A stretch of DNA of 64,000 bases from Pseudomonadota bacterium (GTDB lineage Bacteria; Pseudomonadota; Alphaproteobacteria; Sphingomonadales; Sphingomonadaceae). The notes under the pieces are model-generated. The model was not told where the DNA came from and made no database searches. It saw nothing but the letters and a program-made list of their open reading frames with translations. Shown piece after piece: positions 1 through 64,000 of the stretch. The position numbers were made by a program, and so were the translations under genes. Positions within the stretch are counted from its first letter, which is position 1. Every line of letters starts with the position of its first letter. The DNA lies in the NCBI GenBank assembly GCA_040388215.1, contig JAZKCH010000015.1, forward strand, positions 17,771 to 81,770, written 5' to 3'.

Positions 1-2
1 AT

Positions 3-1655
3 CGGATCGACGGTCGGCTGGGCGAGGGCGCGATGGCGGACGTGTTCCGCGCATATGACCCGGGCATCGGCCGAACGGTTGCGATCAAGGTGCTGAAACC
101 GGAATTCGGCCGCGATCCCGAACTTGGCGAACGGTTCCTGCGTGAGGCGCGTGCGGCCGGCGCTCTGAATCATCCCAATATCGCGACGATCTACGACGTC
201 GGCGAGACGGACGGCGTCGTTTATATCGCGATGGAACTGATCGAGGGGCAACCGCTCGATACGCTTCTCCAGGCGCAGGGCCGGTTGCCGTACGAGCGCG
301 TCCTGGCGTTGGGCCAGCAACTGGCCGCCGCGCTGGATTATGCGCATAAGGCAGGCGTCATTCACCGTGATGTGAAGCCATCGAATATCCTGCTCTCGGC
401 GGATGGCCGCACCGTCAAGCTGCTTGATTTCGGTGTCGCGCGGATCGGCGATATCGACGTGTCGGGGGCCGAAGGGCGGCTGGCGCGCACGCAGGTCGGG
501 CAGATGATCGGTACCCCGCGCTACATGAGCCCCGAACAGGCACTGGGAATCCCGGTCGACAAACGCGCGGATCTCTTCTCGCTCGGTGTCGTGCTGTACG
601 AGATGGTGACGGGCAAGGTGGCGTTTCCGGGCATGGCGCTGGCGACGCTCGCCATCCAGATCGCGCAGGAGCAGGTCGAACCGATCGCGCGCTCCGCTGC
701 CGACTGCCCGCCCGGCCTGCGCTTCGTGATCGACAAGCTGCTCGCCAAGAAACCCGACCAGCGCTTCGCCGACGGCGCGGCGGTCTATCAGGCGCTGACT
801 CGCGAGATCGCGGCAACGGCCGAGGCGAGTCCTGGACGACGCGGTCTGCCCTTGAAGGTGAAATTCCCCCTCGCACTGGTGACGGTGACCGCGATCGCAC
901 TGGTTGCGAGCGTTTCGTCGATCCTGACGCGGCAGCAGCGTACGCTCGAACACATGGCGATCGTGTCGGGCAGTTCGATCGCCGCGTTCGTGACGGGCAA
1001 TACCGCGGTGCTGGCGGCGGACAATGCCGGGCTCGCGCCCGACCAACAGGATTGGACCGCACTGCAGGCGTTCGTCGCCTCGGCGTCGCGCGATCAGGAG
1101 ATCCGCGACATGGTCGTCGCCGATACCGACGGAATCGTGCGCGCGGCCGAGGATACCAAGCTGATCGGTACGCGGTATCGCAAGCCAACCGGCGAGGCGA
1201 CGATCAGTGGAGATGCGGCGGCAACTGCCGCGCCCGATCTGGGAGCCGGCGCCGGGCTGCGTTTCGTCCGACCGATCCGGTATGCTGGCGCCGAGTTCGG
1301 CACGGTCGATCTGGTGTTGCGCAGGACCGCGCTGGACGCTGCGATCGACAATGCGCGGATGCTGCTGATCATCCTGTCGCTGGTGATCATGGGCGTGGTC
1401 CTGATCATCGGGTATCTGAGCGGCGCGATGGTCGCGCGACCTTTGGCGAGGTTGCGGACGGCGCTCGACGAAGCGGCGAAGTCGGACTTCGCACTGCGTA
1501 TTTCGCATCGCCGCCGCGACGAGTTCGGCGCCGCGTTCGATGCCTTCAATCGTGCCGCCGCCGCGGTCGAGCCGCATCTGGCCGGCACCGGCGCGCAGGC
1601 CGACAGTGCGATGCGCGCAACCCAGATCGCCCCCTCGCCTCGCCTGGCCGCCTGA
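3..1655 (+). CDS. Membrane Ser/Thr protein kinase (kinase-TM-periplasmic domain-TM-HAMP), 5'-truncated by the window edge; PpkA/PknS-like
   Basis: The frame is open from base 3 (RIDGRLGEGAMADVF = Gly-rich loop), so the ATG at 33 is internal. Motifs VAIKVL, HRDVKPSN, DFG and GTPRYMSPE; two hydrophobic segments; HAMP-like ARPLARL...RRDEFG. Confidence 0.93.
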   Translation, partial: RIDGRLGEGAMADVFRAYDPGIGRTVAIKVLKPEFGRDPELGERFLREARAAGALNHPNIATIYDVGETDGVVYIAMELIEGQPLDTLLQAQGRLPYERVLALGQQLAAALDYAHKAGVIHRDVKPSNILLSADGRTVKLLDFGVARIGDIDVSGAEGRLARTQVGQMIGTPRYMSPEQALGIPVDKRADLFSLGVVLYEMVTGKVAFPGMALATLAIQIAQEQVEPIARSAADCPPGLRFVIDKLLAKKPDQRFADGAAVYQALTREIAATAEASPGRRGLPLKVKFPLALVTVTAIALVASVSSILTRQQRTLEHMAIVSGSSIAAFVTGNTAVLAADNAGLAPDQQDWTALQAFVASASRDQEIRDMVVADTDGIVRAAEDTKLIGTRYRKPTGEATISGDAAATAAPDLGAGAGLRFVRPIRYAGAEFGTVDLVLRRTALDAAIDNARMLLIILSLVIMGVVLIIGYLSGAMVARPLARLRTALDEAAKSDFALRISHRRRDEFGAAFDAFNRAAAAVEPHLAGTGAQADSAMRATQIAPSPRLAA

Positions 1656-1666
1656 GGACCTATCCG

Positions 1667-2677
1667 ATGTACATGCTCCAGCTCTTCGACGCGGACGATA
1701 TGGTTCAACCGATCGACGTGCGGCTGATCCGCGAAGGGTCGCTCCGGATCGGACGCGATACCGACGCCGATTGGCCGATTGCCGATCCCGAGTGCGCCCT
1801 GTCGCGGACCCACTGCGAACTGAGTGTCGAGGGTAACGGACTGACCTTGCGTGCGTTGGGCGCGAATGGCGTGTTCGATGCCGATACCGGCGAGCGTTTC
1901 GCCAATGCGGTGCCGGTGCGTCTGCCAATACCGAGTGCCCTCAGGCTCGGCCGGTTCAAGATGGTCGCGACTCAGGCTCCACATGGCGACATCGAGGTCG
2001 ACGGCGCGCTGACGATGGTGCTGACACCGCCGCTCGGCTCCTCGGTCGACGTGCCGAGCGACTGGGCCGATGCCAGTGCACCGCATACCGTCGGCGAAGG
2101 ATCGTTGCTCGAGGCGTTCTGCGAGGGGGCGGGACTCGATTGCTCGCTGCTATCCGAGGAGGAGCCGACCGAAATCATGCGACGGGCCGGTGCGGTCTAT
2201 CGCCAGATGGTGCTGGGGATCGGCGACCTGATGGCCGAGCGCGACCGCGCGCGCCGCCGCTATCAATTGACGCGGACGACGATCAGCGGTGCAGACAACA
2301 ACCCGTTCAAATGGGCGCCGACGCAGCGTCTGGCGGTCGACCTCCTGCTCGCCGGATCGAGCGGTTTCATGTCCGGACCCGCAGCGCTGAAATCGTCGTT
2401 TCGCGACCTCAAACGGCATTTGGTCGCCACCTTCGCAGGACTTCAGGGGAGCCTGCGTACCGCGATCGGGAGTTTCGATCCGGCGACGATCGATGCGGCG
2501 GTAGCGGACCGCGCCACGCTGTTGAGAAGCCGTACCGGCCTGCAGATGGCGGAGGTGGCCGACCGCCATGCGGATCTGACGCGACAGATTGCCGAGGCTG
2601 CTCCGGGATCGCTCGATCGCGCGTTTGCGGTCGCATACGACGTCGCCGACGCCAAGATGGCGCGCGATTCGGCATGA
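1667..2677 (+). CDS. FHA-domain protein with TagH/Fha (T6SS-associated)-type C-terminal domain
   Basis: ATG 1667 lies 11 nt after the kinase stop, preceded by GAGGA. FHA signature IGR...LSRTHC; C-terminal TRTTISGADNNPFKW resembles TagH. Confidence 0.85.
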   Translation: MYMLQLFDADDMVQPIDVRLIREGSLRIGRDTDADWPIADPECALSRTHCELSVEGNGLTLRALGANGVFDADTGERFANAVPVRLPIPSALRLGRFKMVATQAPHGDIEVDGALTMVLTPPLGSSVDVPSDWADASAPHTVGEGSLLEAFCEGAGLDCSLLSEEEPTEIMRRAGAVYRQMVLGIGDLMAERDRARRRYQLTRTTISGADNNPFKWAPTQRLAVDLLLAGSSGFMSGPAALKSSFRDLKRHLVATFAGLQGSLRTAIGSFDPATIDAAVADRATLLRSRTGLQMAEVADRHADLTRQIAEAAPGSLDRAFAVAYDVADAKMARDSA

Positions 2678-3420
2678 TCGTGTCCGCATGGCTGCGTCGC
2701 AAACCGCGGGCGCCGCAGCCGAAGGCGACGCTGCGGTCGGAGGGACGCACGCATGTCGGACGGGTGCGAACGGTGAACGAGGATCGCTTGCTGGATCGCG
2801 CCGATCGAGGACTGTGGGCCGTCGCGGACGGCATGGGCGGCCACAGCGCCGGGGCGGCCGCGGCCGCGACGGTCGTCACGGTGCTCGACGCGCTGGCGGA
2901 TGACCTGCGACCGATCGACGAGGCTCGCGTGCGCGAGGCGCTGACTTGCGCCAACCGGACGATCCACGACCGGGGAAGCGCGCATGTGACCAGCGGTGCC
3001 ACGGTGGTGGCCGCGCTGGTGGTCGGTGAAACCGCGACGATCTGCTGGGCGGGCGACAGCCGTGCCTATCGGATACGGGACGGCCGCGCCGAGCGTCTGA
3101 CGCGCGATCACAGCGTCGTACAGGAAATGATCGATGCCGGCGTGCTGAGCGAGGCCGCGGCAGAGCGTCATCCACAGGCGAACGTCGTAACGCGTGCGCT
3201 CGGCGTGACGCCGACGATCGCGGTAGACAGCGTGGCGGTCACGCTGGCGCCGGGCGATCGATTGCTGCTGTGTTCGGATGGGGTATCGCGGTCGATCGAT
3301 CCGCGCGATTTCGTCACGATGCCCGAAGCGATTGGCGACATCGCCGATCGGTTTCTGGCCAACGCCCTGCAACGCGACGGTGGCGACAATACGACGCTGG
3401 TGGTCGTCGCGGTACAGTGA
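2674..3420 (+). CDS. PP2C-family Ser/Thr phosphatase (PppA/Stp1-like)
   Basis: ATGA overlap with the FHA gene stop. Motifs GRVRTVNED, AVADGMGGH, WAGDSRAY, LTRDHS, LLCSDG, DNTT. Confidence 0.93.
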   Translation: MIVSAWLRRKPRAPQPKATLRSEGRTHVGRVRTVNEDRLLDRADRGLWAVADGMGGHSAGAAAAATVVTVLDALADDLRPIDEARVREALTCANRTIHDRGSAHVTSGATVVAALVVGETATICWAGDSRAYRIRDGRAERLTRDHSVVQEMIDAGVLSEAAAERHPQANVVTRALGVTPTIAVDSVAVTLAPGDRLLLCSDGVSRSIDPRDFVTMPEAIGDIADRFLANALQRDGGDNTTLVVVAVQ

Positions 3421-3489
3421 CCGACTGACTGCGTGCGGGCGGACGCGCATAAGGTGGACGCCGTCGGCTTACAGATCGTGACGCGAACG

Positions 3490-4908
3490 CTAACTGCCGA
3501 GCGCGCGATGGAGCTGGATGTGGGCGAGTGAAGCAGCGACGTGCTGGCGAACGACGGCCAGCTCCGCGGACAGCACCGCTTGGCGTGCCTCGAGCAGCGG
3601 CAAGGCCGCGACGTCGCCGCGGGCGTAGCGGACCTCGACCATCGCTCTTGTTCGGCGTCGTGACGCGAGATTGCCTTCGGACAGGCTGATGCGCTCGGCG
3701 GCGGCGCGGCTCGCCGACAGCGCGTCGTCGACTTCGCGCCAGGCGTTGAGGACGGTCTGGCGGTACGCAAGCGCGGCGGTTCGCTCTTCCGAACGGCGCA
3801 GGTCGAGCTGCCGCTGCAACCGGCCCCCGGAGAAGATCGGGAGAGACAGGCTCGGCCCGATGCTCGTGCTGCGCGCGTTCCAGCCGAAATCGGCGAGGTT
3901 CAGGACGTCGATATCGAACAGGCCCGTCAGGCTGATCTTGGGATAGAAATCGGCCTGCGCGACGCCGATCTGCGCGGCCGCTGCGTGGAGCCGTGCTTCG
4001 GCCTCGACGATGTCGGGACGTGTGCGGGCAACCTCGGAGGGCATGCGCACCGCCGCCGTCGGGAGCGGGCTTTGCGGTCGCAGCGTGGTGCGATCGAACG
4101 GGGCGGTATCGGGCGTGCCACCGACCAGGATCGCCAGCGCGCACTGTGTCGTGGCCGCCTGGTGGTAGAGCGCGACGATATCGCCGTGAAGAGCCCGCAG
4201 TTTCTCCTCGATCGCGGCAAGATCGATCGGTGTGGCGAGACCGCGGGCCAGCAGCGCGCGCGCGATCGATGCATTGCGCTCGGCGAGTGCGACCCCGTCC
4301 TGTGCGATGCGGCGCTCGTCCCACAGGCCGCGCAGTTGGAAATAGGTGCGCGCGACCTCGGCCTCGACCGACAGGCGCACGCCGCGCGCGGTGGCTTCGG
4401 TGGCCTCGACCGAAGCCTGCGCGGCCTCGGCCTGGCGACGATGGCCACCCCAGAGATCGAGTTCCCAGCTCGCGCCGACGCCGACGCCGTAGAGATCGAA
4501 GTCGACGCCCTTGGGCAGGGTCGTCGTCGGGGTGACGCCGAGCAGCGTCTGCGTCACCGAGGCGATCCCCGCGGTGCCGATGCGCTCGCGACTATAGCCG
4601 GCTTGGCCCTCGACCTGCGGCGCACCGGCGGCACGAGCCTGGCCGCGTTCGATCCGTGCGGCGGTGATCCGTTCGATCGCCGCGGCGATGTCGAGGTTCG
4701 CCGAACCGGCTCGAGCCTCCAGCGCGTCGAGCACCGGATCGTCGAAGCTTCGCCACCAGCGCGCATCGGGGCTAGCCGAGACCGGGGCCGCACTCTGCCA
4801 GACCGGCGGCAGGATCGCCGCGGGCGGCGCAAAGTTCGGGCCAACCGTACAGCCTGCCAGCGCGACGGCGAGCAGTAGCGGCGCCCGCGAGCGTTTCAGA
4901 TCATGCAT
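3490..4908 (-). CDS. Efflux outer-membrane lipoprotein, NodT/OprM family
   Basis: Lipobox LAGC; SWELDLWG, RPDIVEAE and ADFYPKISL motifs; last gene of the RND operon. Confidence 0.93.
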   Translation of the reverse strand: MHDLKRSRAPLLLAVALAGCTVGPNFAPPAAILPPVWQSAAPVSASPDARWWRSFDDPVLDALEARAGSANLDIAAAIERITAARIERGQARAAGAPQVEGQAGYSRERIGTAGIASVTQTLLGVTPTTTLPKGVDFDLYGVGVGASWELDLWGGHRRQAEAAQASVEATEATARGVRLSVEAEVARTYFQLRGLWDERRIAQDGVALAERNASIARALLARGLATPIDLAAIEEKLRALHGDIVALYHQAATTQCALAILVGGTPDTAPFDRTTLRPQSPLPTAAVRMPSEVARTRPDIVEAEARLHAAAAQIGVAQADFYPKISLTGLFDIDVLNLADFGWNARSTSIGPSLSLPIFSGGRLQRQLDLRRSEERTAALAYRQTVLNAWREVDDALSASRAAAERISLSEGNLASRRRTRAMVEVRYARGDVAALPLLEARQAVLSAELAVVRQHVAASLAHIQLHRALGS

Positions 4909-7900
4909 TGTCGTGGTCCTCCTTCGGAAAGCCGGATGTGCGATCGAACGCGAGCGCGTAGAGCGCGGGGAGGGCGACCAGCGTGAGGATCGTCGCGCCG
5001 ATCAGCCCGCCGATCATCACGATCGCCATCGGCCCCCAGAAGATGTTGAAGCAGAGCGGAATGAACGCGAGCACCGCTGCCAGTGCGGTCAGCACGACCG
5101 GGCGCGAGCGTCCGATCGTCGCGGCGACGATCGCCGCGGGCAGGTCCATGCCCTCGGCTTGGTTATGCGTCACCTGATCGACCAGGATGATCGAATTGCG
5201 CATGATCATTCCGGCGAGCGCGATCAGCCCGAGCAAAGCGACGAACCCGAACGGCGCGCCGGTCAGCACCAGCGCCACGACCGCGCCGATCACCCCGAGC
5301 GGCGCGGTCGCCAGCACCAGCAGCGTCCGGCCGATGCTCTGCAATTGGATCATCAGCAGCAGGAGCATTAGCGCGAAGGTGATCGGCAGGAGCGCATAGA
5401 TCGCGTCGTTCGCCTTGGCGGAGAGCTCGCCGTCGCCGCCGTCCTCGATCCGGTAGCCGGCGGGGAGCGAGGTCGCGATCGCGGCGACGCGCGCGGCGGC
5501 GGCGTCGACGACTTCGCCGGCCTGGACGTCGCCGGTCATGTCCGCCTGCACGGTCATGCAGAGCGCGCCGTTGCGCGTCCAGACGATCGGCTGCTCGGTG
5601 GTCGCGCCGATCCGCGCGACCTGGCCGAGCGGGACCGGACCGCCGGGCGTGCTCAGCGCCATGTCGGCGAGCCGCCCCGGATCGCTGCGATCCGCTGCCG
5701 TCCCGCGCACGACGATGCCGATCCGCTTGGTCCCGCGGAGTACATCACCGGCCGGCTGGCCCGACAGCATCGTTGCGACATCACCCGCCAGCCGCGCCCT
5801 ATCGAGCCCGAGCCGCGCGACCCGCGCGGGGTCGAGATCGAGCCGCACCGCGACCGACGGCGTCCCCCAATCCGCCTGGACCGCAGTCGTGCCGGGCGTC
5901 GCGCGCAGCACCGCTTCCAGCCGCGTGGCGATGGTCCGCAAAATCTCCGGATCGGGCCCGATCACGCGGTATTGCACGGGAAAGCCGGCACTCGGCCCGA
6001 GCGACAGGCGGCGGACGTGGAGCTTGGCTTCGGGCGACGCGTGGTTTGCGAGCAGCCGCGCGATGACACGTTCACGCGCGTGCAGGTCGGTCGCGACCAG
6101 CACCATCGTCGCGGTCGCCGGGTCGGGCAGCGAGGGGCCGTAGGGGAGATAGAAGCGGGGCGCGCCCTGGCCTATATAGCTGTCGACCTGGGCGATATCG
6201 CGGTCCTTCGCGATGCTCGCCTCGATCCGCTTTACCGCCGCCAAGGTCGCGGACAGTGACGCGCCGGGCCGCAGGCTGACGTCGACGATGATTTCGGGGC
6301 GGTCGGAGATCGGGAAGAATTGCTGGCGGACCAGCATTGCGGCCGCGAGACTGGCCACCAGCAGCGCCGCGGTGACCGCGACCACGGTCTTGCGCCGCGC
6401 CATGCACGCATCGACCAGCTTGCGCAGCCGCCGGTACACCGGCGTATCGTACATCGCGTCCGTATCGTGGTGTGCGCGCGCTTCGGGCAGCAGCCGCACG
6501 CCCAGATACGGCGTGAACACAACCGCGACGATCCAGCTGACCAGCAACGCCGACCCGGTCACCCAGAAGATCCCGCCGGCATATTCGCTGGTCGTCGATT
6601 GCGCGAACCCGACCGGCAGGAAGCCGACGATCGTCAGCAGCGTCCCCGTCAGCATCGGAAACGCGGTGTGCGTCCAGGCATAGGCGGCGGCATCGGCCCG
6701 GCTCGCGCCCTTTTCGAGCTGGACCACCATCGCCTCGACGCTGATGATCGCATCGTCGACCAGCAGCCCGAGCGACAGGATCAGCGCGCCGAGCGAGATC
6801 CGCTCGAGCCCGATCCCGCTGGCGCCCATGAACAGCGCGACGATCGCGAGCGTCAGCGGCACCGACAGTGCGACGACGACGCCGGTCCGCCAGCCCAGCG
6901 TGGCAAACGCGACCAGCAGAACGACCGTCAGCGCGCAGAAGAACTTGATCAGGAACGCGTCGACCGCCTCGCGGATATTCTGGCTTTGGTCCTGAACCTG
7001 CGTCATCGTCTCGCCCGCGGGCAGCGTCCGGCCGAACGCCGCGGCGGCTTCCGACAATTGCTTGCCGAAGCCGAGCCCGTCGGCCCCCGGCGCCATCGCG
7101 ATCGCCAGCACCACCGCGGGCTTCGCCGCGTGGCGGACCAGCCCGTCGGGGGGATCGGCATAGCCGTTGCTGACCGTACCGATGTCGCCGACCCTGATCG
7201 TCCCGTTCGCGCCGGGGACGGCGGTATTCTCCACCGTATCGACGCTGTCGACCGCACCACCGATCCGCACGGGGACGCGCATCGACCGCTCGACGACGCC
7301 CGCCGGCGCGACGCTGCCGCGCTTCGCCAGCGCCTGCACGACTGCGTCCGGCGACAGTCCCAACGCGGCGAGCCGGCGCGAGTCGACATCGACGAACAGC
7401 CGGCGCGGCACTTCGCCGGTGATCTGCACCTTGCTCGCGCCGGGCACGCGCAGCACCGCGTCGCGCGCCTGCTCGGCCAGCGCCACCAGCCGCGCATTGT
7501 CCGCGCCGGTCAGCGTGAAGACATAGCCATAGACGTCGGCATAATCGTCATCGGCGGCGACCGTTGCCCCGGTCGGCAGACCCGGCTCGAGATCCTTCAG
7601 CTGCATGCGGACCTGTTGCCAGATCACGGGCACGCGGTCCTTCGGCGCGCCATCCTTCAGCGACACGCGGATCGCGCAGCGGCCATCGACGCAATAGGTC
7701 TGGAGGAAATCGAGATCCTCGGTCGCGCGCAGCCGGCGTTCGATCGGATCGGCGACCTGCGCGCGCATCTGCGATGGCGTCGCGCCGGGCCACGCCGCGG
7801 CGACGATCATCTCCTTCAGCGTGAAGGTCGGGTCCTCGTCGCGGCCGAGCGCGAAGAATTGCACGGTACCGGCGGCGAACAGCAGCGCGATCAGGAAGCC

Positions 7901-7951
7901 GACGAGCGCGGGGTGGCGGATCGCCCAGCACGACAGGTTGAAGCGGTCCAT
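4901..7951 (-). CDS. RND efflux permease, MexK/TriC-like
   Basis: 1016 aa; N-terminus FNLSCWAI...LGRDEDPTFT; LLVDDAII proton-relay motif; MIMRNSIIL and RSRPVVLT motifs. Confidence 0.93.
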   Translation of the reverse strand: MDRFNLSCWAIRHPALVGFLIALLFAAGTVQFFALGRDEDPTFTLKEMIVAAAWPGATPSQMRAQVADPIERRLRATEDLDFLQTYCVDGRCAIRVSLKDGAPKDRVPVIWQQVRMQLKDLEPGLPTGATVAADDDYADVYGYVFTLTGADNARLVALAEQARDAVLRVPGASKVQITGEVPRRLFVDVDSRRLAALGLSPDAVVQALAKRGSVAPAGVVERSMRVPVRIGGAVDSVDTVENTAVPGANGTIRVGDIGTVSNGYADPPDGLVRHAAKPAVVLAIAMAPGADGLGFGKQLSEAAAAFGRTLPAGETMTQVQDQSQNIREAVDAFLIKFFCALTVVLLVAFATLGWRTGVVVALSVPLTLAIVALFMGASGIGLERISLGALILSLGLLVDDAIISVEAMVVQLEKGASRADAAAYAWTHTAFPMLTGTLLTIVGFLPVGFAQSTTSEYAGGIFWVTGSALLVSWIVAVVFTPYLGVRLLPEARAHHDTDAMYDTPVYRRLRKLVDACMARRKTVVAVTAALLVASLAAAMLVRQQFFPISDRPEIIVDVSLRPGASLSATLAAVKRIEASIAKDRDIAQVDSYIGQGAPRFYLPYGPSLPDPATATMVLVATDLHARERVIARLLANHASPEAKLHVRRLSLGPSAGFPVQYRVIGPDPEILRTIATRLEAVLRATPGTTAVQADWGTPSVAVRLDLDPARVARLGLDRARLAGDVATMLSGQPAGDVLRGTKRIGIVVRGTAADRSDPGRLADMALSTPGGPVPLGQVARIGATTEQPIVWTRNGALCMTVQADMTGDVQAGEVVDAAAARVAAIATSLPAGYRIEDGGDGELSAKANDAIYALLPITFALMLLLLMIQLQSIGRTLLVLATAPLGVIGAVVALVLTGAPFGFVALLGLIALAGMIMRNSIILVDQVTHNQAEGMDLPAAIVAATIGRSRPVVLTALAAVLAFIPLCFNIFWGPMAIVMIGGLIGATILTLVALPALYALAFDRTSGFPKEDHDNA

Positions 7952-7954
7952 CGC

Positions 7955-9046
7955 TCAGTTGCCGCCTGGAACGACGCCGGCCATGACCACGCGCTGCCCT
8001 TCCGACAGCGTGTCGCCGTCGCTCGCGACGATCCGCTGGCCATCGGGCAGACCCGAGACGATCGCGTCGTCGCCGCGCAGTTCGACCAGATGCACCGGCT
8101 GGCGGTGGACGCGGTCGCCAGCCGTCGACAACGACCAGACATGCGGCTGGCTCCCCTGCGCGCCGAGCGCGGTCAGCGGCACGCGGATCGTCGCCTTGGG
8201 ATCGGGCAACCGCAACGTGACCGTCGCCGAACTGTTGAACGGGATCTGCGAGACATTGCCGAGCACGCTGAACCGCGCGGTCCGCAACCGCAGCGCGCCG
8301 TCCGCCGCGGGCCCGACCAGCCGCAGCCGTGCCTCCACGATCGTGTCGGGCGCGGACCAGAAGCTCGCATCTGCCATCGTGCCGCTGCTCAGTCGGATGC
8401 GTTCAGGCAGGCGGACCTCGATTTCCGGACCACCCGCGGCCAGCCGGACGACGACGCTGCCGGCGTCGACGACGGTACCGGAGTCGACGGCGCGCTCCGT
8501 GACGATGCCGTCCTCGGGCGCGACCAGCACCGCGTCGGCGAGCGTGGCGCGGCTGTGCTCGAACACCGCGCGCGCCGCTTCGCGCCTCGCCGTCGCGGCG
8601 CTGGCGGTCAGTGCACGGTCGCGGACGTCCGCTTCCGACAACGCACCGATCCCGTCGAGCCCGGCCGCGCGTCGTGCCGCGTCGCCGGCTCGCGTCGCCT
8701 CGGCGGTCGCGACGGCAAGTTCGGCGCGGGCCTGTCCGGTATCGGCGATCGCTTCGACGCGCGACAGGCGGGCGAGGACCTGCCCAGCGCGGACGTGATC
8801 GCCGACCTGCACGCTCAGCGCGAGCACGCGTCCACCGGTCTTGAACCCGAGCGCGATATCGCGGCGCGGGCGCAGGACGCCGTCGAACGACGCGGTCTGG
8901 CCGCCGGCGTGGTGGATCGTGACGACATCGACCAGCGTGGCGTCCGATGTGGGCAAGGCAACCGGCTCGGAGGAACAGCCGGCGCACGCTAATAAGGTGA
9001 AACCGGCCGCAATGAGCCCGGTGGTCGAGTGGAAAGTCTTCGGCAT
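7955..9046 (-). CDS. RND periplasmic adaptor (membrane fusion) lipoprotein
   Basis: Lipobox LLACAGC; lipoyl-like GGRVLALSVQVGDHVRAGQVLARL; LVAPEDGIV motif; directly upstream of the RND gene. Confidence 0.92.
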   Translation of the reverse strand: MPKTFHSTTGLIAAGFTLLACAGCSSEPVALPTSDATLVDVVTIHHAGGQTASFDGVLRPRRDIALGFKTGGRVLALSVQVGDHVRAGQVLARLSRVEAIADTGQARAELAVATAEATRAGDAARRAAGLDGIGALSEADVRDRALTASAATARREAARAVFEHSRATLADAVLVAPEDGIVTERAVDSGTVVDAGSVVVRLAAGGPEIEVRLPERIRLSSGTMADASFWSAPDTIVEARLRLVGPAADGALRLRTARFSVLGNVSQIPFNSSATVTLRLPDPKATIRVPLTALGAQGSQPHVWSLSTAGDRVHRQPVHLVELRGDDAIVSGLPDGQRIVASDGDTLSEGQRVVMAGVVPGGN

Positions 9047-9110
9047 CGTCGCGTCCCGTTGGTGAACGCGGTTGCCCTGAAGGTCCGGGCCGATCCTGGC
9101 CTGCCGATCC

Positions 9111-9146
9111 TCGAAATCGACCAGTCATTTTTGAAAACGACCGGTC
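9111..9146. promoter_or_regulatory. Tandem 16-bp direct repeat with 20-bp period; putative AraC-family operator for the RND operon
   Basis: TCGAAATCGACCAGTC (9111-9126) and TTGAAAACGACCGGTC (9131-9146) match at 13/16, between the AraC gene and the adaptor gene start. Confidence 0.5.
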
Positions 9147-9169
9147 TGCAGGCGTGTAAAACAGCCTGG

Positions 9170-10219
9170 CTAGGCGTCGAGATGCCGCCGTCGAAACGCG
9201 CTCGGGGTTTCGCCGAGGCGGTCCTTGAACACGCGGTTGAACATCACGAGGCTGCCGAACCCCGCATCCATCGCGATCGTCAGGATCGGCACGTCCGCCT
9301 GGGTCGGGTCGGCGAGCGCGCTGCGGACTTCGGCGATCCGGTGTTCGTTGAGATAGTCGCTGACGTTGCGATAGCCGAGCCCGCCATTGATGTGCCGCCG
9401 CACGCGATATTCGGGTGTTTCGACGCGCGCGGCGATTCCGCCGATCGTCAATTCGGGATCGCGATAGGCACGGTCTTCGGTCATCATCCGCGCGAGCGCG
9501 TGCTCAAGCGTCGCATCGAGCGGTTCGGGAACCGGGGCGGTCACCGGCACCTCGCCACCAACGGGGCCTGCAACCGCACTCTGAAAAACCTCCGGGTGGC
9601 GCAACCCGAACAGTAGCGCGGTGATCACGAACGCCCCCATGAACAGCCCGGCAGCGGAAGCCATTCCGGACACCGCGAGCTCGCCGGTCGCGCGCCCGAC
9701 GATCTCGCTGCCCAGCAGCCACAGGATGATGAGCCCGATCGACACGACGAAGATCGTTCGCGCCTGCCGGCGGGCCTCGACCAGATCGCCCTGTCGGTTG
9801 CGCCACGCCAGCCACTGCGCGTGGATCGCAAACGCTATCCCACCGAGATAGACCGCGATATCCAGTCCCTCGATCGGCGCCGCCAGTCCGCGGCCCTGCA
9901 AGCTGGCGTACAGCGTGCTGCAGAGGAACGCCGCCGTCAGTGCCATGTCGATCGCCTTGGGGCGAAACGCATCGTCGAACCAAGCGCGTGCGAACAGCCA
10001 GAACAGCGGGATCGCCGCGCTCGAACTCAGATCCAGCAATGGATCGAACGCGGTCGGCGCGTGCGGCGACCCGGCCAGCGTGCCGACGATCGTGCACAGC
10101 GTGAGCGCCAGCCCGAACCGGCTCGGCAACGATGCCGGCGCCCGCACGAACACGACCGCCGCCAGCATCAGCAATCCGATCGCACCGCCGCGGAACAGCT
10201 GATCGAGTTGGGCTATCAT
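9170..10219 (-). CDS. AraC-family regulator with N-terminal multi-TM sensor domain
   Basis: Likely start MIAQLDQ at 10219 (the ORF-track extension to 10396 looks non-coding). Hydrophobic N-terminal half; C-terminal YRDPELTIGGIA...GYRNVSDYLNEHRI...GFGSLVMFNRVFK HTH. Confidence 0.9.
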   Translation of the reverse strand: MIAQLDQLFRGGAIGLLMLAAVVFVRAPASLPSRFGLALTLCTIVGTLAGSPHAPTAFDPLLDLSSSAAIPLFWLFARAWFDDAFRPKAIDMALTAAFLCSTLYASLQGRGLAAPIEGLDIAVYLGGIAFAIHAQWLAWRNRQGDLVEARRQARTIFVVSIGLIILWLLGSEIVGRATGELAVSGMASAAGLFMGAFVITALLFGLRHPEVFQSAVAGPVGGEVPVTAPVPEPLDATLEHALARMMTEDRAYRDPELTIGGIAARVETPEYRVRRHINGGLGYRNVSDYLNEHRIAEVRSALADPTQADVPILTIAMDAGFGSLVMFNRVFKDRLGETPSAFRRRHLDA

Positions 10220-10543
10220 GAGCGATGAGGTGGCATGGCGGCGGGCACCGCGGTGCGCAAACCATGATGCGGCAGGTATGTCCAGTATACCCGTTCGCGG
10301 CTGTATTATGCGCTGGACCAAGAGGTCTGGCCAAGCCTGTGCTCGACTTGGGGTGTGCGGGTGGTTGTGGAAGGAATCCGCAGCTGGCGTCGGCAATAGC
10401 CAATCCTAGCGGCACCGTTGCCGATGCCGGACTCGTCCATCGCCATCCCGCGTTATTCTCGATGCAGGGACTGTCCCAAGTATCGGGATGACATGTATGA
10501 CGACCATATTTCTTGGGCATGGTGCCGGCATGAGGGTTAGCGG

Positions 10544-11287
10544 ATGATCTTGCGCAGCGACGAGACGTTGGATGTCGAGGTGCCCGGCAGCGGCCCGATG
10601 CGGATGCATATGTTTCGACCGGCGATCGCAGGACGCTTTCCCGGCGTACTTCTGTTTTCTGAAATCTATCAGGTGACAGCGCCAATCCGCCGGCTTGCCG
10701 CGATGATCGCCGGACACGGCTATGTCGTGGCCGTTCCCGAGGTGTATCACGACTATGAGCCCGCGGGCACGGTTCTGAAATATGATCAGGCCGGGACGGA
10801 CCGTGGCAACGATCTGAAGTTCGCCAAGCCTGTCGCGGGGTTCGACGCGGACGCCGCGGCCGGCTTAACCGCGCTTTCGGCGCACCCTGCGTGTAACGGC
10901 AGGCTGGCGACGTTCGGCGTGTGCCTCGGCGGCCATCTCGCCTATCGCGCGGCACTCGATCCGCGCGTGTCCGCGTCCGCGTGCTTCTATCCGACGGATA
11001 TCCATTCGGGGACGCTTGGCGAGGGACGGTCGGACGACAGCCTGGCGCGCATGGCCGAGCTGAAGGCCGACATCATGTTCGTCTGGGGACGGCAGGATCC
11101 GCATGTACCCTACATTGGTCGGGAGGCGATCCGCACGCGGCTGGAGCAAACCGGGGCATCCTATGAGTGGCATGAGATGAATGCGCAGCATGCATTTTTG
11201 CGCGACGAGGGACCGCGATACGATCCCGCGCTGTTTCTTCAATCGATGACGCTGACCCTCGAATTCTACCGTCGCACCCTGACATGA
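10544..11287 (+). CDS. Dienelactone hydrolase family protein
   Basis: SEIYQ, nucleophile motif GVCLGG and QHAF catalytic His. Confidence 0.9.
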   Translation: MILRSDETLDVEVPGSGPMRMHMFRPAIAGRFPGVLLFSEIYQVTAPIRRLAAMIAGHGYVVAVPEVYHDYEPAGTVLKYDQAGTDRGNDLKFAKPVAGFDADAAAGLTALSAHPACNGRLATFGVCLGGHLAYRAALDPRVSASACFYPTDIHSGTLGEGRSDDSLARMAELKADIMFVWGRQDPHVPYIGREAIRTRLEQTGASYEWHEMNAQHAFLRDEGPRYDPALFLQSMTLTLEFYRRTLT

Positions 11288-11323
11288 CTTGGTAGCTATG
11301 GCCTGTCGGCTTTGCGGATCGCC

Positions 11324-11363
11324 GCAGACGCTTCCAAGCCTGTAACGGCCTGGAGGCGTCTGC
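11324..11363. terminator. Hairpin between convergent genes; probable bidirectional terminator
   Basis: GCAGACGCTTCCA / TGGAGGCGTCTGC inverted repeat (12/13). Confidence 0.55.
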
Positions 11364-11413
11364 TTCTCATCCGAGTTAAGCGCGACTAGTCGGCGTTCGG
11401 TGGCGCGCCGGTC

Positions 11414-12637
11414 TTACCCGGCGTGACGCGCGCGGAAGAGTTTGCCGCCTTCGACGGCGTACACCACCGCCAGCACACCCAGGCCGATCGCGAGATAGCC
11501 GATCGCTAGGGGATAGGTGGTGCCGTTATAGGATTGCCCGATCAGCGATCCGACGATCACCGCGCCTACGCTGGTGATGAAACCCTGGATCGACGAGGCG
11601 GTCCCCGCGATATGCCCTACCGGCTCCATCGCCATCGCGCCGAAATTCGAACCGCACAGTCCGATGCAGGTCATGCTCAGCGCCTGGAACAGCATGTAGG
11701 TCCAGAGCGATTCCAGCCCTGTCGCGATCACACCGATATGCAGCAGGGACAGGCCGATCAGCGCGAATACCGCAGCTTGCGATATCAGTCGCGTCCCCAG
11801 GCGCTCGACGAGGCGGCTGTTGGCGAACGACGCGCATCCCATCGAAAATGCGCAGACCGCGAACAGGATGGTGAAGCGCTCGCCGGCATGAAACTGGTCG
11901 ACGAAGATCTGCTGGGCCGACGACACGAAGGCGATGATGCCGCCAAAGGTCATCGACGCCGCGACCGCATACCCTGCCGAGAACCGGTTCGTCAGCGTCA
12001 GCGTGTAGGCGTGGCGAAGCGCACCGAGCGACAAGGGTGTCCGGCGATCGACCGGCAGCGATTCGCCGAGCCGGCTGGCGGACCAGGCGAGCACCAGTGC
12101 CGCAAACCCGGCCAGGGCATAGAAGATGAACCGCCACGGACCGATCGCCAGCAACACCTGCCCGAGGCTGGGGGCCATGATCGGTACGAGGAAGAAGATC
12201 ATCTGCGCGACCGACAACGTGCGGGCCATCTGTCGCCCCGAATAGCGGTCACGAACGATCGCGACCGCGAGCACCCGCGTGGAGGCGGACATCAGCCCCT
12301 GGAGAACCCGGGCACCGAGCAGCGCGGCGAAGGTCTGCGATCCGGCGGCGAAGATGCTGGCTGCGACGAACCCGGCGAGCGTCAGCAGCAGGATCGGCTT
12401 GCGCCCGTACCGATCCGCCAACGGACCGTAGACGAGCTGGCCGGCGCCGAACCCGAGCATGTACGCGGTGATGATCCATTGCCGGTGATTGGCGGTGGCG
12501 ATGCCGAGCTGATGGCCGATATCCGCCAACGCCGGCAGCATCAGGTCGACGCCGAGCGCGTTGACCGCCATCAACGCCGCGACGAAGGCGACGAATTCGC
12601 CGGGTTTCATCGAGGGGGCGGGAGTTTTGTCGGTCAT
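11414..12637 (-). CDS. Bcr/CflA-family (DHA1) MFS drug efflux transporter
   Basis: 407 aa, ~12 TM; DLMLPAL, GPLADRYGRKP motif A and GARVLQG. Confidence 0.92.
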   Translation of the reverse strand: MTDKTPAPSMKPGEFVAFVAALMAVNALGVDLMLPALADIGHQLGIATANHRQWIITAYMLGFGAGQLVYGPLADRYGRKPILLLTLAGFVAASIFAAGSQTFAALLGARVLQGLMSASTRVLAVAIVRDRYSGRQMARTLSVAQMIFFLVPIMAPSLGQVLLAIGPWRFIFYALAGFAALVLAWSASRLGESLPVDRRTPLSLGALRHAYTLTLTNRFSAGYAVAASMTFGGIIAFVSSAQQIFVDQFHAGERFTILFAVCAFSMGCASFANSRLVERLGTRLISQAAVFALIGLSLLHIGVIATGLESLWTYMLFQALSMTCIGLCGSNFGAMAMEPVGHIAGTASSIQGFITSVGAVIVGSLIGQSYNGTTYPLAIGYLAIGLGVLAVVYAVEGGKLFRARHAG

Positions 12638-12798
12638 CGGGTGGGCCTAGGTCGCAAATGCCGGGAAGGCCATGTGAATGACGTATCGCGACTATAGGTT
12701 CCGGCTGGCGGTTCCGGGGCGCAGGTCGGTCGGCCACCGCTGCCCACTGCTCCGGTTCGTGCTCCGTCCCGATCGATCGTTGTCGAGGCGGCGCGCGC

Positions 12799-13407
12799 CT
12801 ACCGGGTCAGGAGCGTCATGCCCAGTAACTGACGAGTGGCCCTGAGCGCGGTCTCGAACGGCGCCTGCGTGCGGACGATCTTGACCATCACGCTGGCGCC
12901 GAGCCACAGGTGATAGAGCGAGGCGGCGAGTTCGGCCGGGGGCTCGGTAACGGAGAGCGAGCGGTCTGCCACACCGGCTTCGATTCCCTGTGTCATGCGC
13001 GCCACGATGCCGGTCGTCCCGGCTTTCAGCGCGAGGCGCATCGGCTCTGAAAGATCGGCAACTTCGGCACCGAGCTTCACGGCCAGGCATCGCCCCTGGC
13101 AGTCGAACGCCCCCTGGGTCTCGCGCCATGCTGCGAAATACAGCATCAGCCGCTCCGCCGCGGTCAGGCCGGGCTTGGCGAACAGCACGTCCATGTCGTC
13201 GTGGTAGCCCTCGAAATAGGCGGAGAGCATGGCCTCGCCGAACGCGTCCTTCGAAGCGAAATAATGATAGAACGATCCCTTCGGGACGCCCGCGTCCTTA
13301 AGGATCTCGGTCAGGCCGACGGCGGAAAAACCTTTTCGGCTCATGATCCGCTGGCCCGTCGCTAGGATCGTCGACCGTGAGTCGGGTTCGGGTGCTGTTG
13401 GCGGCAT
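12799..13407 (-). CDS. TetR-family regulator, NemR-like
   Basis: KGFSAVGLTEIL...GVPKGSFYHYFASK HTH; GRCLAVKLGAEV with the conserved Cys typical of NemR. Confidence 0.88.
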   Translation of the reverse strand: MPPTAPEPDSRSTILATGQRIMSRKGFSAVGLTEILKDAGVPKGSFYHYFASKDAFGEAMLSAYFEGYHDDMDVLFAKPGLTAAERLMLYFAAWRETQGAFDCQGRCLAVKLGAEVADLSEPMRLALKAGTTGIVARMTQGIEAGVADRSLSVTEPPAELAASLYHLWLGASVMVKIVRTQAPFETALRATRQLLGMTLLTR

Positions 13408-13427
13408 GACCTTTCCCTATAGGCCTG

Positions 13428-13442
13428 TAGACCGATCGTCTA
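13428..13442. promoter_or_regulatory. Putative NemR-type operator 1 (TAGACCGATCGTCTA)
   Basis: TAGAC-N5-GTCTA palindrome 20 nt upstream of the TetR start; resembles the E. coli NemR box TAGACC-N4-GGTCTA. Confidence 0.6.
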
Positions 13443-13526
13443 GTGATCTTCGGCATATATGTAGCCACTTCTAGTTTTGCCGCGACTGTGTCTTCAAGAC
13501 GACGATCACGATAGTCGAATTTTTAC

Positions 13527-13541
13527 TATACGACCGGTCTA
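13527..13541. promoter_or_regulatory. Putative NemR-type operator 2 (reverse strand TAGACCGGTCGTATA)
   Basis: 13/15 identical to operator 1 in inverted orientation; upstream of the DJ-1/PfpI gene. Confidence 0.55.
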
Positions 13542-13680
13542 GTGATGGCTAAGCGCCATCCATCGGCGTTACTAGGCGGGGTCGAAGATGTCCCGTCGAC
13601 GCGACGTTGGCAGAGGCATTCGCGACCGTTTCCCTGGTTTGCCCGGTTCTTGGCCGCTCCAAGATATGGAAGGACATCAT

Positions 13681-14361
13681 ATGAAGATCCTGATGATACT
13701 CACGTCGCACGACACGCTTGGCGACACCGGCCGCAAGACGGGCTTCTGGCTCGAGGAACTCGCTGCGCCCTATTACATCTTCAAGGACGCCGGCGCCGAA
13801 ATCACGCTGGCTTCGCCCAAGGGCGGGCAGCCGCCGCTCGATCCCAAGAGCAACGAGCCCGACAGCCAGACCGACGACACGCGTCGCTTCGAAGCGGATG
13901 ACGAGGCCAAGGCGGCGTTGGCCAGCACCGTGAAACTCGCGGACGTCTCGGCGACCGACTTCGACACCGTGTTCTACCCCGGTGGGCACGGACCGCTCTG
14001 GGACCTGGCCGAGGACGCCATGTCGATCGACCTCATCGAAACCACGCTGGCGGCCGGCAAGCCGGTAGCGCTCGTCTGCCACGCGCCTGGCGTCCTGCGT
14101 CACGTCAAGACTGCCGAAGGACGTCCGCTGGTCGAGGGCAAGACAGTGACCGGGTTCACCAATTCGGAAGAGGACGCGGTCGGCTTGACCGATGTGGTGC
14201 CGTTCCTCGTCGAGGACGAACTGACCGCCAAGGGTGGTGTCTATTCGCGTGGTCCCGACTGGGGCTCGTACGTGGTGCAGGACGGGCTGCTCATCACCGG
14301 GCAGAACCCGGGTTCGTCCGCCGCGGCGGCACGCGCGCTGCTGGCCGCACTCGCCGCCTGA
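13681..14361 (+). CDS. DJ-1/PfpI-family (type 1 glutamine amidotransferase-like) protein, glyoxalase III-like
   Basis: GAAGGA RBS before ATG 13681; TGFWLEELAAPY, FYPGGHGPLWDL, ALVCHAP (Cys-His) and ITGQNP motifs. Confidence 0.9.
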   Translation: MKILMILTSHDTLGDTGRKTGFWLEELAAPYYIFKDAGAEITLASPKGGQPPLDPKSNEPDSQTDDTRRFEADDEAKAALASTVKLADVSATDFDTVFYPGGHGPLWDLAEDAMSIDLIETTLAAGKPVALVCHAPGVLRHVKTAEGRPLVEGKTVTGFTNSEEDAVGLTDVVPFLVEDELTAKGGVYSRGPDWGSYVVQDGLLITGQNPGSSAAAARALLAALAA

Positions 14362-14377
14362 TCGTTCGGCGGCAGAT

Positions 14378-14413
14378 CCTGTCGGCATCCCGTGGATCAG
14401 GGATGCCGACAGG
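14378..14413. terminator. Perfect 14-bp hairpin between convergent genes; probable bidirectional terminator
   Basis: CCTGTCGGCATCCC-N8-GGGATGCCGACAGG. Confidence 0.65.
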
Positions 14414-14421
14414 GTGTGCGG

Positions 14422-16134
14422 TCAGACCGCGATGATCGCTGCGTCGGCGTCCCCGTCCAGCAGCAGGTGGAGCAGGCCCGGCGCCGGGCGGGCGATCGCA
14501 TGGATGCCCAGTGCCTCGAGTGCGGGTGTCGAGGCGCGGTCGACATCCTTCAAGCGGATCCGCAGGCGGGTGCCATGCTGGCTTGCCGCCTCCAGATTGT
14601 CCGCGCCGCCGAGTGCGGCGACGGTGGCGGGGGTCAGCCGGATGTCGTTGGTGGCGACCGGTGCCGGCTCTGCGGTCGGGGGTGTCGCCTCGTTCGGCGC
14701 GGCGATCGCGTCGCGGATTTCGACCGCGACCGAATCGGCAATCGGACCGAGCACGATCTGCAGCGCGTTATCCGAGGGGCGGATCAGGCCGCGTGCGCCG
14801 AGTGCCTTCAGGCGCGCTTCGTCGACGCGCTTCTGGTTCACGACGATAAGGCGCAGGCGGGTCGTGCACGCGCCAACGCTGGTGAGGTTCGCCGCGCCGC
14901 CGAGCGCTTCGGCAAACGCGGCGCCGCGCTCGCTCTTGGCGACGGTTGCCGCGGCGACGGGTGCATCGCGCTCGCGGCCGGGGGTGGGCAAGTCGAGGCG
15001 CTTGATGACGGTGCGGAACAGGACGTAGTAGATCGCTGCATACGCGAGACCGACCGGGAGCAGGAGCAGCGGCTTGGTCGCCTTGCCGTAGTTCAGCACG
15101 TAATCGAACAGCCCGGCGGAGAAGCCGAAGCCCAATTTCACGCCGAGCGCATCCATCAGCGCCATCGACACGCCGGTCAGCACCGCGTGGATCGCGTAGA
15201 GCACCGGCGCGAGGAACATGAAGCTGAACTCGATCGGCTCGGTCACGCCGGTCAGCATCGAGGTTAGCGCGAGGCTGAGCAGCATGCCGCCGACCGCCTT
15301 GCGACGCTCGGGCAACGCGGTGTGGTACATCGCGAGGCAGGCGGCGGGCAGGCCGAACATCATCACCGGGAAGAACCCGGCCATGAACGCGCCCGCGGTC
15401 GGATCGCCTGCGAAGAAGCGCCGCAGATCGCCCGTGGTGCCCTGGTAATCGCCGGCGACGAACCAGACGATGTTGTTGAGCAGATGGTGCAGCCCAGTGA
15501 CGAGCAACAGGCGGTTGAGCAGGCCGAACGCGAACAGGCCGAACCCGCCTGCGCCGCTGATGCCGTAGCTGAGGCCATCGATACCCGTGCTGAGTGCGCC
15601 GAAGCCGAGGCCGACGACCAGCCCGAGCACGAGGCCTGCGACGCCGCTGACGATCGGCACGAACCGGCGCCCGCCGAAGAAGGCGAGATATTCGGGCAGC
15701 GCGATCGCGGAGAAGCGGTTGTAGAAACTGCCGCCGATCAGCCCCGACAGAATGCCGATCGGTACGTCGAGTCGGGCGATCGCCTTGGCCTTCCACGCGG
15801 CGGTGGCGAGCGCGATCGTGTCGCCGGTGAAACCTTTGAGCGCGTCGGCGGGGACGGTCATCAGCGCCTGCGCACCCTGCGTGGTGACGAGGTAGCAGAC
15901 CACGCCGGCGAGACACGCCGCGCCGTTGCCGTCGCGCGCGAACCCGGTCGCGACGCCGATCGCGAACAACAGGCCGAGATGCGAGAAGATCGCGTCGCCC
16001 GCTGCGCCGAGCACCGCGATGTCGAGCATGTCGGGCTGGCCGAGGCGCAGCAGGAGGCCGGCGACGGGGAGCACCGCGATCGGCAGCATGAGTGCGCGGC
16101 CGAGCGGCTGGAGGGCTTCGAGCAGCGACTTCAT
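14422..16134 (-). CDS. nagE: PTS N-acetylglucosamine-specific EIICB with an extra C-terminal EIIB-like domain
   Basis: LGRALMLPIAVLP, TGLHHLLN and GVTEPIEF (EIIC); ACTTRLR (EIIB, Cys423); second LGGADN...QHGTRLR domain. Confidence 0.92.
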   Translation of the reverse strand: MKSLLEALQPLGRALMLPIAVLPVAGLLLRLGQPDMLDIAVLGAAGDAIFSHLGLLFAIGVATGFARDGNGAACLAGVVCYLVTTQGAQALMTVPADALKGFTGDTIALATAAWKAKAIARLDVPIGILSGLIGGSFYNRFSAIALPEYLAFFGGRRFVPIVSGVAGLVLGLVVGLGFGALSTGIDGLSYGISGAGGFGLFAFGLLNRLLLVTGLHHLLNNIVWFVAGDYQGTTGDLRRFFAGDPTAGAFMAGFFPVMMFGLPAACLAMYHTALPERRKAVGGMLLSLALTSMLTGVTEPIEFSFMFLAPVLYAIHAVLTGVSMALMDALGVKLGFGFSAGLFDYVLNYGKATKPLLLLPVGLAYAAIYYVLFRTVIKRLDLPTPGRERDAPVAAATVAKSERGAAFAEALGGAANLTSVGACTTRLRLIVVNQKRVDEARLKALGARGLIRPSDNALQIVLGPIADSVAVEIRDAIAAPNEATPPTAEPAPVATNDIRLTPATVAALGGADNLEAASQHGTRLRIRLKDVDRASTPALEALGIHAIARPAPGLLHLLLDGDADAAIIAV

Positions 16135-18737
16135 GGGCGGAAACTCCGGGCGAGCGTTCGCACGTCCGCGGCTGAGATGCAGTTCATCGCGGCGGCGGCA
16201 TGCGCCCTACACGCGTCGATCGTAAGCGTCGCGACTAGCGCCTTGATCTCGGGCACGAGCGCGGGCGCGGACGAGAGTTCGGTGACGCCGAGGCCGATCA
16301 GGATCGGTACGGCGAGCGGATCGGAGGCGAGGCCGCCGCATACGCCGGTCCATTTGCCGTGGACCGCGCCGCCCTCGCAGGTGCGCGCGATCAGGCGGAG
16401 GACGGCGGGGTGGAGCCCGTCGAGGTCGCTGGCGACCGCCGGATTGCCGCGGTCCATCGCGAGCGCATATTGCGTCAGGTCGTTGGTGCCGATCGATAGG
16501 AAGTCGGCTTCGCTTGCCAGCAGGTCTGCGGTGATCGCGGCGGCGGGCGTCTCGATCATGATGCCGAGCGCGACATGTTCCGTGTGCTCGGTCGCGGCAG
16601 CGGCCGCGTCGAGCGCGGCGCGGACCGCGCGGAGTTCGGCGAGGCTCGCGATCATCGGCACCATGATGCGGCACTGGCCTGCGGGGCGGACCGCGAGGAT
16701 CGCACGCAGTTGTGCGTCGAGCATTTCGGGATGGGCTAGGCCGACGCGGATGCCGCGCAGGCCGAGCGCCGGGTTCTCTTCCGCGGCGATCGGGAGGTAG
16801 GGGGCGGGCTTGTCGCCGCCGATGTCGAGCAGGCGGACGATCAGCGGGCGGCCGTCGAGCGTGTCGGCGATGCGCTGGTAATCTGCGGTCTGTTCCTCGA
16901 CGCTGGGCGCGCTGTCGCGTTCGAGGAACAGGAATTCGGTGCGAAGTAGCCCGCAGCCCTCGGCGCCGTTACGGACCGCGGCCTCGGCATCGTCGGCAGA
17001 CCCGAGATTGGCGAAGGCTTCGATCCGGACGCCGTCCTGCGTGCGGCATTCGCGCGCGGCGTTGGCGAGCGCGGCGCGGCGGCGTTCGGTCTGCGCGTCG
17101 AACGCGGTTTGCGCGGTCGCCTGTGTTTCGGCATCGGGCGCGACGTGGAGCAGGCCCGCGCCGGCGTCGAGGATCAGCGGCGTGCCCGCGGCGATCTCGG
17201 CGAGGGCTGGGCCGACTGCGACGAGAGCGGGCAGGCCCATCGTCGCGGCGAGGATCGCGACATGCGAGGTGGGGCCACCGCGCTCGACGCAGAAGCCGAC
17301 GATCGAGGCTGTATCTAGGCCGAGCAGATGCGAGGGGAGCAGGTCATCCGCCAGCAGGATCGTGCCGGGTGGGAAGCTCAAGCGCTCGTCGAGGTCTTCG
17401 CCCGCGAGCGCGCGCAGGACCTGGCGTTCGAGGTCGAGCATGTCGTCGGCGCGTTCGGCGAGGCGGGCGTCGCCGGTGGCGTGAAGGGCGTCTGCCTGCG
17501 CACGGATCGCGGTGCGCCACGCATAGGCGGCGCTCTCGCCTTGGGTGATCGCTGCGTGCGCGGCGTCGGTGAGGGTCGGGTCGTCGAGCAGGGCGGCATG
17601 CGCGGACAGGATTGCGCGTTCGGCGCCGGTCGCGGTTGCCGATTTGGTGGCGAGGCGGTCTGTGACCGTAGCGAGCGCGGTGTCGAGTGCGGTGCGTTCG
17701 GTGGTTGCGCCCGAGCCTTCGCGGGTCACGGCGATCTCGGCGAGGCGGAAGAGTCCGGCCTGGCCGATCGCGATTCCCGGAGAGGCGGTGACGCCGGGCA
17801 GGCGGCCGTCAGCGGGGAGGGTGGTGGCTTTAGCGGCATCGCCCTTCTGTTCCCCCGCGGAGGCGGGGGCCCAGGACCCCGCGGCGCCATCGTTCTTGGC
17901 TCCTGGGCCCCCGCCTTCGCGGGGGAAAACGGAAGTGGACGGTGCTACTGCCGGGGGCGTGGTAGCACCGGACCCGGCCTTCTCACCCATGCCGCCGAGG
18001 ATCAGGTCGCCTATCGCCGCGAGCGCGTCGGTGGCATCTGGGCCGGTGGCGGCGAGCGTGATCTCGTCGCCGAGCTTTACGCCCAGCGCCATCAGCGCGA
18101 CCGGGCTGCGGACGTTACCGTCGCGCTCGTCCTTCGTGATCTTCACGTCGGACACGAACTTCCGCGCGGTCTCGCCGATGCGGGCTGCTGGGCGGGCGTG
18201 AATCCCGTGGACCAGCGGCACGACGATCGTGCGGCGGACGGTATCGCCCTCGACGATTGCCACGTCGGCGGCATCGACGCGCGGTTCGAGCGTCATCATC
18301 GCCTCGCCGACGCCGACCAGCTTGCCGGTCTCGCGGCGGACGATGGTGAAGTGCTCGGGGTTGGTGACGATCACCGGCGTGATGACCGCGCGCGCCTCGC
18401 AGACCAGCAGGTCGAGATCGAAGCGGATCAGCGGATCGAGCCGCTGGACGCTCGCGCCCTCGGTTACGCAAGGGGTGAACCCGCGGCCGCCGAGCGCCAC
18501 CGTGTCGAGCCCGATATGCATCAGGATCTCGGCGCCTTCGGGCGTGCGTAGCGTGATCGCGTGGCCGCTGGCGTGGACGCTGAGCACGACTGCGTCGCAC
18601 GGTGCGTGCAGGCAGTCGCCGGTCGGATCGACGGCGATCCCGTCGCCCATCATCCGTTCGGCGAAGACCGGGTCTGGGACCGCCTCGAGCGGCGATGCCC
18701 AGCCCTGGAGGGGCGACGTCAGGATGATCGGCTTCAT
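16131..18737 (-). CDS. nagF: Multiphosphoryl transfer protein EIIA-HPr-EI (NagF/PtsP)
   Basis: LMHIGLDTV (EIIA), GIHARPA (HPr), GPTSHVAIL, GLLRTEFLF and SIGTNDLTQY (EI). Confidence 0.92.
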   Translation of the reverse strand: MKPIILTSPLQGWASPLEAVPDPVFAERMMGDGIAVDPTGDCLHAPCDAVVLSVHASGHAITLRTPEGAEILMHIGLDTVALGGRGFTPCVTEGASVQRLDPLIRFDLDLLVCEARAVITPVIVTNPEHFTIVRRETGKLVGVGEAMMTLEPRVDAADVAIVEGDTVRRTIVVPLVHGIHARPAARIGETARKFVSDVKITKDERDGNVRSPVALMALGVKLGDEITLAATGPDATDALAAIGDLILGGMGEKAGSGATTPPAVAPSTSVFPREGGGPGAKNDGAAGSWAPASAGEQKGDAAKATTLPADGRLPGVTASPGIAIGQAGLFRLAEIAVTREGSGATTERTALDTALATVTDRLATKSATATGAERAILSAHAALLDDPTLTDAAHAAITQGESAAYAWRTAIRAQADALHATGDARLAERADDMLDLERQVLRALAGEDLDERLSFPPGTILLADDLLPSHLLGLDTASIVGFCVERGGPTSHVAILAATMGLPALVAVGPALAEIAAGTPLILDAGAGLLHVAPDAETQATAQTAFDAQTERRRAALANAARECRTQDGVRIEAFANLGSADDAEAAVRNGAEGCGLLRTEFLFLERDSAPSVEEQTADYQRIADTLDGRPLIVRLLDIGGDKPAPYLPIAAEENPALGLRGIRVGLAHPEMLDAQLRAILAVRPAGQCRIMVPMIASLAELRAVRAALDAAAAATEHTEHVALGIMIETPAAAITADLLASEADFLSIGTNDLTQYALAMDRGNPAVASDLDGLHPAVLRLIARTCEGGAVHGKWTGVCGGLASDPLAVPILIGLGVTELSSAPALVPEIKALVATLTIDACRAHAAAAMNCISAADVRTLARSFRP
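17850..17927. repeat. REP-type inverted doublet inserted in frame in nagF (78 bp, 26 codons)
   Basis: TTCCCCCGCGGAGGCGGGGGCCCAGGA-N24-TCCTGGGCCCCCGCCTTCGCGGGGGAA (26/27 inverted repeat). 17848-17874 matches the intergenic repeat arm at 51518-51544 at 24/27. Confidence 0.88.
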
Positions 18738-18740
18738 GGA

Positions 18741-19892
18741 CTAAATTCCGTCTGCGATCTTGAGGCCACCGATCCAGGTGCCGGCGGGCCTGAGGTCGGC
18801 GGTCAGCGCCACCCAGTCGGCGCGCAGGCCGGGGGCTAGCGTTCCACGTTCGTGTGCGAAGCCGAGGAACGCGGCGGGGTTGGTCGCCGCCATCGCTGCT
18901 GCGGTCGGCACGTCGGCGTGCGTCCGCGCGACGAAATTGCGGACCGCGCCGGCCATGTCGAGGTCGGAACCGGCGAGCGTGCCGTCCTCGCCGAAGCACT
19001 TGCCGTCCTCGACATGGATCAGGCGCCCCTGAAGGCGGAAGTCCTTGTCGACCGCACCGACCGACGGCATCGCGTCGCTGACCAGCATCAGCCGGTCATG
19101 CGGACGTGCGTTGAGCGCGAGCCGAAGCGCGGCGTCGTGGACGTGCAGGCCGTCGGCGATCAGTCCGCAATAGACGTGACGATCGTCGAGCGCCGCACCG
19201 ACCACGCCGGGCGCGCGGTGGAGCAGCGGCGACATCGCGTTGAACAGATGCGTGATCCCGCTGAGCCCTGCACCGACCGCATCGATGATCGTCTCATAGT
19301 CCGCATCGGTATGGCCTGCGCTGACGATCACGCCGCCGGCGACCAGCCGCGCGATCGACGCCGCATCGGTCAGTTCGGGGGCGAGCGTCACCATCACGCG
19401 GCCCTTGCGCGGGCGGATCAACAACTCGATCATCGCATCGTCGAGCAGCCGGAACTTGGCGGGGTCGTGGATGCCCTTGCGCGACGGGTTGATCCACGGC
19501 CCTTCGATGTGCGCACCGACCACGCCGGGAACGCCAGCCTCGATCGCGGCGTCCATCGCGTCGAGCGTCGCCGCGATCACGTCGGGCGTGTCGCTGATCA
19601 GCGTCGGCATGAACGCGGTCGTGCCATAGGGCGCATGCGCCGCACCGATCGCGGCGATGCCCTCGACGGTCGGCTGGTCGTTGAGCAACACGCCGCCGCC
19701 GCCGTTGACCTGCGTATCGATGAAGCCGGGAACGAGCCAGCCGTTCTGGAGGTCGATCGCGTCCGACGGCGTACCGTCGAGTGCGGTTATCGACACGATC
19801 CGGCCGCCCTCGACCGTGATCGTCGCGCCGGTCAGCAGGGTGTCGGCGGTGACGATCGTGCCGTTTACGAAATGCATCTGCAGCGAACTCAT
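18741..19892 (-). CDS. nagA: N-acetylglucosamine-6-phosphate deacetylase
   Basis: PGFIDTQVNG, HIEGPW, SAGHT, THLFNAM, LIADGLHV and LAGSDL motifs. Confidence 0.95.
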   Translation of the reverse strand: MSSLQMHFVNGTIVTADTLLTGATITVEGGRIVSITALDGTPSDAIDLQNGWLVPGFIDTQVNGGGGVLLNDQPTVEGIAAIGAAHAPYGTTAFMPTLISDTPDVIAATLDAMDAAIEAGVPGVVGAHIEGPWINPSRKGIHDPAKFRLLDDAMIELLIRPRKGRVMVTLAPELTDAASIARLVAGGVIVSAGHTDADYETIIDAVGAGLSGITHLFNAMSPLLHRAPGVVGAALDDRHVYCGLIADGLHVHDAALRLALNARPHDRLMLVSDAMPSVGAVDKDFRLQGRLIHVEDGKCFGEDGTLAGSDLDMAGAVRNFVARTHADVPTAAAMAATNPAAFLGFAHERGTLAPGLRADWVALTADLRPAGTWIGGLKIADGI

Positions 19893-20944
19893 ACCGTCTT
19901 CGTGACCTTGCTGAGGTGGAGCGGCGCGTCGGGGTTGAGCCCGCGGCGCAGCGAGAGCGCGTTGGCCATTCGGTAGAAGCTTTGGATCATCAGGATCGGC
20001 TCGATCGCCGGATGCGCGGTGAACGCGGCGGGATCTGTTTCACCGTTCGCCTTCGCATCGGCGAGACATACGCGTGCGCCGCGTGCGGCAAACTCGGTTG
20101 CGGCCTCCCGCACGCCATCGCCGGCCGTATCGGAAGTCGCGAACGCGATTACCGGGAAGCCGTCGTTGACGATCGCCATCGGCCCGTGGCGGACCTCGGC
20201 GGCGCTGAACGCCTCGGCATGGAGCGCACAGGTTTCCTTGAGCTTCAATGCCGCTTCCTGCGCGATGCCGTAGCCATAGCCGCGACCGATCACGAACAGG
20301 TTGTTCGCATCGGCCAAGGCATCGACCACCGACGTCCAGTTCGCACCGAACGCGAGCGTCAGCATGTCGGGGAGCGTGTCGATCGCCTTGGTCAGTGCGT
20401 CGTTCTGCGACCACGCCGCGGTCAGCGCCGCGAACGCCGCGAGCGCGCAGATATAGGATTTGGTCGCCGCGACCGAGCGCTCTGGCCCGGCCTTCAGCGC
20501 GATCATCGTGTCGGCCATCTCGGCGAGCGGCGAACTCTCGTCGTTGACGAACGCGACGACATGCGCGCCCGCCGCCTGATAGGCGGACACGGTCGAAAGC
20601 AGGTCGGGGCTGCGGCCGCTCTGCGATACCGCGATCACGAGCGCGGTGCCGGGCGCCATCGGTGCGGCATAGACCGACGATACCGACGGCGCGGCCGATG
20701 CGACCGGCACGCCGAGCAGCGTCTCTATCAGGTATTTGCCATAGGTCGCTGCATGATCGGACGAGCCGCGCGCGCAGGTCACGACCACGGCAGGTGGCGC
20801 CGCGCGGAGGCGCTCACCGAGTGCGGCCAGCGCCTCGCGGTTGGCGGCGAGCAGCCGCGCGACCGCGTCGGCAGCTTCGGCGGCTTCGCTATACATCAGC
20901 GTCGGCGGCGACTCTATGGTCGCAGTATCGATAGTCTCGGTCAC
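19889..20944 (-). CDS. SIS-domain glucosamine-6-phosphate deaminase (NagB-II type)
   Basis: ARGSSDHA, SQSGRSPD, VAATKSY, EAALKLKE and EVRHGP motifs, GlmS-like isomerase half without a glutaminase domain; GTG start; ATGA overlap with nagA. Confidence 0.88.
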   Translation of the reverse strand: MTETIDTATIESPPTLMYSEAAEAADAVARLLAANREALAALGERLRAAPPAVVVTCARGSSDHAATYGKYLIETLLGVPVASAAPSVSSVYAAPMAPGTALVIAVSQSGRSPDLLSTVSAYQAAGAHVVAFVNDESSPLAEMADTMIALKAGPERSVAATKSYICALAAFAALTAAWSQNDALTKAIDTLPDMLTLAFGANWTSVVDALADANNLFVIGRGYGYGIAQEAALKLKETCALHAEAFSAAEVRHGPMAIVNDGFPVIAFATSDTAGDGVREAATEFAARGARVCLADAKANGETDPAAFTAHPAIEPILMIQSFYRMANALSLRRGLNPDAPLHLSKVTKTV

Positions 20945-20978
20945 GGTAAGCCCCCCGGCCGGCGCCCGTGCGCCAGCG

Positions 20979-21716
20979 TCAGATGTCGTTCAGTTCGGCG
21001 ACGAGGTCGTACGCGTCGCCACGATAGTAGGATTGGGTGAATTCGGCGGCCCGGCCATCGCGCAGGAAACCACGGCGCTCGATGAACAGGCCGGCATGGC
21101 CTGCATCGACGCCGAGCATCTTGGCATGCTCCGGGCTGAAATGAACCGCGCGCAGGCGTTGCAACGCGCGGACCGGACGGTTGCCCGCCGCTTCGAGCGC
21201 TTCGTACAACGAGTCCTGGACGGCATCGATCGTCGGCAGGCAGTATCCGGCGATCGTCGAATATTCGAGTGCCATCGGGGTGTCGTCAGCGTAGCGAATG
21301 CGCTGGAACCGGTACACCGCCGAGCCAGGCGACAGCCCGAGCGACAGCGATTCCTCGGGCGTCACCATACCGATCGTCCGGCTGACCCATGCGCTGCTCG
21401 GCGTGCGACCGCGCGACTGCATATCCTCCGAGAAGGACGACAGTTTCGAGAAGCTCTTCTCGACGCGAGTGGCGACGAACGTCCCCGCGCCGCGGCGGCG
21501 GGTGAGCAGGCCTTCCTCCACCAGCCCGCCGATCGCTTTTCGCACGGTGATGCGCGACACGTCGTATTCGATCGCAAGATCGCGTTCGGCCGGCAGCGCA
21601 TCGTCCTTGGCCAGCACGTTGCGGTTGATCGCATCGCGGATCAACTGCTGAAGCTGGACGTACAACGGCGCGGGATTGCCATCCCGGAACCTGCCAATGC
21701 TCGTTGAAAAGGACAT
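20979..21716 (-). CDS. GntR/HutC-family (UTRA) regulator, NagQ-like
   Basis: PLYVQL...LPAERDLA...VSRITVRKA...GAGTFV HTH plus UTRA domain; heads the nag genes. Confidence 0.9.
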   Translation of the reverse strand: MSFSTSIGRFRDGNPAPLYVQLQQLIRDAINRNVLAKDDALPAERDLAIEYDVSRITVRKAIGGLVEEGLLTRRRGAGTFVATRVEKSFSKLSSFSEDMQSRGRTPSSAWVSRTIGMVTPEESLSLGLSPGSAVYRFQRIRYADDTPMALEYSTIAGYCLPTIDAVQDSLYEALEAAGNRPVRALQRLRAVHFSPEHAKMLGVDAGHAGLFIERRGFLRDGRAAEFTQSYYRGDAYDLVAELNDI

Positions 21717-21803
21717 GAAGGCGACTTTCGATGATGCCGGAGCGGGCCTCGAAACGAGAATGACCCGGCAACCGATCTTGGATACGTTATGTATTGGTAT
21801 TGT

Positions 21804-22580
21804 TCAAGCGGCTTGACCGACTGTGTTTCTGAGTACGGCCTTGAGATTTCGTACGCGCGTAACATCGGTATTGCGACGCGCGGCCGCAGCAAAGCCGAAT
21901 TGACGCTGGCGCGCAGTCGTTGCGGACGTGCCGTCTTCGTTGCTAGATGCGACGAGACTGCCGCAGGACGCGTGGACTTCCCCGATGCCCGTCGCGAGGA
22001 TTTCCGAGACGTTGCCAGCATCGATGCCGCTACCGGCGAGGATCACGATGCGGCCCGCGGCACGACGATGGAGCGTGTCCAGCATCGCGAGCCCGTCGAC
22101 CGCCTTGGGTTCGCCGCCTGAGGTCAGGACGCGGTCGAAACCGAGTGCGATCGCGGCGTCGAGTGCGGCCGGCATGTCATCGCACAGGTCGATCGCACGG
22201 TGCAGCGTCAGCGATAGTGGCACGCTACGCGCCGTACTCAAGGTGCGGGCATGGGTGACGAGCGCCGCGAGTAGATCGGTGTCGAGGCTGTGGTCAGCGC
22301 GGCTGGCGCCGATCACGACGCCCGCAAGGCCTGCGTCGCTGGCGGCGGTCATGTCCGCGGCAATCATGGCCGCCTCGCGCGCGTTATAGTGGAAGCCGCC
22401 TTCGCGGGGTCTGGCGAGCAGATGGACGGGAATCGAAATGGCCGTCGCCGCGGCGATCAGAGAGGGCGAGGGGGTCAGTCCACCTAAAGCCAGAGCCGCG
22501 CACAACTCAATCCGGTCGCCGCCACCCGCGACGGCCGAATCGAGCCCCGCGATATCGTCGACACAGATTTCTAAGGTCAT
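21804..22580 (-). CDS. cutC: CutC-family (PF03932) TIM-barrel protein
   Basis: Likely start MTLEICVDD at 22580; RIELC, GGLTPS, RPREGGF, HRAID, RVLTSG and ILAGSGI motifs. Confidence 0.9.
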   Translation of the reverse strand: MTLEICVDDIAGLDSAVAGGGDRIELCAALALGGLTPSPSLIAAATAISIPVHLLARPREGGFHYNAREAAMIAADMTAASDAGLAGVVIGASRADHSLDTDLLAALVTHARTLSTARSVPLSLTLHRAIDLCDDMPAALDAAIALGFDRVLTSGGEPKAVDGLAMLDTLHRRAAGRIVILAGSGIDAGNVSEILATGIGEVHASCGSLVASSNEDGTSATTARQRQFGFAAAARRNTDVTRVRNLKAVLRNTVGQAA

Positions 22581-22596
22581 CAGGCAGCCTTCAGTG

Positions 22597-22882
22597 AATG
22601 GTAATAATATTACGTTTGGCCGATCGAATCGCATGCTTCAATCCCCAAAAATATGGAGACCGGTAAGAAAATGGTATTAGAGCTCGTTCGGCGCTTGGAG
22701 CGGGCAGGCGCCTGTCTGAGGGCTCTAAGGCCTTGTAAGGGCCTATTATACAACGAGAAAACCAGAGGATGGGCGGCTGACCGAATTGGTAACCAAACTG
22801 TAATTTCCGATGGATTCCGAAATCAAATTGGTTATACGGTAGCCCTACCAAGTCGCTTAGATAGTAACCAAAACAGTACCAA
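22597..22882. promoter_or_regulatory. Divergent cutC/TBDR promoter region with multiple TGGT/ACCA GntR(HutC)-type half-sites
   Basis: AT-rich region with AATGGTAAT (~22597), ATGGTATT (22671), TTGGTAACCAA (22786-22796), TTGGTTATAC (22828), GGTAG-CC-CTACC (22838-22849), TAACCAA and TACCAA (~22865-22882). Confidence 0.5.
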
Positions 22883-22953
22883 GCGACGGGTGATCAAAGG
22901 GGCGCGGCATGCGTCGGGGTGGCGCTGCGGCGCTGAGGGAAGGGGCTTTGACG

Positions 22954-25743
22954 ATGGTTTTCCGTAAGCAGATTTTGTTGGCTTCGAGCGCGGCCGTGTT
23001 CGTCGCCGCAACGCCGAGCGTATTCGCGCAGGTTGTCGCACCATCGGCTGAGGCTGCCGCAGCGCCGCAAACTGCCACGCCGGCCGCTCCCGTCGCCGAC
23101 GAAACCGGCGATGACATCGTCGTTACCGGTATCCGGGGCAGTTTGCGTAGTGCGATTGCGGTTAAGCGTCAGGCCAATGCGATCGTCGACGTCATCAGTG
23201 CCGAGGCGATCGGCAAGTTCCCGGACCGCAACGTCGCCGAATCCCTCTCGCACGTTCCCGGCGTCAGCATCGATCGTCGCTTCGGCGAGGGCGAGAAGGT
23301 TGCGATCCATGGTACCGATCCGGCGCTCAACCGCATGCTGCTCGACGGCCACGCGGTCGCCTCGGCCGACTGGGGCGGCAACGACAACGACCCGACCAGC
23401 CGTACCTTCAACTATTCGCTGCTCGCCCCCGAGCTCGTCGAGCGCCTCGAAGTCTACAAGTCGCCTGAGCCGCGGATCGAGGAAGGCAGCATCGGCGGCA
23501 CCGTCATCGTCCGTACGCGCCGTCCGCTCGACACGCCCGCCAACTCGATCTTCGCATCGGGTGGCTATTCGTACAACGACCGTGCCGACAAGGGTAACGT
23601 CCGCGCTTCGGGTCTGTACAGCTGGCACAACGAGGGCGGCACGTTCGGCGTGCTTGGCGCCGTCACCTATGACAAGCAGAGCCTGACCCGCGCAGGCGTC
23701 GAATTCTTCGGCTTCGAGAATGCCAGCGACCGCTTCTTCCAGAAGGATACGAACGGAGTGCTCGTCCGCGACGCGAGCGGGCAGCCGGTCTTGAAAAATA
23801 CCGCTGCGACCGTCACCGGCGGCACGCGCCAGGACCTTGCCAACGCGGTATCGCCGTTCGGCATCAACTACGCGTATTTCACGCAGGAGCGTAAGCGCAT
23901 CAGCTATGTCGGCACGGTCCAGGCCAAGCCGACCGACGACATCACGCTGACGCTGAACGGCCTGCATATCGACGGCAACTACAACAACAGCAGCCAGTCG
24001 ATGTACGTGATCCCCGGCGCGTGGAGCGGCGACGTTCTCCAGTCGGCGACGGTCGCGAACGGCGTCGTCACCAATGCCAGCTTCGGCGCGGCCTCGGCGA
24101 ACAGCCAGAGTGCGCAGCTCGATCTGCTGATCCGCAAGACCAAGCTGACCACCGACAACCTCAACTTCGTCGGCGAATGGGAAGGTCCGGGCGGCTCGAG
24201 CGTGTCGGCGACGGCCGGCTGGAGCAAGGCGATCGGCGGGCGCAATCCCGAATATCTGCTCGATGTGCGGACCGACCTTCCGTACAGCTACGGCTTCACC
24301 TCCGACAGCGCGAACGTCGACTATGTCGGCGACCTGACCAACCCCGCGAACTATCGCCGCAGCAACGGCGCGCAGCCCCAGACGATCGATGGCGCCCCCG
24401 TCATCGTCAACGGTACGCAGCTTAACGCGGCGCGCGCGGGTGGTATCGATTTCTCCAAGACGATCGATCGCGATTACTACGCAGGCTATGACGCGGTCAT
24501 CCCGTTCGAGGCGGGGCCGTTCAAGGAAATCCGCATCGGCGGCAAGTTCACCGATCACCGCAATCGCCTGAACGCGAGCGGCTTCAACAACTACTCGACC
24601 TCGAACTACACGCTGGCGAGCCTCGGCGTCGACACGATGACGACGCCGAACGGCACGTTCGACGGCACCGGCGGCACCGGCAACGCGACCAAGTACATCA
24701 ACCTGTCGCAGCAGACGGTCATCGACATCCTCGCCAATTCGGTGAACGTCGCCGTCGCCAAGCCGACCGCGTCGTACATCGTCGACGAGACGGTCGCGGC
24801 GAACTACGTCCAGCTGAACTTCGATCAGAGCGGCTTCCGCGGCAACATCGGTGGTCGTCTGGTCTATACCAAGAACGTGTCGAACTATGCCGATCAGGTC
24901 TCCGGCGAAGAAGGCACCCTGCCAACGATCGTGCCGCAGCGTGTTCAGAACGACTATCTGAAGTTTCTCCCAAGCCTGAACGTTGCCTATGAGGCGGGCG
25001 CCCACCTGATCTTTCGCGGCAGCGCCGCCAAAGTCATTGCTCGCCCGCGCTACGAACAGCTCGGTGGGTCGGTCGGTCGCAACGACATCACGCTGGATGC
25101 AAGCGGCGGCAACCCGAACCTGAAGCCGTACCAGTCGACCAACTACGAACTGTCCGCAGAATATTATCCGCGCGAAGGTACACTGTTGTCGCTCGAACTG
25201 TTCCGTCGCGAGGTGAAGGATTACATCCTTAATCGGCAGACCCGCCAGACGTTCTTCAACGAGCTTAACCAGGTCAACGCATCCTATCTCGTGTCGCAGC
25301 CGATTAATGGTGGCGACGCGAACGTCAACGGTGCGCTGGTCTCCGCGCAAGGTGAAATCTGGCACGGCTTCGGGCTGCAGGCGAACTATTCGTATGCCGA
25401 AAGCTCGACTGACGAAGGGCTGAACCTGCCTTATCTGTCAAAGCACACCGTCAACGTGATCCCGTATTACGAGAACGGGCCGTTCCAGGCGCGACTGAGC
25501 TATAACTATCGGTCGTCGTATTTCCGCCAAATCGGTCGCCTGAACGCGATCGACATGGTCGCGCCGTACAGCCAGCTCGATTTCTCGGCAGGCTTCAACC
25601 TGACCAAGGCGGTGACGCTGACGGTCAACGCGCAGAACCTGCTCGACTCGACCTATACGCAGTATAGCGGCTCGCGCGATCGGCCGACGGCGTTCTACAA
25701 GAACGGCCGCACGTACGTCGCGTCGGTCTCGTTCAGGATGTAA
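22954..25743 (+). CDS. TonB-dependent receptor (glycan/oligosaccharide type)
   Basis: Sec signal; DIVVTGIR; plug motif DVISAEAIGKFPDRNVAESLSHVPGV; GNPNLKPY; NAQNLLD...GRTYVASVSF terminus. Confidence 0.95.
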   Translation: MVFRKQILLASSAAVFVAATPSVFAQVVAPSAEAAAAPQTATPAAPVADETGDDIVVTGIRGSLRSAIAVKRQANAIVDVISAEAIGKFPDRNVAESLSHVPGVSIDRRFGEGEKVAIHGTDPALNRMLLDGHAVASADWGGNDNDPTSRTFNYSLLAPELVERLEVYKSPEPRIEEGSIGGTVIVRTRRPLDTPANSIFASGGYSYNDRADKGNVRASGLYSWHNEGGTFGVLGAVTYDKQSLTRAGVEFFGFENASDRFFQKDTNGVLVRDASGQPVLKNTAATVTGGTRQDLANAVSPFGINYAYFTQERKRISYVGTVQAKPTDDITLTLNGLHIDGNYNNSSQSMYVIPGAWSGDVLQSATVANGVVTNASFGAASANSQSAQLDLLIRKTKLTTDNLNFVGEWEGPGGSSVSATAGWSKAIGGRNPEYLLDVRTDLPYSYGFTSDSANVDYVGDLTNPANYRRSNGAQPQTIDGAPVIVNGTQLNAARAGGIDFSKTIDRDYYAGYDAVIPFEAGPFKEIRIGGKFTDHRNRLNASGFNNYSTSNYTLASLGVDTMTTPNGTFDGTGGTGNATKYINLSQQTVIDILANSVNVAVAKPTASYIVDETVAANYVQLNFDQSGFRGNIGGRLVYTKNVSNYADQVSGEEGTLPTIVPQRVQNDYLKFLPSLNVAYEAGAHLIFRGSAAKVIARPRYEQLGGSVGRNDITLDASGGNPNLKPYQSTNYELSAEYYPREGTLLSLELFRREVKDYILNRQTRQTFFNELNQVNASYLVSQPINGGDANVNGALVSAQGEIWHGFGLQANYSYAESSTDEGLNLPYLSKHTVNVIPYYENGPFQARLSYNYRSSYFRQIGRLNAIDMVAPYSQLDFSAGFNLTKAVTLTVNAQNLLDSTYTQYSGSRDRPTAFYKNGRTYVASVSFRM

Positions 25744-25746
25744 CAC

Positions 25747-25780
25747 GGGGGCGCGTCGGGAACGGCGCGCCCTCCTCTTT
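25747..25780 (+). terminator. Probable intrinsic terminator or stabilising hairpin after the TBDR
   Basis: 12-bp GC stem GGGGGCGCGTCG-GGAA-CGGCGCGCCCTC (two G-U pairs) followed by CTCTTT. Confidence 0.6.
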
Positions 25781-25813
25781 GACGCTCTCTATGACGGAAG
25801 CACACCGCCACGC

Positions 25814-28000
25814 ATGATATCGGGACGGATCAGGACAGGGTTGCAGCGGATCGGGCAGTGGGGTGCCGGGTTCGCTTCGGCCGTCCTGATGCTGGTGCCG
25901 CTATTGGTGCCGCTGCCCGCCGCGGCAGAGCGGATCGACCTCGATGCGGGGTGGAGCTTCTGGTTGGCGAAAGATGCGCCGGCTGATCCGGCGTGGCTGA
26001 AAGCCGATCCGGTGGGGGCGCAGAGCGTTGTGGTTCCGCACAGCTGGCCGCTGTCGCGTGGTGCGGCCGCCGAGGGCGTCGGCTGGTATGCGCGGACGCT
26101 GGTGGTGCCGGAGGCGATCGTCGGCAAGCATCTCGAACTGCATTTCGATGCAGTGTTCTATGCAGCGCGCGTTTGGGTGAACGGGACGCTCGTCGGTAGC
26201 CACGAGGGCGGGCATACCGCGTTCGACCTCGACGTCTCGAAAATGCTGAAGCTGGGCGCAAATCGGATCGTCGTCTCGGCCGATGACCGGCCGGGGTTTG
26301 CGACGATTCCGGGATACGCGATGCGTCTCCAGGGTTCGGGGAACGTCTGGTACGACTGGTGGCATAGCGGCGGGATCACGCGCGACGTGTCGCTGCGGAT
26401 CGCTGAGGGTGGATTGATCCGCCGCCAGCGGATTCGCCAGGTCCTGCGCGCCGATAGCGCGACGGTCACCAGCGGTGTCGCGATCGAAAATATCGACGCG
26501 AAGGCGCATACCTACGGACTGACGACGATCGCGATCGATCCAGACGGCCGCGAGGTTGCGCGGACATCCAGGAGCGTGATGGTGGCTGCGTCTTCGGCGG
26601 CGACGCCCGATGCTGCGCTGACGATTACCAAGCCGCAGCGGTGGCAGATCGGTGCGGGGAAGCTGTATCGGATCGTCGCCGAGTTGCGCGACGAGAAGGG
26701 CGTGGTGGTCGACCGGCGCGAGGATACGATAGGCCTGCGCACGCTCGCGCTCCGCGACCGGCGGCTGTACGTCAACGACGTCGCGGTGCGCCTTACCGGC
26801 GTGACGCGGCATGAGGATTCGCCGTGGGAGGGTGCCGCCGAAACGCGCGGGACGATCCTGCACGACATGCGCGATCTCGCCGCGCTGCACGTCACGCTGA
26901 CGCGGCCGGTGCATTACCCGCAGCCGCAGAGCGTGTTCGATGCGGCGGACCGCGCGGGGATACTGCTGATCCCCGAGATCCCGATCTGGCAGATGACCGC
27001 GGCGCAATTGGGTGATCCGCGGCTGCTGGTCCGCGCCAAGGCGATGATGGCCGAGATGATCGCCGAGAGCGGCAATCATCCGAGCGTGCTAGCGTGGAGC
27101 GTGATGAACGAGAGCGAGGCCGCGACGCCGCAGGGGCTCGCGTTCGTGAAGGCCATGAAGGCGCATATCAACGCGATCGATCCCGGCCGGTTCGTGACCT
27201 TCGCGGACTCCGAGATCGCGATCCGGCCGGTCCGCGTGCCCGCACTGGTCGAGGCCGATTTCGTCATGGCCAACGCCTATTTCGGGACATGGAGCGGCGC
27301 GGCGTCGGGCGTCGGTCCGTGGCTCGACGCGTTCGGCAAGGCGTATCCCGACCGGATGCTGGTCATCTCCGAATTCGGCTGGCCTGGGCCGTTCTCGAAG
27401 GACAGCGCGAGCGCGGACGTGGCGCGCACCGAAAACCTCAAGGACCAGCTCGCGGCGTTCGCGACGCGGCCTTGGGTCGGTGGTGCGATCTTCTGGAGCT
27501 ATTCGGATTACCGTTCGAACAAGAACCTCTTCGCGGGGCTTGCCGATGGCTATGTCGATCATGGTCTGGTCGATCCCGATCGCCAGCGCCGGCCGAGCTA
27601 TTTCGCCTGGGAGGCCGCCAATCGCGCGGTCTCCGCGACCGTCGACCTGACGATGGCGGGCGAGATCCCGACCGGCTTCACCGCGACCGTTGCGGGGGCT
27701 GCGAGGGACGCGTTGCCGTCCTATCCGCTGATCGGTGCGCGGCTACACTGGCGCGCGATGGGCGGCGATCGCGTGTTGCTCGGCGAGGGTGAGGAGGCGC
27801 TGCCGGTGATCGCGCCGGGTGGCACGGCGAAGGTCTCCGCATCGTGGGCGGGTCGTCTTTCGCCCGTCACGGTTACGGTCGATATCCTGACCGCGGAAGG
27901 CGCGCGCGCCGGCGGCGTCGTCCGCGATTACGAACCGTTCAAGGCGGGGTCGGCCGCCTATCCGCCCGATCCTGCGCAATTGCCGAAGGCTCCTTCATGA
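25814..28000 (+). CDS. GH2 glycoside hydrolase, beta-galactosidase/glucuronidase-like subgroup
   Basis: LHFDAV, GVTRHED, RPVHYP, WSVMNE (acid/base) and ISEFG (nucleophile). The exact start is uncertain. Confidence 0.85.
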   Translation: MISGRIRTGLQRIGQWGAGFASAVLMLVPLLVPLPAAAERIDLDAGWSFWLAKDAPADPAWLKADPVGAQSVVVPHSWPLSRGAAAEGVGWYARTLVVPEAIVGKHLELHFDAVFYAARVWVNGTLVGSHEGGHTAFDLDVSKMLKLGANRIVVSADDRPGFATIPGYAMRLQGSGNVWYDWWHSGGITRDVSLRIAEGGLIRRQRIRQVLRADSATVTSGVAIENIDAKAHTYGLTTIAIDPDGREVARTSRSVMVAASSAATPDAALTITKPQRWQIGAGKLYRIVAELRDEKGVVVDRREDTIGLRTLALRDRRLYVNDVAVRLTGVTRHEDSPWEGAAETRGTILHDMRDLAALHVTLTRPVHYPQPQSVFDAADRAGILLIPEIPIWQMTAAQLGDPRLLVRAKAMMAEMIAESGNHPSVLAWSVMNESEAATPQGLAFVKAMKAHINAIDPGRFVTFADSEIAIRPVRVPALVEADFVMANAYFGTWSGAASGVGPWLDAFGKAYPDRMLVISEFGWPGPFSKDSASADVARTENLKDQLAAFATRPWVGGAIFWSYSDYRSNKNLFAGLADGYVDHGLVDPDRQRRPSYFAWEAANRAVSATVDLTMAGEIPTGFTATVAGAARDALPSYPLIGARLHWRAMGGDRVLLGEGEEALPVIAPGGTAKVSASWAGRLSPVTVTVDILTAEGARAGGVVRDYEPFKAGSAAYPPDPAQLPKAPS

Positions 28001-30285
28001 TCCGTTTCCGCCCGCTCGCATTCGCGCTGTTGATGACGTCCACCGCAGCGCTGGCCGAGGGCCCGAAGCTGATCCCGATGCCGGCCTCGGTCGAGGCGAA
28101 GGCGGGGACGCTGACGATCGGCGAGGGGACGGGGATCGTCGCCGGCGATCCGGGAGCGAAGACGGCGGCGCGGTTGCTGGTGCAGCAGGTGAAGGTCGTG
28201 CGCGGGCTGACGCTGGCGGGCGACGCGGGCACTGGGCCGATCCGGTTCGTGCGGGATGCAGGCGTTGCGGGTGACGAAGCGTATGTGCTGACCGTCGACA
28301 CGAACGGCGTGACGATCGCAGCGAGCGGCGACGCGGGGCTCGTCCACGGCGCGATGACGCTGGCGCAGTTGCTCAGCCCCGACGCGGCGATCGGCAAGCC
28401 GGTCGTGCTGGCGGCGATGACGATCCGCGACGCACCGCGCTTCAAGTGGCGCGGGCTGATGATCGATCCGGCGCGGCATTTCGTGCCGATGCCGACGTTG
28501 TACGCGATGGTCGATCAGCTCGCGGCGCAGAAGATGAACGTGCTGCATCTGCACCTGACCGACGATCAGGGCTGGCGGATGGAGATCAAGCGCTATCCCG
28601 ATCTGACGCGTATCGGCGCTTGGCGCACGCCGCCGTCGAGCGGTGGCGCGCCGGGGCCGAAGGTCGGCGGGGTCTATACGCAGGCCGAACTGAAGGCGCT
28701 GGTCGCCTATGCGAAGGACCGCGCGATCACGGTGGTCCCCGAGATCGACCTGCCGGGGCATGCGCAGGCGGCGGTGGCGTCGTATCCGGCGGAGGTCGGC
28801 GTGCTCGGCGATCGTCCCGCGGTCAGCCACGACTGGGGCGTGAATCCGTGGCTGTTCAGCCCGGAGGATCGCAGCATGACCTTCATCAAGCATGTCCTCG
28901 ACGAGCTGATGGACGTGTTTCCGTCGCAGTTCATCCATCTCGGCGGCGACGAGGCGGTCAAGGACCAGTGGGAGCGGTCGCCCGCGGTGCAGGCCAAGAT
29001 GAAGGCGCTCGGGCTGAAGACCGAGATGCAGATGCAGAGCTGGATGATCGACCAGCTCGGCGAGTATCTGGCGAAGCACGGCCGCCGCATGATCGGCTGG
29101 GACGAAATTCTCGAAGGGGGCCTGCCGCCGTCGGCGTCGGTGATGTCGTGGCGTGGCGAAAAGGGCGCGGTCGAGGCCGCCAATCAGGGCCATGACGTGG
29201 TGCTGAGCCCCGCGCCGACGCTGTATCTGGACAGCCTGCAGAGTACGCGTGGCGACGAGCCGGCGGGGCGAATCTCGGGCGGCGATGCGATCGTGACGCT
29301 TGCCGATCTCTACAAATACGAGCCCGAGCCGAAGGGCCTTGCGCCCGACAAGGCGCAGCATGTGCTGGGCGCGCAAATCAACGCGTTCAGCGAGTATTTC
29401 GTGACGCCAGAACAGTTGCAGCATGCGACCTTCCCGCGGCTGTCGGCGCTGGCCGAGCGGACATGGTCGCCGAAGAGTACGCAGGACTATGCAGGCTTCG
29501 TCGCGCGGCTGGAGCCTCAGATGGGGCGGTATGCGCGGGCCGGAATCGCGGCGGCGGACAGCGCGTTCGCGGTCGACTTCGCGGTGCAGGGCACGCGCGG
29601 CGATGCGCTGCGGGGGCGCAAGGTGCCGGTCACGCTGGCGACGCAGGCGGGCTATGGCACGATCCGCTACACGCTCGACGGCAAGGCGCCGACCGCGCGG
29701 TCGAAGGCCTATGCGTCGCCGCTGTCGCTCAAGCCTGGCGTGGTCGTTCGCGCGGCTGCCTTTACCAACGACGGGCGTCCGACTGCGGTGCCGCGGCTGT
29801 TCGAGACGAGCCGTGCCGCGCTGTTGCGCCGGTCGAATTCGGAGATGGTCGCGTGCCCGGGCGGGTCGCTCAACCTGCGCGTACCGCTGACCGCAGAGGC
29901 GACCGCGCTGGCACCGGTGTACAACATCAACATTTTCGACTCGTGCACGATGTATCCGGCCGCGCCGCTCGACGTGGCGCGGGGCTTCAGCGTCGATGTC
30001 GCGCGGCTCGCCCGGCATTACGGGCTGGCGCACGATGCGAGCAAGCTGGTGCCGCATTATGCGGTGACCACCTACGGCGAACTCGTCGTGCGCGCGGGCG
30101 GCTGCAAGGGGACGATCGCGGCGACCTTCCCCCTGCCCGACCCGGCGACGAGCCCCAACCGCATGACGTTCCGCGGCAAACTTCCCGAGGGGAAGGGTGA
30201 CGCCGACCTTTGCCTGCAATTTACCCAGTCGCTCGAGTCTCCGATCTATGCGGTGGACTCGATGCAGCTGACGGAGACGAACTGA
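27997..30285 (+). CDS. GH20 beta-N-acetylhexosaminidase
   Basis: ATGA overlap at 27997; Sec signal; DAPRFKWRGLMID, HLHLTDDQGWR and HLGGDE catalytic motif; chitobiase/FN3-like C-terminus. Confidence 0.95.
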   Translation: MIRFRPLAFALLMTSTAALAEGPKLIPMPASVEAKAGTLTIGEGTGIVAGDPGAKTAARLLVQQVKVVRGLTLAGDAGTGPIRFVRDAGVAGDEAYVLTVDTNGVTIAASGDAGLVHGAMTLAQLLSPDAAIGKPVVLAAMTIRDAPRFKWRGLMIDPARHFVPMPTLYAMVDQLAAQKMNVLHLHLTDDQGWRMEIKRYPDLTRIGAWRTPPSSGGAPGPKVGGVYTQAELKALVAYAKDRAITVVPEIDLPGHAQAAVASYPAEVGVLGDRPAVSHDWGVNPWLFSPEDRSMTFIKHVLDELMDVFPSQFIHLGGDEAVKDQWERSPAVQAKMKALGLKTEMQMQSWMIDQLGEYLAKHGRRMIGWDEILEGGLPPSASVMSWRGEKGAVEAANQGHDVVLSPAPTLYLDSLQSTRGDEPAGRISGGDAIVTLADLYKYEPEPKGLAPDKAQHVLGAQINAFSEYFVTPEQLQHATFPRLSALAERTWSPKSTQDYAGFVARLEPQMGRYARAGIAAADSAFAVDFAVQGTRGDALRGRKVPVTLATQAGYGTIRYTLDGKAPTARSKAYASPLSLKPGVVVRAAAFTNDGRPTAVPRLFETSRAALLRRSNSEMVACPGGSLNLRVPLTAEATALAPVYNINIFDSCTMYPAAPLDVARGFSVDVARLARHYGLAHDASKLVPHYAVTTYGELVVRAGGCKGTIAATFPLPDPATSPNRMTFRGKLPEGKGDADLCLQFTQSLESPIYAVDSMQLTETN

Positions 30286-32891
30286 TGCGTTGGACTGTAC
30301 TTCTCCTGCTCGCAAGCGCTGCTACCCCCGTCTGGGCCGCACCACGTACCAGCGTCGCGCTGGACAGCGGCTGGTCGATGCGGATCGATCCGGCCGACAC
30401 GGCTGCGGCGAAGGCGCATCCCAAGGCGGCACGCTGGCTCCGCGCGACCGTGCCGGGCAGCGCGCAGACCGACCTGATGGCCGCGAAGATCGTGCCGGAT
30501 CCGTACAAGGGCCTGAACGAGGCGAAGATCCAGTGGGTCGGGCTGACCGACTGGCAGTATCGCACGACCTTGCGGATGACCGCCGAACAGCTTGCGCGCG
30601 ACCATGTCGACCTCGTGTTCGACGGGCTCGATACCTTTGCCGAGGTGCGGTTGAACGGGACCAAGCTGCTCGCCGCGGACAATGCGCACCGGCGCTGGCG
30701 CGTGCCGGTCAAGGCGGTGCTGAAGCCGGGTGCGAACGAGTTGCTCGTCACGTTCCGCTCGCCGATCCGGATGTTGCAGCCGATGGTGCTGAAGGCGAAG
30801 AACCCGCTGCCCGGCGAATATGATTCGATCTATGGCGACGAGCCGATGGGCAAGCAGACCTCGCCCTATATCCGCAAGCCGAAATACCAGTATGGCTGGG
30901 ACTGGGGTCCCCGGATCGTCACGCAGGGGATCTGGCGCCCGGCGCGGATCGAGGCGTGGGACGACGCGCGGATCGAGGCGTTTCGCGTAACGCAGGAAGG
31001 GCTGACCAAGGCCGAGGCACGGTTGTCCGCCGAACTCGACGTGGTCGCGGGCGAAGAACGTCCCGTGACGGTGCAGGTCGCGGTCACCGGTCCCGATGGG
31101 CGCGTGTCGCAGGCGGCACGGACCGTCACCGTCGCGGCGGGTGCGAGCCATGTCGCGGTGCCGGTGAGCATAGCCAATCCGCAGCCCTGGTTCCCCGCGG
31201 GCTATGGTGCGCAACCGCTTTACACCGTCAAGGCGACGCTGACCGACGGTACCGCGACGATTGACACCGCGCAGCGCCGCACCGGCCTGCGCACCGTCGA
31301 ACTGCGCCGTGAGAAGGATGCGCAGGGCCGCGGGTTCGCGTTCGTCGTCAATGGCATCCCGGTGTTCGCCAAGGGCGCGAACCTGATCCCGTTCGACATG
31401 TTTCCCGCACGCGTGCCCGAGAGCCAGATTCGCACCGTCATGGCCGGCGCGCGCGACGCCAATATGAACATGATCCGCGTGTGGGGCGGCGGCTATTATC
31501 TCGACGACGCGTTCTACGACATCGCCGACCAGATGGGCTTGATGGTGTGGCAGGACTTCATGTTCGGCGGGTCCGTCACTCCCCCCGACCGCGACTTCCG
31601 CGAGACCGTCCGGATCGAGGCGGAGGAACAGGTCGACCGGCTCCAGGCGCATCCCTCGATCGTGCTGTGGGCGGGCAACAACGAAGTGCTCAGCGGCTGG
31701 GCGAACTGGTCCGACCGGATCGCGTACAAGAAGGCGGTCGGCGCGGACGAGCAGGAGCGGATCGGCGTCGGCATGGCGGTGATCTTCGACCGCGTGCTGC
31801 GCGATGCCGCCGAACGCCGCGATCCCGATGCGGTCTATTGGCCGGGCTCGCCGAGCAGCAACTACGAGGACAAGCCCGACATCGATAGCGATGGCGACCG
31901 GCATTATTGGGACGTCTGGGGCGGCAAGAAGCCGGTCGAGGCGTATCTCGACAGCTGCCCGCGCTTCATGTCCGAATACGGCCTGCAGTCGATGCCCGAG
32001 ATGAAGACGATCCGGACGTTCGCGACCGACGCGGACTTCTCGCCGACCTCGCCGGTGATGAAGGCGCACCAGAAGTTCCTCAAGGGCGAGGGTAACGACC
32101 GGCTGCTGTTCTACATCCGCGAGAAATACCGAGAGCCGCGCGACTTTGCGGAGTTCGTGTATCTGAGCCAGGTAATGCAGGCCGAGGGGATCGAACTCGC
32201 CGCGCTGCACCATCGTGCGTGCCGGCCGGTGACGATGGGGTCGCTGTTCTGGCAGATCAACGACGTCTGGCCGGGCGCGTCATGGGCGAGCATCGATTAT
32301 TACGGCCGCTGGAAGGCGCTGCAATTCCGGGCGCGGCGTTTCTACGCGCCGCTGGCGATCTCGGCCGAGCGCAAGGATGGGGCGACCAAGATCAGCCTGA
32401 TCTCGGACGCGACGGTGCCGACCGAGGCGGTGTGGCGGGTGCGGACGCTAGACGTCGACGGTAAGGTTCTCGCGACGACCGAGACGCCGGCGACGTTGGC
32501 GCCGTTGTCCGCAACCGCGGTCGCGACGCTGCCTGATGCGACGCTGTTCGCGGGTGGCGATCCAGCGCGGACGATCGCGGTGGCGGAGTTGCTCGTCGAT
32601 GGCCGCGTGACGTCGCGCGTGCTGGTGTCGGTAGCGCCGAAGACGATGACGCTGCCCGATCCAGGACTGACCGCGACATGGGCGGGCGATCGTCTGACGC
32701 TGACCGCGACGAAGCTGGCGCGCGCCGTGTGGCTCGATTTCGGCAAGGTCGAGGCGACGCCGTCGGACAATGCGTTCGATCTGCTGCCGGGGGAGAGCGT
32801 TACGGTGACTGTAGCGTCGAAAACGTCGGCGGCGGCGCTGAAACGCGCGCTGACGATCCGGACACTGGCCGGGCAAGTCGTTCCCAAGTGA
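30285..32891 (+). CDS. GH2 beta-mannosidase (paralog 1)
   Basis: TGATG coupling; YGWDWGP, NMIRVWGGG, WQDFMF, WAGNNE, SEYGLQS and WQINDVWP motifs. Confidence 0.92.
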   Translation: MRWTVLLLLASAATPVWAAPRTSVALDSGWSMRIDPADTAAAKAHPKAARWLRATVPGSAQTDLMAAKIVPDPYKGLNEAKIQWVGLTDWQYRTTLRMTAEQLARDHVDLVFDGLDTFAEVRLNGTKLLAADNAHRRWRVPVKAVLKPGANELLVTFRSPIRMLQPMVLKAKNPLPGEYDSIYGDEPMGKQTSPYIRKPKYQYGWDWGPRIVTQGIWRPARIEAWDDARIEAFRVTQEGLTKAEARLSAELDVVAGEERPVTVQVAVTGPDGRVSQAARTVTVAAGASHVAVPVSIANPQPWFPAGYGAQPLYTVKATLTDGTATIDTAQRRTGLRTVELRREKDAQGRGFAFVVNGIPVFAKGANLIPFDMFPARVPESQIRTVMAGARDANMNMIRVWGGGYYLDDAFYDIADQMGLMVWQDFMFGGSVTPPDRDFRETVRIEAEEQVDRLQAHPSIVLWAGNNEVLSGWANWSDRIAYKKAVGADEQERIGVGMAVIFDRVLRDAAERRDPDAVYWPGSPSSNYEDKPDIDSDGDRHYWDVWGGKKPVEAYLDSCPRFMSEYGLQSMPEMKTIRTFATDADFSPTSPVMKAHQKFLKGEGNDRLLFYIREKYREPRDFAEFVYLSQVMQAEGIELAALHHRACRPVTMGSLFWQINDVWPGASWASIDYYGRWKALQFRARRFYAPLAISAERKDGATKISLISDATVPTEAVWRVRTLDVDGKVLATTETPATLAPLSATAVATLPDATLFAGGDPARTIAVAELLVDGRVTSRVLVSVAPKTMTLPDPGLTATWAGDRLTLTATKLARAVWLDFGKVEATPSDNAFDLLPGESVTVTVASKTSAAALKRALTIRTLAGQVVPK

Positions 32892-35569
32892 TCCGCGTCG
32901 GTCGAATCCTGCTGGTCGTGATCGGCCTGGCGATGGCGGCCCCGGTGCTGGCAGAACCCGCGGCGCGGCCCGCGGCGGGGCCGATCACGCGCGTGTTGGA
33001 CACCGGATGGGAGGTTCGGCTCGCGCCGGGCGACGCCAACGCGGCCGCGCACAAGGCGGCGACACGCTGGTTGCCCGCGCGCGTGCCGGGATCGGTGCAG
33101 ACCGACCTGCGTGCCGCGCATTTGCTCGCCGATCCGTGGGTCGGCGAGGGCGAGCGTGCCGCGCAATGGGTCGGGCTGTCCGACTGGCAGTATCGGACCG
33201 TCTTCACGCTGGATCCGGCGACGCTGGCGCGCGCGAATGTCGATCTCGCCTTCGACGGGCTCGACACGTTCGCGACCGTCCGCGTCAACGGGACGGCCGT
33301 GCTCCGCGCCGACAACATGTTCCGCAGCTGGCGGGTCGCGGCCAAGGCGCTACTGAAGCCTGGTCGCAATGTCATCGAGATCGATTTCGAATCGCCGATC
33401 CGCAAGCTCCTGCCGCGCGCGCTGGCCGAGAAGGTGCCGTTGCCGGGCGCCTATGACACCGCGTTCGGCGACGAGCCGAAGGGCCGCCAGACCGCCAATT
33501 ACGTGCGCAAGGCGGCCTATCATTATGGCTGGGACTTCGCACCGCGGATCGTCACGATCGGCGTCGGCAAGCCGGTCCGGATCGAGGCGTATGACGGTCT
33601 CCGCCTGAGCGACTTCCATGTCGCGCAGGTGCATCTCGACGACAGCGTCGCGGTGCTCGATGCGGCGGTGGAGATCGACGCCGCGACGCCGCGGACCGTC
33701 GACGTGCGCGTGGATATCGCCGGCCCCGATGGCAGGACGCTGCATCTCGACCGCCGCGTTACTTTGTTTGCCGGGCTGAACCCGGTCGTGCTGCCGGTCC
33801 GGATCGAACGCCCGAAACGCTGGTGGCCGGTCGGGTACGGCAAACCCGATCTGTACGCGGTCACCGCGACCGTCACCGAAGCGGGACGCATGCTCGGCAC
33901 CGCGACACACGATATCGGACTGCGCACCGTCGAACTGCGCCGCGATACCGATCGCTGGGGGCGCGGCATGGCGTTCGTGATCAACGGCGTGCCGATCTTC
34001 GCCAAGGGCGCGAACCTCGAGCCCGCCGACAGCATCGCGTCGCGCGTCCCTGCGGCGCGCACCGATGCGGTGCTGGAGGCGGCGGTCGCGGCGAACATGA
34101 ACATGCTGCGGATCTGGGGCGGGGGCTATTATCCCGACGATGCGGTATTCGCCAAGGCCGACCGGCTGGGGCTGATGCTGTGGCAGGATTTTATGTTCGG
34201 CAACGCGCTGCCCGCCAACGACGCCGCGCTGCGCGAGAGCACGCGGCTGGAGGCGATCGACCAGGTCCGGCGGCTGCGCGACCACCCCTCGCTGGTGATC
34301 TGGAACGGCAATAACGAGGTCCAGACCGGGTGGGACAATTGGAGCGACCGCAAGGCGTTCGCGCGTGCGCTCGGGCCCGATGGGCAGGAGGCGTTCGGCG
34401 CGCACCTCCGCCGGTTGTTCGACAAGGATCTGCGCGCGGTCGTCAACACACTGTCGCCGACCACGCCTTATTGGGGTGGTTCGCCGACCACCGATTATGA
34501 CGGCATCTCCGAAGTGAAGACCGATGGCGATGTGCATTACTGGGATGTCTGGGCGCGGTCGCCGCTCGAGGATTACCTGACCACCGAAAACCGCTTCATG
34601 TCCGAATTCGGGCTGCAATCGATGCCGGGGCTGCGCACCACGCGCGAAATGCTGGGAGCGCGTCGCCCGGAGGACATGCCGGTCCAGATCGTCGGCAGCG
34701 CGTATGACAGCGGCAAGGGCAATGGCCGCATCCTCGGCTATATCCGCGCCGACTACGGCGAGCCGACATCGTTCGTCGACTATATCTATCTGTCGCAACT
34801 GCTCCAGGCGGAAGGCCTGGAGATGGCGGTGATCCACCAGCGCGCATCGCGTCCGCAGAATATGGGCACGCTGTACTGGACGCTCAACGACAGCTGGCCC
34901 GGACTGATCAATTCGATCTGGGCGGGGCAGGCCTGGGGCAGCATCGACTTCCACAATCGCTGGAAGGCGAGCCATTACCGCGCCCGGCGTTTCTATGCGC
35001 CGGTCACGATCGGCGCGCAGCATATCAAGGGCAATACCGTCGTCACGCTGATCTCCGACAAGCGCGAGGCGTTTCCGGCGCGCTGGCGGCTGCGGGTGAT
35101 CGACCGCGACGGAACGCAGCTGTCGGAACGCGGCGGCATCGTGGATGCGACGCCGCTCGCGGCGATGTCGCTGGGCAAGTTCGCCGACGCGGACCTGCTC
35201 GGCAAGGCGGATCCGTCGCGGACCTTCGCGGTGGCGGACGTGACCGTGGATGGCGCGGTCGTGGCGCGGCAGTTCGTCTATTTCGCCAAGGCGAAAGACG
35301 TCGCGCTGGCCGATCCCGCGCTGAAGGCGACCATCGTCGCCAGCCCCGGCGGTTATGCGCTGACTGTCTCGGCCAGATCGCTCGCGCGGGGCGTCTGGAT
35401 CGACTTCGGCGATTGCGACGCGACGCTGTCCGACAATGCCTTCGACCTCGCCGCCGGCGACACCGTGACGATCTCGGTCCGCTCCGATGCATCGCTCGCG
35501 ACGCTCCAACACGCCCTCTCGGTCCGCAGCCTGTTCGGCGCGACCGTCCCGACCAAGGCTACATCATGA
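32888..35569 (+). CDS. GH2 beta-mannosidase-like protein (paralog 2, diverged)
   Basis: GTG start overlapping the paralog 1 stop (GTGA); YGWDFAP, WNGNNE, SEFGLQS and WTLNDSWP motifs. Confidence 0.88.
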   Translation: MIRVGRILLVVIGLAMAAPVLAEPAARPAAGPITRVLDTGWEVRLAPGDANAAAHKAATRWLPARVPGSVQTDLRAAHLLADPWVGEGERAAQWVGLSDWQYRTVFTLDPATLARANVDLAFDGLDTFATVRVNGTAVLRADNMFRSWRVAAKALLKPGRNVIEIDFESPIRKLLPRALAEKVPLPGAYDTAFGDEPKGRQTANYVRKAAYHYGWDFAPRIVTIGVGKPVRIEAYDGLRLSDFHVAQVHLDDSVAVLDAAVEIDAATPRTVDVRVDIAGPDGRTLHLDRRVTLFAGLNPVVLPVRIERPKRWWPVGYGKPDLYAVTATVTEAGRMLGTATHDIGLRTVELRRDTDRWGRGMAFVINGVPIFAKGANLEPADSIASRVPAARTDAVLEAAVAANMNMLRIWGGGYYPDDAVFAKADRLGLMLWQDFMFGNALPANDAALRESTRLEAIDQVRRLRDHPSLVIWNGNNEVQTGWDNWSDRKAFARALGPDGQEAFGAHLRRLFDKDLRAVVNTLSPTTPYWGGSPTTDYDGISEVKTDGDVHYWDVWARSPLEDYLTTENRFMSEFGLQSMPGLRTTREMLGARRPEDMPVQIVGSAYDSGKGNGRILGYIRADYGEPTSFVDYIYLSQLLQAEGLEMAVIHQRASRPQNMGTLYWTLNDSWPGLINSIWAGQAWGSIDFHNRWKASHYRARRFYAPVTIGAQHIKGNTVVTLISDKREAFPARWRLRVIDRDGTQLSERGGIVDATPLAAMSLGKFADADLLGKADPSRTFAVADVTVDGAVVARQFVYFAKAKDVALADPALKATIVASPGGYALTVSARSLARGVWIDFGDCDATLSDNAFDLAAGDTVTISVRSDASLATLQHALSVRSLFGATVPTKATS

Positions 35570-38124
35570 TCCGCAATGCGCTGTTCGCTACCCCGCTCGC
35601 CGCCCTGCTCGCCACGTCCGCGCTTGCGCAGACGGTCGATCCGGCGGTCCGCAGCATGACGCTCGACGAGAAGGCGGCGCAGTTGCAGAGCGTCGCGCCG
35701 GCGATCCCGCGGTTGAACCTGCCGGCCTATGATTACTGGAACGAGGGGCTGCACGGGCTCGCGCGCAACGGCGTGGCGACGGTGTTTCCGCAGGCGATCG
35801 GCCTCGCCGCGACGTGGGACGAGGCGCTGCTCAGGCGGGTGGGCGATGTCGTGTCGACCGAGGCGCGCGCGAAGTCCAATGCGCTGCCGGCGGGCGACCG
35901 CGAACGCTATCAGGGGCTGACGATCTGGTCGCCCAACATCAACATCTTCCGCGATCCGCGTTGGGGGCGGGGGCAGGAGACGTATGGCGAGGATCCGTAT
36001 CTAACGGGGCGGCTGGGGGTTGCGTTCATCGGCGGGTTGCAGGGGCCGTACCTTGCGCATCCGAAGGTGATCGCGACGCCGAAGCATTTGGCTGCGCATA
36101 GCGGGCCCGAGGCGGGGCGCGACGGGTTCGATGTCGATATCTCGCCGCACGACCGCGAGGCGACGTTCCTGCCTGCGTTCCGGATGGCGCTGACCGAGGG
36201 CAAGGCGCTGTCGACGATGTGCGCATATAATGCGATCCACGGGGTTCCCGTGTGCGCGTCGGCGCCGTTGCTCGACCAGACGGTGCGCAAGGAGTGGGGC
36301 TTCAAGGGACTGATCGTGTCGGACTGCGATGCGGTCGGGAATATCTCGAACTACCATTATTATCGGCCGGATAATGCGAGCGGATCGGCGGCGGCGATTT
36401 CCGCAGGGATGGATTTCAATTGCGGGCGTACGTACGCGGCGCTTGGCGATGCGGTGCGGCGGGGGCTGGTGCCCGAGGCGACGCTCGACACGAGCCTGAC
36501 GCGGACGTTTGCGGTGCGGCGGATGCTGGGCGGCGCGTTCGGGGCAACGAGCCCGTGGGACAAGATCAAGCCGACCGAATTCGACACGCCTGCGCACCGT
36601 GCGCTGGCGCTGGAGGCTGCGCGGAAGGCGATGGTGCTGGTCCAGAACAACGGCGTGTTGCCGCTTAAACCGTCGGCGAAGATCGCGGTCATCGGGCCGA
36701 ATGCCGACAGCGTCGACGTGCTGGAGGCGAATTATCACGGTACGGCCGCGGCGCCCGTTACGCCGTTGGCGGCGCTGCGGACGGCGTTTGGCGGCGTGCG
36801 GTATGCTCAGGGGTCGAGCATCGCCGAGGGTGTGCCGGTCCCGGTGCCCGACACAGCGCTGTCGCTGCGCGGCGAGTATTTCCGGGGGAGCGATTTCGCG
36901 GGGACTCCCGTGGTGCGCGCCGACCGGACGATCGACTTCGATTGGGATCGCACCGCGCCCGCGCCGGGGATCGATCCGGCGGCGTTCTCGGTGCGCTGGA
37001 CCGGCACGATCACCGCGCCGGCGGCGGGCGAGTATGTGTTCCGGCTCGACGTGCCGCGCTGCTTCGACTGCAAGGGGCATGATCCCTCGCGGTTGTGGAT
37101 CGACGACAAGCTGGTCGCCGATGACGATGGCAGCGGCAAGGCCGTCGAGGCACCGGTGACGCTGACCGCCGGACCTCACGCGATCCGTGTCGAACTCGCG
37201 CATAGCGGTGAGGACCAGGGGCTGCGGCTGACCTGGACTGCGCCGGCCGACGCACAGGTTGCGGAGGCGGTTGCTGCCGCCAAGGATGCCGACGCGATCG
37301 TCGCGTTCGTGGGGCTGTCGCCCGCGGTCGAGGGCGAGGCGTTGCAGATCGGGGTCGCCGGGTTCTCGGGTGGCGATCGGACCGATATCGGGCTCCCCGC
37401 CGCGCAGATTCGCCTGCTCGAAGCGGCGAAGGCGACCGGCAAGCCGCTGGTGGTCGTGCTGATGACCGGCAGCGCGGTCGCGATGACCTGGGCGAAGGCG
37501 CATGCCGACGCGATCCTGGTCGGCTGGTATCCGGGGCAGGCTGGCGGGCAGGCGATCGCCGATACGCTGGTTGGCAAGAGCAATCCGGGCGGGCGACTAC
37601 CGGTGACGTTCTACGCGAAGACGCGCGATCTGCCTGCGTTCATCGACTACAACATGCGTGAGCGGACCTATCGGTATTTTACCGGCACGCCGCTGTGGGG
37701 CTTCGGACACGGGCTGAGTTATACGCAGTTCGCGTATGCTGCGCCCAAACTCGCGCGCAACACGATTGCGGCGGGGGAGAGCGTCACGATCGAAGTACCG
37801 GTGCGTAATACCGGCAAGGTTGCGGGGGACGAAGTGGTGCAGGCGTATCTCGTGCCGCCCGAGCCGGCGGTGAAGCCGCGCTTCAACGATCCCGTCCTCC
37901 AGCGCCAGTTGGTCGGGTTCAGGCGCCAGACAGTGAAGCCGGGTCAGACGGCGCGCGTGGCATTTACGATCGATCCGCGGGGGATGAGTAGCGTCGATGC
38001 GGCGGGCAATCGAAGTGTCGTGCCGGGCGAATACCGGCTGCAGATCGGTGGCGGCCAGCCAGGCGACGGGCCGGGTGTCGAGACCGTCTTCACCGTGACG
38101 GGAAGCAAGGATTTGCCGAAATGA
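35566..38124 (+). CDS. GH3 beta-xylosidase/glucosidase with inserted PA14 domain and FnIII C-terminus
   Basis: WNEGLHG, FPQAIGLAATWD, WSPNINIFRDPRWGRGQETYGEDP, KHLAAH and VSDC motifs; FSVRWTG (PA14). Confidence 0.93.
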   Translation: MIRNALFATPLAALLATSALAQTVDPAVRSMTLDEKAAQLQSVAPAIPRLNLPAYDYWNEGLHGLARNGVATVFPQAIGLAATWDEALLRRVGDVVSTEARAKSNALPAGDRERYQGLTIWSPNINIFRDPRWGRGQETYGEDPYLTGRLGVAFIGGLQGPYLAHPKVIATPKHLAAHSGPEAGRDGFDVDISPHDREATFLPAFRMALTEGKALSTMCAYNAIHGVPVCASAPLLDQTVRKEWGFKGLIVSDCDAVGNISNYHYYRPDNASGSAAAISAGMDFNCGRTYAALGDAVRRGLVPEATLDTSLTRTFAVRRMLGGAFGATSPWDKIKPTEFDTPAHRALALEAARKAMVLVQNNGVLPLKPSAKIAVIGPNADSVDVLEANYHGTAAAPVTPLAALRTAFGGVRYAQGSSIAEGVPVPVPDTALSLRGEYFRGSDFAGTPVVRADRTIDFDWDRTAPAPGIDPAAFSVRWTGTITAPAAGEYVFRLDVPRCFDCKGHDPSRLWIDDKLVADDDGSGKAVEAPVTLTAGPHAIRVELAHSGEDQGLRLTWTAPADAQVAEAVAAAKDADAIVAFVGLSPAVEGEALQIGVAGFSGGDRTDIGLPAAQIRLLEAAKATGKPLVVVLMTGSAVAMTWAKAHADAILVGWYPGQAGGQAIADTLVGKSNPGGRLPVTFYAKTRDLPAFIDYNMRERTYRYFTGTPLWGFGHGLSYTQFAYAAPKLARNTIAAGESVTIEVPVRNTGKVAGDEVVQAYLVPPEPAVKPRFNDPVLQRQLVGFRRQTVKPGQTARVAFTIDPRGMSSVDAAGNRSVVPGEYRLQIGGGQPGDGPGVETVFTVTGSKDLPK

Positions 38125-39554
38125 TCGACCGCCGGATGCTCATCGCGGGCGCTGCGGCGCTCGGTGTCGCGGGACCGCTGCGGGCGGCCGCACCGTCGTT
38201 CGTCAGCAAGCGCCCGAAGCTTGGTGATCGTCGCTACACCAGTCGCGCGGTCGAGGCGGAGATCGCGCGCGTGTCGGCGAAGGTCGCCGATCCCGAACTC
38301 GCCTGGATGTTTGGCAATTGCTACCCGAACACGCTCGACACGACGGTGTTCATGGGTGTGGTCGACGGTAAGCCCGACGCGTTCGTGATCACCGGCGACA
38401 TCGACTGCATGTGGCTGCGCGACAGCTCGGCGCAGGTCCATCCGTACCTCCCGCTGGCGAAGCGCGACCCGGCGTTGCGGACGCTGTTTCGCGGGCTGAT
38501 CGCGCGGCAGGCGCGGTGCATCCTGATCGATCCGTACGCCAACGCGTTCATGCACGACCCGTCGGCGAAGACCAACCTGAGCTGGTCGCTGACCGACGAC
38601 ACGGTGATGAAGCCGGGCGTCGGCGAGCGCAAATGGGAGGTTGACTCGCTCTGCTACCCGATGTGGATCGCGCATGCCTATTGGCAGGCGACCGGCGACA
38701 CCGTGCCGTTCGACGCGCTGTGGGCGGACGGCGCGCGCGCGTCGATCCGGACGTTCCGCGAGCAGCAGCGCAAGGACAGGCCGGGCCCGTATCGCTTTCG
38801 TCGCTCTTCGCCGATCGTCGGCGAGAGCATGGCGCTCGACGGCTATGGTCCGCCGTCGCGCCCGGTCGGGCTGATCCATTGCGGGTTCCGGCCGTCGGAC
38901 GATGCGTGCGTGCTCCCGTTCCTGATCCCGTCGAACATCTTCGCGGTCCGTGCGCTGCGCCAACTGGCGGAACTCGCGACGCGCGCGCGGCCCGACGCGG
39001 CGCTGGCGGCGGATGCGAGCGCGCTGGCCGACGAGGTCGAGGCGGCGTTGCGGTTGCATGGGCTGACCAAGGGGCCGGATGGCCAGCCGGTCTGGGCGTA
39101 TGAGGTCGATGGATACGGCAACGCGATCTTCATGGACGACGCCAATGTGCCGAGCCTCTCGGGGCTGGCGTATCTCGGTGCGGTGAAGGCCGACGATCCG
39201 CTCTGGCGGCGCACCGCGGCGCGCGCGTGGAGCAAGGACAACGCGTATTTCTTCACCGGCAAGGCGGCGGAGGGGATCGGCAGTCCGCATACGGGCTTGC
39301 GTGAGATCTGGCCGATGTCGATTGTGATGCACGCGTTGAACGCGCTCGAGACGGGCGACGACGCGACCGTCGCGCGGTCGCTGGCGGCGCTCAAATCGAC
39401 GCATGGCGGGACCGGGTTCATGCATGAATCCTTCAATCAGGACGACGGCGCGAAGTTCACGCGGTCGTGGTTCGCCTGGGCCAACGGGCTGTTCGGCGAG
39501 CTGATCGTCGACATCGCCGCCAAAAATCCCGCCCTTCTCGGAGTCCGCGCATGA
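38121..39554 (+). CDS. GH125 exo-alpha-1,6-mannosidase
   Basis: Tat signal DRRMLI; TGDIDCMWLRDS, ERKWEVDSLC, MDDANVPSL, MHESF and FAWAN motifs. Confidence 0.93.
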   Translation: MIDRRMLIAGAAALGVAGPLRAAAPSFVSKRPKLGDRRYTSRAVEAEIARVSAKVADPELAWMFGNCYPNTLDTTVFMGVVDGKPDAFVITGDIDCMWLRDSSAQVHPYLPLAKRDPALRTLFRGLIARQARCILIDPYANAFMHDPSAKTNLSWSLTDDTVMKPGVGERKWEVDSLCYPMWIAHAYWQATGDTVPFDALWADGARASIRTFREQQRKDRPGPYRFRRSSPIVGESMALDGYGPPSRPVGLIHCGFRPSDDACVLPFLIPSNIFAVRALRQLAELATRARPDAALAADASALADEVEAALRLHGLTKGPDGQPVWAYEVDGYGNAIFMDDANVPSLSGLAYLGAVKADDPLWRRTAARAWSKDNAYFFTGKAAEGIGSPHTGLREIWPMSIVMHALNALETGDDATVARSLAALKSTHGGTGFMHESFNQDDGAKFTRSWFAWANGLFGELIVDIAAKNPALLGVRA

Positions 39555-41866
39555 CCATCACTCGCCGTATGCTCCTCGCCGGGAGCGGTGCGCTCGCGCT
39601 GACCGCGCGCGCGACGTTTGCCGCCACGCCGCGCGGGCAGCAGACTGCACCCGATCTGTTCGTTGGCACCGGTGGTCATGGCCATACCTATCCGGGCGCG
39701 ACGCTGCCGTTCGGGATGGTGCAACTTAGCCCCGATACCGATGTCGAGCGCTGGGATGCGTGCTCGGGCTATCACCGCACCGACACGTCGATCATGGGGT
39801 TCAGTCATACGCATCTGTCGGGCACCGGGATCGGCGACATGCTCGACGTGCTGGTGGTGCCGACGCGTGGGCCGGTGCAGCTGACGCCGGGCACGCTCGC
39901 TGATCCGGATGCGGGGTATCGCCAGCGCTTCTCCGCCGAACATGCCGAGCCGGGCTATTACCGCGTGACGCTGGAATCGGGCGTGCGCGCGGAGCTGACC
40001 GTGACCGAGCGAACCGGCATCCAGCGGCATGTGTTTCCGGCTGGCGCGGGGCACATCCTCGTGAACCTATCGCACCTGGTGCTCGACAAGACCGACAAGG
40101 GCGTGCTGATCGACGATGCGTCGCTGAACATCGACGAGACCGGCATGCTGACCGGCAGCCGCCGCGTGTTCCGCTGGGCGAAGGGGCGGCGGATCCACTT
40201 CGCGATGCAGGTGTCGCGCAAGCCCGACCGGATCGTCTTCTACGGCGATGGCGACGTCGCGCAGTCTGCGGGCGCGAAGGGCGTTGCGGGCAAGCGCGTC
40301 AAGGCGGTGCTGCATTACGACGACGCTGGCGCTGCGCCGATCATGATCCGCACGGGAATCTCCGCGGTCGACGTTGCCGGCGCGCGCGCGAACCTTGCGG
40401 CGGAGGCGCGGCATTGGGATTTCGATCGCTACCGTGCCGATGCGACCAAAAGCTGGGCGCCCGCGCTCGCCGCCGTCAGCGTCGAGGGTGGCACGCCGGC
40501 GCAGCGCACGATCATGGCGAGCGCGCTGTACCATGCACAGCTCGCACCGACGCTCTTCTCGGATGTCGACGGGCGCTATGTCGGGCTCGACCGGCAGATC
40601 CACACGGTGACCGGCAAGGACCGTGCGTATAGTTCGTATTCGATGTGGGACACGTATCGCGCGCTGCATCCGCTGCTCACGCTGATCGAGCCCGAGCGGA
40701 CCGCCGAGCTCGTCGGCGACCTGATCCGGCAGACGCAGCAGAGCCCGTACGGCCCGCCGGTCTGGCCTTTGCAGGGCGTCGAGACGGGGTGCATGATCGG
40801 CTGGCATTCGGTGTCGGTGATGGCCGAGGCGCGCGTCAAGGGTGTGCCGGCGAACTACGCCGCGGCATGGCCGAACGTGCGCCGCCGCTCGTTCGATTTC
40901 GCGATGCCTACGATGGACAACAGCCTCGGGATCAAGCCGTACGACACGATGGGCTACATCCCCGCCGACACGGTGTTCGAGTCGGTCTCGCGCACGCTCG
41001 AATATGCGTATGACGATTACGCGTCGGCGCATTTGGCCGATGCGGCGGGCGCGAGTGCCGATGCCGCGCGGTTGCGCAAGCGGAGTGGGAACTGGCGCAA
41101 CGTGTTCGATGCGTCGATCGGGTTCGCGCGGCCGAAGCTCGCGAACGGGACATGGACCACGCCGTACGATCCGATCGCGCTCGGCCATGCGTCGAAGTGG
41201 CGCGATTATACCGAGAGCAATGGCTGGCAGGCGACGTTCCTCAACCAGCACGACGTCTACGGCCTGATCGCGGCGATGGGCGGCGATGCGAAGTTCGAGG
41301 CGAAGCTCGACGGGCTGTTCAACGCGCCGTCGATCTTGCCGAAGGACGCGCCGCCCGACATCTCCGGGCTGGTCGGGCAATATGCGCACGGCAACGAGCC
41401 GAGCCACCACGTCGCGTATATGTATGCGTATTGTGGCGCGGCTTGGAAGACTCAAGGCATGGTCCGGCGGCTGCTGACCGAGATGTACAAGGACGATCCC
41501 GACGGCATCATTGGCAACGACGATTGCGGGCAGATGAGCGCGTGGTTCGTGCTGAGCGCGCTCGGCCTGTACCCGGTCGATCCGGTGAGCGCGAATTATG
41601 TGCTGGGATCGCCGCTGTTCGAGCGGGCGGAGATGCGCGTCGGCGCAGGCCGGACTCTCGTCGTCGAGGCGCGCGGCAATGCGGCGGATCGGCCGTATGT
41701 GCAGTCGGTTACGTGGAACGGCCGGCCTTGGACAAAGAGCTGGATCGCGCATGCCGATATCGTGCGCGGTGGCCAGCTCGTGTTCGAGATGGGCGCGACG
41801 CCCAACCGTGATTTTGGCCGCGCGCCTGCCGATCGGCCGCCAGCAACCACCGGAGTTTCGCGATGA
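39551..41866 (+). CDS. GH92 alpha-mannosidase
   Basis: Tat signal TRRMLL; GHTYPGA, QLSPDT, HTHLSGTG, HGNEPSHH and GNDDCGQMSAW motifs. Confidence 0.94.
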   Translation: MTITRRMLLAGSGALALTARATFAATPRGQQTAPDLFVGTGGHGHTYPGATLPFGMVQLSPDTDVERWDACSGYHRTDTSIMGFSHTHLSGTGIGDMLDVLVVPTRGPVQLTPGTLADPDAGYRQRFSAEHAEPGYYRVTLESGVRAELTVTERTGIQRHVFPAGAGHILVNLSHLVLDKTDKGVLIDDASLNIDETGMLTGSRRVFRWAKGRRIHFAMQVSRKPDRIVFYGDGDVAQSAGAKGVAGKRVKAVLHYDDAGAAPIMIRTGISAVDVAGARANLAAEARHWDFDRYRADATKSWAPALAAVSVEGGTPAQRTIMASALYHAQLAPTLFSDVDGRYVGLDRQIHTVTGKDRAYSSYSMWDTYRALHPLLTLIEPERTAELVGDLIRQTQQSPYGPPVWPLQGVETGCMIGWHSVSVMAEARVKGVPANYAAAWPNVRRRSFDFAMPTMDNSLGIKPYDTMGYIPADTVFESVSRTLEYAYDDYASAHLADAAGASADAARLRKRSGNWRNVFDASIGFARPKLANGTWTTPYDPIALGHASKWRDYTESNGWQATFLNQHDVYGLIAAMGGDAKFEAKLDGLFNAPSILPKDAPPDISGLVGQYAHGNEPSHHVAYMYAYCGAAWKTQGMVRRLLTEMYKDDPDGIIGNDDCGQMSAWFVLSALGLYPVDPVSANYVLGSPLFERAEMRVGAGRTLVVEARGNAADRPYVQSVTWNGRPWTKSWIAHADIVRGGQLVFEMGATPNRDFGRAPADRPPATTGVSR

Positions 41867-43854
41867 CCTTGGATCTCAATCGCCGCGCGTTGATCGCCGG
41901 TACGCTCGCTACTGCCGCTGCCGGTCGTGCGAACGCCGCGGCCCCGGTCGGTGCGCCCGTCCCCTGGGGTGCGACGCCAAGCGTCCGACAGCTCGCTTGG
42001 CATAAGCGCGAGCGCTACGGCTTCGTTCACTTCACGCTGAACACCTGGACCGACAAGGAATGGGGCTATGGCGACGAGGATCCCAAGCTGTTCGACCCGA
42101 CCGCGTTCGATCCGGACCAGATCGTCGCGGCGGCGAAAAGCGCGGGGCTGACCGGGCTCGTCCTGACTGCCAAGCATCATGACGGTTTCTGCCTCTGGCC
42201 GACCAGGCTCACCGAGCATTGCATCCGCAACAGCCCGTACAAGGGCGGCAAGGGCGATATCGTCCGCGAACTGGGCGATGCGTGCCGGCGCGGCGGGATG
42301 TCCTACGGCCTGTATCTGTCGCCGTGGGATCGCAACCGCGCCGACTATGGCACACCCGCGTACGTCGAGTATTTCCGCGCGCAGCTGACCGATCTCTGCA
42401 CCAATTACGGCGAACTGTTCGAAGTGTGGTTCGACGGCGCGAACGGCGGCGACGGCTATTATGGCGGCGCGCGCGAGGCGCGGAAGATCGATGCGCCAAA
42501 ATATTACAACTGGCCGTCGATCATCGCGCTGGTCCACAAATTGCAGCCGATGGCGTGCACGTTCGACCCGCTCGGCGCTGACATCCGCTGGGTCGGCAAC
42601 GAGGATGGGCACGCGGGCGATCCGTGCTGGCCGACGATGCCGAACCATCCGTATGTGCAGGCCGAGGGCAATTCCGGCGTGCGCGGTGCGCCACTCTGGT
42701 GGCCGGCTGAGACGAACACGTCGATCCGTCCCGGCTGGTTCTATCATGCCGACGAGGACCTCCAGGTGAAGTCGCCGCAGCGGCTGATGCAGTTCCACGA
42801 CGAGTCGGTCGGGCGCGGCACCAACATGATGCTCAACCTGCCGCCCGATCGTCGCGGGCTGATCGCGGAGCCCGATCTCGCGTCGCTCAAATCGTTCGGC
42901 GATGCGTTGCGGGCGAGCTTCAGGACCGATCTGGCCAAGGGTGCAGTGGCGAGCGGACCGTCGCGCGGGGCCCGGTTTGCGCCGGCCAATGTGCTCGACG
43001 GCAATCCCGAGACGTACTGGAGCACGCCCGATGCGGTGAAGACGCCGTCGCTGGTGCTCGACCTGCCGCCCGGGCGCCGGTTCGACCTGATCCGGATCCG
43101 CGAGGCGCTCGACCTCGGCGTACGCGTGACGAAGTTCGCGATCGATGTGGCCGATGCCAAGGGCGCGTGGCGCGAGGTCGCGGTGCACGAGTGCATCGGT
43201 GCGCAGCGGATCATCCGCCTGCCCGAGCCGGTGACCGCGCGGCGCGTGCGGCTGCGGATCGTCGAGGCACCGGCGTGCCCGGCGATCACCGAGCTGTCGC
43301 TGTTCCTGAGCGTCGCGCCGGTCGCGGTCGCGGCGTCGCAGGCGACGGGCAACAAGATCATCTCGAAGACCGGGTGGACGATCGCCGGTGCGATCCAGCA
43401 CACCATAGCGATGAAGGCGGGCAAGCCGGATTTCGCGGCCGAGACATCGCTGGCGGGTGTGGTCAAGCCCGGATTGCCCGGTGCGGAGGCGGTGCTCGAC
43501 GACGATCTCGCGACCGTCTGGACGACGCCCGCGCCGACGCCGACGAGCATCGTGATGCTGATGATCGACATGGGCAAGGCGGACCAGGTCGCGGGGTTCA
43601 GCCTGACGCCGACGCGGCAGGCCTTGCCCGATGCCGGCCCGCCGGGGCGCTACCGCGTCGAGACGAGCGAGGACGGCAAGACCTGGACGCCGGCGAGCGA
43701 GGGTGAGTTCGGCAACATCGCCTATGCGCGTGCCACGCAGCGCATCACCTTCGCGCAGGCCCGAAAGGCGCGGTACCTGATGCTCGGCTTCACGACGGTC
43801 GCGACCGCGCAGCCGAAGATGGCGATCGCTGGTATCGGTGCGTTTCGGCCGTAA
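41863..43854 (+). CDS. GH29 alpha-L-fucosidase (alpha-1,3/4, GH29B-like) with two F5/8 type C-like domains
   Basis: Tat signal NRRALI; TAKHHDGFCLW, YLSPWDR, VWFDGA and SIRPGWFYH motifs. Confidence 0.93.
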   Translation: MTLDLNRRALIAGTLATAAAGRANAAAPVGAPVPWGATPSVRQLAWHKRERYGFVHFTLNTWTDKEWGYGDEDPKLFDPTAFDPDQIVAAAKSAGLTGLVLTAKHHDGFCLWPTRLTEHCIRNSPYKGGKGDIVRELGDACRRGGMSYGLYLSPWDRNRADYGTPAYVEYFRAQLTDLCTNYGELFEVWFDGANGGDGYYGGAREARKIDAPKYYNWPSIIALVHKLQPMACTFDPLGADIRWVGNEDGHAGDPCWPTMPNHPYVQAEGNSGVRGAPLWWPAETNTSIRPGWFYHADEDLQVKSPQRLMQFHDESVGRGTNMMLNLPPDRRGLIAEPDLASLKSFGDALRASFRTDLAKGAVASGPSRGARFAPANVLDGNPETYWSTPDAVKTPSLVLDLPPGRRFDLIRIREALDLGVRVTKFAIDVADAKGAWREVAVHECIGAQRIIRLPEPVTARRVRLRIVEAPACPAITELSLFLSVAPVAVAASQATGNKIISKTGWTIAGAIQHTIAMKAGKPDFAAETSLAGVVKPGLPGAEAVLDDDLATVWTTPAPTPTSIVMLMIDMGKADQVAGFSLTPTRQALPDAGPPGRYRVETSEDGKTWTPASEGEFGNIAYARATQRITFAQARKARYLMLGFTTVATAQPKMAIAGIGAFRP

Positions 43855-43868
43855 GCTGCCGATCTCGA

Positions 43869-43990
43869 TCCTCCCCCGCCAGGGGGAGGTGGCGCCGAAG
43901 GTGACGGAGGGGGAGGATACGGAACGGCTGTTCTCCTTTCCTCCCCCTCCGTCTGGCAAGTGCCAGACACCTCCCCCTGGCGGGGGAGGA
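43869..43990. repeat. ~120-bp nested palindromic intergenic element (RIME/CIR-like)
   Basis: Outer perfect 23-bp inverted repeat TCCTCCCCCGCCAGGGGGAGGTG; inner 15-bp inverted repeat GACGGAGGGGGAGGA; shares GGCACTTGCCAGACGGAGGGG (inverted) with 59417-59533. Confidence 0.85.
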
Positions 43991-44061
43991 TGAGAGGAGG
44001 GGCTGGGCTAGCCGGCTCCGATCGGGCATGGCTCCCCGCGGTAGGACGGGTGAGCGAACAG

Positions 44062-45456
44062 ATGGACGAGCGTACGACGATGCCGCGGATTGCGGGTCCC
44101 GAGGATCATGTCGTGGTCGTCGGTGGCGGGTTCTCCGGCGCGCTCTTCGCGGTCAATTTGATGCGGCATGACGGCCCGCGCGTGACGCTGATCGAGCGGC
44201 GCGGTCGGCAGCTCGCGCGCGGCGTCGCCTACAGCGCGGCGCATCCGGATCACCTGCTCAACGTCCGCGCGGGCAACATGAGCGCGCTGCCCGACGATCC
44301 CGATCACTTCGTTCGTTGGCTGGAGGCGCACGGCAAGGGCGACCGCAAGACTTTCGTCCCGCGCACCACCTACGGCGCGTATCTTCGCGAATTGCTCGAT
44401 GCGGCGATCGCGGACTCGGACGGCCGGCTGGTGCATGTTGAGGGCGAGGTCTGTGCGATCGAGCCGGTCGAAGGCGACGGCGTCACGCTGACGATGGCGG
44501 ACGGGCGCAAGATCGCCGCCGATACCGCCGTGCTCGCGCTCGGCAATCTGCCACCGCATACGCCGCCGGGTCTGAAACCCGAGGCCTTGCCGGCCGGCGT
44601 CTATTGCGCGGACCCGTGGGCGGCCGATCTCGCCGAGGGACTTGGCGCGGACGATACCGTCGTGCTGGTCGGTACCGGGCTGACCGCGATCGACGCAGCG
44701 CTTTTGCTCGATGCGCAGGGATTTGCAGGCCACATCCTCGCCACCTCGCGGCGCGGGCTGTCGCCGCGGCGGCACGTCGATGGCGCGCCTGCGCACCGGG
44801 GCGTTTCCGACAAGCCGCAAGGCGGGCTGACCGATCTTGTCCGCCATGTTCGCGCGCGGACCGAAGAGGGCGGCTGGCGCGCGGCGGTCGACGAACTTCG
44901 CCCCGTTACGCAAATGCTCTGGTCGGCGGCGTCGCAGGAATTGCGCGGGCGCTTCCTGCGGCATCTGCGGCCCTATTGGGATGTCCACCGCCATCGCCTC
45001 GCGCCGGCCGTCGCCGACCGGGTCGAGGCGCTCGTCGCGAGCGGGCGACTGACCTTTGCGGCGGGGAAGATCGTGTCCGCCGAGGCCGATGGAGCGCACG
45101 CAAATCTGACTTGGCGACCGCGTGGGGAAACCGATCCGGTCGTCACGCATGCCGCGCGGATCGTGAACTGCACCGGTCCGCAGGGCGATCTATTGCGCTC
45201 CGAGGAGCCGCTCGTGAAGCACCTGCTCGCCGCGGGCGCGATCCGGCCCGATCCGCTCAGGCTCGGCGTCGACGTCGATGCTCAGTCGCGGGCGATCCGC
45301 GCTGACGGCACACCCGACGACCGCATCCACTGCATCGGCCCGATGACCCGCGGCGGGCTGTGGGAAGTCGTCGCGGTGCCCGACATCCGCGTCCAGAGCT
45401 GGGATCTTGCGCGCCGCCTGTCCAACGCGCAATGGGTCGGCGGCGAAGGACTTTGA
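44062..45456 (+). CDS. FAD/NAD(P)-binding oxidoreductase (PF13454-like)
   Basis: VVVGGGFSG Rossmann motif, RGVAYS, LLNVRAGNMS, LVGTGLTAIDA and VNCTGP. The start is at 44062 or 44080; the ORF-track start at 43960 lies inside the repeat. Confidence 0.85.
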   Translation: MDERTTMPRIAGPEDHVVVVGGGFSGALFAVNLMRHDGPRVTLIERRGRQLARGVAYSAAHPDHLLNVRAGNMSALPDDPDHFVRWLEAHGKGDRKTFVPRTTYGAYLRELLDAAIADSDGRLVHVEGEVCAIEPVEGDGVTLTMADGRKIAADTAVLALGNLPPHTPPGLKPEALPAGVYCADPWAADLAEGLGADDTVVLVGTGLTAIDAALLLDAQGFAGHILATSRRGLSPRRHVDGAPAHRGVSDKPQGGLTDLVRHVRARTEEGGWRAAVDELRPVTQMLWSAASQELRGRFLRHLRPYWDVHRHRLAPAVADRVEALVASGRLTFAAGKIVSAEADGAHANLTWRPRGETDPVVTHAARIVNCTGPQGDLLRSEEPLVKHLLAAGAIRPDPLRLGVDVDAQSRAIRADGTPDDRIHCIGPMTRGGLWEVVAVPDIRVQSWDLARRLSNAQWVGGEGL

Positions 45457-46580
45457 CCGCGGTCCGGCGCTTTTTTGCGGGCGATGCGGCGGGCGCCATC
45501 GTGCTGCTCGCCGCAACAATCGCGGCGCTGCTTGTCGCCAATTCACCGCTCGCGCCGGCCTATTTCGCGACGCTCCACCACGAAGTCGCCGGTCTGAGCG
45601 TCCATCACTGGATCGACGACGGCGCGATGGCGCTGTTCTTCCTGCTGATCGGGCTGGAGGTGAAGAGCGAGTTCGTCTCGGGGCATCTGTCGACCTGGGG
45701 GGAGCGGATCCTGCCGGGTGCGGCGGCGCTCGCGGGGATGGTGGTGCCGGCGTGTATCTACCTGCTGGTCAACGTCGGTACGCCGGAAAACCTGCGCGGC
45801 TGGGCGATCCCGGCGGCGACCGACATCGCGTTCGCGCTCGGCATCCTGGCCTTGCTCGGATCGCGCGTGCCGACCTCGTTGAAGATACTGCTGACCGCGA
45901 TCGCGGTGATCGACGACCTACTCGCGATCCTCGTCATTGCGGTGTTCTATACCGGCCATATCGCGCTGTTGCCGTTGCTTGGCGCGGGCGTGGGGCTTGG
46001 CGTGCTCGTCATCCTGAACCTGTCGGGGGTGCGGTCGCTGGTGCCCTACCTGCTGATCGGGGTCGGGATCTGGTACGGCGTCCTGCTGTCGGGCGTCCAT
46101 GCGACGCTCGCCGGCGTGGCGGTCGCGTTGACGATCCCGCTGCGGACGGGAGAGGGGCAACCACCGCTCAAACGCCTCGAACACGCGCTCCAGCCCTGGT
46201 CGAGTTTCCTGATCGTGCCGGCGTTCGGGTTCGCCAATGCCGGCATCGCGTTCGGCGGGATGGTGGCGGATGACGTCGTGTCCCCGCTGCCGCTCGGGAT
46301 CATGCTCGGGCTGTTCCTCGGCAAGCAGATCGGCATCTTCGCCACCATCCGTGGGCTCGTGACGGTCCGGCTGGCCGAGGCGCCCCGAAACGCGAGTTGG
46401 GCGCAGGTTTACGGCATGGCGGTGCTGTGCGGAATCGGGTTCACGATGAGCCTGTTCATCGGCGGACTTGCGTTCGCGGACGCGCCGCACGCACTGGATT
46501 CGGTCAAGATCGGCGTGTTTGCCGGCTCGATCCTGTCGGGCGTCGCGGGCTGGCTGATTCTTCGCCGCACCGCACCATAA
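45453..46580 (+). CDS. nhaA: Na+/H+ antiporter NhaA
   Basis: TTG start overlapping the upstream TGA; WIDDGAMALFFLLIGLEVK, GWAIPAATDIAFALG, AVIDDL, GLFLGKQIG and CGIGFTMSLFI motifs. Confidence 0.93.
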   Translation: MTAVRRFFAGDAAGAIVLLAATIAALLVANSPLAPAYFATLHHEVAGLSVHHWIDDGAMALFFLLIGLEVKSEFVSGHLSTWGERILPGAAALAGMVVPACIYLLVNVGTPENLRGWAIPAATDIAFALGILALLGSRVPTSLKILLTAIAVIDDLLAILVIAVFYTGHIALLPLLGAGVGLGVLVILNLSGVRSLVPYLLIGVGIWYGVLLSGVHATLAGVAVALTIPLRTGEGQPPLKRLEHALQPWSSFLIVPAFGFANAGIAFGGMVADDVVSPLPLGIMLGLFLGKQIGIFATIRGLVTVRLAEAPRNASWAQVYGMAVLCGIGFTMSLFIGGLAFADAPHALDSVKIGVFAGSILSGVAGWLILRRTAP

Positions 46581-46591
46581 TTCCGACAATA

Positions 46592-46613
46592 CTACGCGAA
46601 ACATACGCGTAAG
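46592..46613 (+). promoter_or_regulatory. 11-bp-period direct repeat; candidate KdpE (OmpR-family) box
   Basis: CTACGCGAAAC-ATACGCGTAAG (8/11), about 100 nt upstream of torF-kdp. Confidence 0.4.
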
Positions 46614-46709
46614 CCCGGCAATCGATCTCGAATTGCTACGTCGCCGGAGCCTAATTGCCAGTCCTCGCGAACCGCCCATCCTTCCGGCGGCGCGCGCATG
46701 GGGACCGCA

Positions 46710-47558
46710 ATGCACATTCTTCGTTTCACCGCCGCCGCCGGACTTCTCGCCGGTATCGCTACGCCCGCGTTCGCGCAGGATACCGCGCCGCCTTCGCCCG
46801 TCACCGTCAGCGGTTCGGTGACGCTCGCGACCGATTACCGTCTGCGCGGCGTGTCGCAGTCGGACAAGGACGGCGCGATCCAGGGCGGGGTGACGATCGC
46901 GCACGAGAGCGGCGTGTATGTCGGCGCCTGGGGCTCGAACCTGTCGGGCTGGGGGACGTTCGGCGGCTCGAACATGGAGCTCGACCTGATCGGCGGCTAC
47001 AAACACAAGCTCAGCCCCAGCGCGACGATCGACGTCGGGCTGACCTGGTACATGTATCCGGGCGGCGCCTCGAAGACCGACTATGCCGAGCCCTATGTGA
47101 AGCTCAGCGGCACGACCGGCCCGGCGACGCTGACCGCGAGCGCGTTCTATGCGCCCAAGCAGCAGGCGCTCGGCAAATGGTATCGCACCGGCGCCGACGC
47201 TGCGGCGGGCATCTATACGGACGCGGGCGACAAGGAGGACAATCTCTACCTCACCGGCGACGGCGCCTACGCGATCGCGGGCACTCCGATCACCGCCAAG
47301 GCGCATATCGGCCACAGCAGGGGCAATGACGGCCTCGGTCCCAATGCCACCAGCGCGGCGGCTACCGGCAGCTACTGGGATTGGTCGCTGGGTGCGGACA
47401 CTACGTATAAAAATCTGACGCTGAACGTGAGCTACATCGACACCGACATCACGCGTCGCAGTGCAGCGTATCTCCAGCCGAGCTTCTCCCGCGGACAGGA
47501 CGGCACCGGATCGATCGCCGACGGCACGATTGTCGCCTCCCTAACCGCCGCCTTCTGA
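46710..47558 (+). CDS. TorF-family (TIGR02001) putative outer-membrane porin
   Basis: Sec signal ending AFAQD; TDYRLRGVSQS, GAWGSN and ELDLIGGY motifs; C-terminal SLTAAF. The ATG at 46698 is an alternative start. Confidence 0.88.
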   Translation: MHILRFTAAAGLLAGIATPAFAQDTAPPSPVTVSGSVTLATDYRLRGVSQSDKDGAIQGGVTIAHESGVYVGAWGSNLSGWGTFGGSNMELDLIGGYKHKLSPSATIDVGLTWYMYPGGASKTDYAEPYVKLSGTTGPATLTASAFYAPKQQALGKWYRTGADAAAGIYTDAGDKEDNLYLTGDGAYAIAGTPITAKAHIGHSRGNDGLGPNATSAAATGSYWDWSLGADTTYKNLTLNVSYIDTDITRRSAAYLQPSFSRGQDGTGSIADGTIVASLTAAF

Positions 47559-47569
47559 AGGATCGACCG

Positions 47570-47653
47570 ATGCAGGACCTTCTCTGGATAGCGATCATGA
47601 TCGGACTGGTGGCGGCGACGCTCGCCTATGTCCGCCTGTGCGACAACGCGTGA
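47570..47653 (+). CDS. 27-aa single-TM peptide upstream of kdpF (missed by the ORF track)
   Basis: AAGGA RBS; MQDLLWIAIMIGLVAATLAYVRLCDNA; fills the torF-kdpF gap. Confidence 0.75.
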   Translation: MQDLLWIAIMIGLVAATLAYVRLCDNA

Positions 47654-47663
47654 GGACGCAGCC

Positions 47664-47753
47664 ATGACCCTCGACCTCTGGCTCGCCGCGATCGTCGCGC
47701 TCGGGCTGCTGTTTTACCTCGTGGCGGTGCTGATCCGTCCCGAACGCTTTTAG
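47664..47753 (+). CDS. kdpF: K+-transporting ATPase subunit F
   Basis: GAGGA RBS; 29 aa MTLDLWLAAIVALGLLFYLVAVLIRPERF with the YL..AL.RPERF signature. Confidence 0.92.
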   Translation: MTLDLWLAAIVALGLLFYLVAVLIRPERF

Positions 47754-47765
47754 GAGCGCGTTCCC

Positions 47766-49469
47766 ATGACATTCCAGGGATGGATCCTGATCCTCGGCTT
47801 CGTCGGCATCCTGCTGGCGCTGACCAAACCCGTCGGTATGTGGCTGTTCGCGCTGTACGAAGGCCGCCGCACCCCGATCCACGCCGTCCTCGGCCCGGTC
47901 GAAACGGGCTTCTACAAGCTTGCCGGGATCGACCCGAAACAGGAGCAGAGCTGGCGTCGCTACGCGCTGCACATGCTCCTGTTCAACGCGACGTTGATGG
48001 CGCTGACCTACGCGGTGTTGCGCCTGCAGGGCGTGCTGCCGGGTAACCCGCAGGATCTCGCTGGCCTCGCGCCGCATCTGGCGTTCAACACCGCGGTCAG
48101 CTTCACGACCAACACCAATTGGCAGAGCTATGGTGGCGAATCCACCATGTCGAACTTCAGCCAGATGTTCGGCCTGACGATCCACAACTTCCTGTCGGCG
48201 GCAACCGGCATCGCGCTCGCGTTCGCGCTGTTCCGCGGGTTCGCGCGGCGATCGGCCACGACGATCGGCAATTTCTGGGCGGATGCGACGCGCGTCACAT
48301 TGTACCTGCTGCTGCCGATCTCGTGTCTCTACGCGCTGTTCCTGATCGCCAGCGGCGTGCCGCAGACGCTCGCCGCCACCGTCGACGTCACCACGCTGGA
48401 GGGGCTCAAGCAGACGCTCGCGCTCGGTCCGGTGGCGAGCCAGGAAGCGATCAAGATGCTCGGCACCAATGGTGGCGGCTTCTTCAACGCGAACTCGGCG
48501 CATCCGTTCGAAAACCCGACGGCGCTCACCAACCTGATCCAGATGCTGTCGATCTTCGTGATCGGCTTCGGCCTGACCTGGACGTTCGGCAAGGCGGTCG
48601 GCAACACCCGGCAAGGCTGGGCGATCCTCTCGGCGATGGTCATCCTGTTCCTCGCCGGCGTCACCGTCACCTATTGGCAGGAGGCCGCGGGCAACCCGAT
48701 CATGCACCAGATCGGCGTCGCGGGCGGTAACATGGAGGGCAAGGAGGTCCGCTTCGGGATCGCCGCGTCCGCGTTGTTCTCGGTCGTTACGACGGCGGCA
48801 TCGTGCGGCGCGGTCAACGCGATGCACGACAGCTTCACCGCCCTGGGCGGCATGATCCCGCTGCTCAACATCCAGCTTGGCGAAGTCGTCATCGGCGGAG
48901 TCGGTGCAGGTATCTACGGCTTCCTGCTGTTCGCGATCTTGGCCGTGTTCGTCGCAGGCCTGATGGTCGGCCGCACGCCCGAATATGTCGGCAAGAAGAT
49001 CGAGAGCCGCGAAGTGAAACTGGCGGTGCTGGCGATCGCCATCCTGCCGCTCGTCATCCTCGGCTTTACCGCGCTCAGTGCCGTGCTGCCCGACGGGCTG
49101 GCGGGGCCGCTCAACAAGGGGCCGCACGGGTTCACCGAGATCCTCTACGCCTTCACCAGCGGCGTCGGGAACAACGGCTCGGCGTTCGCGGGCCTGACCG
49201 CCGCAACGCCTTATTATGACGGGTTGCTCGGGGTCGCGATGTGGCTCGGGCGCTTCTTCATCATCGTGCCTATGCTCGCCATCGCAGGCTCGCTCGCCGC
49301 CAAGAAGCACACGCCCGAAAGCGCAGGCTCGTTCCCGACGACGGGTGCGCTGTGGGTCGGCCTGCTGATCGGGATCATCCTGATCGTCGGTGGCCTGACC
49401 TTCCTGCCGAGCCTCGCGCTCGGTCCCATCGCCGATCATCTCGCGATGATCAGCGGCAAAACCTTCTGA
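47766..49469 (+). CDS. kdpA: K+-transporting ATPase subunit A
   Basis: [36 protein letters not shown] and GNNGSAF motifs. Confidence 0.97.
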
Positions 49470-49483
49470 CGGGACAAGCCAAA

Positions 49484-51514
<2,031 letters not shown>

Positions 51515-51517
51515 AAT

Positions 51518-51572
51518 TGTTCTCCCGCGAAGGCGGGAGCCCAGACTGGGTCCCCGCCTTCGCGGGGACACA
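51518..51572. repeat. REP-type inverted doublet between kdpB and kdpC
   Basis: TGTTCTCCCGCGAAGGCGGGAGCCCAG-A-CTGGGTCCCCGCCTTCGCGGGGACACA; each arm is itself a hairpin. Confidence 0.88.
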
Positions 51573-51584
51573 AGGAGTTGCAGA

Positions 51585-52166
51585 ATGACATCCGATTTTA
51601 CCTCCGCCCTTCGCCCCGCGTTCGTCATGACGATCCTGTTCGCGCTGCTGCTCGGGATCGTCTATCCCCTCGCTATGACCGGGATCGGACAGGCCATCTT
51701 CCCCGCCCAAGCGAACGGCAGCCTCGTCATGGCCAATGGCAAGGCGATCGGCTCGACCGTCGTCGGGCAGGCGTTCACCACCGACCGCTATTTCCAGACG
51801 CGTCCCTCCGCCGCCGGCAAAGGTTATGACGGCCTCGCCTCGTCGGGCTCCAACCTCGGGCCGACCAGCCAGGCGCTCGTCGATCGCACCAAGGCTGACG
51901 TCGCCAAGCGCCGCGCGGAAGGCGTGACCGGGCCACTGCCGGCCGACCTTGCTACCGCCTCGGGCTCGGGCCTCGATCCCGATTTGTCGCCAGCCTCGGC
52001 TTACGCACAGGTCGCTCGCGTCGCACGTATCCGCGGCCTGTCCGCCGACACGGTCCGCGGTCTGGTGACGGCTAACGTCGACGGCCCGCTGTTCGGCCTC
52101 CTCGGCGAGCCGCGCGTCAACGTCCTCGCGCTCAACCGCGCGCTGGACGCGACGGGCGCGCGTTGA
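51585..52166 (+). CDS. kdpC: K+-transporting ATPase subunit C
   Basis: QANGSL, YFQTRPSA, SGSNLGP, TASGSGLDP and GEPRVNVL motifs. Confidence 0.96.
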   Translation: MTSDFTSALRPAFVMTILFALLLGIVYPLAMTGIGQAIFPAQANGSLVMANGKAIGSTVVGQAFTTDRYFQTRPSAAGKGYDGLASSGSNLGPTSQALVDRTKADVAKRRAEGVTGPLPADLATASGSGLDPDLSPASAYAQVARVARIRGLSADTVRGLVTANVDGPLFGLLGEPRVNVLALNRALDATGAR

Positions 52167-54823
52167 ACGACGACGGACGACCATCCCCCGAGGCCCTTCT
52201 GCGACAGGCGTCGCAGGAGGGTCGCGGCCGTCTGAAGATCTTTCTCGGCGCCGCACCCGGTGTCGGCAAAACCTACGAGATGCTCTCAGAGGGCGCCGAA
52301 CGCCGCCGGGCGGGTGTCGACGTCGTCATCGGCGTGGTCGAGACGCACGGCCGTGTCGAAACCGAAGCGCTCACGCGGGGCCACGAGATCGTCCCGCGCA
52401 AAGCGATCCCCTACGAAGGCCGCACGCTCGACGAGATGGACCTCGACGCCATCCTCGAACGCGCCCCGACGCTCGTCCTCGTCGACGAACTCGCCCACAC
52501 CAACGCGCCCGGCAGCCGCCACCCCAAACGCTACCAGGACGTCGAGGAACTGCTCGCCGCGGGCATCGACGTCTATTCGACGATCAACATCCAGCACATC
52601 GAGAGCCTGAACGACGTCGTCGCCTCGTTCACCCGCGTCCGCGTCCGCGAGACGGTTCCCGACAGCATCGTCGAGGCTGCCGAGATCGAAGTCGTCGACA
52701 TCCCGCCCGACGAACTGATCGAGCGGTTGAAGGCGGGCAAGGTCTACTTGCCGCAAGAGGCCACGCGCGCCCTCTCGCATTTCTTCTCCAAGTCAAACCT
52801 GTCGGCATTACGCGAACTCGCGCTCCGTCGTGCCGCACAAGCCGTCGACGCGCAGATGCTCGAACACGTCCGCGCGCTCGGCGTCGGCGGTACCTGGGCG
52901 GGCGGCGAGCGGATCGTCGTCGCGATCAGCGAATTGCCCGGCGCACTGGGTCTCGTCCGCGCGACCAAGCGGATCGCCGACGCGATGCACGCGCCCTGGA
53001 CCGCGGTGTATATCGAGACGCCGCGCGCGCAGACCTTCGGCGAGGCCGAGCACCGCCAGCTCGCCGCCGTCTTCAACCTCGCGACTCAACTCGGTGGCGA
53101 TGTCGCCACCGTCCCCGCGACGTCCGTGGTCGATGGTTTGAAGACCTTCACCACCGAGGCCCGCGCGACGCAACTCGTGGTCGGCAAGTCGACGCGATCG
53201 CGCTGGTTCGAACTCCGCCACGGTTCGGTCGTCGACCAGATGGTCCGCGAGACGCCGGGCATCGCCGTCCATGTCCTGCCGATGGAGGCGAGCAATGCGG
53301 CTCCGGCCGGCAAAAAGCGTACCGGCGATTGGGGCAGCAAGGCGGGATACGTCTGGACGACGGCGATGGTCGCGGGCGTCACCGGCGTGGCGAGCGCGCT
53401 GTTCCACATCCTCAACCTCGGCAACGTCGCGCTGCTCTATTTGCTGCCGGTGATGGCCGCGGCGAGCCTGTTCGGCCTGCGTACCGGGCTGTTCGCCGGC
53501 ATCGCCTCGTCGATCGCGTACAACTTCTTCTTCCTGCCGCCGACCGGCACGCTGACGATCAACAATCCCGAGAACGTGATCTCGATCCTCGTCCTGCTCG
53601 GCATCGCCTTCGTCACGAGCCAGCTCACGTCGCGGGTCCGCGCGCAGGCCGACATCGCCGCCGCCAGTGCGCGCACCAACGCCGCGCTCGCGGGGTTCCT
53701 GCGGCAACTAACCTCGCTGAACGAGCCGGTCGCGCTGGCCCGCGCGATCTGCGAGGAGGTCGGCCGGTTGTTCGGCGTACGTGCCGTCATCCTCGTCGCG
53801 GAGGACCCTGGCCTCGCTGTGCAGGCGGCGAACGGTGCGGATTACCGGCTCGAGACGATGGAGATGGCCGCGGCGCAATGGGCCTATGACAGCGGCGCGC
53901 CGGCGGGTCGCGGGTCGAGCACGCTGGCGGCATCGGAATGGTTCTTCCAGCCGTTGCGATCGGGCGAGCGGACGCTGGCGGTGCTCGGGCTCGCGCGAGA
54001 GGCGGGCGGCGATCCGGTGCGATCGGACCAGCTGCCGCTGCTGATGAGCCTTGTGGATCAGGCGTCGCTGGTGCTCGAACGCGCGCGACTCGAAGTCGAA
54101 ATGCGCGATGTCGATGCGGTGCGCGAGCGCGATCGATTGCGGCAGGCGTTGCTGTCGTCGGTCAGCCATGACCTGCGCACGCCACTGACGTCGGTGATGG
54201 CGGCGGCGGCGGAGCTGCACCGCGGCGTTACGCCCGAGCTGATCGCGACGATCGAGAGCGAGGCGGCGCGGCTCAATCGGTTCGTCGGCAATCTGCTCGA
54301 CATGGCGCGGGTCGAGGCGGGCGCGCTCCGGTTGCGACTCGAACCGACCGACCTGACCGACGCGGTGGCGGGCGCGGTGCACGACACGAAGCGCGTGCTC
54401 GAAGGTCATGCGATCGAACTCGATGTCGCCCCGAACCTGCCTTTGGTCCGCGTCGATCCGCAACTGCTGCACCATTGCCTGCTCAACCTGCTCGACAACG
54501 CCGGCCGCTATGCAGATCCGGGGACGCCGATCGTGGTGCGTGCCGAGCACCGCTTCGGGATGTTGCGGCTGTCGGTGATCGACCAGGGGCCGGGCCTGCC
54601 GCCGGGTCGCGAAAAGGAGGTGTTTGAGACGTTCCGCCGCCTCGAAGGCTCCGACCGCGCGATCGGCGGGACGGGGCTTGGGCTTGCGATCGTGAAGGCG
54701 TTCGCCGAAGCGATGGGGATGAGCGTCGAAGCCAGCAATCGCGAAGACCTGACGGGCGCGCAGTTCAGCCTGTGCTTCCCCGTGGCCCTGCTCGTCCGCG
54801 ACACCGATGGAGCGAATCTATGA
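52163..54823 (+). CDS. kdpD: Sensor histidine kinase KdpD
   Basis: TTG start overlapping the kdpC stop; GAAPGVGKT, VDELAHTN, USP domain, 4 TM, SHDLRTPL and GTGLGL motifs. Confidence 0.96.
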   Translation: MNDDGRPSPEALLRQASQEGRGRLKIFLGAAPGVGKTYEMLSEGAERRRAGVDVVIGVVETHGRVETEALTRGHEIVPRKAIPYEGRTLDEMDLDAILERAPTLVLVDELAHTNAPGSRHPKRYQDVEELLAAGIDVYSTINIQHIESLNDVVASFTRVRVRETVPDSIVEAAEIEVVDIPPDELIERLKAGKVYLPQEATRALSHFFSKSNLSALRELALRRAAQAVDAQMLEHVRALGVGGTWAGGERIVVAISELPGALGLVRATKRIADAMHAPWTAVYIETPRAQTFGEAEHRQLAAVFNLATQLGGDVATVPATSVVDGLKTFTTEARATQLVVGKSTRSRWFELRHGSVVDQMVRETPGIAVHVLPMEASNAAPAGKKRTGDWGSKAGYVWTTAMVAGVTGVASALFHILNLGNVALLYLLPVMAAASLFGLRTGLFAGIASSIAYNFFFLPPTGTLTINNPENVISILVLLGIAFVTSQLTSRVRAQADIAAASARTNAALAGFLRQLTSLNEPVALARAICEEVGRLFGVRAVILVAEDPGLAVQAANGADYRLETMEMAAAQWAYDSGAPAGRGSSTLAASEWFFQPLRSGERTLAVLGLAREAGGDPVRSDQLPLLMSLVDQASLVLERARLEVEMRDVDAVRERDRLRQALLSSVSHDLRTPLTSVMAAAAELHRGVTPELIATIESEAARLNRFVGNLLDMARVEAGALRLRLEPTDLTDAVAGAVHDTKRVLEGHAIELDVAPNLPLVRVDPQLLHHCLLNLLDNAGRYADPGTPIVVRAEHRFGMLRLSVIDQGPGLPPGREKEVFETFRRLEGSDRAIGGTGLGLAIVKAFAEAMGMSVEASNREDLTGAQFSLCFPVALLVRDTDGANL

Positions 54824-55509
54824 GCGCGCAGACGGTCCTGATCGTCGACGATGAACTGCATATCCGGCGGCTGTTGAAGAACACGCTGGAGCGGGCAGGG
54901 TACGGCGTCGAGGAGGCGGTCGACGCGCGCGAGGCTTTGCGGGTTGCGGCGAGCCGGCCGTTGACCGCGGTGCTGCTCGACTTGGGGTTGCCCGACCGCG
55001 ACGGGCTGGAACTGGTGCCGCTGCTGAAAAAGCTCGGCGATCCGATCGTGCTGGTCGTGTCCGCACGCGAGGCGACCGACCAGAAGGTGGCAGCGCTCGA
55101 TCTCGGCGCCGAGGATTATGTGACCAAGCCGTTCGATACCGAGGAGTTGCTTGCCCGGTTGCGGGTCGCGTTGCGGGGGCGCGGCGAGGCGACGTCGCGA
55201 CCGACGGTGTTGCGTGCGCATGGGGTCGAGATCGATTTCGAGCACCGGTTGGTCCGGCGCGGGAACGAGGAGGCGCATCTGACGCGCAAGGAGTTCGACG
55301 TGTTGTCGGCGCTGGCCGCGCATCCGGGGCGGGTCGTGACTCACCAGCGGATATTGGAGGCGGCGTGGCCGACGGATCACGATCGTCGGATCGAGTATCT
55401 GCGCATCGTCGTGCGCAATCTGCGGCAGAAGTTGGAGGGGGCGGGGGGCGTTGGAACGGTCATCGCGAACGAGCTCGGGATTGGGTATCGGCTCCTCGTC
55501 GAGGCCTAA
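54820..55509 (+). CDS. kdpE: Response regulator KdpE
   Basis: ATGA overlap; IVDDE, LDLGLPD, KPF and a winged-helix C-terminus. Confidence 0.94.
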   Translation: MSAQTVLIVDDELHIRRLLKNTLERAGYGVEEAVDAREALRVAASRPLTAVLLDLGLPDRDGLELVPLLKKLGDPIVLVVSAREATDQKVAALDLGAEDYVTKPFDTEELLARLRVALRGRGEATSRPTVLRAHGVEIDFEHRLVRRGNEEAHLTRKEFDVLSALAAHPGRVVTHQRILEAAWPTDHDRRIEYLRIVVRNLRQKLEGAGGVGTVIANELGIGYRLLVEA

Positions 55510-55521
55510 GCGGAGAAAGCA

Positions 55522-55576
55522 TGTTTCCCCGCGAAGGCGGGGACCCAGTCTGGGCTCCCGCCTTCGCGGGAGAACA
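55522..55576. repeat. REP-type inverted doublet downstream of kdpE
   Basis: 54/55 identical to the reverse complement of 51518-51572. Confidence 0.88.
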
Positions 55577-55615
55577 AGGATGCGAGCGGTCCGCTCATAA
55601 TTTTCGCGCCGACCC

Positions 55616-55693
55616 GTTACCCTCGCGAAAGCTGGGGTTTCCAGCCACGCGTCGTCCCTGCCGCGCGAGGTCCCGGCTTTCGCCGGGATGACG
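55616..55693. repeat. Degenerate CGTC-type REP doublet
   Basis: The right arm reads CGTCATCCCGGCGAAAGCCGGGA on the minus strand; the left arm CGTTACCCTCGCGAAAGCTGGGG is degenerate. Confidence 0.7.
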
Positions 55694-55777
55694 GGGTTGC
55701 GCACTATGCAAACGCTATGGCTCACCTTCGAAATCAATCTCGAACGCTTATGCGGCTAGCGATAGCTCAAGCATTGC

Positions 55778-56023
55778 ATGACCGCCCCCCGCCGCCTCCG
55801 CACCGACCTCAGCCTCCGCGCAGGCGGCATCCTGTCGCTCGCGATCGCCTTCATCGCGATCCACACGCTTGCCCGTCTCCAACCGCAAACCGGCGCGTTT
55901 GCCTTCCTGCTCGCCGCCATCGGCTTCCTCTGCGCGAGTGGTGGCGCGATGCTGGTGATCGTCGGCCACCACATCCACGACCGGGTTAAGGTCAGCGCTC
56001 GCTGGCGACGCGTGGCGCGATAG
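55778..56023 (+). CDS. 81-aa hypothetical membrane protein (2 TM)
   Basis: Two hydrophobic segments and a basic tail; same strand between kdpE and opgD. Confidence 0.65.
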   Translation: MTAPRRLRTDLSLRAGGILSLAIAFIAIHTLARLQPQTGAFAFLLAAIGFLCASGGAMLVIVGHHIHDRVKVSARWRRVAR

Positions 56024-56110
56024 GCCGCGCCGGGGGCGGGACCTGTCGACGCGCGCGCGCGATGTCCTTATGCTACCGCATTGCAGCATAATGACGAGGG
56101 AGCGCTCTGC

Positions 56111-57604
56111 ATGATCGGTCGACGCGAAGTAATGACCGCGCTGGGTCTGTTGGGTGTCCTGCCACAGGCCGCCGCAGCGATGCGCGCAGCGCCCGGCAAG
56201 GCGGAGCCCTTCTCGTGGGAAACGCTTCAGCAACGCGCCGCAATGCTTGCAACGAAGCCGTACCAAGCCCCTGCCAAGGTCGCCGCCGCCGCCGCGATCG
56301 ATTACGACAAGGTCGGCAGCATCCGCTTCCGCGCGGACAAGACGCTGGCGGGCGGTATCCGCCTGTTCCCGCTCGGCCGCTATGCGCCGATGCCGGTTGC
56401 GATCAACGTCGTCGAGGGTGGGCAGGCGCGCCGCATCGACTTCTCGCGCGATCTGTTCGAGGCCGAAGAGGGCCACGCCGCCGCGCTCGGCATCGCCGGG
56501 TTCCGCGCGATGGCGCCGGGTGGGACCAGCGACTGGATGGCGTTCCAGGGCGCGTCCTATTTCCGTACCGCCGGCTCGCAGGACCAATACGGCCTGTCCG
56601 CGCGCGGGCTCGCGATCAACACCGGGCTGCCCGGCCGCGAGGAATTCCCCGACTTCACCGAATTCTGGATCGAGCGGACCGGCGCCGACGCGTACACGAT
56701 CTACGCGCTGATGGACGGCGCGAGCGTCACCGGCGCGTACCGCTTCCAGTCGCGGCATGTCGCTGGCGCGGGCGTCGAGCAGCAGGTTTCATCCGTCCTG
56801 AACATCCGCCGCGACATCGAACGGCTCGGCGTCGCGCCCGCGACCAGCATGTTCTGGTACGGCGAAGGCAATCGCGCCGCCGCGGTCGACTGGCGGCCCG
56901 AGATCCACGATTCGGACGGCCTCGCGCTGCTCACCGGCGCGGGCGAACGAATCTGGCGGCCGCTCAACAATCCGCCGCACGATACGCTCGACAGCTTTGC
57001 GGATCAGGCGCCCAAGGGCTTCGGTCTGATCCAGCGCGACCGCAATTTCGATCATTATCAGGACGACGGGGCGTTCTACGATCGCCGGCCGAACCTATGG
57101 GTTCAGCCGCAGGGCGATTGGGGCAAGGGTGCGGTGATGCTCTATGCGTTCCCGACCAACAGCGAGACGGTCGATAACGTCGTCTCGTTCTGGACGCCGG
57201 CCGCGCCTGCCAAAGCCGGCCAGCGGTTGCAGTTCGATTACACGCTATCGTGGAAATCGAGCGACCCGACCGCCGTCGCCGCGACCGCGCATGTCGTCGA
57301 TTGCTGGCAGGGCGTCGCCGGCCGACCGGGCGCCGAACCGGTCAAGGGCGCGCGAAAGCTGGTGGTCGATTTCATCGGCGACGGTCTTGCCGGGCTCGAC
57401 CGGCAGAGCGGCGTGACCGCCAAGATCGACGTCGTCCGCGGTAAAGTGCTCGCCAATGCGGCCTATCCGGTCGTCGGCCAGAAGAACCGCTGGCGCGTGA
57501 CCGCCGACATTGCCCCCGATGCGCAGGGGCCCGCCGACGTCAGGCTGTTTCTCACGCGCGGTGGTCGCGCGCTCAGCGAAACCGTGCTGACGCCGATCTT
57601 CTGA
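56111..57604 (+). CDS. opgD: Periplasmic glucan biosynthesis protein, OpgD/MdoD type (Tat exported)
   Basis: GRREV Tat motif; FQGASYFR, YGLSARGLAI, EEFPDF, WRPEIHDSDGL and WRPLNNP motifs. Confidence 0.88.
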   Translation: MIGRREVMTALGLLGVLPQAAAAMRAAPGKAEPFSWETLQQRAAMLATKPYQAPAKVAAAAAIDYDKVGSIRFRADKTLAGGIRLFPLGRYAPMPVAINVVEGGQARRIDFSRDLFEAEEGHAAALGIAGFRAMAPGGTSDWMAFQGASYFRTAGSQDQYGLSARGLAINTGLPGREEFPDFTEFWIERTGADAYTIYALMDGASVTGAYRFQSRHVAGAGVEQQVSSVLNIRRDIERLGVAPATSMFWYGEGNRAAAVDWRPEIHDSDGLALLTGAGERIWRPLNNPPHDTLDSFADQAPKGFGLIQRDRNFDHYQDDGAFYDRRPNLWVQPQGDWGKGAVMLYAFPTNSETVDNVVSFWTPAAPAKAGQRLQFDYTLSWKSSDPTAVAATAHVVDCWQGVAGRPGAEPVKGARKLVVDFIGDGLAGLDRQSGVTAKIDVVRGKVLANAAYPVVGQKNRWRVTADIAPDAQGPADVRLFLTRGGRALSETVLTPIF

Positions 57605-59412
57605 TGCACGACCTTCCCGCCATGATGCCGGGCGAGTCACCGATCGAGATGCTCCCGCAGCGTTTCGACGGGCCGCCGCCGCCCTGGTCCGCGCCCGAGC
57701 CGGGGCCGGGCATGGTCGTTTCGAACGACGATATGCTCGCGCGCCGGATCATCCTGATCTTGATGACCGGCCTGCTGGCGACCGCGGCATCGTCCGCGGT
57801 GCAGGAATCGCTGCTCGCCGATGGGCTGAGCCTGTGGGACGCGGTGCTGCTGGCGCTGTTCTTCCCGTTGTTCGCATGGATCGCGTTCGGCTTCATGAAC
57901 GCGGCAATTGGGTTTGTGCTGTTGATGACGGGCGGGCATCCGGGCTTCGTGCCCACGCCGCGGCAGTCCGAACCGCTCGAGGGTCGCACCGCGATCCTGA
58001 TGCCGGTCCACAACGAGGACATCGATGCGGTGTTCGAGCGGATCGCCTGGATGGCGCGCGCGATCGCCGCCGGCGGTGTCGCCGACCGGTTCGATATCTT
58101 CATCCTGAGCGACTCGGGCGAAGCGGCGGAGGCGGCCGAGGTCGCGGCGTGGCAGGCTCTCGCGCCGACGCTCGACTGCGCGCTCTATTACCGTCGCCGC
58201 ACCGAGAATGTGGGGCGCAAGCCGGGCAACGTAGCCGAGTGGATTCGGCGGTTCGGTGGCGGTTATCGGTACATGCTGATGCTCGACGCGGACAGCCTGA
58301 TGGGCGGCAACACGATCATCGGCATGGCGCAGGTACTCGAACGCCGCCCCGCGGTGGCGCTGCTCCAGACCGTGCCCGCGGTGATCAACGGCGTGACGTT
58401 TTTCCAGCGCTGGATGCAGTTCGCCAGCCGCCTCTATGGCCCGATCTCGACCGCGGGCCTAGTCTGGTGGTCGGGCTCGGAGGCCACCTTCTGGGGGCAT
58501 AACGCGCTGATCCGGATCGAAGCTTTCGCGAGCAGTTGCGGTCTGCCCGACCTGCCGGGCCGCGCGCCGTTCGGCGGCGTCATCATGAGCCACGATATGG
58601 TCGAGGCAGCGTTACTGCGCAGGCGCGGCTGGCGCGTGCATATGCTGATGACCGAGGAGACGTTCGAGGAATATCCGCCGACGCTGATCGACGCGGCGGT
58701 GCGCGATCGGCGTTGGGCGCAGGGGAATATCCAGCATCTGAGCCTGCTGACCTCGTCGGGGTTCCACTGGGTCAGTCGGCTGCAGCTGCTGATGGGCGCG
58801 TCGGCGTTCATCACCTCGCCGGTGTGGCTGCTGATGATCGCGACCAGCGTGGTGCAGGCGCTGATCGGCGAGCGCAACATCGTCGAGGCGCAGACCTCGC
58901 TCGAGGTGCTGATGGTCACGCTGTTGCTGCTGTTCGGGCCGAAGCTGCTGAGCGTGATCTGGGCGTTCTCGAATGCGGAGCGTCGCGAGGGGTTTGGCGG
59001 GCGGCGCGGGATCGTGCGGTCGGTGCTGGTCGACGTGCCGTTCTCGATGCTGTCGGCACCGGTGATCGCGTTGACGCAGACGATGGACCTCGCGGGGATC
59101 CTGATGGGCCGCAAGTCCGGTTGGGCGCCGCAGAACCGCGATGCGCAGGAGTTGTCGCTGGCTGACGTGATGCCGCGGTATCACTGGCATGTCGGGGTGG
59201 GCGTCGCGCTGTTGGCGGTGACCCCGTTTGCGCCGATCACTGCGGCGTGGCTCGCGCCGGTGACGCTGGGGCTGTTGCTCAGCCCGTTCCTGACGATGCT
59301 GACGGCGAGCGAGAAGGCGGGGAAGTGGGCGTCGTCGCATGGCATGTTCGTGGAGCCCGGCGAGCATGTCTCGGTGCTCTCACGGCCGTCGCTTCCGGCG
59401 CATAGCAGCTGA
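57604..59412 (+). CDS. opgH: Glucans biosynthesis glucosyltransferase OpgH/MdoH (short form)
   Basis: TGATG coupling; ILMPVHNE, ILSDS, RKPGN, LDADS, FWGHNA, SHD and RDRRWAQGN motifs. Confidence 0.95.
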   Translation: MHDLPAMMPGESPIEMLPQRFDGPPPPWSAPEPGPGMVVSNDDMLARRIILILMTGLLATAASSAVQESLLADGLSLWDAVLLALFFPLFAWIAFGFMNAAIGFVLLMTGGHPGFVPTPRQSEPLEGRTAILMPVHNEDIDAVFERIAWMARAIAAGGVADRFDIFILSDSGEAAEAAEVAAWQALAPTLDCALYYRRRTENVGRKPGNVAEWIRRFGGGYRYMLMLDADSLMGGNTIIGMAQVLERRPAVALLQTVPAVINGVTFFQRWMQFASRLYGPISTAGLVWWSGSEATFWGHNALIRIEAFASSCGLPDLPGRAPFGGVIMSHDMVEAALLRRRGWRVHMLMTEETFEEYPPTLIDAAVRDRRWAQGNIQHLSLLTSSGFHWVSRLQLLMGASAFITSPVWLLMIATSVVQALIGERNIVEAQTSLEVLMVTLLLLFGPKLLSVIWAFSNAERREGFGGRRGIVRSVLVDVPFSMLSAPVIALTQTMDLAGILMGRKSGWAPQNRDAQELSLADVMPRYHWHVGVGVALLAVTPFAPITAAWLAPVTLGLLLSPFLTMLTASEKAGKWASSHGMFVEPGEHVSVLSRPSLPAHSS

Positions 59413-59416
59413 TATC

Positions 59417-59533
59417 TCCTCCCCTGCAAGGGGAGGTGGCCGGCACTTGCCAGACGGAGGGGTGATACGCTCTCGATAGGGCGTCACCCCTCCGTCAGTC
59501 CTGCGGACTGCCACCTCCCCTCGCAGGGGAGGA
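59417..59533. repeat. ~117-bp nested palindromic element (RIME/CIR-like) between convergent opgH and MFS genes
   Basis: TCCTCCCCTGCAAGGGGAGGTGGC...GCCACCTCCCCTCGCAGGGGAGGA with inner GACGGAGGGG/CCCCTCCGTC arms; same family as 43869-43990. Confidence 0.85.
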
Positions 59534-59536
59534 TAA

Positions 59537-60982
59537 TTATGCGGCTTGGTGTCCGCTCAGCTCGGCACCCGCGTTCACCGCGAAACGTCGGTTCCAGATC
59601 GTCGCGGAGGCAGACACCGCGGTCACCACCAGGAACGCGAGCGTGAAATTCGCCAGCGCCGGCCGGGTCGCGCCCGTGCCGAGCATTCCGACATGCAGCG
59701 ACGCCGCCCCCACGCAGATGCCGAGCGACAGCATCAGTTGCTGGAACGTCGCGTAGAAGCTGGTCGCGCTGCTCATCCGCGACGATGGGATCTCGTCATA
59801 CGCGATCGTGTTGTACGCCGAGAACTGGAAGGACATGAAGAAGCCTGACACCAACAATACCGCAAAGATCGCCGGGATCGGCCAGTCGGGGCGGAAGAGG
59901 CCGGCGACGGCATAGCCCGAACTCGCGCATAGCCCGCCGACGATCAGGCTGTTGCGGAATCCGAAGCGCCGGAGCACGCGCGGGGCGAGCCCCTTCATTC
60001 CCAGCGAGCCGATCGCACCGGCGATCGTGATCGCGCCGCTCGCCGCCGCGGTCATCCCGAAGCCCAATTGGAGCATCATCGGCAACAGGAACGGCTGTGC
60101 GCCCTGCGTGATGCGGGTCAGTGATCCGCCGATCACCGACAGGCGGAAGGTGGGGATCCGCATCAGCGACAGGTCGAGGATCGGGTCGCTGCGGTGTTTC
60201 GCGTGGCGGATATACGCGATGCCGGCGATCAGGCCGACCACGATCAGCACGACCGCACGCGAGAGTTCGCCGGTGCGGCTTGTCATCTCGAACCCGAACA
60301 GCAGGCAGCCGAGCGACACACCGGACAGGATGAAGCCGGGGACGTCGAAACGCGCCGGTTTGTCCTCGCGCACCTCGCCGATGTAGCGCGTCACCAGGAT
60401 CACGCCGAGCAGGCCGATCGGCACGTTCAGGTAGAAGATCCAGCGCCAGTCGAGATACGTCACGATCGCGCCGCCGACCGGTGGCCCCAGGATCGGGCCG
60501 ATCAGCGCGGGCATGATCAGCCACGACATCGCCTGGACCATGTCCTCCTTGGCGACGCTGCGGAGCAGGACGAGGCGGCCGATCGGGATCATCATCGCGC
60601 CGCCGAGCCCTTGCAGAAAGCGGGCGACCATCATGAACGGCAGGCTGGTCGCCTGGCCGCACAGCATCGATCCGCCGACGAAAATGAGGATCGCTGCGCG
60701 GAAAATGGTGCGCGAGCCGAACCGGTCCGCGAGACGCCCGCTGGCGGGAATGAAGATCGCCAGCGCGAGCAGGTATGAGGTCAGCGCCGAACTCATGCTG
60801 GTCGCGGGCACGCCGAAATCGCGTGCCATCGTCGGCAGCGCGGTGGCCAGCACGGTCGAGTCCATCTGCTCCATGAACAGCGCGCAGGCGATGATCAGCG
60901 CGGTCACGCGGTAGTTGCTCGGCGTGTGCGGCAGCGCGTCGGGGTCCTTGGCGACGCGCGCGATGGTGTCGGCGGCGGGCAT
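59537..60982 (-). CDS. DHA2-family (14-TM) MFS transporter
   Basis: Likely start MPAADT at 60982; MEQMDSTV, GRLADRFG, GPILGPPVGG and WRWIFYLNVPIG motifs. Confidence 0.9.
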   Translation of the reverse strand: MPAADTIARVAKDPDALPHTPSNYRVTALIIACALFMEQMDSTVLATALPTMARDFGVPATSMSSALTSYLLALAIFIPASGRLADRFGSRTIFRAAILIFVGGSMLCGQATSLPFMMVARFLQGLGGAMMIPIGRLVLLRSVAKEDMVQAMSWLIMPALIGPILGPPVGGAIVTYLDWRWIFYLNVPIGLLGVILVTRYIGEVREDKPARFDVPGFILSGVSLGCLLFGFEMTSRTGELSRAVVLIVVGLIAGIAYIRHAKHRSDPILDLSLMRIPTFRLSVIGGSLTRITQGAQPFLLPMMLQLGFGMTAAASGAITIAGAIGSLGMKGLAPRVLRRFGFRNSLIVGGLCASSGYAVAGLFRPDWPIPAIFAVLLVSGFFMSFQFSAYNTIAYDEIPSSRMSSATSFYATFQQLMLSLGICVGAASLHVGMLGTGATRPALANFTLAFLVVTAVSASATIWNRRFAVNAGAELSGHQAA

Positions 60983-61035
60983 GATGCCGTCGCGGATCTC
61001 GCTGTTGATCGAGGCGAGACCGCGTCTGCGGAGCC

Positions 61036-62574
61036 TCACGTCTGCCACCCTCCGCCGAGCGCCTTGAACACGTCGACCTGGCGATCGACGAGCAACGCGT
61101 CGGATGCGGCGAGGTTCGCTTGCGCGGTGGTGAGCGCGGCCTGCGCGGTCAGCAGCGACAGGAAGTCGGTGCGGCCGAAGCGGTAGAGCGTACCGGCCTG
61201 ATCCGCGGCGCGCGCGGCGCTGGACTGGGCACGGCGAAGCGCGGCGTTGCGGTCGCCTTCGCGGGCATAGGCGGACAGTGCGGTCTCGGTTTGGCGCAGG
61301 GCCTCGAGCGTGGTCGAATCGAACTGGGCGAGCGCCTGGTCAGCCGTCGCACCCGCCTGCGCGATCTGGGCGCGAACGACGACACGGTTGGGGAAGCTCC
61401 AGCTTATCAGCGGCCCGAGCCCGAGATGGAACGCGTTGGTCGAGCCTAGCGACGACACCGGCCCGGTGAAGCCTGCCGAACCACCGAGGCTGACTTGGGG
61501 ATAGAGATTCGCGGTCGCTACGCCGATCCGCGCGGTGGCGGCGGCGAGAGTGCGTTCGGCACCGCGGATATCGGGGCGGCGGCGGATCAGCGCTGCACCG
61601 TCACCGATTGGGAGCGGGCGGTTGAGCGCGGGCGGCTTTGCGCAGGTGGCGACGTCCTTCGGGTAATCGGCGGGCGCGCGGCCCATCAGCGTGGCGAGGC
61701 GGTACAGCGCGGCGGTGCGTGTCGCGACCTGTGCGGGGATCAGCGCCTCGCTCTGGTCGACTGCGGTACGGGCGCGCGTCACGTCGAACGCGGTGCCGCG
61801 GCCGCCGCGTTGCAGGCGTTGCGTCACGTTGAGAGTCTGGCGTTGCAGGGCGAGGATGCGGTTGTTGGCGGCGAGCACCGAATTGGCGGTGCATGCGGCG
61901 GCATAGCTGCGTGCGGTCTCCGCGGCGACCGTCACGCGGACATTGTCGCGCGCGGCGGCGACCGCCTCGGCATCGCCCTGCGCGGCCTCGATGCCGCGGC
62001 GGATGCGACCTGAGAGGTCGAGCGGATAGGCTAGCGTGATGCCGAGGTTATAGTCGAGCGTGCCGGGGAGGTTGCCGCCGGTCGTGTACGGGCGGTCGAG
62101 CGAGGTGCCGCCGCCGAGTACGGTCGACAATGTGCGGCCTGCGGCGACTTCGGCGACGACTGCGTCGGCGCGGCGGAGGTTGGCGTCGGCGGCGCGGAGA
62201 TCGGTGTTGGCGGCGAGTGCTTCGGTGACGAAGCCGTCGAGGCGGGGGTCGCCGTAGAGTTGCCACCAATGGTCGGGGAGCGGGGTATCGACGAACGCCT
62301 TTTCATGGCCGCTGTCGAACTGGCCCTGGGCGGAGGGGAGGTTGACGGCGGCGCGGTCGAGGAGGGCGTAGTTCGGGCCGGCGGTGGTGCAGGCGGCGAG
62401 GGCGAGCGCGGCGATGACCGTCGCGAGACCGTAGCGACCAACACGCGCCGTCTCCCTGCCCCCGTCATCCTGACGAAAGTCAGGACCCAGAGCCACGAAG
62501 GGCGGCGCTTGTGATCCTGGGTCCTGACTTTCGTCAGGATGACGGACGGGAAGGGGGCTGATCGCGCGCATCAT
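61036..62574 (-). CDS. Efflux outer-membrane lipoprotein (NodT family) with a REP-derived insertion in its signal-peptide n-region
   Basis: ATGA overlap with the HlyD gene stop; lipobox LAAC (Cys62); RRPDIRGAE and ANLYPQVSL motifs; VFKALGGGW terminus. Confidence 0.9.
   Translation of the reverse strand: MMRAISPLPVRHPDESQDPGSQAPPFVALGPDFRQDDGGRETARVGRYGLATVIAALALAACTTAGPNYALLDRAAVNLPSAQGQFDSGHEKAFVDTPLPDHWWQLYGDPRLDGFVTEALAANTDLRAADANLRRADAVVAEVAAGRTLSTVLGGGTSLDRPYTTGGNLPGTLDYNLGITLAYPLDLSGRIRRGIEAAQGDAEAVAAARDNVRVTVAAETARSYAAACTANSVLAANNRILALQRQTLNVTQRLQRGGRGTAFDVTRARTAVDQSEALIPAQVATRTAALYRLATLMGRAPADYPKDVATCAKPPALNRPLPIGDGAALIRRRPDIRGAERTLAAATARIGVATANLYPQVSLGGSAGFTGPVSSLGSTNAFHLGLGPLISWSFPNRVVVRAQIAQAGATADQALAQFDSTTLEALRQTETALSAYAREGDRNAALRRAQSSAARAADQAGTLYRFGRTDFLSLLTAQAALTTAQANLAASDALLVDRQVDVFKALGGGWQT
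62462..62545. repeat. CGTC-type REP doublet (perfect 29-bp inverted repeat, 84 bp) lying in frame inside the outer-membrane lipoprotein gene
   Basis: CCGTCATCCTGACGAAAGTCAGGACCCAG-N26-CTGGGTCCTGACTTTCGTCAGGATGACGG; each arm has a CCTGAC-GAAA-GTCAGG hairpin. Confidence 0.92.
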
Positions 62575-63470
62575 GCCGTCGTCCCCGGCGCGACGCGCGG
62601 TTCGACCGTCACCGTCGCGGTGCGGCCGACGATCAGTTGTGTCCCCTTCGGCACCTGGGTCAGCTTCACGCGCACCGGAATGCGCTGCGCCAGCCGCACC
62701 CAGTTGAAGGTCGGGTTCACATTGGGCAACAGGTTGGTCGTGTTGGTCCGCTCGCTGTCGTTGATCCCCGCGGCGATGCTGTCGACGCGGCCGTGGAGGG
62801 CTTGCGGCTCGCCCATCAGGTGGACGATCACCGGGTCGCCGAGGTGGATGCTGCCGAGCTTGGTCTCCTCGAAATAGCCCTCGACGCGGAGCGAGTCGGT
62901 GTCGACCAGCGCCATCGCCTGCGCGCCCGTCGCGATGTAATCGCCGGGGTGGAGATCGAGGTTGGTGACGATCCCGTGCACCGTCGCGCGCACCGTGGTG
63001 CGGGCAAGGTTGAGCGCGGCGGTCGAGCGCGCGCTTTGGGCCTGGGCTAGAGCTGCCGATGCGGTTGCGACACGCGCGACGTTCTGCTCGTGGGTTTCCT
63101 TCGCCACCAGATCACCGAGCGCCAAGTCGCGCTGCGCTTCACGGCGCGCCTGCAACAACGTCGCACGCGCGCTCGCAATTGACGCGTCCGACTGCGCCAG
63201 CGTCAGTTCAAAGCGCGGGCGATCGACCACGAACAGGATGTCGCCGGGCTTCACCGCCTCGTTGTCGTGCACCGCGACCTGCGTGACCAGCCCTGCGACG
63301 TCTGGCGTCACGCGGACGATATCGGCGCGGATATGCCCGTCGCGCGTCCACGGATCGGTCTCGTACCGCTTCCACAGCCACAGCGCGACCAGCACCGCGA
63401 GCGCGACGATGACGATCGTAACGGCGGAACGGCCGAGGGGGGCGAACAAGGATTTCAGGCGGGTATTCAT
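62571..63470 (-). CDS. HlyD/AaeA-family membrane fusion protein
   Basis: PWTRDGHIRAD, VTPDVAGLV, GYFEETKL and WVRLAQRIPVRV motifs. Confidence 0.93.
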   Translation of the reverse strand: MNTRLKSLFAPLGRSAVTIVIVALAVLVALWLWKRYETDPWTRDGHIRADIVRVTPDVAGLVTQVAVHDNEAVKPGDILFVVDRPRFELTLAQSDASIASARATLLQARREAQRDLALGDLVAKETHEQNVARVATASAALAQAQSARSTAALNLARTTVRATVHGIVTNLDLHPGDYIATGAQAMALVDTDSLRVEGYFEETKLGSIHLGDPVIVHLMGEPQALHGRVDSIAAGINDSERTNTTNLLPNVNPTFNWVRLAQRIPVRVKLTQVPKGTQLIVGRTATVTVEPRVAPGTTA

Positions 63471-63673
63471 GCGGAAGGTCCGGTCAGCAGGGCGAGCAGC
63501 CCGAGGATAAGGAAGAACAGCGCGAGATCGACGAGCGGTCGATACGTCACCGCGCGATAGGCGCCGGCGAACGCAAGCAGTCGCGTGGCGATGCCGGTGA
63601 GGAGCACGGCGGCGACTGCGAGCAGCAGGATGCTCGGCAGGTAGACGCCGCCGATCGAGATTTCGCCGGTCAT
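63467..63673 (-). CDS. DUF1656/AaeX-family small membrane protein
   Basis: MTGEISIGGVYLP...YRPLVDLALF; ATGA overlaps on both sides. Confidence 0.88.
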   Translation of the reverse strand: MTGEISIGGVYLPSILLLAVAAVLLTGIATRLLAFAGAYRAVTYRPLVDLALFFLILGLLALLTGPSA

Positions 63674-64000
63674 GCGGCCACTCCGTACGCTGGTGCCAGA
63701 TAAGGGGGCGCCGACGGGAACAGGTTGCGACGCAGCGAGGTCAGCGCGAGCACGCTCGTGCGGTGGCGATCGGGCGTGGATGTGGCCATCGCCGCCATCG
63801 CGGTGTCGATCCCGGCGAGCAGATCGGGCTCGGGGGGCGCAGGCTGGTTGGGGCGCAGGGCGCGGTAATGTGCGCCGATCCCGCGGAGAACCGGTGTGAT
63901 CATCGCGGCCTCGTCGGGCGTGCCGTCGAGCCGCAACTGCTTGAGTTCGCCGACCGCGACGCCGACGCGCAGATCGGTCAGCGCATCGAGCAGCGGCTTG
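63670..64000 (-). CDS. FUSC/AaeB-family inner-membrane protein, C-terminal part (5' end beyond the window)
   Basis: The frame is open to the window end: KPLLDALTDLRVGVAVGELKQLRLD...LTSLRRNLFP; it lies upstream of DUF1656-HlyD. Confidence 0.8.
   Translation of the reverse strand, partial: KPLLDALTDLRVGVAVGELKQLRLDGTPDEAAMITPVLRGIGAHYRALRPNQPAPPEPDLLAGIDTAMAAMATSTPDRHRTSVLALTSLRRNLFPSAPPYLAPAYGVAA

Follow-up and report, generated by a model that had tools for sequence, protein, structure and literature searches.

The window, a 64,000-nucleotide stretch of a Sphingomonas genome (GCA_040388215.1, JAZKCH010000015.1:17771-81770), carries a locus that appears to encode a scavenging system for N-glycans in the form that it takes in Sphingomonas, in which exo-acting trimming would be combined with a glycosylasparaginase and a GlcNAc PTS; we put the probability of this reading at about 0.7. 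Plant complex or paucimannose N-glycans would be the most likely substrate. Analysis of open reading frames and Pfam domains revealed a gene for a TonB-dependent receptor (TBDR) and, behind it, eight genes for exported glycosidases (GH2, GH20, GH2, GH2, GH3, GH125, GH92 and GH29). A divergent group comprises cutC, nagA and nagB-II, together with the genes for a GntR regulator and the GlcNAc PTS.

The TBDR gene lies on the plus strand at 22954 (or 22909)..25743, and its product contains Pfam Plug and beta-barrel domains and falls in the TonB-Xanth-Caul subfamily (NCBIfam TIGR01782, 618 bits, above the cut-off). The glycosidase genes follow on the same strand: GH2a, a LacZ/GUS-like candidate beta-galactosidase with the GH2 N-terminal, middle and TIM-barrel domains (25814..28000); a GH20 beta-N-acetylhexosaminidase (27997..30285; Pfam Glyco_hydro_20, 366 bits); the predicted beta-mannosidase GH2b (30285..32891) and its beta-mannosidase-like paralogue GH2c (32888..35569), which match PDB 6BYC with 1019 and 909 bits, respectively; a GH3 candidate beta-1,2-xylosidase with a PA14 insert (35566..38124); a putative GH125 exo-alpha-1,6-mannosidase (38121..39554; Pfam GH125, 492 bits); a GH92 alpha-mannosidase assigned to the alpha-1,3 group (39551..41866); and a GH29 of the alpha-1,3/4-fucosidase type with two F5/8-C-type (galactose-binding-like, CBM32-like) domains (41863..43854). 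The initial annotation had described a TBDR and eight glycosidases joined by overlapping junctions, and our check agrees, with an overlap at each of the seven glycosidase-glycosidase junctions (ATGA at five, TGATG at one and GTGA at one); the sole non-overlapping junction in the string is a 70-nt gap between the TBDR gene and GH2a. Five of the eight glycosidases have Sec leaders and three, GH125 (DRRMLIAG), GH92 and GH29, have Tat leaders (RRxLIAG/RRMLLAG), and no lipobox was found in any of the eight, indicating that the substrates must enter as small glycans or glycopeptides.

Comparison with the nix cluster of Xanthomonas (nixD-nixL) suggests where this set of enzymes belongs. The reference was Xanthomonas locus L063, whose GH2 matches PDB 6BYC, the Xanthomonas beta-mannosidase, with 1860 bits, which identifies the locus as a nix cluster; its gene order is TBDR-GH29-GH18-GH20-GH2-GH3-GH125-GH92-GH35. 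The earlier claim that the order GH20-GH2-GH3-GH125-GH92 is kept was borne out: the five genes are collinear with and orthologous to the nix core, with identities of 49% (GH20), 53% (GH2b), 57% (GH3), 61% (GH125) and 57% (GH92). NixG, NixH, NixI and NixK have GH20, GH2b, GH3 and GH92, respectively, as their reciprocal best hits, and the core of the locus is thus nix-like. The GH125 is NixJ-like, with a paralogue on contig C8 slightly closer to NixJ. In both systems a gene for a TonB-dependent transporter opens an operon for exported exo-glycosidases (35–42% identity between the transporter here and the TBDRs of nix loci), and both have a tie, putative in the Sphingomonas locus, to GlcNAc catabolism and to a GlcNAc-responsive regulator.

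The flanks of the core differ. The absence of GH18 and GH35 from the locus, noted previously, holds, and in the assembly as a whole there was no match to the GH35 family (PF01301) of the beta-galactosidase NixL. No counterpart of NixF, a GH18 and putative endo-beta-N-acetylglucosaminidase, was found in the locus, the assembly or 13 Sphingomonadaceae loci, and a tblastn search using one GH35 of a nix locus gave no matches in the Sphingomonadaceae loci. Beside the transporter we found no GH29 of the NixE type, which has Alpha_L_fucos and Fucosidase_C domains; in the whole genome, the gene nearest to NixE, at 33% identity, is an orphan on another contig (C46). NixE-type GH29, NixF GH18 and NixL GH35 occur in Xanthomonas and in most of 53 Rhodanobacteraceae loci, compared to none of the 13 Sphingomonadaceae loci. 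In their place, the Sphingomonas locus has a 3' GH29 of predicted Lewis type, a 5' LacZ-like GH2 and a second beta-mannosidase paralogue, and this type of locus is associated with a glycosylasparaginase and cutC. GlcNAc uptake would be by a PTS, as opposed to NagP/NagK in Xanthomonas.

The 3' GH29 is not of the NixE type: it shares only 23% identity with the Xanthomonas NixE orthologue and has another domain layout. The possibility that it is NixE moved to the other end of the operon was ruled out by this low identity and by its best structure match, AmGH29D (8AYR, 510 bits), which has an identical domain layout. Further matches were AfcB (3UES, 341 bits) and 6ORG (295 bits), whereas GH29-A structures reached approximately 60 bits at most, placing the protein far nearer to AfcB, AmGH29D and SpGH29 of subfamily B than to TM0306 and BT2970 of GH29-A. 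AmGH29D cleaves Lewis a/x and does not cleave core alpha-1,6-fucose (PMC10067855). Judged by sequence, the GH29 of the window is a Lewis-type alpha-1,3/4-fucosidase.

For the GH3, the nearest solved structures are beta-xylosidases and the nearest NCBIfam model is xylosidase_Xyl3A; identity to the Xanthomonas NixI orthologue is 57–59%, compared to 45–51% for the next paralogue. The GH92 is likewise 57–59% identical to the NixK orthologue, and its best PDB match is 7ZGM, followed by BT3130. The structure 7ZGM is that of an alpha-1,3-mannosidase from Bacteroides massiliensis with activity on plant N-glycans, and the activities of NixK, NixI and NixE are summarised in the same study (bioRxiv 10.1101/2022.04.07.487459). 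Contig C8 contains a second alpha-mannoside locus, with four GH92 genes, one GH125, one GH43 and one TBDR, in which the GH125 and GH92 of the window have close paralogues (65–67% identity); the specificities of these two enzymes can therefore not be read from orthology alone. GH2a gave weak matches only to characterised enzymes, the NxK glucuronate motif was not found at the aligned position, and its orthologues are 77% identical in one relative (G305) and 51% identical in a Dyella locus. GH2c is 49% identical to GH2b, is found among the relatives in G305 only, and is skipped in an approximately 92% identical contig from an RNA library, a type of contig that is no proof of transcription. The closest solved homologue of GH2b and GH2c, 6BYC, is reportedly active on beta-manno-oligosaccharides.

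A plant substrate is plausible for the locus. In another reading, the system would serve N-glycans in general or mainly those from non-plant sources, such as mannoproteins of fungi or yeasts along with chitin oligosaccharides, or the paucimannose glycans of insects, and would scavenge fungal cell walls or detritus without being plant-specific; its GH3 would then act as a beta-glucosidase or as a beta-GlcNAc-ase, and its GH29 on other fucosides. GH92, GH125 and GH2 beta-mannosidases act on the core common to all N-glycans, chitobiose would be served equally well by the nag/PTS arm and GH20, and the nix cluster of Xanthomonas contributes to chito-oligosaccharide use (PMC4173781). The plant-associated niche that the initial annotation suggested may apply, but near-identical DNA is not confined to plant metagenomes and also occurs in those from factory and watershed sources. 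We nevertheless consider the non-plant explanation unlikely: the GH3 and the NixI orthologue are each other's best hits, beta-xylosidases are the characterised enzymes closest to the GH3, the GH29 belongs to the alpha-1,3/4 type, the genome has its separate alpha-mannoside locus on contig C8, and GH76, GH99, GH38 and GH47 are absent from the locus in the window.

The initial annotation, which described the locus as lacking an endo-acting enzyme, proposed a genome search for GH18, GH85, PNGase and glycosylasparaginase. Its view stands in part. A search of the assembly (92.8% complete, 76 contigs) gave no GH18 endoglycosidase, no GH85 and neither PNGase F nor PNGase A; its only GH18 domain lies within a 1138-aa GH18-like/deacetylase/GT2 fusion adjoining an alginate-export porin. 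The search did, however, yield a gene, on contig C22, for a predicted glycosylasparaginase (EC 3.5.1.26), adjoining a second TBDR gene and not linked to the glycosidase locus. Its product matches 1P4K/1AYY over the whole length with an E value of 1e-90, compared to 1e-28 for isoaspartyl peptidases, and has a Tat leader and a beta chain that begins at T230 in the HDT autoprocessing/nucleophile motif. The second Asparaginase_2 gene of the genome, on contig C6, is of the isoaspartyl type. Orthologues of the C22 gene (80–85% identity) are located directly upstream of cutC-nagB-nagA-nagF-nagE in three relatives (G333, G310 and G307), and in the first two the orthologue of the partner TBDR is alongside (86–87% identity). 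In the genome studied here, the candidate tie to the regulon is drawn from this synteny in relatives and from a weak hint of GGTAT repeats. With the gene on C22 and its linkage to the locus in three related species, the system is therefore apparently not without a link-breaking step; a glycosylasparaginase encoded outside the locus probably takes the place of an endo-enzyme.

In the lysosomal and Elizabethkingia route, exo-trimming goes together with cleavage of GlcNAc-Asn by a glycosylasparaginase of the Ntn-hydrolase type, and the same pairing is proposed here; the C22 protein matches the Elizabethkingia enzyme at 1e-90 and retains the HDT motif. Unlike in that route, the C22 enzyme is predicted to be exported by Tat to the periplasm, and its gene has one for a TonB-dependent receptor as its partner and is not linked to the glycosidases. 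That an endo-acting enzyme exists and was missed, in the unassembled 7%, in an unsearched family, or with an unrecognised releasing step performed by one of the two beta-mannosidase-like GH2 paralogues or CutC, appears very unlikely: the assembly is incomplete and fragmented, GH2c and cutC have no assigned role, and loci of this kind contain cutC in two different orders, but a GH18 endoglycosidase is absent from all five 100%-complete relatives, where GH18 occurs only as the same exopolysaccharide-synthase-like fusion of approximately 1130 aa, and the glycosylasparaginase would already account for the missing step. Least credible is that the locus serves plant cell-wall oligosaccharides (beta-manno-, xylo-, and fucosylated or galactosylated hemicellulose fragments) with the GlcNAc regulon as a chance neighbour, since the affinity of GH2b and GH2c to a Xanthomonas beta-mannosidase structure and of GH3 to xylan beta-xylosidases is set against the lack of a hemicellulose substrate for the GH125 and GH92 alpha-mannosidases and GH20, the finding that 6BYC is a structure of the NixH orthologue, whose gene belongs to the Xanthomonas N-glycan cluster, the contiguity of glycosylasparaginase, nag genes and glycosidases in three relatives, and the seven overlapping junctions, which indicate co-translation of the eight genes.

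The GlcNAc arm of the proposed N-glycan system is located on the minus strand. Leading from the divergence point, it comprises a cutC-family gene (21804..22634, with a start probably at 22580; Pfam CutC, 207 bits, the profile match beginning at residue 19), a gene for a NagQ-like GntR/HutC-type regulator with a UTRA domain (20979..21716; Pfam GntR plus UTRA), nagB-II for a GlcN-6-P deaminase of the SIS-domain type (19889..20944; Pfam SIS, two stretches), nagA for a GlcNAc-6-P deacetylase-like amidohydrolase (18741..19892; Pfam Amidohydro_1), nagF for an EIIA-HPr-EI multiphosphoryl transfer protein (16131..18737; Pfam PTS_EIIA_1, PTS-HPr and three PEP-utilizer domains) and nagE for a PTS EIIC-EIIB permease of the GlcNAc type (14422..16134; Pfam PTS_EIIC, 222 bits, plus PTS_EIIB). 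The domain sets of all five gene types of a GlcNAc PTS operon (EIICB, EIIA-HPr-EI, NagA, GlcN-6-P deaminase and GntR/UTRA) are thus present, and the gene context suggests GlcNAc as the transported sugar. The P. aeruginosa-type GlcNAc PTS operon has the order GntR, SIS-type NagB, NagA, EIIA-HPr-EI NagF and EIICB NagE; the five gene types and their order are shared here, whereas the Sphingomonas operon is headed by cutC and diverges from the TBDR-glycosidase operon.

The initial annotation described the glycosidase operon as fused to a GlcNAc PTS. The PTS genes do adjoin the operon, but they are not part of its transcript: they lie on the minus strand and diverge from the TBDR gene over a shared intergenic region of approximately 370 bp. 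Of ten Sphingomonas loci examined, six likewise have nag/PTS, cutC, GntR and GH20-GH2-GH3-GH125-GH92 together. Among relatives, nagE is conserved at 65–83% identity, the placement of nagA between nagB-II and the PTS genes is maintained, and the GntR regulator is 73–93% identical and adjoins the glycosidase operon every time. Related loci in both Sphingomonadaceae and Xanthomonadales also contain cutC, and cutC alone is also kept in one other genus. Attachment of the PTS is the normal arrangement of the lineage and is not unique to this genome.

The shared divergent control region (22581..22953) contains seven TGGTWWY sites, compared to approximately 0.1 expected; nowhere else in the genome do three or more of these sites share a strand within 120 nt. 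Seven relatives have ATTGGTTATAC/ATTGGTTACA as a conserved motif in the sequence upstream of the operon. The published NagQ motif consists of direct repeats of TGGTATT (PMC4494728). Both divergent arms would probably be under the control of the NagQ-like GntR repressor.

These features suggest a route in which the TonB-dependent receptor would admit free N-glycans, glyco-asparagine and short glycopeptides through the outer membrane, and the eight soluble periplasmic exo-glycosidases, encoded by translationally coupled genes, would trim them from the outside in. Removal of Lewis-type alpha-1,3/4-fucose by GH29 would likely be followed by that of beta-galactose, probably by GH2a, and of beta-GlcNAc by GH20; GH92 would then remove alpha-1,3-mannose, GH3 beta-1,2-xylose and GH125 alpha-1,6-mannose, before GH2b/GH2c cleave beta-1,4-mannose and GH20 acts again, on chitobiose. 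The GlcNAc-Asn bond would be cut by the Tat-exported glycosylasparaginase, not by an endo-glycosidase, and the freed GlcNAc could be taken up by the PTS (NagE/NagF) and converted by NagA and the SIS-type NagB to fructose-6-P.

A plant N-glycan pathway with GH92 alpha-1,3-mannosidase, GH3 beta-1,2-xylosidase, GH29 and GH2 beta-galactosidase acting in a fixed periplasmic order has been described in Bacteroides massiliensis (Crouch et al. 2022, bioRxiv 10.1101/2022.04.07.487459), and the GH92, GH3, alpha-1,3/4-type GH29 and GH2 types are shared with the Sphingomonas locus. In that bacterium, release is by a type II PNGase, import is of the SusC/D type and the genes are spread over several loci, whereas in Sphingomonas no PNGase was found, the receptor is a proteobacterial TBDR, the glycosylasparaginase is the candidate amidase and eight genes are translationally coupled. 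The host is a leaf- and dust-dwelling Sphingomonas with a genome close to that of S. faeni.

The locus is real and conserved, and is best read as a predicted system for scavenging N-glycans. Its core is orthologous to the Xanthomonas N-glycan cluster (nix); in Sphingomonas this core is combined with other accessory enzymes and a PTS, and the locus represents a lineage-specific form of a known system, with no new principle involved. On the plus strand, the gene for a TonB-dependent receptor (TBDR; 22954-25743) is followed by those for a LacZ/GUS-like GH2 (GH2a; 25814-28000), a GH20 (27997-30285), two beta-mannosidase-like GH2 paralogues (GH2b, 30285-32891, and GH2c, 32888-35569), a GH3 with a PA14 domain (35566-38124), a GH125 (38121-39554), a GH92 (39551-41866) and a GH29 with two discoidin-type domains (41863-43854). 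The initial annotation, which described a TBDR and eight glycosidase genes with every glycosidase junction overlapping, was accurate. All seven glycosidase-glycosidase junctions overlap (ATGA in five, TGATG in one and GTGA in one), and the 70-nt gap between the receptor and GH2a is the only open junction of the plus-strand operon. All eight glycosidases carry N-terminal leaders, Sec-type in five and twin-arginine in GH125, GH92 and GH29; a lipobox was found in none of these leaders, and NCBIfam gave none of the eight enzymes an equivalog-level name. Divergent from the receptor, on the minus strand, lie genes for CutC (21804-22634), a GntR/UTRA regulator, a SIS-type NagB, NagA, an EIIA-HPr-EI protein and an EIICB permease. 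A PTS had been described as attached to the glycosidase operon; the genes do adjoin it, but they form a separate divergent operon and do not share its transcript. The G+C content of the window is about 67%. A protein of Sphingomonas faeni shares 96% identity with the window GH3, indicating that the genome belongs to S. faeni or a near relative.

The claim that the GH20-GH2-GH3-GH125-GH92 order is nix-like was borne out by comparison with a Xanthomonas locus (L063), in which the gene order is TBDR, GH29 with Fucosidase_C, GH18, GH20, GH2, GH3, GH125, GH92 and GH35. The GH2 of this locus matched PDB 6BYC, a Xanthomonas beta-mannosidase, at 1860 bits, which identifies L063 as part of a Xanthomonas genome and 6BYC as the NixH orthologue. 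Identities between the window and L063 were 49% for GH20, 53% for GH2b, 57% for GH3, 61% for GH125 and 57% for GH92, and GH20, GH2b, GH3 and GH92 were reciprocal best hits. L063 came from an order-level search, and a related-locus search with a Rhodanobacter GH3 query returned Rhodanobacteraceae only and no Xanthomonas; the locus of Rhodanobacter sp. ANJX3 has the same layout as L063. The nearest characterised relatives of the window GH3 are beta-xylosidases, and those of its GH92 are the B. massiliensis alpha-1,3-mannosidase 7ZGM, which acts on plant N-glycans, and then BT3130. The activities of the Nix enzymes are taken second-hand, as given in Crouch et al. (bioRxiv 10.1101/2022.04.07.487459). 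From the joint presence of xylosidase and alpha-1,3-mannosidase orthologues with an alpha-1,3/4-fucosidase, we infer that the substrate with the best support is plant-type N-glycans. Reduced clusters comprising a TBDR, a NixE-type GH29, a GH18, a NixI-type GH3 and a GH35 occur in several Dyella genomes (L012, L013, L018, L020, L044 and L053), some with a GH20 and none with mannosidases, showing that the NixI-type xylosidase orthologue also serves a smaller, different gene set.

Outside this core the two systems diverge. In Xanthomonas, as in most of 53 Rhodanobacteraceae loci, the NixI orthologue occurs together with NixE-type GH29, NixF-type GH18 and NixL-type GH35 genes, none of which was found in any of the 13 Sphingomonadaceae loci examined. 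Relative to nix, the Sphingomonas system replaces GH18 with a predicted glycosylasparaginase, NixE with a Lewis-type GH29, GH35 with a GH2 and NagP/NagK with a PTS. The absence of GH18 and GH35, noted from the sequence of the window, held up in a search of the whole assembly (76 contigs, 3.43 Mb, completeness 92.8%), where GH35, GH85, PNGase F and PNGase A were each without a match. The single GH18 domain lies within a 1138-aa GH18-like/polysaccharide deacetylase/GT2 fusion on another contig (C1:307546-310962; L004:9547-12963), adjoining an alginate-export-type porin and kept in relatives; this protein is probably an exopolysaccharide synthase-modifier, and not an endoglycosidase. A gap in the assembly is an unlikely reason for the missing GH18, since five relatives with 100% complete genomes have GH18 solely within the same fusion, and the absence of a GH18 endoglycosidase is thus a lineage trait.

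The system had also been described as lacking an endo-acting enzyme, and this holds for the endoglycosidase and PNGase families searched, but a predicted amidase would take the place of the endoglycosidase. Two Asparaginase_2 genes are present in the genome. One, on contig C6, is of the isoaspartyl-peptidase type; the other, on contig C22, matches the Elizabethkingia glycosylasparaginase over its full length (E = 1e-90), with the HDT motif kept, a beta chain from T230 and a Tat leader starting at M29. The C22 gene is divergent from that of a 1028-aa TonB receptor. In three Sphingomonas species (G333, G310 and G307; loci L076, L078 and L080) an orthologue of this predicted glycosylasparaginase (80–85% identity) lies immediately upstream of cutC-nagB-nagA-nagF-nagE, with cutC directly downstream of it, and in G333 and G310 an orthologue of the C22 receptor (86–87% identity) is alongside, with the glycosidase operon next. 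This synteny indicates that the predicted C22 enzyme belongs to the N-glycan system and is merely detached in the present genome. The presence of a predicted glycosylasparaginase in the system argues that its substrates would be Asn-linked glycans.

The window GH29 is matched best by AmGH29D (8AYR), which has catalytic, galactose-binding-like and CBM32 domains in the same arrangement. AmGH29D cleaves alpha-1,3/4-linked fucose off Lewis epitopes and does not attack core alpha-1,6-fucose (PMC10067855). Given this match, and only 23% identity to the NixE orthologue, the window GH29 was ruled out as a NixE. Amid housekeeping genes on contig C46 (30433-31971; L093) there is an orphan GH29 with Fucosidase_C, which shares 33% identity with the NixE orthologue and is possibly a core fucosidase outside the locus. 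For GH2a, assignment as a beta-glucuronidase was set aside on the weak argument that the NxK motif is absent at the aligned position. Among relatives, GH2a and GH2c occur only in the closest one, G305; the other relatives carry a different, beta-galactosidase-like GH2 of about 1000 aa, which is absent from the window's genome. GH2c is 49% identical to GH2b and patchy in its presence among relatives, which indicates that the paralogue is old and that close relatives differ in whether they carry it. A contig from an ice metatranscriptome, about 92% identical, joins 32872 directly to 35605 and skips GH2c, indicating a relative without this gene.

Synteny was assessed by genome searches and by fetching flanking regions from relatives. 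Six of ten same-genus loci examined combine the nag/PTS genes, cutC and the GntR regulator with GH20-GH2-GH3-GH125-GH92, and five of these six include a GH29. In the sixth, that of G305, the glycosidase layout is as in the window, the receptor shares only 40% identity with the window TBDR, and a GH29 was not seen after the GH92 in the fetched region, suggesting that the receptor and end gene have been swapped; receptors of more distant relatives are 62–66% identical. In one locus of a different genus, cutC and the majority of the glycosidases are retained, but GH125 is not followed directly by a GH92. Sampling within the genus gave GH125 in 15 of 36 species; beyond the genus, 3 of 150 further genomes of the family had it, and it was absent from 300 other alphaproteobacterial genomes sampled. 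Named GH3 homologues come from Sphingobium, Novosphingobium, Caulobacter, Niveispirillum and Rhodanobacter.

A second locus in the same assembly (contig C8, 61864-81853; L060/L061) encodes an MFS transporter, a LacI regulator, four GH92 enzymes, a GH125, a GH43, a TBDR and a ROK protein, and probably serves the utilisation of alpha-mannosides or high-mannose glycans. Its GH125 and GH92 paralogues are 65–67% identical to those of the window, so that the specificities of the latter are not settled by orthology alone. The pair suggests a division of labour, with the C8 locus directed to high-mannose glycans and alpha-mannans and the window locus to decorated complex or paucimannose glycans.

The association of cutC with N-glycan-type genes extends to at least two bacterial orders. 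Beyond the window and the three Sphingomonas species, cutC adjoins GH2-GH3-GH125-GH92 in a Xanthomonadales genome (L067:7999-8703), lies inside an alpha-mannoside locus in a further compared genome (G322), and accompanies such genes in another (G149). We give a probability of roughly one in three to the proposal that Sphingomonas and some other Sphingomonadaceae possess a lysosome-like, endoglycosidase-free periplasmic route for N-glycans. On this proposal, glyco-asparagine or short glycopeptides would enter through a TonB receptor dedicated to them and be trimmed in the periplasm by exo-glycosidases, the last bond would be broken by a glycosylasparaginase, and CutC would be a missing enzyme or chaperone of the pathway. 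If this is true, abundant leaf commensals would live off plant N-glycans. Among plant-associated bacteria such feeding has previously been reported only for Xanthomonas and Xylella, and the nix-orthologous core is now found in a dominant leaf-surface genus. As a natural experiment, the locus may show which steps in the breakdown of plant N-glycans are indispensable and which can be exchanged; it also offers candidate enzymes for glycan analysis and a testable context for CutC function.

NagQ-type regulators reportedly recognise TGGTATT in direct repeat (PMC4494728). Between cutC and the receptor gene there are seven TGGTWWY sites, where about 0.1 would be expected, and nowhere else in the genome do three such sites fall on one strand within 120 nt; ATTGGTTATAC or ATTGGTTACA is kept upstream of the operon in seven relatives. 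Between the C22 receptor and predicted glycosylasparaginase genes there are three GGTAT repeats in 16 nt. A strict search for TGGTAWT clusters was unspecific, and the looser TGGTWWY and GGTAT searches serve as hints. From these motifs we infer a putative NagQ-type control of the locus. Scans for sigma-70 promoters and intrinsic terminators gave no more matches than shuffled sequence. Contigs from three RNA libraries span the operon and are 90–95% alike, these being assembled contigs from relatives and not proof of transcription. Near-identical DNA is present in metagenomes of factory, watershed and plant origin, as well as in three coded organisms, a spread that neither favours nor counts against a plant niche. 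The TBDR-GH2a junction (25744-25813) contains a G+C-rich inverted repeat, GGGGGCGCG...CGCGCCC, which might attenuate read-through from receptor to enzymes. Just past the GH29 stop (43860-43900), aligned contigs heap up about ten-fold in three of four runs, with many differing loose ends, which is the signature of a dispersed REP-like repeat at the 3' end of the operon.

Follow-up and report, generated by a model that had tools for sequence, protein, structure and literature searches.

How does a palindromic DNA repeat come to be read as protein, and what holds it there? The question is raised by the gene of a PTS multiphosphoryl transfer protein in the 64 kb stretch of DNA analysed here (the window), where the original prediction had placed a 78-bp inverted doublet with 27-bp arms in the linker between HPr and EI.

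16131-18737, minus strand: PTS multiphosphoryl transfer protein EIIA(Glc)-HPr-EI, an 868 aa ORF named 'NagF' by synteny
17796-17999, minus strand: HPr-EI interdomain tether, residues 247-314 (from Pfam boundaries, ortholog alignment and AlphaFold2)
17850-17927, minus strand: REP doublet of the long form, 78 bp or 26 codons, residues 271-296 of the EIIA-HPr-EI protein
17901-17927, minus strand: 5' arm on the mRNA, TTCCCCCGCGAAGGCGGGGGCCCAGGA, encoding FPREGGGPG
17877-17900, minus strand: centre (spacer) of the doublet, encoding approximately AKNDGAAG
17850-17876, minus strand: 3' arm on the mRNA, TCCTGGGCCCCCGCCTCCGCGGGGGAA, encoding SWAPASAGE

The host gene belongs to an operon with the order GntR/UTRA - SIS - NagA-like - EIIA-HPr-EI - EIIBC. 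Pfam assigned residues 168-246 to PTS-HPr and residues 315-429 to PEP-utilisers_N, and since residues 271-296 fall between these limits, the insert lies in the HPr-EI linker as proposed. This tether is Ala/Pro-rich and hypervariable among orthologs in both length and sequence. AlphaFold2 modelled residues 251-303 as coil with a pLDDT of 24-28 (<50), and the insert is predicted from this model to sit in a disordered tether. Four runs flagged 'RNA?' were considered as transcript evidence and rejected, as their contigs (18-24 kb, flat depth) behave as genomic DNA; these contigs end at the repeat arms.

The 27-nt arm at 17850-17876 was found again on the opposite strand at 17901-17927 with 1 mismatch (0 expected from 100 shuffles), which bears out the proposed doublet. 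Extended to 30 nt each (17850-17879 and 17898-17927), the arms are 93% complementary and 18 nt apart, forming the third-longest inverted repeat of its sort within the window. The repeat unit, CCCCCGC-GAAG-GCGGGGG, has the short palindrome expected of a REP (its stem spans 7 bp, or 8 if a mismatch is allowed, and its loop 4 nt), and the nagF 5' arm alone forms such a hairpin (7-bp stem, GAAG loop) followed by a CCCAG tail. The long-doublet form thus reads as hairpin unit, CCCAG, a spacer of ~28 nt, CTGGG and the inverted unit: two inverted REPs that, with their spacer, make one hairpin, which is the architecture of a REPIN. The mRNA strand of the nagF element folds at -72.9 kcal/mol (z = -6.6 against shuffles) and its frame is open with the translation FPREGGGPGAKNDGAAGSWAPASAGE, in line with the ~26 extra residues (predicted) and the strong mRNA hairpin that had been proposed. 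A terminator was rejected as an identity for this hairpin, as there is neither a T-run nor a terminator-like call at the site. Rfam covariance models gave 0 matches at the gathering threshold over the whole window.

The arm is not confined to nagF. The 21-nt unit CCCGCGRAGGCGGGRRCCCAG has 6 matches within the window against 0.08 expected, and three doublets of the family lie in these 64 kb, namely the nagF copy and two short forms:

51517-51573, no strand assigned: short-form doublet between kdpB and kdpC, 57 bp, with 1 nt separating the units
55521-55577, no strand assigned: short-form doublet after kdpE, 12 nt past the kdpE stop (55509)

The kdpB stop (51514) and the kdpC start (51585) bracket the first of these, one end of which reads ACAAGGAG, 7 nt ahead of the kdpC ATG; the post-kdpE doublet is its reverse complement. 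Positions 17848-17874 match 51518-51544 in the kdpB-kdpC copy at 24/27, exactly as first reported, and the similar copy noted after kdpE is the second doublet. Across genome contigs, the family was found in at least 120 8-kb blocks, ~40 of these from faeni-group genomes, with several such blocks per faeni-group genome among the matches listed. Spacing of the units falls into two classes among the matches listed, 22 nt (42 dimers) and 47-49 nt. The centre of the nagF doublet is homologous to that of an intergenic copy in Sphingomonas sp. Leaf198 (L047:7401-7477), at 20/28 matches that 0/300 shuffles reach; the centres of other long-form copies share only a loose CA.RAACG motif, L047 alone being individually significant.

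Like CGTC-tagged REPs, the family is high-copy, dispersed, mainly intergenic and arranged in inverted dimers, and 87-99% of units have a CCCAG tail, containing the CCA of REPs, after the stem. The head differs. The nagF arms have CTGT/CGTT and not CGTC; among the 107 faeni-group units listed, TTGT is the commonest head (53) and TTGT/YTGT accounts for 104, with CGTC occurring within 10 nt upstream in 3. Among units listed from other proteobacteria (alpha-, beta- and gamma-), an identical hairpin carries a CGTC head in 98 of 152. The label 'CGTC-type' is therefore only loosely apt, fitting few faeni-group units but most of those listed with the same hairpin from other proteobacteria. Because faeni-group heads are TTGT where the same hairpin has CGTC in other lineages, the nagF copy is, by its sequence, a related element whose head is a transition variant (YGTY), and not a strict CGTC-tagged member. 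The nagF segment is best explained as a copy of an S. faeni/aurantiaca-group palindromic repeat family within the CGTC-tagged REP superfamily.

A RAYT had been expected, and tblastn and phmmer gave no match in 1.25 Mb (the window and 195 loci), which is a weak negative. The query was an E. coli RAYT sequence, unrecognised by Pfam and validated by NCBIfam NF047646 (179 bits). Target-site duplications of 2-9 nt, sought in 40 short doublets with boundary shifts of -3 to +3, were at or below chance in number, and the MITE reading of the family was rejected on this result.

The usual site of family copies is directly past a stop codon or beside a start codon, and many copies end in a Shine-Dalgarno-like GGAG/GGAA. 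To place copies relative to genes, coding context was scored by codon-usage log-odds, GC3 alone being too weak at this G+C content, for the 72 family copies in Sphingomonas loci with scorable flanks. The nagF copy alone is flanked by coding sequence in a single phase with the frame open; the other 71 are not mid-gene. This count covers mid-gene copies only and not overlaps with the N- or C-termini of genes, as true start codons can be fixed only with orthologs. The original claim that the family colonises flexible linkers is thus too general. A related doublet with another stem was found in a second gene of the window:

62462-62545, minus strand: related long-form doublet, 84 bp or 28 codons, with the canonical CGTC head

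Its layout is CGTCATCCTGACGAAAGTCAGGACCCAG, 26 nt and the inverse, and a NodT-family lipoprotein ORF (61036-62574) has it in frame at its 5' end. By its position in the frame it would be a second translated copy, within a predicted signal peptide.

Orthologs were then compared for the polarity and age of the nagF copy. Outgroups at 60-78% identity have no element, and their linker is shorter, different and without trace of it; the linker is accordingly not one that element-free orthologs share. Within the S. faeni/aurantiaca clade, ~54 alleles (P0001-P0054; 857-870 aa) carry the element with the frame through it open despite many flanking indels. This is an in-frame insertion in a conserved coding gene, supported by orthologs lacking it, as with Rickettsia palindromic elements (RPE). 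A clean indel of ~26-28 aa had been expected: element-free orthologs do exist, but the linker is hypervariable and some alleles keep half an element. L003 retains only the left unit and is nested in {L005, L008} (bootstrap 100%), and L004 retains only the right part and is nested in {WIN, L006, L195} (bootstrap 98%), positions that imply two independent single-unit deletions. The L001/L002 clade is empty and its tree position is backed by 54-55% bootstrap, so that its state may reflect ancestral absence or a third deletion. Arm decay in L006 has brought complementarity down to 16/27. A metagenome scan for further alleles returned only two close relatives. A single old insertion preceding the radiation of the S. 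faeni/aurantiaca clade best explains this distribution of sequences.

Could there have been no insertion, the palindrome having arisen in place from a low-complexity Gly/Pro/Ala linker, or the linker having been the source of the genomic repeats? The linker is indeed GC-rich and of low complexity, and the exact empty site is not reconstructable from alignments, its surroundings being too diverged to give the insertion limits or the original length. Against this, the 21-nt unit, its head, loop and tail unchanged, turns up between genes at dozens of places, both within this clade and in other proteobacteria, the intergenic L047 copy has a matching spacer too, and outgroup linkers carry nothing of the element. 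We regard an origin in place as extremely improbable.

It is also very improbable that the locus yields EIIA-HPr and EI separately, with termination and re-initiation close to the repeat, the long ORF not being a real product. Such a boundary would fit the Shine-Dalgarno-like ends of the repeats (several nagF alleles read GGGGGAACAAGGAG) and the allele of S. aurantiaca GCA_036855955.1 (L129), in which a 1-nt deletion in the C-run of the 3' arm splits the gene into two overlapping ORFs that meet directly past the element. That split is a single homopolymer change and could be an assembly error. Moreover, the ~54 diverged alleles keep one stop-free frame, the sole nearby ATG in the window is out of frame, and the element-free relatives are all single EIIA-HPr-EI fusions.

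Having been inserted, is the element under selection? Substitution rates were compared across the doublet (7 alleles, 57 arm sites). Divergence was 0.119 in the arms (0.081 without L006) against 0.245 at four-fold sites. By contrast, the centre reached 0.34, no slower than neutral, and the linker flanks 0.39. The arms, third codon positions included, evolve ~3-fold more slowly than four-fold sites in 6 of 7 lineages; 45/57 arm columns are invariant compared with 226/465 (p = 1.7e-5). Complementarity of the arms is 24-26/27 in the six lineages other than L006. RNAalifold found 1 compensatory pair of 29 (a GC->AU change in L008) with a covariation term of +1.28, and the majority of arm substitutions disrupt pairs; an RNA structure selected for its pairing is thus unsupported by covariation.

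Slow arms are unexpected for a pure passenger, and the hairpin could have gained a function. A selfish insertion would then have been retained for an effect of its -73 kcal/mol stem on the nag mRNA or DNA. Ribosomes might be paused between HPr and EI so that each folds separately, or the stem might mark a limit of mRNA processing or decay and thereby uncouple expression of EIIA-HPr from that of EI-EIIBC. E. coli REP/BIME elements bind nucleoid or topoisomerase factors, and by analogy the nagF hairpin could do the same. The slow arms beside a drifting centre and flanks, the arm complementarity kept in the same six lineages, the very stable fold and the one compensatory change in L008 are all consistent with such a role. 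However, the unit losses in L003 and L004, the empty L001/L002 and the decayed L006 persist in otherwise intact genes, the arms change mainly by breaking pairs without net covariation, terminator-like features are lacking, and homogenisation against other copies would conserve the arms equally. We therefore consider exaptation of the hairpin unlikely.

Taken together, one old in-frame insertion of a REP doublet in the tether, carried since as a translated passenger, is the probable explanation. The long doublet would have been inserted once, before the radiation, into DNA encoding the disordered Ala/Pro-rich HPr-EI tether of the N-acetylglucosamine PTS multiphosphoryl protein. This tether would accept nearly any length or sequence, and the insert was presumably in frame and stop-free from the outset. 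With the frame kept, no stop and a tolerant tether, the downstream EI would still be produced, and the insert would thus be carried along and read through, lengthening the tether by 26 residues judging from the reading frame. Selection on EI would hold the frame open, with the element as a passenger; the neutral centre, the two single-unit deletions, the arm decay in one lineage and the homopolymer frameshift hotspot would be the signs of this. Conservation of the arms may be attributed to a nucleotide-level process acting family-wide rather than to any role of the peptide. Candidate processes are homogenisation against other copies, self-templating by the hairpin, or whatever recognises these hairpins. 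There is a slim chance that sequence-specific machinery still acts on them, whether an enzyme homogenising or re-copying YGTY-tagged hairpins (the missing mobilisation system of the CGTC class) or a host factor, or alternatively that an exapted hairpin now separates the expression of EIIA-HPr from that of EI.

How does this insertion compare with known systems? RPE, reportedly described by Ogata et al. in 2000, are likewise palindromic repeats in frame in coding genes, adding a peptide where one is tolerated and then inherited vertically. They differ in that RPE-1 is longer (~100-150 bp) and A+T-rich, and has hit dozens of genes in the reductive genome of an obligate intracellular bacterium, whereas coding hits are rare in the nagF family (1 of 72 sampled copies mid-gene). 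REPINs, too, are inverted REP pairs with a short spacer that form one long hairpin, in populations of copies outlasting speciation, but they are built from GTAG-type REPs, rely on a RAYT gene that is present once and has REPs on either side, and are described as extragenic (Bertels & Rainey 2011, PMC3116915; PMC3337134). Bacterial MITEs found in frame, such as those of Coxiella burnetii (PMC5896051), are also small non-autonomous palindromes able to add a host peptide. MITEs have IS-derived terminal inverted repeats and target-site duplications, the latter absent from 40 copies here.

The closest match is with CGTC-tagged REPs (Di Nocera et al. 2013, BMC Genomics 14:522; PMC3733652), which have a stem of 8-9 bp, a loop of 4-5 nt, a 5' CGTC and an unpaired CCA tail, and are reported without associated transposase genes. 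A minority lie in frame inside genes, more than half of these being dimers encoding 20-30 aa; such intragenic dimers of GTAG/CGTC REPs, including 22 S. wittichii entries, were already published in 2013, and RPE-4/-6 were reinterpreted as CGTC-1/CGTC-4 REPs (PMC3733652). The nagF family shares with CGTC-1 REPs the G+C-rich hairpin (7-8 bp stem, 4-nt GAAG/GAAA loop), the CCA(G) tail, the inverted dimers, a mainly intergenic location near ORF ends, abundance in Sphingomonadaceae and, over the 1.25 Mb searched, the lack of a RAYT. It differs in the TTGT/YTGT heads and 7-bp stem of the nagF copy and of 104/107 faeni-group units; the lists of PMC3733652 include neither the PTS EIIA-HPr-EI tether nor the S. 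faeni clade, and that paper has no dated allelic series.

The nagF insertion is therefore a clear, well-dated case of something already known from other bacteria, and no new type of element. It leaves known REP biology unchanged, with the slow evolution of the arms as the only point that may lead further. Were machinery acting on hairpins to exist, the nagF copy in its essential frame, together with the alleles that carry half an element or a frameshift, would serve as a natural reporter in the search for it, as the codon grid of nagF would make events of gain, loss and repair visible. For annotation, the repeat copies account for two odd peptides, FPREGGGPG...SWAPASAGE and RHPDESQDPG...LDPDFRQDDG, and for the assembly breaks in nagF. 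Interdomain tethers and the n-regions of signal peptides emerge as places able to absorb palindromic DNA. The locus offers a natural experiment on selfish palindromic DNA turning into protein sequence, with fates in sister lineages that range over retention, loss of a single unit, decay of the arms, a frameshift splitting the three-domain fusion and possibly full loss.

The palindromic REP doublet inside nagF occupies 17850-17927; its two inverted 30-nt arms (17850-17879 and 17898-17927) are 93% complementary and lie 18 nt apart. The 27-nt arm of the original prediction has an opposite-strand copy with one mismatch, for which shuffled sequences gave no match. The sole long ORF spanning the element encodes a PTS EIIA-HPr-EI fusion, and its Pfam domain assignment was concordant with NCBIfam.

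Host gene of the element and Pfam domains of its product
16131..18737, minus strand: host ORF, PTS EIIA-HPr-EI fusion, 868 aa
Residues 6-128: PTS_EIIA_1
Residues 168-246: PTS-HPr
Residues 315-429: PEP-utilisers_N
Residues 455-528: mobile domain
Residues 563-838: PEP-binding domain

The 78 bp of the element make 26 codons, translated as FPREGGGPGAKNDGAAGSWAPASAGE (residues 271-296), and fall in the gap between HPr and Enzyme I (247-314). The inverted doublet, its in-frame reading as 26 codons and its position in the HPr-EI linker, as reported earlier, were all confirmed by the arm, ORF and Pfam results. AlphaFold2 (35-sequence alignment) gave residues 251-303 a pLDDT of 24-28 and no secondary structure between confidently folded domains, so the insert sits in a tether predicted to be disordered. 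Same-strand neighbours, 3-4 nt apart or overlapping on the minus strand, encode a GntR/UTRA regulator, a SIS-domain protein, a NagA-like amidohydrolase and an EIIBC permease. Such a layout is that of the nag operon, whose fusion protein is named NagF in Pseudomonas.

The window contains six copies of the 21-nt unit CCCGCGRAGGCGGGRRCCCAG, arranged as three inverted pairs (expected, 0.08), and the 24/27 match of the nagF arm to the kdpB/kdpC copy, also noted in the prediction, is correct.

Other doublets carrying the unit
51517-51573: between kdpB and kdpC, short form, one base separating the units
55521-55577: after kdpE, short form, one base separating the units

Each unit is a small hairpin with a 7-bp stem and a GAAG loop, followed by CCCAG; in the nagF copy, a 'long doublet', about 28 nt separate CCCAG from CTGGG. 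Among the matches listed, a pair spacing of 22 nt was commonest (n=42), and a second class, nagF included, lay at 47-49 nt. When one genome per species was scanned, at least 120 8-kb blocks contained the exact unit; about 40 of the blocks listed came from S. faeni, S. aurantiaca-like, Leaf and PP- isolates and the remainder from other alpha-, beta- and gamma-proteobacteria. Single exact matches also occurred in a Streptomyces genome and in MAGs labelled Elusimicrobia, Chloroflexota, Anaerolineales and Phycisphaerales (L025, L061, L093, L106, L128); some may be the chance hits expected of a G+C-rich 40-bit pattern in 596 Gb, and MAG contamination is also possible. An intergenic long doublet of Sphingomonas sp. 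Leaf198 (L047:7401-7477) matches the nagF centre at 20/28, a score reached by 0/300 shuffles, so the centre moved together with the arms. The remaining long-doublet centres have only a loose motif in common, as expected if centres drift. Another palindromic family, TCCTCCCC.GC.AGGGG.AGGTGGC hairpins in inverted pairs about 70-76 nt apart, lies at 43858-43991 and 59404-59546; both spots are intergenic, one between convergent genes.

The term 'CGTC-type' fits the family only loosely. Outside the faeni group (the S. faeni/aurantiaca clade), CGTC precedes the identical hairpin in 98/152 units among the matches listed, for example CGTCATTCCCGCGAAGGCGGGAATCCAG, which Di Nocera et al. 2013 (PMC3733652) described as the CGTC-1 REP. 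Within the group, the head is TTGT/YTGT (CGTC in 3/107 units among the matches listed). A fourth window doublet (62462-62545), built on another stem, likewise has the CCCAG...CTGGG frame, and its head is the canonical CGTC. Rfam holds no model for the nagF, kdp or 62462-62545 repeats, and no target-site duplication was seen at 40 short doublets. No REP-associated tyrosine transposase was found with an NCBIfam-validated query in the 1.25 Mb searched (window plus 195 loci), a weak negative that agrees with the literature, where CGTC repeats are reported without association to transposase genes. We therefore file the nagF element as a close CGTC-1 REP relative with a variant head and a REPIN-like arrangement, without a known mobilising enzyme.

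Among Sphingomonas loci in the matches listed, GGAG or GGAA lies within 0-2 nt on one side of 20/48 doublets (expected 3.5%, p = 5e-17), so that the element end reads ...GAACAAGGAG and is Shine-Dalgarno-like. About nine cases among the matches listed have a start codon at +8 to +12, such as the kdpC ATG at 51585 (window 51566-51587), and several nagF alleles likewise read GGGGGAACAAGGAG. Either the motif belongs to the element, or insertion favours sites that carry it.

The host protein was aligned with the 120 orthologs returned by a protein search. P0001-P0054 (91-100% identity, 857-870 aa) have the 26-residue block, which is missing in all relatives at 60-78% identity. Within the clade, the whole element is absent from P0058 and P0060, P0057 and P0059 retain FPREGGGPG alone, P0055 and P0056 retain the centre and second arm alone, and P0065 is an EI-only gene call. 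In the DNA of the exceptional alleles, the boundaries coincide with unit edges. In a bootstrapped tree of 799 domain codons, with the tether left out, the left-only allele L003 is nested in {L005, L008} (100% bootstrap) and the right-only allele L004 in {window, L006, L195} (98%); these are therefore independent secondary deletions. The empty alleles L001 and L002 form one clade, weakly placed in a star-like radiation (54-55% bootstrap); they may never have had the element or may have lost it in a third event, and a slight sequence resemblance of L002 to the last 13 nt of the element hints, unconvincingly, at loss. In L129 (S. aurantiaca GCA_036855955.1, 2830-3044), one C is missing from the right-arm C-run, the EIIA-HPr frame (301 aa) stops 15 codons past the deletion and EI (564 aa) is called from a TTG with a 4-nt overlap; the split is either genuine or an assembly error in the homopolymer. 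Seven members make up the cluster of its EI-only protein.

Two JGI orthologs add side observations. In P0046 (869 aa) the first arm has diverged (LSREGGASG) and the second carries four additional residues, AFTS, with the frame kept. The HPr-EI tether of P0064, a metagenome ortholog at 73% identity, holds ...TGSARRGLGSRETSTP..., which could, by its sequence, translate a different single REP unit (CTGGGCTCCCGCGA...); if so, this tether may have taken up a REP independently in an outgroup.

Contigs assembled from four public sequencing runs (X8-X11) start or end in the repeat arms, one spanning 16000-17926 and another 17898-19000, and the 30-nt arm is common to several unrelated contigs (region 17847-17927); the repeat thus breaks short-read assemblies inside the host gene. 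This region shows one SNP, 17883 G>A.

Divergence was compared across seven full alleles.

Mean pairwise divergence of nagF regions
Four-fold degenerate sites in domains: 0.245
Element centre: 0.34
Flanking tether: 0.39
Arms: 0.119 (0.081 without L006)

Arms of L006 decay at about the neutral rate. Invariant columns made up 37/57 of the arms versus 201/465 four-fold sites (p = 0.003) or, without L006, 45/57 versus 226/465 (p = 1.7e-5), including 15/19 arm third positions; in the centre, 5/21 columns were invariant. The arms, not the whole peptide, are therefore held, and at the nucleotide level. On the mRNA strand the element folds as a single long hairpin (-72.9 kcal/mol, z = -6.6), which might now serve the nag mRNA in some way. 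RNAalifold of eight alleles gave one compensatory pair of 29 (covariation term +1.28), the majority of arm changes break pairs and no terminator-like feature was found at the site; we consider such a role unlikely. We read the element as a tolerated passenger whose arms are preserved by a family-wide process.

The prediction that this family colonises linkers was an overstatement. We scored the 150-nt flanks of 72 copies from Sphingomonas loci among the matches listed, using a codon-usage model from 25 long window ORFs, and only nagF (1/72) had flanks that looked coding on the same strand and in the same phase, with the frame open through the element; mid-gene insertion is therefore rare among them. 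Typically a stop codon is found in the flank, which places the copy just past a gene. A second in-frame doublet, with the CGTC head, lies at the 5' end of an efflux gene.

The second in-frame doublet and its ORF
62462-62545, minus strand: doublet with CGTC head, 84 bp, 28 codons
61036-62574, minus strand: NodT-family efflux lipoprotein ORF, doublet ahead of the signal peptide

This ORF starts at an ATG that overlaps the stop codon of the adaptor gene upstream, and no ATG, GTG or TTG occurs in frame from the element to the lipobox. Orthologs without the doublet (464-467 aa) start MRRG...LLLAGC and are about 46 aa shorter. RHPDESQDPG...LDPDFRQDDG precedes the signal peptide in five diverged faeni-group alleles (513-520 aa) and in L099, the frame staying open from the upstream ATG despite indels; an internal GTG is not conserved. 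From these sequences, the doublet looks to have been absorbed into the signal-peptide n-region, to be removed on maturation.

Di Nocera et al. 2013 (PMC3733652) described REPs within genes of several species, more than half of the inserts being dimers or groups encoding 20-30 amino acids, and reinterpreted Rickettsia RPE-4 and RPE-6 as CGTC REPs. In their Additional file 3, S. wittichii accounts for 22 intragenic CGTC-1 entries and S. alaskensis for further intragenic ones, including pyruvate dehydrogenase E1 and E2 components. The original interpretation was right at its core and over-general on three points. The nagF insertion is this known phenomenon, now in a new host gene and clade and with a variant head. 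To it our analysis adds an allelic series that dates the nagF insertion and shows its later fates, the different rates at which arms and centre evolve, and the NodT example.

Follow-up and report, generated by a model that had tools for sequence, protein, structure and literature searches.

cutC heads a nag array opposite an N-glycan-type glycosidase operon

We analyzed a 64-kb stretch of Sphingomonas DNA, referred to here as the window. Its cutC gene lies on the minus strand (21804..22580) at the head of a leftward array with the order cutC-nagQ-nagB-II-nagA-nagF-nagE. Pfam assignments identify nagQ (20979..21716, minus strand) as the gene for a GntR/HutC-type repressor with GntR and UTRA domains, which NCBIfam places in a HutC-like subfamily. 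It is followed on the same strand by nagB-II (19889..20944), coding for an SIS-type glucosamine-6-phosphate deaminase with two SIS matches (NCBIfam NagB_SO3506, E 5e-104), and by the GlcNAc-6-phosphate deacetylase gene nagA (18741..19892; Amidohydro_1), whose position is conserved in all related loci. The array ends with two minus-strand PTS genes assigned by Pfam, nagF (16131..18737) for an EIIA-HPr-EI fusion and nagE (14422..16134) for an EIICB permease. A divergent plus-strand operon has the Pfam order TBDR-GH2-GH20-GH2-GH2-GH3-GH125-GH92-GH29. Its first gene codes for a TonB-dependent receptor (TBDR; 22909..25743; Plug and TonB_dep_Rec), and the N-glycan-type array behind it (25814..43854) includes two consecutive beta-mannosidase-like GH2 genes after GH20, a GH3 with a PA14 domain and a GH29 with an F5/8-C domain. 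This gene order matches an earlier sequence-only reading, which had described cutC as the first gene of the leftward array, divergent from the TBDR-glycosidase operon.

The whole layout, with the cutC array and the glycosidase operon facing away from each other, is common to four further Sphingomonas species. The order of the glycosidase array is identical in these other Sphingomonas, and their CutC proteins share 64-77% identity with the window protein. The genes from cutC to nagE stay on one strand and in the same order in all 5 species. Related loci vary on this theme: Stakelama has cutC-nagB-nagA-nagF-nagE, and in Sphingomonas PAMC26645 an Asparaginase_2 gene precedes cutC with a 4-bp overlap and is followed beyond cutC by nagB-nagA-nagF-nagE. 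We found no glycosylasparaginase, ROK kinase or GH18 gene within the 64-kb window.

The cutC ORF codes for 258 amino acids plus a stop. Its likely start is the ATG at 22580, where the N-termini of homologues align and GAAGG lies 8-12 nt upstream. A longer ORF starting at 22634 is unsupported. Four sequencing runs labeled as possible RNA (X5-X8) were discarded as expression evidence: their 18-24 kb contigs and flat depth identify them as genomic DNA.

Conserved tandem repeats surround cutC

The divergent cutC/TBDR control region (22581..22908) spans 328 bp at 49% GC. Alignment with the four other Sphingomonas species and motif clustering revealed conserved TGGTA-type tandem repeats in it. We scanned the 64-kb window for the pattern TGGTWHY-N4-TGGTWHY, allowing up to 2 mismatches, and obtained 8 matches against 3.06 expected; 6 of the 8 fall in 21675-22881, within 1.2 kb around cutC. 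The TBDR-proximal site, TGGTACT-GTTT-TGGTTAC (22864..22881, minus strand), is a perfect, NagQ-box-like tandem repeat with zero mismatches that is kept in 4 of 5 species. The cutC-proximal site found by the motif scan, CGGTAAG-AAAA-TGGTATT (22661..22678, plus strand), belongs to a block, AATACCAtTTCTTaC, that is likewise kept in 4 of 5. The NagQ consensus is TGGTATT. A further operator-like repeat from the scan, ACGTTATGTATTGGTATT (21784..21801, plus strand), sits in the 87-nt spacer between cutC and nagQ, which shows 81% identity across 5 species; Sphingomonas PAMC26645 (L004 10800-10817) and Stakelama have an equivalent site just 3' of cutC. With this repeat in the spacer, a single transcript running from cutC through nagQ to nagE is only a possibility. 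The repeat blocks around cutC are conserved in the four other Sphingomonas species. NagQ binds a motif of tandem repeats (PMC5343134), and the window sites in the promoter region are putative operators of this kind. The sequence-only reading had placed GntR-type half-sites in the shared promoter region; the sites are real, but their form is that of tandem TGGTA-type repeats.

Directly upstream of the cutC start, a block of about 45 nt (22585..22640, minus strand; from GGGATTGAAGC to GCGATTCGATCGGCCAAACGTAATATTATTAC) is near-identical in 4 of 5 species and is a candidate promoter or 5' leader. It has no Rfam match and no sigma-70 consensus. Sequence scans around cutC found no terminator-like site or sigma-70 consensus.

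CutC is a TIM-barrel protein with a conserved, active-site-like face

The window protein matches PF03932 over profile positions 1-200 of 202 (E 2.3e-61; 207.2 bits against a cut-off of 23.3), and its PDB sequence matches include human CUTC (3iwp, 2e-42) and Shigella CutC (1twd, 3e-30). It has no signal peptide, and by this measure CutC is predicted to be cytoplasmic. The AF2 model (pLDDT 91.3, pTM 0.89) is a (beta/alpha)8 barrel that can be superposed on experimental structures of CutC. It has the fold common to the family, represented by E. coli/Shigella (1twd, 1x7i), human (3iwp), S. agalactiae (2bdq) and B. anthracis (4r9x) entries, with TM 0.82-0.84 to 3iwp and 1twd. Foldseek matches 1-19 are all CutC entries (TMq 0.71-0.84). 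The nearest other folds are MfnB, PdxJ, KDPG aldolase, RPE and DERA (TMq 0.46-0.67), all of them phosphate-binding barrels; beyond these generic TIM barrels, the Foldseek search with the model returned no functionally informative neighbor.

The window protein shares the conserved Glu/Cys/Arg/His/Asp set of the family. In an alignment of 44 diverse CutC sequences, E4, E25, C27, R57, R128, D131, S154 and H203 are invariant, and conservation reaches 90% or more at C6, R23, H127, G183 and G185. In the AF2 model, these residues are all predicted to lie at the C-terminal ends of beta strands, forming an active-site-like face. Firmicute CutCs have R128 and S154 replaced, with motifs that read FHMAFD and LTHGG, which counts against the explanation proposed below. 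The RVLTSG and ILAGSG motifs pointed out in the sequence-only reading are present in the translation as RVLTSGG and ILAGSGI, and correspond to an LTSGG loop after beta-6 and an AGSG loop after beta-7. To our knowledge, no member of the CutC family has a demonstrated catalytic function.

The genomic setting argues against a copper function

The family name suggests that CutC binds Cu(I) in the cytoplasm or serves copper homeostasis, in which case its position in the nag array would be incidental or reflect a metal need of its neighbors. In vitro binding of Cu(I) is reported for human CUTC (Li 2010), and a Xylella cutC mutant is reported to be sensitive to copper (Ge 2022). The window protein also carries both near-invariant cysteines, C6 and C27, that have been proposed as a Cu(I) site. 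The locus itself argues otherwise. There are no cop, cue or cus genes in the 64-kb window, in line with the sequence-only reading that it holds no recognizable copper genes. That statement holds in essence, the sole candidate being an RND/MFP/OMF efflux system 13 kb away (3490-9046). We rejected this system as a copper pump: it falls below every NCBIfam cut-off, and multidrug pumps match it better than CusA/CzcA.

The copper phenotype of E. coli cutC was also said in that reading to arise from the sRNA MicL, which agrees with the published work (PMC4102768). E. coli cutC lies in a cutC-yecM operon and carries the sigmaE-dependent MicL in the 3' part of the gene, whereas window cutC belongs to a putative nag operon and contains no MicL-like RNA (no Rfam match with E up to 1 at positions 20500-23500). 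With the E. coli CutC equivalog model NF008603, the window protein reaches 152.8 bits, short of the model's 311-bit cut-off. Together with the amino-sugar linkage in about 11 orders with differing gene orders and a kinase fusion, both described below, these points make a copper role for window CutC highly improbable. The Xanthomonas papers that cover the related clusters recorded cutC only as a copper gene (PMC4173781, PMC6718126).

cutC adjoins amino-sugar and glycopeptide genes in many lineages

We surveyed cutC neighborhoods in 80 alphaproteobacterial genome loci, a taxonomically narrow set for which the genome scan gave almost only Rhizobiales, and in 80 Bacteroidota-like metagenome loci with a median of 6 kb. 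In 74 of the 80 alphaproteobacterial loci, cutC has one or more amino-sugar or N-glycan families within 5 kb. In 53 of them, the gene directly upstream on the same strand codes for a ROK kinase that NCBIfam matches best to N-acetylglucosamine kinase. Among the Bacteroidota-like loci, 22 of the 80 have a glycosylasparaginase gene in that position, often with a 4-bp overlap. Both sets are phylogenetically clustered, so these counts overstate the number of independent events. Additional amino-sugar or glycopeptide contexts, with differing gene orders, were found in about 11 orders from three phyla. The sequence-only reading had proposed a check of PF03932 neighborhoods for enrichment of such genes, and the survey is strongly positive on this point.

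Annotated records illustrate the range of these contexts. Two Hymenobacter records place CutC beside glycosylasparaginase in an amino-sugar/glycopeptide context, and the Hymenobacter partner matches the characterized Flavobacterium glycosylasparaginase at E 4e-111. Fulvitalea has the order AGA-CutC-GH2-GH92-GH20, and Microbulbifer has AGA followed by CutC. The statement in the sequence-only reading that cutC lies near N-glycan or glycosylasparaginase genes is therefore borne out for Bacteroidota, where it adjoins both glycosylasparaginase and N-glycan glycosidases. It proved sound for Xanthomonas as well, where XAC3091 (cutC) adjoins the asparaginase gene XAC3092 in or near the nix cluster (PMC6718126, PMC5700972). 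In Asticcacaulis and Pseudoalteromonas, CutC precedes a NagK_SO3507-like kinase. Kozakia has a NagC-like regulator, CutC and GH20, with ROK, nagA and nagB nearby; like Stakelama, its cutC locus has no adjacent glycosylasparaginase. The Alkalihalophilus locus contains an asparaginase, a peptide ABC transporter, an aminopeptidase, CutC, a fucosidase and a ROK protein. We rejected this asparaginase as an Asparaginase_2 glycosylasparaginase; it is a Rhizobium-etli-type class 3 asparaginase, so the glycopeptide context of that locus is backed only loosely.

Some cutC loci have no sugar context. These include the E. coli cutC-yecM operon, the Enterococcus and Cetobacterium genes, and gut Bacteroides-like loci with glutaminase and glutamate decarboxylase neighbors.

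Gene fusions were also found. A ROK-CutC fusion recurs in Muribaculaceae/Bacteroidales as a cluster of 41 members, and CutC-SIS(x2) and HAD-CutC each occur as singletons. No genuine AGA-CutC fusion was seen; in high-GC loci, the long ORFs that run through both genes are out of frame and artefactual. Protein P0256, which joins CutC to a transglutaminase-like part, is probably a read-through of two adjacent genes; a lipoprotein signal opens its second part. It resembles PNGase weakly (E 0.0099 to 2f4m), so we set it aside as evidence.

A probable cytoplasmic step in GlcNAc salvage

CutC relatives stand beside GlcNAc- and sugar-Asn-cleaving enzymes in many unrelated bacteria, which argues that the protein is probably an undescribed sugar enzyme and not a copper protein. 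Its most constant partners are GlcNAc kinase or PTS, nagA/nagB and glycosylasparaginase, and these place CutC where GlcNAc is handled in the cytoplasm, not in glycan trimming. The idea that CutC is a missing enzyme of N-glycan catabolism, put forward in the sequence-only reading, thus keeps its neighborhood link, but the link is broader than N-glycans and centers on cytoplasmic GlcNAc steps. It is very likely that window CutC is a cytoplasmic enzyme of GlcNAc/N-glycan-core salvage. In its chemistry, CutC may be a sugar-phosphate isomerase, epimerase or hydrolase, as that reading suggested, but comparison of folds yields only generic phosphate-binding TIM barrels.

Glycosylasparaginase, like PNGase, releases the glycosylamine 1-amino-GlcNAc. 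In the pathway we propose, the TBDR and periplasmic GH2, GH20, GH92, GH125, GH29 and GH3 enzymes would trim the glycan, and glycosylasparaginase, where encoded, would cut GlcNAc-Asn. The GlcNAc-type product would enter through the NagE/NagF PTS as a 6-phosphate, and NagA and NagB-II would convert it to fructose-6-P. CutC would act once the reducing-end GlcNAc has been released or taken up, ahead of NagA. The reaction we prefer, although we place it clearly short of an even chance, is hydrolysis of 1-amino-GlcNAc, possibly as its 6-phosphate. CutC would convert 2-acetamido-2-deoxy-beta-D-glucosylamine, here probably 6-phosphorylated, to GlcNAc(-6-P) and ammonium, with the invariant Glu/His/Asp residues serving as acid-base catalysts and perhaps the invariant Cys taking part. 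Otherwise the amine would break down at neutral pH only by slow, spontaneous hydrolysis. At pH 7.5-8, the glycosylamine that PNGase releases survives for tens of minutes and then loses ammonia spontaneously (bioRxiv 10.1101/2022.12.22.521623).

Coupling of cutC to genes for 1-amino-GlcNAc-releasing enzymes, seen in the 22 of 80 loci and in further ones, is absent from the window. With no glycosylasparaginase in the window or adjacent to cutC in Stakelama and Kozakia, a source of the glycosylamine must be assumed elsewhere, and these three loci would agree better with a broader role in GlcNAc metabolism. The partner glycosylasparaginases have Tat signal peptides, which CutC lacks, so the coupled pair would span the membrane, which fits an imported product. 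The neighbor of cutC in X. citri, aspG, is not GlcNAc-induced in X. campestris (PMC4173781), which counts against the proposal.

Loci lacking glycosylasparaginase are accounted for if CutC instead anomerizes or epimerizes GlcNAc or GlcNAc-6-P. It would then accelerate ring opening, beta-to-alpha mutarotation or C2 epimerization of an amino sugar that has just been released or phosphorylated, for use by the kinase, NagA or NagB. The steadiest partners, GlcNAc kinase or PTS and nagA/nagB, are there whether or not an asparaginase is present. Retaining GH20 enzymes and glycosylasparaginase yield beta-configured products. The ROK-CutC fusion resembles known NanK/NanE pairs, and CutC falls among phosphate-binding barrels that include ribulose-phosphate 3-epimerase. 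Mutarotation of sugar phosphates is already fast, however, and the tight, translationally coupled pairing with glycosylasparaginase would be left unexplained. CutC loci also contain no sialic-acid or ManNAc genes, and NanE is missing from the top 50 Foldseek matches. We regard this activity as unlikely.

Other loci point toward a different reaction, with an amino-sugar phosphate or the remnant of a glycoconjugate as substrate. It could be, for example, deglycase- or lyase-type C-N cleavage of a phosphorylated sugar-amine (compare FrlB and GfrF) or removal of a side product that inhibits NagA or NagB. CutC in Listeria comes after a GntR regulator, a Man-type PTS and a single-SIS protein, and there is also the CutC-SIS(x2) fusion. 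The Paracoccus gene lies within an amino-sugar locus with aga-like neighbors (a tagatose-bisphosphate aldolase subunit, an SIS isomerase and NagA). An AS-family amidase gene lies two genes upstream of cutC in 18 of the 80 Rhizobiales-dominated loci, and additional Rhizobiales loci have an M81 peptidase, GH20 and an MFS transporter. This support is only positional, and no one alternative substrate fits all the contexts. We consider such a step improbable.

Glycosylamine hydrolysis is the reaction we prefer over these. The explanation as a whole, in which CutC is a NagQ-controlled GlcNAc salvage enzyme, most likely hydrolyzing a glycosylamine and not handling copper, is possible at somewhat below an even chance. 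Rather doubtfully, PF03932 (CutC/CUTC) could be the first enzyme family to hydrolyze the glycosylamine from glycosylasparaginase or PNGase, free or 6-phosphorylated.

Comparison with known systems

The closest known counterpart of the window is the Xanthomonas nag and nix system (Boulanger 2014, PMC4173781; PMC6718126). Both have a TBDR followed by a GH2, GH20, GH29, GH92, GH125, GH3-type run, NagQ-type regulation, nagA, nagB-II and a cutC gene, which in Xanthomonas lies beside an asparaginase gene near the cluster. They differ in uptake, which relies on the NagE/NagF PTS in the window and on NagP and NagK in Xanthomonas, and NagR is absent from the window. Window cutC heads the putative nag operon itself, whereas Xanthomonas cutC pairs with the non-GlcNAc-induced aspG. 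Our literature search found no study that tests a CutC in sugar metabolism by biochemistry or genetics, only passing notes that place cutC in or near the Xanthomonas nix cluster.

Glycosylasparaginase (Asparaginase_2; Flavobacterium GA, PDB 1p4k/9gaa) and PNGase yield a glycosylamine product that has no assigned enzyme, and glycosylasparaginase genes are translationally coupled to those for CutC. The two proteins have unrelated folds, one Tat-exported and the other cytoplasmic. No enzyme has been described for the glycosylamine step, so the activity proposed for CutC would be new and not a case of membership in a known family. NanE, NanM and NanQ are small accessory enzymes of amino-sugar catabolism encoded, as CutC often is, beside a ROK kinase, and NanE is also a phosphate-binding TIM barrel. 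There is no detectable sequence relationship between them and CutC, whose loci lack sialic-acid genes. The SIS-type proteins NagB-II, AgaS and FrlB/GfrF break C-N bonds in phosphorylated amino sugars or sugar-amines, and adjoin or are fused with CutC in several loci; they have another fold and are partners, not relatives.

CutC is widespread from E. coli to humans and has several crystal structures, but the phenotype behind its name has since been traced to an sRNA. The neighborhood evidence places it in amino-sugar/N-glycan-core salvage in many independent lineages and leaves a short list of candidate substrates that can be bought. In sugar loci, thousands of "copper homeostasis" annotations probably mislead. 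If CutC hydrolyzes glycosylamines, it would be the missing enzyme for a step of N-glycoprotein degradation that textbooks call spontaneous. This would matter for gut and plant-associated bacteria living on host glycoproteins, and perhaps for the NGLY1 and aspartylglucosaminidase pathways of humans. It would also give a function to an orphan family kept from bacteria to humans, with cytosolic CUTC acting downstream of NGLY1 and ENGase. Human CUTC has a C-terminal helical extension that is also present in window CutC.

Genomic context of cutC

The cutC gene (21804-22580, minus strand) codes for a protein of 258 residues that matches PF03932 over the entire model (E 2.3e-61). Its closest relatives are Sphingomonas proteins with 56-91% identity, and it is a typical member of a known family with solved structures. 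We preferred the ATG at 22580 to an upstream ATG at 22634 because of the N-termini of homologues and because GAAGG precedes the former by 8-12 nt. On its strand, cutC is followed by nagQ (GntR+UTRA), nagB-II (SIS; NagB_SO3506-like, E 5e-104), nagA, nagF (EIIA-HPr-EI) and nagE (EIICB). A 328-bp spacer of 49% GC, in a window of 62-72% GC, separates cutC from a divergent operon that encodes, in order, a TonB-dependent receptor (TBDR), GH2, GH20, two GH2 beta-mannosidase-like enzymes, GH3+PA14, GH125, GH92 and GH29. This glycosidase set matches the enzymes required for N-glycan dismantling, and the operon resembles the Xanthomonas nix cluster (PMC4173781). The Pfam-annotated gene order agrees with the sequence-only reading, which had placed cutC at the head of a nag array divergent from a TBDR-glycosidase operon. 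Past 43.9 kb, the window holds unrelated genes (NhaA, kdp and OPG synthesis).

The same divergent arrangement, a TBDR-glycosidase operon facing away from cutC-nagQ-nagB-nagA-nagF-nagE, occurs in Sphingomonas sp. PP-CE-3A-406, 4RDLI-65, Leaf38 and Leaf357. In Stakelama pacifica, cutC-nagB-nagA-nagF-nagE is preceded by unrelated genes. In Sphingomonas sp. PAMC26645, the TBDR gene diverges from an Asparaginase_2 gene that overlaps cutC by 4 bp and is followed by nagB-nagA-nagF-nagE.

We consider it unlikely that CutC is a copper protein. The founding E. coli phenotype is due to the sRNA MicL, as the sequence-only reading had stated, and the authors of that work urged re-examination of CutC function (PMC4102768). 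A search of 20500-23500 gave no Rfam match and so no MicL-like RNA, and, as first noticed, the window contains no specific copper gene. Its RND/MFP/OMF system (3490-9046) falls under every NCBIfam cut-off and is better explained as a multidrug pump than as CusA/CzcA.

Overlaps of 90-220 nt between several of the ORFs called in the glycosidase operon (e.g., GH2 at 25814-28000 and GH20 at 27844-30285) mean that some true starts sit 3' of the first start codon. The two beta-mannosidase-like paralogues form a tandem pair (30210-35569) with 49% identity. Third-position GC is lowest in cutC (0.73, compared to 0.80-0.89 in nagQ, nagB, nagA, nagF, nagE and the glycosidases), which may point to weaker codon adaptation or to a history of its own. 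Four sequencing runs flagged as possible RNA of another organism, organism B (X5-X8), gave 18-24 kb contigs of the 13500-31500 locus at flat depth that part from the window sequence at about 30.0-31.4 kb. This pattern indicates genomic DNA of the window Sphingomonas, explained by contamination, by association with the other organism or by mislabelling.

Regulatory signals around cutC

The cutC/TBDR intergenic region contains TGGTA-type heptamers repeated in tandem with 4-nt spacing, in keeping with the GntR-type half-sites first proposed for this promoter region. Across 64 kb, TGGTWHY-N4-TGGTWHY has 8 matches with at most 2 mismatches (3.06 expected), 6 of which fall within 21675-22881. They include a perfect copy at 22864-22881, a copy at 22661-22678 (80 nt upstream of cutC) and one at 21784-21801 in the cutC-nagQ spacer. 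The TGGTA-type blocks are kept in four further Sphingomonas species, and the remaining spacer has diverged. TGGTATT is reportedly the NagQ consensus of Yang 2006 and Boulanger 2010. Tandem repeats are a described form of NagQ operators (PMC5343134). Sphingomonas PAMC26645 and Stakelama, in which nagB follows cutC, have a counterpart of the cutC-nagQ spacer site just past the end of cutC. With sites upstream and equivalent sites after the gene, cutC is thus flanked on both sides by NagQ-like sites, which are putative operators. Our scan found no terminator-like site around cutC.

A block of ~45 nt (22585-22640; GGGATTGAAGC..GCGATTCGATCGGCCAAACGTAATATTATTAC) directly 5' of the cutC start is near-identical in 4 of 5 Sphingomonas, and other parts of the spacer have diverged. 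The block has no Rfam match or sigma-70 consensus and is distinct from the TGGTA repeat. It could be an alternative-sigma-factor promoter, a second operator or a leader element.

Neighbourhoods of cutC across bacteria

We scanned GTDB species genomes for the peptide GGADRIELC and obtained 80 alphaproteobacterial loci, mainly from Rhizobiales; ORFs at census loci were called, clustered and compared against reference proteins. A ROK kinase gene lies immediately upstream of cutC on the same strand in 53 of the 80, and its top NCBIfam match is N-acetylglucosamine kinase, with a score under the cut-off. Within 5 kb of cutC we counted ROK (56 loci), NagB-II (23), NagA (21), BadF-type kinase (18), GH20 (12) and Asparaginase_2 (8). 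At least one amino-sugar or N-glycan family occurs within this distance in 74/80 loci. A second scan, of metagenomes with Bacteroidota CutCs as seeds, gave 80 further loci (median only 6 kb, GC 33-70%), and 37 of them have such a family within 5 kb, short contigs notwithstanding. The enrichment proposed for PF03932 neighbourhoods is present in both sets. Glycosylasparaginase (AGA) is encoded immediately upstream of cutC on the same strand in 22 of the 80 Bacteroidota-like loci and within 5 kb in 25, and GH20+GH92, GH2 or GH29 genes adjoin cutC in others.

Annotated PLSDB records provided further contexts. AGA and CutC genes overlap, in that order, in Microbulbifer and in two Hymenobacter records, the latter near GH92, ROK, nagB, GH18 and SusC. 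Fulvitalea has AGA-CutC-GH2-CBM9-GH92-GH20, which with Hymenobacter fits the proximity of cutC to N-glycan genes first noted for Bacteroidota. The Hymenobacter partner is a true glycosylasparaginase, matching the characterised Flavobacterium enzyme at E 4e-111 versus 3e-35 for isoaspartyl peptidases. In Asticcacaulis and Pseudoalteromonas, a TBDR gene diverges from genes for CutC and a NagK_SO3507-like kinase. Kozakia encodes a NagC-like regulator, CutC and GH20, and these are surrounded by genes for ROK, an MFS transporter, NagA and NagB; Paracoccus CutC lies in an aga/nag-type locus. Alkalihalophilus has an asparaginase, five peptide-ABC transporter genes, leucyl aminopeptidase, CutC, alpha-fucosidase and ROK. 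The expected Xanthomonas linkage is already in published tables: cutC XAC3091 adjoins asparaginase XAC3092, is listed within the nix cluster and was read only as a copper gene, its proximity to N-glycan genes being remarked in passing (PMC6718126, PMC5700972).

Among thousands of genes, only about one encodes an asparaginase or a GlcNAc kinase, and chance would therefore give far lower adjacency rates than those observed. Since these counts do not represent independent events, the stronger argument is recurrence: the linkage to amino-sugar genes is found in about 11 orders and 3 phyla, with differing gene orders and transport systems. Enterococcus gallinarum, Cetobacterium and gut Bacteroides-like loci have cutC without sugar context, as does the E. 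coli cutC-yecM operon (PMC4102768).

Other arrangements were seen in the same collection. An amidase-signature (GatA-like) gene lies two genes upstream of cutC, in the order amidase-ROK-CutC, in 18/80 Rhizobiales-type loci (L007-L086, e.g., L007, L013 and L026), and about 11 others have GH20-M81 (MlrC-like) peptidase-MFS transporter-CutC. Both orders suggest that a GlcNAc-peptide or amide conjugate is taken up and trimmed. A Listeria monocytogenes operon (L093, 3929-8630) encodes GntR, Man-family PTS IIA/IIB/IIC/IID, a 234-aa single-SIS protein (NF002805) and CutC, resembling fructoselysine/glucoselysine-type PTS-deglycase loci. In human-gut-type loci (L126, L130, L131 and L140), genes for glutaminase, glutamate decarboxylase and an amino-acid antiporter surround cutC, a context of acid resistance and ammonia release, not sugar. 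The 'asparaginase' (L096, 100-1092) at the head of the glycopeptide-like, CutC-containing operon on the Alkalihalophilus pseudofirmus plasmid belongs to the R. etli class 3 type (PDB 8cly, E 1e-35) and not to the Ntn-type glycosylasparaginases; it might be a non-orthologous replacement.

Fusions and structure of CutC

Pfam analysis of the best 150 CutC representatives at the 50% identity level identified a ROK+CutC fusion. We regard it as real because it forms a 41-member cluster across many contigs from Muribaculaceae and other Bacteroidales. CutC+SIS(x2), Cof-type HAD+CutC and CutC+Transglut_core are singletons, and the last looks like two neighbouring genes read through.

AF2 models the window CutC (pLDDT 91.3) as a (beta/alpha)8 barrel extended at its C-terminus by helices, and the model superposes on CutC structures from human, Shigella, Streptococcus and Bacillus. 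Among 44 diverse CutCs, E4, E25, C27, G34, P37, R57, G61, F63, G87, G91, R128, D131, L152, S154 and H203 are invariant, and C6, R23, H127, G183 and G185 are at least 90% conserved. DSSP on the model places most conserved residues, including all charged and polar ones, in or just past the beta strands at the C-terminal face, the substrate-binding side of TIM-barrel enzymes. The modelled face bears the signature of an enzyme, not a chaperone, and its two cysteines could explain adventitious Cu(I) binding. The loops first proposed to resemble a phosphate-binding site are Gly-rich segments (LTSGG after beta-6, AGSG after beta-7). Beyond CutC, Foldseek returned only generic phosphate-binding barrels (TMq 0.46-0.67): MfnB/MJ1099, PdxJ, KDPG aldolase, ribulose-phosphate epimerase, DERA and the PEP-mutase superfamily. 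These folds are compatible with a phosphorylated substrate and not diagnostic of one. CutC has no signal peptide; twin-arginine signals are present on the glycosylasparaginases coupled to it in Sphingomonas PAMC26645, Hymenobacter and Fulvitalea.

Proposed role of CutC

CutC very probably belongs to cytoplasmic GlcNAc salvage, beside a GlcNAc-phosphorylating system (PTS, ROK or BadF-type kinase). In many lineages, the gene arrangement predicts translational coupling to a periplasmic amidase that frees reducing-end GlcNAc from asparagine. The canonical pathway from kinase or PTS through NagA to NagB has no gap. To our knowledge, the only neighbouring reaction to which no enzyme is assigned is the release of ammonia from the glycosylamine made by glycosylasparaginase or peptide:N-glycanase (PNGase). 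The 1-amino-GlcNAc glycosylamine lasts tens of minutes at pH 7.5-8 (bioRxiv 10.1101/2022.12.22.521623). This unassigned step and the persistence of the amine lead us to favor CutC as a putative glycosylamine hydrolase, a tentative assignment that we hold to be possible rather than probable. CutC would hydrolyze the glycosylamine, probably as its 6-phosphate in PTS or kinase contexts. Such an activity would account for the AGA coupling, kinase adjacency and fusion, cytoplasmic location and phosphate-barrel features. On its own it leaves unexplained the loci without asparaginase, including our window, for which an anomerase, epimerase or other amino-sugar-phosphate enzyme is as good a reading.

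We found no published assignment of a sugar-related function to CutC in openly accessible full-text literature. The wide and close linkage of cutC to genes for glycosylasparaginase and GlcNAc kinases and to nag genes appears to be new, as do the ROK-CutC kinase fusion and a specific testable reaction for CutC.

In 11 Bacteroidales-like loci (L126, ORF L126_9, and 10 more of L102-L181; protein P0256), cutC adjoins a gene for a ~890-aa lipoprotein whose transglutaminase-like core has a GRCGEE motif. Its best annotated PDB matches are a generic transglutaminase-like protease and then, weakly, peptide:N-glycanases (2f4m, E 0.0099). If this lipoprotein were a PNGase, CutC would have in it a second neighbour that produces a glycosylamine.

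Follow-up and report, generated by a model that had tools for sequence, protein, structure and literature searches.

A CGTC-tagged REP dimer in frame in the lipoprotein leader of a Sphingomonas outer-membrane factor

Palindromic repeats inside coding sequences

Repetitive extragenic palindromes (REPs) carrying a terminal CGTC tag are found in alpha-proteobacteria, including sphingomonads, where they lie mostly just 3' of ORFs and occur without a dedicated transposase (Di Nocera, De Gregorio and Rocco 2013, PMC3733652). Intragenic dimers of these elements encode 20-30 amino acids and some are located at ORF N-termini; most REPs in the latter position were argued to reflect misannotation (PMC3733652). 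The Rickettsia palindromic elements (RPEs) occur in frame in functional genes, are translated and are tolerated in structurally permissive segments (Ogata et al. 2000, as reviewed in PMC10969869). Two of them, RPE-4 and RPE-6, are CGTC REPs according to PMC3733652. A literature search on REPs, signal peptides and in-frame insertion returned nothing relevant.

The element considered here lies in the window, i.e. the whole stretch of 64,000 nucleotides that was analysed, at the 5' end of an efflux gene. The explanation that accounts for the observations as a whole is probably that the REP is read through from a translationally coupled ATG as part of a 61-residue lipoprotein leader. Intragenic REPs, including N-terminal ones, are already known (PMC3733652), and the present case is a well-supported further example.

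The efflux operon and its outer-membrane factor gene

The operon comprises five genes in the order FUSC-DUF1656-HlyD-OMF-MFS without any intergenic space, each junction consisting of a 4-nt overlap of start and stop codons. The FUSC-type gene, upstream of DUF1656, extends beyond the window. The other genes, all on the minus strand, code for a small DUF1656 membrane protein (63467-63673, with an ATGA overlap at both ends), a HlyD/AaeA-type membrane-fusion protein (62571-63470, its stop overlapping the next start), an outer-membrane factor (OMF) lipoprotein of the NodT/OEP family (61036-62574, a 512-aa precursor matching Pfam OEP in two stretches, E = 4e-36) and an MFS transporter (59537-61048). 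This last gene of the operon likely starts at the GTG of a GTGA that overlaps the OMF stop (61036-61039). The OMF gene begins with two successive ATG codons (62569-62574, minus strand), the first of which belongs to the ATGA (62571-62574) shared with the HlyD stop TGA and constitutes a translationally coupled start. It is preceded by an SD-like GGGGA (dG -5.7, versus -3.2 to -6.9 in the other genes of the operon). Several OMF paralogues are found in Sphingomonas genomes (L014-L016, L020, L040).

Anatomy of the element

A preliminary description of this DNA had reported that the OMF gene contains, close to its 5' end, an inverted repeat with perfectly matching 29-nt arms, and that the gene starts in the ATGA overlap with the HlyD stop; both are confirmed from the sequence. 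The element covers 84 bp (62462-62545, minus strand) and is read in the frame of the gene, its first base being the third of codon 10 and its last the second of codon 38. Its two arms of 29 nt (62462-62490 and 62517-62545) are 100% complementary. They are separated by a 26-nt spacer (62491-62516) that differs among copies and holds the sole in-frame GTG of the element (62494-62496, codon 27). In gene sense, the 5' arm (62517-62545) reads CCGTCATCCTGACGAAAGTCAGGACCCAG and encodes (V)RHPDESQDPG, and the 3' arm (62462-62490) encodes LGPDFRQDD(G). The REP-encoded residues 11-37 of the OMF are RHPDESQDPGSQAPPFVALGPDFRQDD, in a reading frame without stop.

The 5' arm can be divided into the CGTC tag, the stem ATCCTGAC/GTCAGGAC, the loop GAAA and the tail CCA (features after PMC3733652). 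Judged by these sequence features, the element is a head-to-head dimer of CGTC-tagged REPs. The tag occupies one end of each unit, the arms reading C-CGTC-ATCCTGAC..., and is at least 90% conserved in 69 copies. In CGTC-1 REPs a stem of 8-9 bp, opening with the pairs A-T and T-A, encloses a loop of 4-5 nt. Here the GAAA loop has 4 nt, and L001, L083 and others, which carry the T variant, have 8 bp in the stem ATCCTGAC/GTCAGGAT. The copy in the window is the GGAC variant, in which an A.C mismatch at the first stem pair leaves a 7-bp stem. In either arm the stem is followed by the tail CCAG. Variation in the arms is almost absent, apart from a single polymorphic pair (C/T...G/A) that is found in matched and mismatched states.

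The RNA fold of the 84-nt element alone reaches -66.4 kcal/mol and that of its 151-nt context -99.4 kcal/mol (z = -9.07); for the 22-nt core, no match is expected in shuffled sequence. The -66 kcal/mol hairpin begins 29 nt past the start codon and could slow elongation, a point against translation from the coupled ATG. An intrinsic terminator was ruled out since the hairpin has no downstream T-run, and a scan of positions 62200-62800 for promoters and terminators detected nothing. Rfam hits in positions 62300-62700 were to animal miRNA hairpin models and were rejected as sub-threshold, generic hairpin matches (34 bits versus a gathering score of 90).

Copy number and position of the REP family

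The host is a Sphingomonas of the faeni/aurantiaca group, with approximately 100 copies of the REP arm per genome; the sequencing depth over the REP is 80-160 times that of its flanks. The family is represented by 77 head-to-head dimers and 4 singlets, and 68 of the 77 doublets measure exactly 84 bp. Insertion into pre-existing hairpins was considered and rejected, flank complementarity being the same within copies (4.85 of 14) as between copies (4.88); the flanks are merely C-rich and G-rich.

The preliminary description had also drawn attention to a companion insertion, termed the nagF case. It is real and consists of a 78-bp doublet of REPs (17850-17927) that keeps the frame of an 868-aa PTS ORF (16131-18737) in the stretch coding for its HPr-EI linker. 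The reading of both lengths as multiples of 3, and hence as a sign of selection, is not supported, because the canonical unit is itself 84 bp and any insertion of this REP keeps the frame automatically. Nor did a census of about 78 family copies in related genomes lend support to the proposed genome-wide population of protein-coding REPs. This census relied on a stop/start walk, which replaced a coding score on both flanks that is blind to terminal insertions. A REP without a later start codon was found solely at the HlyD|OMF junction and none was found mid-gene. At gene 3' ends facing a REP, the stop codon precedes the REP in 55 of 59 cases. To judge from these sequences, coding REPs are rare exceptions in the CGTC family and the HlyD|OMF junction is the sole site among these copies that must be coding. 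Nothing in this alters the view that REPs in general are mostly extragenic.

Reading frame and start codons at orthologous junctions

Nineteen orthologous HlyD|OMF junctions of Sphingomonas were compared. In all of them the start codon overlapping the HlyD stop is in frame with the lipobox Cys codon and no stop intervenes, over 12 distinct lengths. The Cys codon lies 47, 65, 86, 113, 182, 185, 191, 194, 209, 212, 278 or 293 nt from the HlyD stop, distances that all equal 2 modulo 3. Thirteen of the 19 loci were found independently of the N-terminus (by tblastn with the mature part, or from gene calls that use a downstream start), so the frame test is free of ascertainment bias in these loci. 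Their 8 lengths require at least 7 indels, all of them multiples of 3, for which the chance probability is about 3^-7. Among eight REP-bearing copies, the gaps amount to 0, 3, 6, 9 or 12 columns 5' of the REP and to 0, 12 or 15 columns 3' of it.

In the window, only three in-frame ATG, GTG or TTG codons precede the Cys: the coupled ATGs, 61 and 60 codons ahead of it, and the spacer GTG, 35 codons ahead. The preliminary description was correct that none lies between the element and the lipobox; the spacer GTG, which it did not mention, lies inside the element. No canonical in-frame start follows the REP in the window, L002, L004, L083 and L084, and in L083 and L084 the coupled start is the only canonical in-frame one. 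That REP-derived residues must be present in the precursor is supported by the 19 in-frame, stop-free junctions and by these two loci.

The REP could alternatively be functionally intercistronic, as was argued in PMC3733652 for most apparently N-terminal REPs. The OMF would then start within or after the element, at the spacer GTG or at GTT45 or another non-canonical codon, and the REP would belong wholly or half to the 5' leader RNA. P0144, a near-identical S. faeni protein, has its annotated methionine exactly at the position of this GTT codon 45. An SD-like GGGAG (62452-62456, minus strand) ends 9 nt before GTT45; its pairing with the anti-SD is good, with a dG of -8.6 computed on the 17 nt that precede the out-of-frame GTG 62444. 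The codons behind it, GTG (62444) and TTG (62441), are out of frame and neither is, on the sequence, a usable start for the OMF. The motif belongs to the generic G-rich 3' flank shared by all family copies and so represents no dedicated ribosome binding site. The spacer GTG has no SD (dG +0.3), sits in a loop closed by 29 bp of stem and is missing in L083 and L084, and a start at this codon would still translate the 3' arm. Just past the REP, L001, L003 and L087 have an in-frame GTG (-22/-23 codons), which also favors a later start and may allow a short leader in those strains, but no downstream start is conserved.

Annotated lengths of the gene take at least 10 different values from 463 to 513 aa, and PGAP and others call short forms of 463-490 aa, a point in favor of a start within or after the element. 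The variety of lengths arises because start finders avoid the repeat or stumble over it. An intercistronic REP would above all leave unexplained why the upstream ATG stays in frame and stop-free at 19 of 19 junctions, and it appears unlikely. The comparative frame test offers a simple way to settle start annotation at repeats.

Sequence accuracy and selection on the gene

An assembly frameshift was considered, since a perfect short leader would result if one base had been lost behind the out-of-frame GTG 62444; it is excluded by the agreement of four independent assemblies. Over positions 61900-62488 and 62519-63100, the Logan contigs of four independent public runs show no difference and no gap, and a 70-nt unitig spans the REP spacer. 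The sequence is present in about 20 public runs, some of them labelled 'RNA?'; these are contigs only, broken at the repeat, and confirm sequence and copy number.

Among REP-bearing loci the mature part of the OMF gene is 94.8%, 96.3% and 71.5% identical at codon positions 1, 2 and 3, without gaps, and is clearly under purifying selection. This pattern of identities and the lack of gaps imply a functional gene whose product has to be made and exported. The GC3 of the non-REP flanks is 0.82 upstream and 0.61 downstream, values confounded by the G-rich and C-rich REP flanks and by non-independent sequences.

The same data bear on whether this strain still has a working OMF gene here. If the REP and the loss of a downstream GTG (now GTT45) had abolished translation or export, the gene would effectively be dead or silent and the pump would depend on another TolC/NodT protein. 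In favor of this are the extreme departure of the leader from the norm, the GTT at the position where the near-identical P0144 has a start, and the further OMF paralogues of Sphingomonas genomes. The ORF is nevertheless intact through 512 codons, its mature product is 92-96% identical to that of relatives, and the third-position excess is strong across REP-bearing lineages. The REP-bearing state has moreover been kept in at least 10 genomes through 10-15% nucleotide divergence. A dead gene is very improbable.

Conservation of the frame in 19 of 19 loci, the loci without any other start, purifying selection and the confirmed sequence together indicate that the REP is translated as part of the signal peptide, which signal peptidase II would remove.

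The extended leader

The lipobox L-A-A-C, which fits the consensus [LVI][ASTVI][GAS]C, is encoded by codons 59-62 (62389-62400, minus strand) and its Cys62 (62389-62391), the predicted first mature residue, aligns with the Cys of 117 homologues. This residue stands at position 20 or lower in 109 of the 117, versus 62 in the window, the usual range for lipoproteins being about 15-30. The leader indel expected from an alignment of orthologues is present: in REP-free orthologues the Cys is found at positions 15-17. A leader of 61 residues is far beyond the family norm, which counts against initiation at the coupled ATG.

Downstream of the REP (62392-62461, minus strand), the signal peptide consists of the G-rich REP flank and a variable n-region (GGRETARVGRYG), followed by the h-region LATVIAALALAA. 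The leader before the Cys reads ...R40-E-T-A-R44-V-G-R47-Y-G-LATVIAALA-LAAC62, so that basic residues, hydrophobic core and lipobox are all present. The N-terminal part of the leader is net acidic (6 K/R versus 7 D/E).

In the proposed mechanism, a REP inserted just behind the coupled OMF start codon, in the n-region of the signal peptide. The gene would have stayed intact because the 84-bp unit corresponds to 28 codons and can be read without a stop in two of the three sense frames. Ribosomes would initiate at the ATG overlapping the HlyD stop and read through the hairpin, giving a precursor with a leader of 61 residues versus about 16 in repeat-free orthologues; the predicted leader peptides contain RHPDESQDPGSQ. 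The long leader would retain R40, R44, R47, a normal hydrophobic core and the lipobox. After Sec export and processing by Lgt and signal peptidase II, the mature lipoprotein would be no different from that of relatives lacking the repeat, and the insertion would be near-neutral. The suggestion that the insertion is tolerated because signal peptidase II discards it agrees with its location in a segment absent from the mature protein, the cleavage itself being presumed. On this evidence a signal peptide n-region can accommodate some 28-80 additional residues, encoded by repeats and in part acidic, on the time scale of species. Such tolerance bears on the limits of Sec/Lol targeting and on the survival of mobile palindromes in operons without intergenic DNA.

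The hairpin and intra-operon control

Three different REP families occupy the same HlyD|OMF junction in close relatives: the CGTC type (window, L001-4, L083-85, L087, L089), the CCCTCCC/GGGAGGG type (L006, L090) and the CCCCGGC/GCCGGGG type (L005, L008, L088). The loci of the latter two are nested within the CGTC-type clade. This recurrence raises the question of whether the hairpin is a selected control element, acting through RNase III/exonuclease processing or as a translation-dependent switch, that lowers the OMF relative to FUSC, DUF1656 and HlyD. Such a role would be compatible with translation of the REP in the leader, which would then be what its position in a spacer-less operon costs, and has a small chance of being correct. 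A perfect 29-bp duplex is long enough as an RNase III substrate. If the duplex were cleaved in the window, the coding region would be severed from its sole start codon. Orthologous arms share 92-96% identity, and 94.5% at their third codon positions versus 71.5% in the mature gene. By eye, however, high arm conservation is also seen in orthologous intergenic copies (L021/L047/L057 and L025/L031/L034) and is not necessarily peculiar to the junction. REPs are known targets of further insertion, so that turnover could occur without selection, and the REP-free orthologues (L007, L086, L080, L081) work with plain leaders.

It is quite unlikely, although conceivable from the sequences compared, that the junction itself is selected for a long RNA or DNA hairpin, as a switch or RNase III site that would set the ratio of OMF to membrane-fusion protein. 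If this were true, a regulatory element would have been forced into the protein code and concealed in a discarded leader. The recurrent occupation of the junction by different REP families makes it a concrete site for testing the recruitment of REP hairpins in intra-operon control.

Comparison with known systems

Leaders with additional N-terminal residues are known from the extended signal peptide regions (ESPRs) of autotransporters and TPS proteins, in which at least 25 extra residues before a normal n-h-c signal peptide are compatible with Sec export. The ESPR is a conserved motif with a proposed function, whereas the extension in the window is repeat-derived, is unconserved outside the repeat and precedes a signal peptidase II lipoprotein leader.

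The REPINs resemble the element in the window as inverted REP pairs with a short spacer that form one long hairpin of fixed length (Bertels and Rainey 2011, PMC3116915). Like the CGTC family, they reach tens to hundreds of copies per genome and persist vertically at orthologous sites (PMC3116915). Classical REPINs are, however, GTAG-tagged and tied to a flanking RAYT gene (PMC3116915), whereas the terminus of the family described here is CGTC. RPE-1 is larger (about 100-150 bp) and often intragenic in a reduced genome (PMC10969869), in contrast with the CGTC family here, of which intragenic copies are rare. The RPE peptide is retained in the mature protein, whereas the REP peptide in the window is presumably lost with the leader. 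With the CGTC-1 REPs the element shares the terminal CGTC, a stem beginning with AT, a 4-nt loop, the CCA tail and a prevalence of head-to-head dimers (PMC3733652). It differs from them in the A.C mismatch at the first stem pair of the window's copy, in that the N-terminal copy is here argued to be truly coding from comparative frame data, and in its location in a lipoprotein signal peptide, a site undescribed in that study.

An efflux operon closed by overlapping codons

The end of the window is occupied by a minus-strand efflux operon of five genes, which were assigned by Pfam calls and are the same in orthologous loci. The FUSC-type gene comes first (63670 onward, running off the window) and is followed by a DUF1656 gene (63467-63673), an HlyD/AaeA-type membrane-fusion protein gene (62571-63470), a 512-aa NodT/OEP outer-membrane factor (OMF) gene (61036-62574) and an MFS transporter gene (59537-61048). 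The operon is devoid of intergenic space because, at all four junctions, the stop of one gene overlaps the start of the next by 4 nt (three ATGA, then one GTGA). The MFS ORF as listed extends to a GTG at 61048; its likely start is the overlap GTG at 61037-61039, in agreement with orthologous loci. The OMF gene opens with two consecutive ATG codons, the first of which overlaps the HlyD TGA (ATGA 62571-62574) and is referred to here as the coupled start. It is preceded by an SD-like GGGGA whose strength is ordinary among the genes of this operon.

A doublet of a third REP class (CCTCCCC...GGGGAGG) at 59404-59546 overlaps the MFS stop codon; the operon carries this REP at its 3' end and another inside (62462-62545). 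A further third-class doublet lies at 43868-43991.

The 84-bp element and its leader

The internal element (62462-62545, minus strand) runs from the third base of OMF codon 10 to the second base of codon 38. Its two 29-nt arms are 100% complementary and separated by a 26-nt spacer, and its core was matched by 0 of 100 shuffles. The RNA folds at -99.4 kcal/mol in context (z = -9) and at -66.4 kcal/mol for the 84 nt alone. Three TGA codons interrupt one of the three sense frames, the other two being open; the OMF frame encodes RHPDESQDPGSQAPPFVALGPDFRQDD. The leader continues 3' of the element with GGRETARVGRYG, then with the hydrophobic stretch LATVIAALALAA, up to the lipobox Cys at codon 62. 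The 61-residue leader is atypical, being extreme in both length and charge: among the 49 residues that precede the hydrophobic core, 6 are basic and 7 acidic. The preliminary description of the element and leader was accurate and only omitted an in-frame GTG in the spacer (62494-62496, codon 27), which has no SD.

Behind the repeat, an SD-like GGGAG (62452-62456, dG -8.6) is followed by a GTG (62444) and a TTG (62441) in the +1 frame. The G-rich motif containing GGGAG is the generic 3' flank of this REP family, and REP insertion may thus create spurious ribosome-binding sites. The out-of-frame GTG/TTG also open a 145-aa alternative-frame ORF (62031-62468, minus strand) within the OMF gene. An assembly artefact, such as a missing base hiding a perfect short leader behind GGGAG and GTG/TTG, is excluded by four independent public runs, whose contigs show 0 differences and 0 gaps relative to the window on either side of the repeat. 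One unitig from these runs spans the spacer. Summed depth across the arms is 80-160x that of the flanks, therefore arm copies are on the order of 100 per genome.

Comparative evidence for translation of the repeat

REP-free orthologues share the stop-overlapping ATG and have their Cys at position 15-17 (e.g. locus L007, MTRGWMTGVAGLLLAGC) versus 62 in the window, as expected from the indel that the preliminary description proposed to look for. The Cys lies at or before position 20 in 109 of 117 homologues. Nineteen orthologous HlyD|OMF junctions were compared at the DNA level. Their length, counted from the T of the HlyD stop up to the Cys codon, is 47, 65, 86, 113, 182, 185, 191, 194, 209, 212, 278 or 293 nt. 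All twelve values equal 2 mod 3, which places the stop-overlapping ATG or GTG of every junction in the frame of the Cys, and none of the 19 junctions contains an in-frame stop. Thirteen of them were found independently of the N-terminal frame, through tblastn on the mature part or through gene calls with downstream starts (L087-L090); their eight lengths require at least seven indels, all multiples of three (chance ~3^-7). In the alignment of eight REP-bearing copies, gaps span 0, 3, 6, 9 or 12 columns on the 5' side of the repeat and 0, 12 or 15 on its 3' side.

Initiation within or after the element, which would then be leader RNA, would agree with the short annotated forms of the OMF and with the default view of the literature: intragenic REPs encoding 20-30 aa have been catalogued and the N-terminal cases judged probable misannotations (PMC3733652). 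An in-frame GTG is indeed found at -22/-23 codons in L001, L003 and L087, and several loci have an ATG or GTG in the spacer only. However, downstream in-frame starts vary between loci and are not conserved. No in-frame start codon follows the REP in the window, L002, L004, L083 or L084, and L083 and L084 have none whatever between the coupled start and the Cys. Internal initiation leaves such loci unexplained, as well as the frame constraint across junctions, and we regard it as quite unlikely. Overall, the data are read most simply as initiation at the coupled start with translation of the whole repeat, as the preliminary description had proposed; the spacer GTG is the only alternative canonical start, and even its use would translate the 3' arm.

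The mature OMF gene of REP-bearing loci is 94.8%, 96.3% and 71.5% identical at codon positions 1, 2 and 3, with 0 gaps in 1330 nt, a pattern that clearly indicates purifying selection. A gene under such selection implies that the OMF protein must be made and exported. That the gene is dead in the window strain would require disregarding both this selection and its intact state, and is highly improbable.

In public annotations, the 213-member 90% cluster of P0001 comprises proteins of 463, 468, 473, 475, 487, 489, 490, 494, 512 and 513 aa. The annotated start sites differ by up to 50 codons and some predicted leaders lack any basic residue (MAASILALALAAC). The repeat is at the root of these discordant starts, which reflect a systematic problem in start calling.

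Turnover at the HlyD|OMF junction

In neighbour-joining trees of the OMF and HlyD genes, all loci with a CGTC-type REP at this junction fall in one clade with 85-90% nucleotide identity. The insertion must accordingly be old, and its frame has been preserved from one species to another. Loci nested within the clade have other REPs at the same junction, of a CCCTCCC/GGGAGGG type in L006 and L090 and of a CCCCGGC/GCCGGGG type in L005, L008 and L088. Both other families are also in frame and give leaders of 65-98 codons; an ATG at -15 codons is present in L005 and L008 and absent in L088. In L089 (1100-1310), 21 nt of the REP 5' end are additionally present as a partial, in-frame duplication, CGTCATCCTGACGCCCCACTC. 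In L081 and L080 the repeat core is absent and both REP flanks align (TCCT joined to GGACGGGG), with a further in-frame deletion of 27 nt in L080. This junction is either an empty site or the scar of a near-precise palindrome deletion.

The repeated occupation of the junction by three REP families, and the position of a 29-bp duplex between the only start codon and the coding region, hint at the hairpin as a candidate selected intra-operon control element. Such a role would be compatible with translation of the repeat, and we hold it to be unlikely. The arms at the junction are much better conserved than neutral sites, being 92-96% identical overall, with 94.5% identity at third codon positions versus 71.5% in the mature gene, and the n-region flanks are only 50-60% identical. 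Because orthologous intergenic copies look equally conserved by eye, arm conservation is probably a property of the REP family and not of this site.

We consider it likely that a palindromic repeat, selfish or at least autonomous, was caught in the sole permissive stretch of a fully overlapped operon. Translation of the repeat would begin at the coupled start, and its residues would be discarded with the leader upon putative signal peptidase II cleavage.

Coding copies within the REP family

The host is a Sphingomonas of the faeni/aurantiaca group. The 22-nt core was counted 158 times in the approximately 90 loci retrieved from related genomes; 77 head-to-head doublets and 4 singlets account for these occurrences, and the doublet length is exactly that of the window copy in 68 of 77 cases. 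An alignment of 69 copies gave the invariant arms C-CGTC-ATCCTGAC-GAAA-GTCAGGA(C/T)-CCAG, a variable spacer, and degenerate flanks of ~11 nt that are C-rich in 5' and G-rich in 3', a bias that is compositional and not copy-specific.

The window contains four doublets of the stem7-loop4-CCCAG class. Two are intergenic with a 1-nt spacer, between kdpB and kdpC (51517-51573) and just after a kdpE-like response regulator (55522-55576). The other two lie in ORFs, namely the OMF leader and the "nagF case", a 78-bp doublet (17850-17927, stem CCCCCGC, tail CCCAG) in the minus-strand ORF 16131-18737. The latter was rightly described as an in-frame coding insertion: it keeps the frame of an 868-aa PTS protein (EIIA-HPr-EI), in which it occupies the HPr-EI linker, and REP-free homologues have ~29 residues fewer at this site. 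The two closest relatives are P0121 (297 aa) and, from S. aurantiaca, P0122 (301 aa); in both, the frame changes inside the repeat and then meets a stop, so that the REP marks the point where the gene is split or truncated.

The proposal of a genome-wide population of protein-coding REPs was not supported by the census of related genomes. None of the ~78 doublets of the 84-bp family has same-frame coding on both sides, and in 55 of the 59 cases where the 3' end of a gene faces a repeat, the gene stops ahead of it. Copies that lack a start codon behind them occur at the HlyD|OMF junction only. Nor is a length that is a multiple of three a sign of selection, since it follows automatically from the 84-bp unit of the family. 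In line with the earlier literature, a coding copy is a rare survivor.

Comparison with described REP classes

CGTC-tagged REPs were defined by a CGTC end, an 8-9 bp stem starting with AT, a 4-5 nt loop and a CCA tail (PMC3733652). They form head-to-head dimers, are found mostly in alpha-proteobacteria including sphingomonads, lie mostly just downstream of ORFs and have no dedicated transposase (PMC3733652). Rickettsia provides the classic case of palindromic repeats translated in frame, the RPE elements (PMC10969869). The window element matches these CGTC-tagged REPs in its CGTC end, 4-nt loop, CCA tail and head-to-head arrangement, with a stem of 7 bp in the window copy, where the first pair is an A.C mismatch: it belongs to a class already described, and in-frame REPs are likewise a known phenomenon. 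What is new is an unusually well-documented in-frame REP, located in a signal peptide, with turnover of REP families at a single junction.
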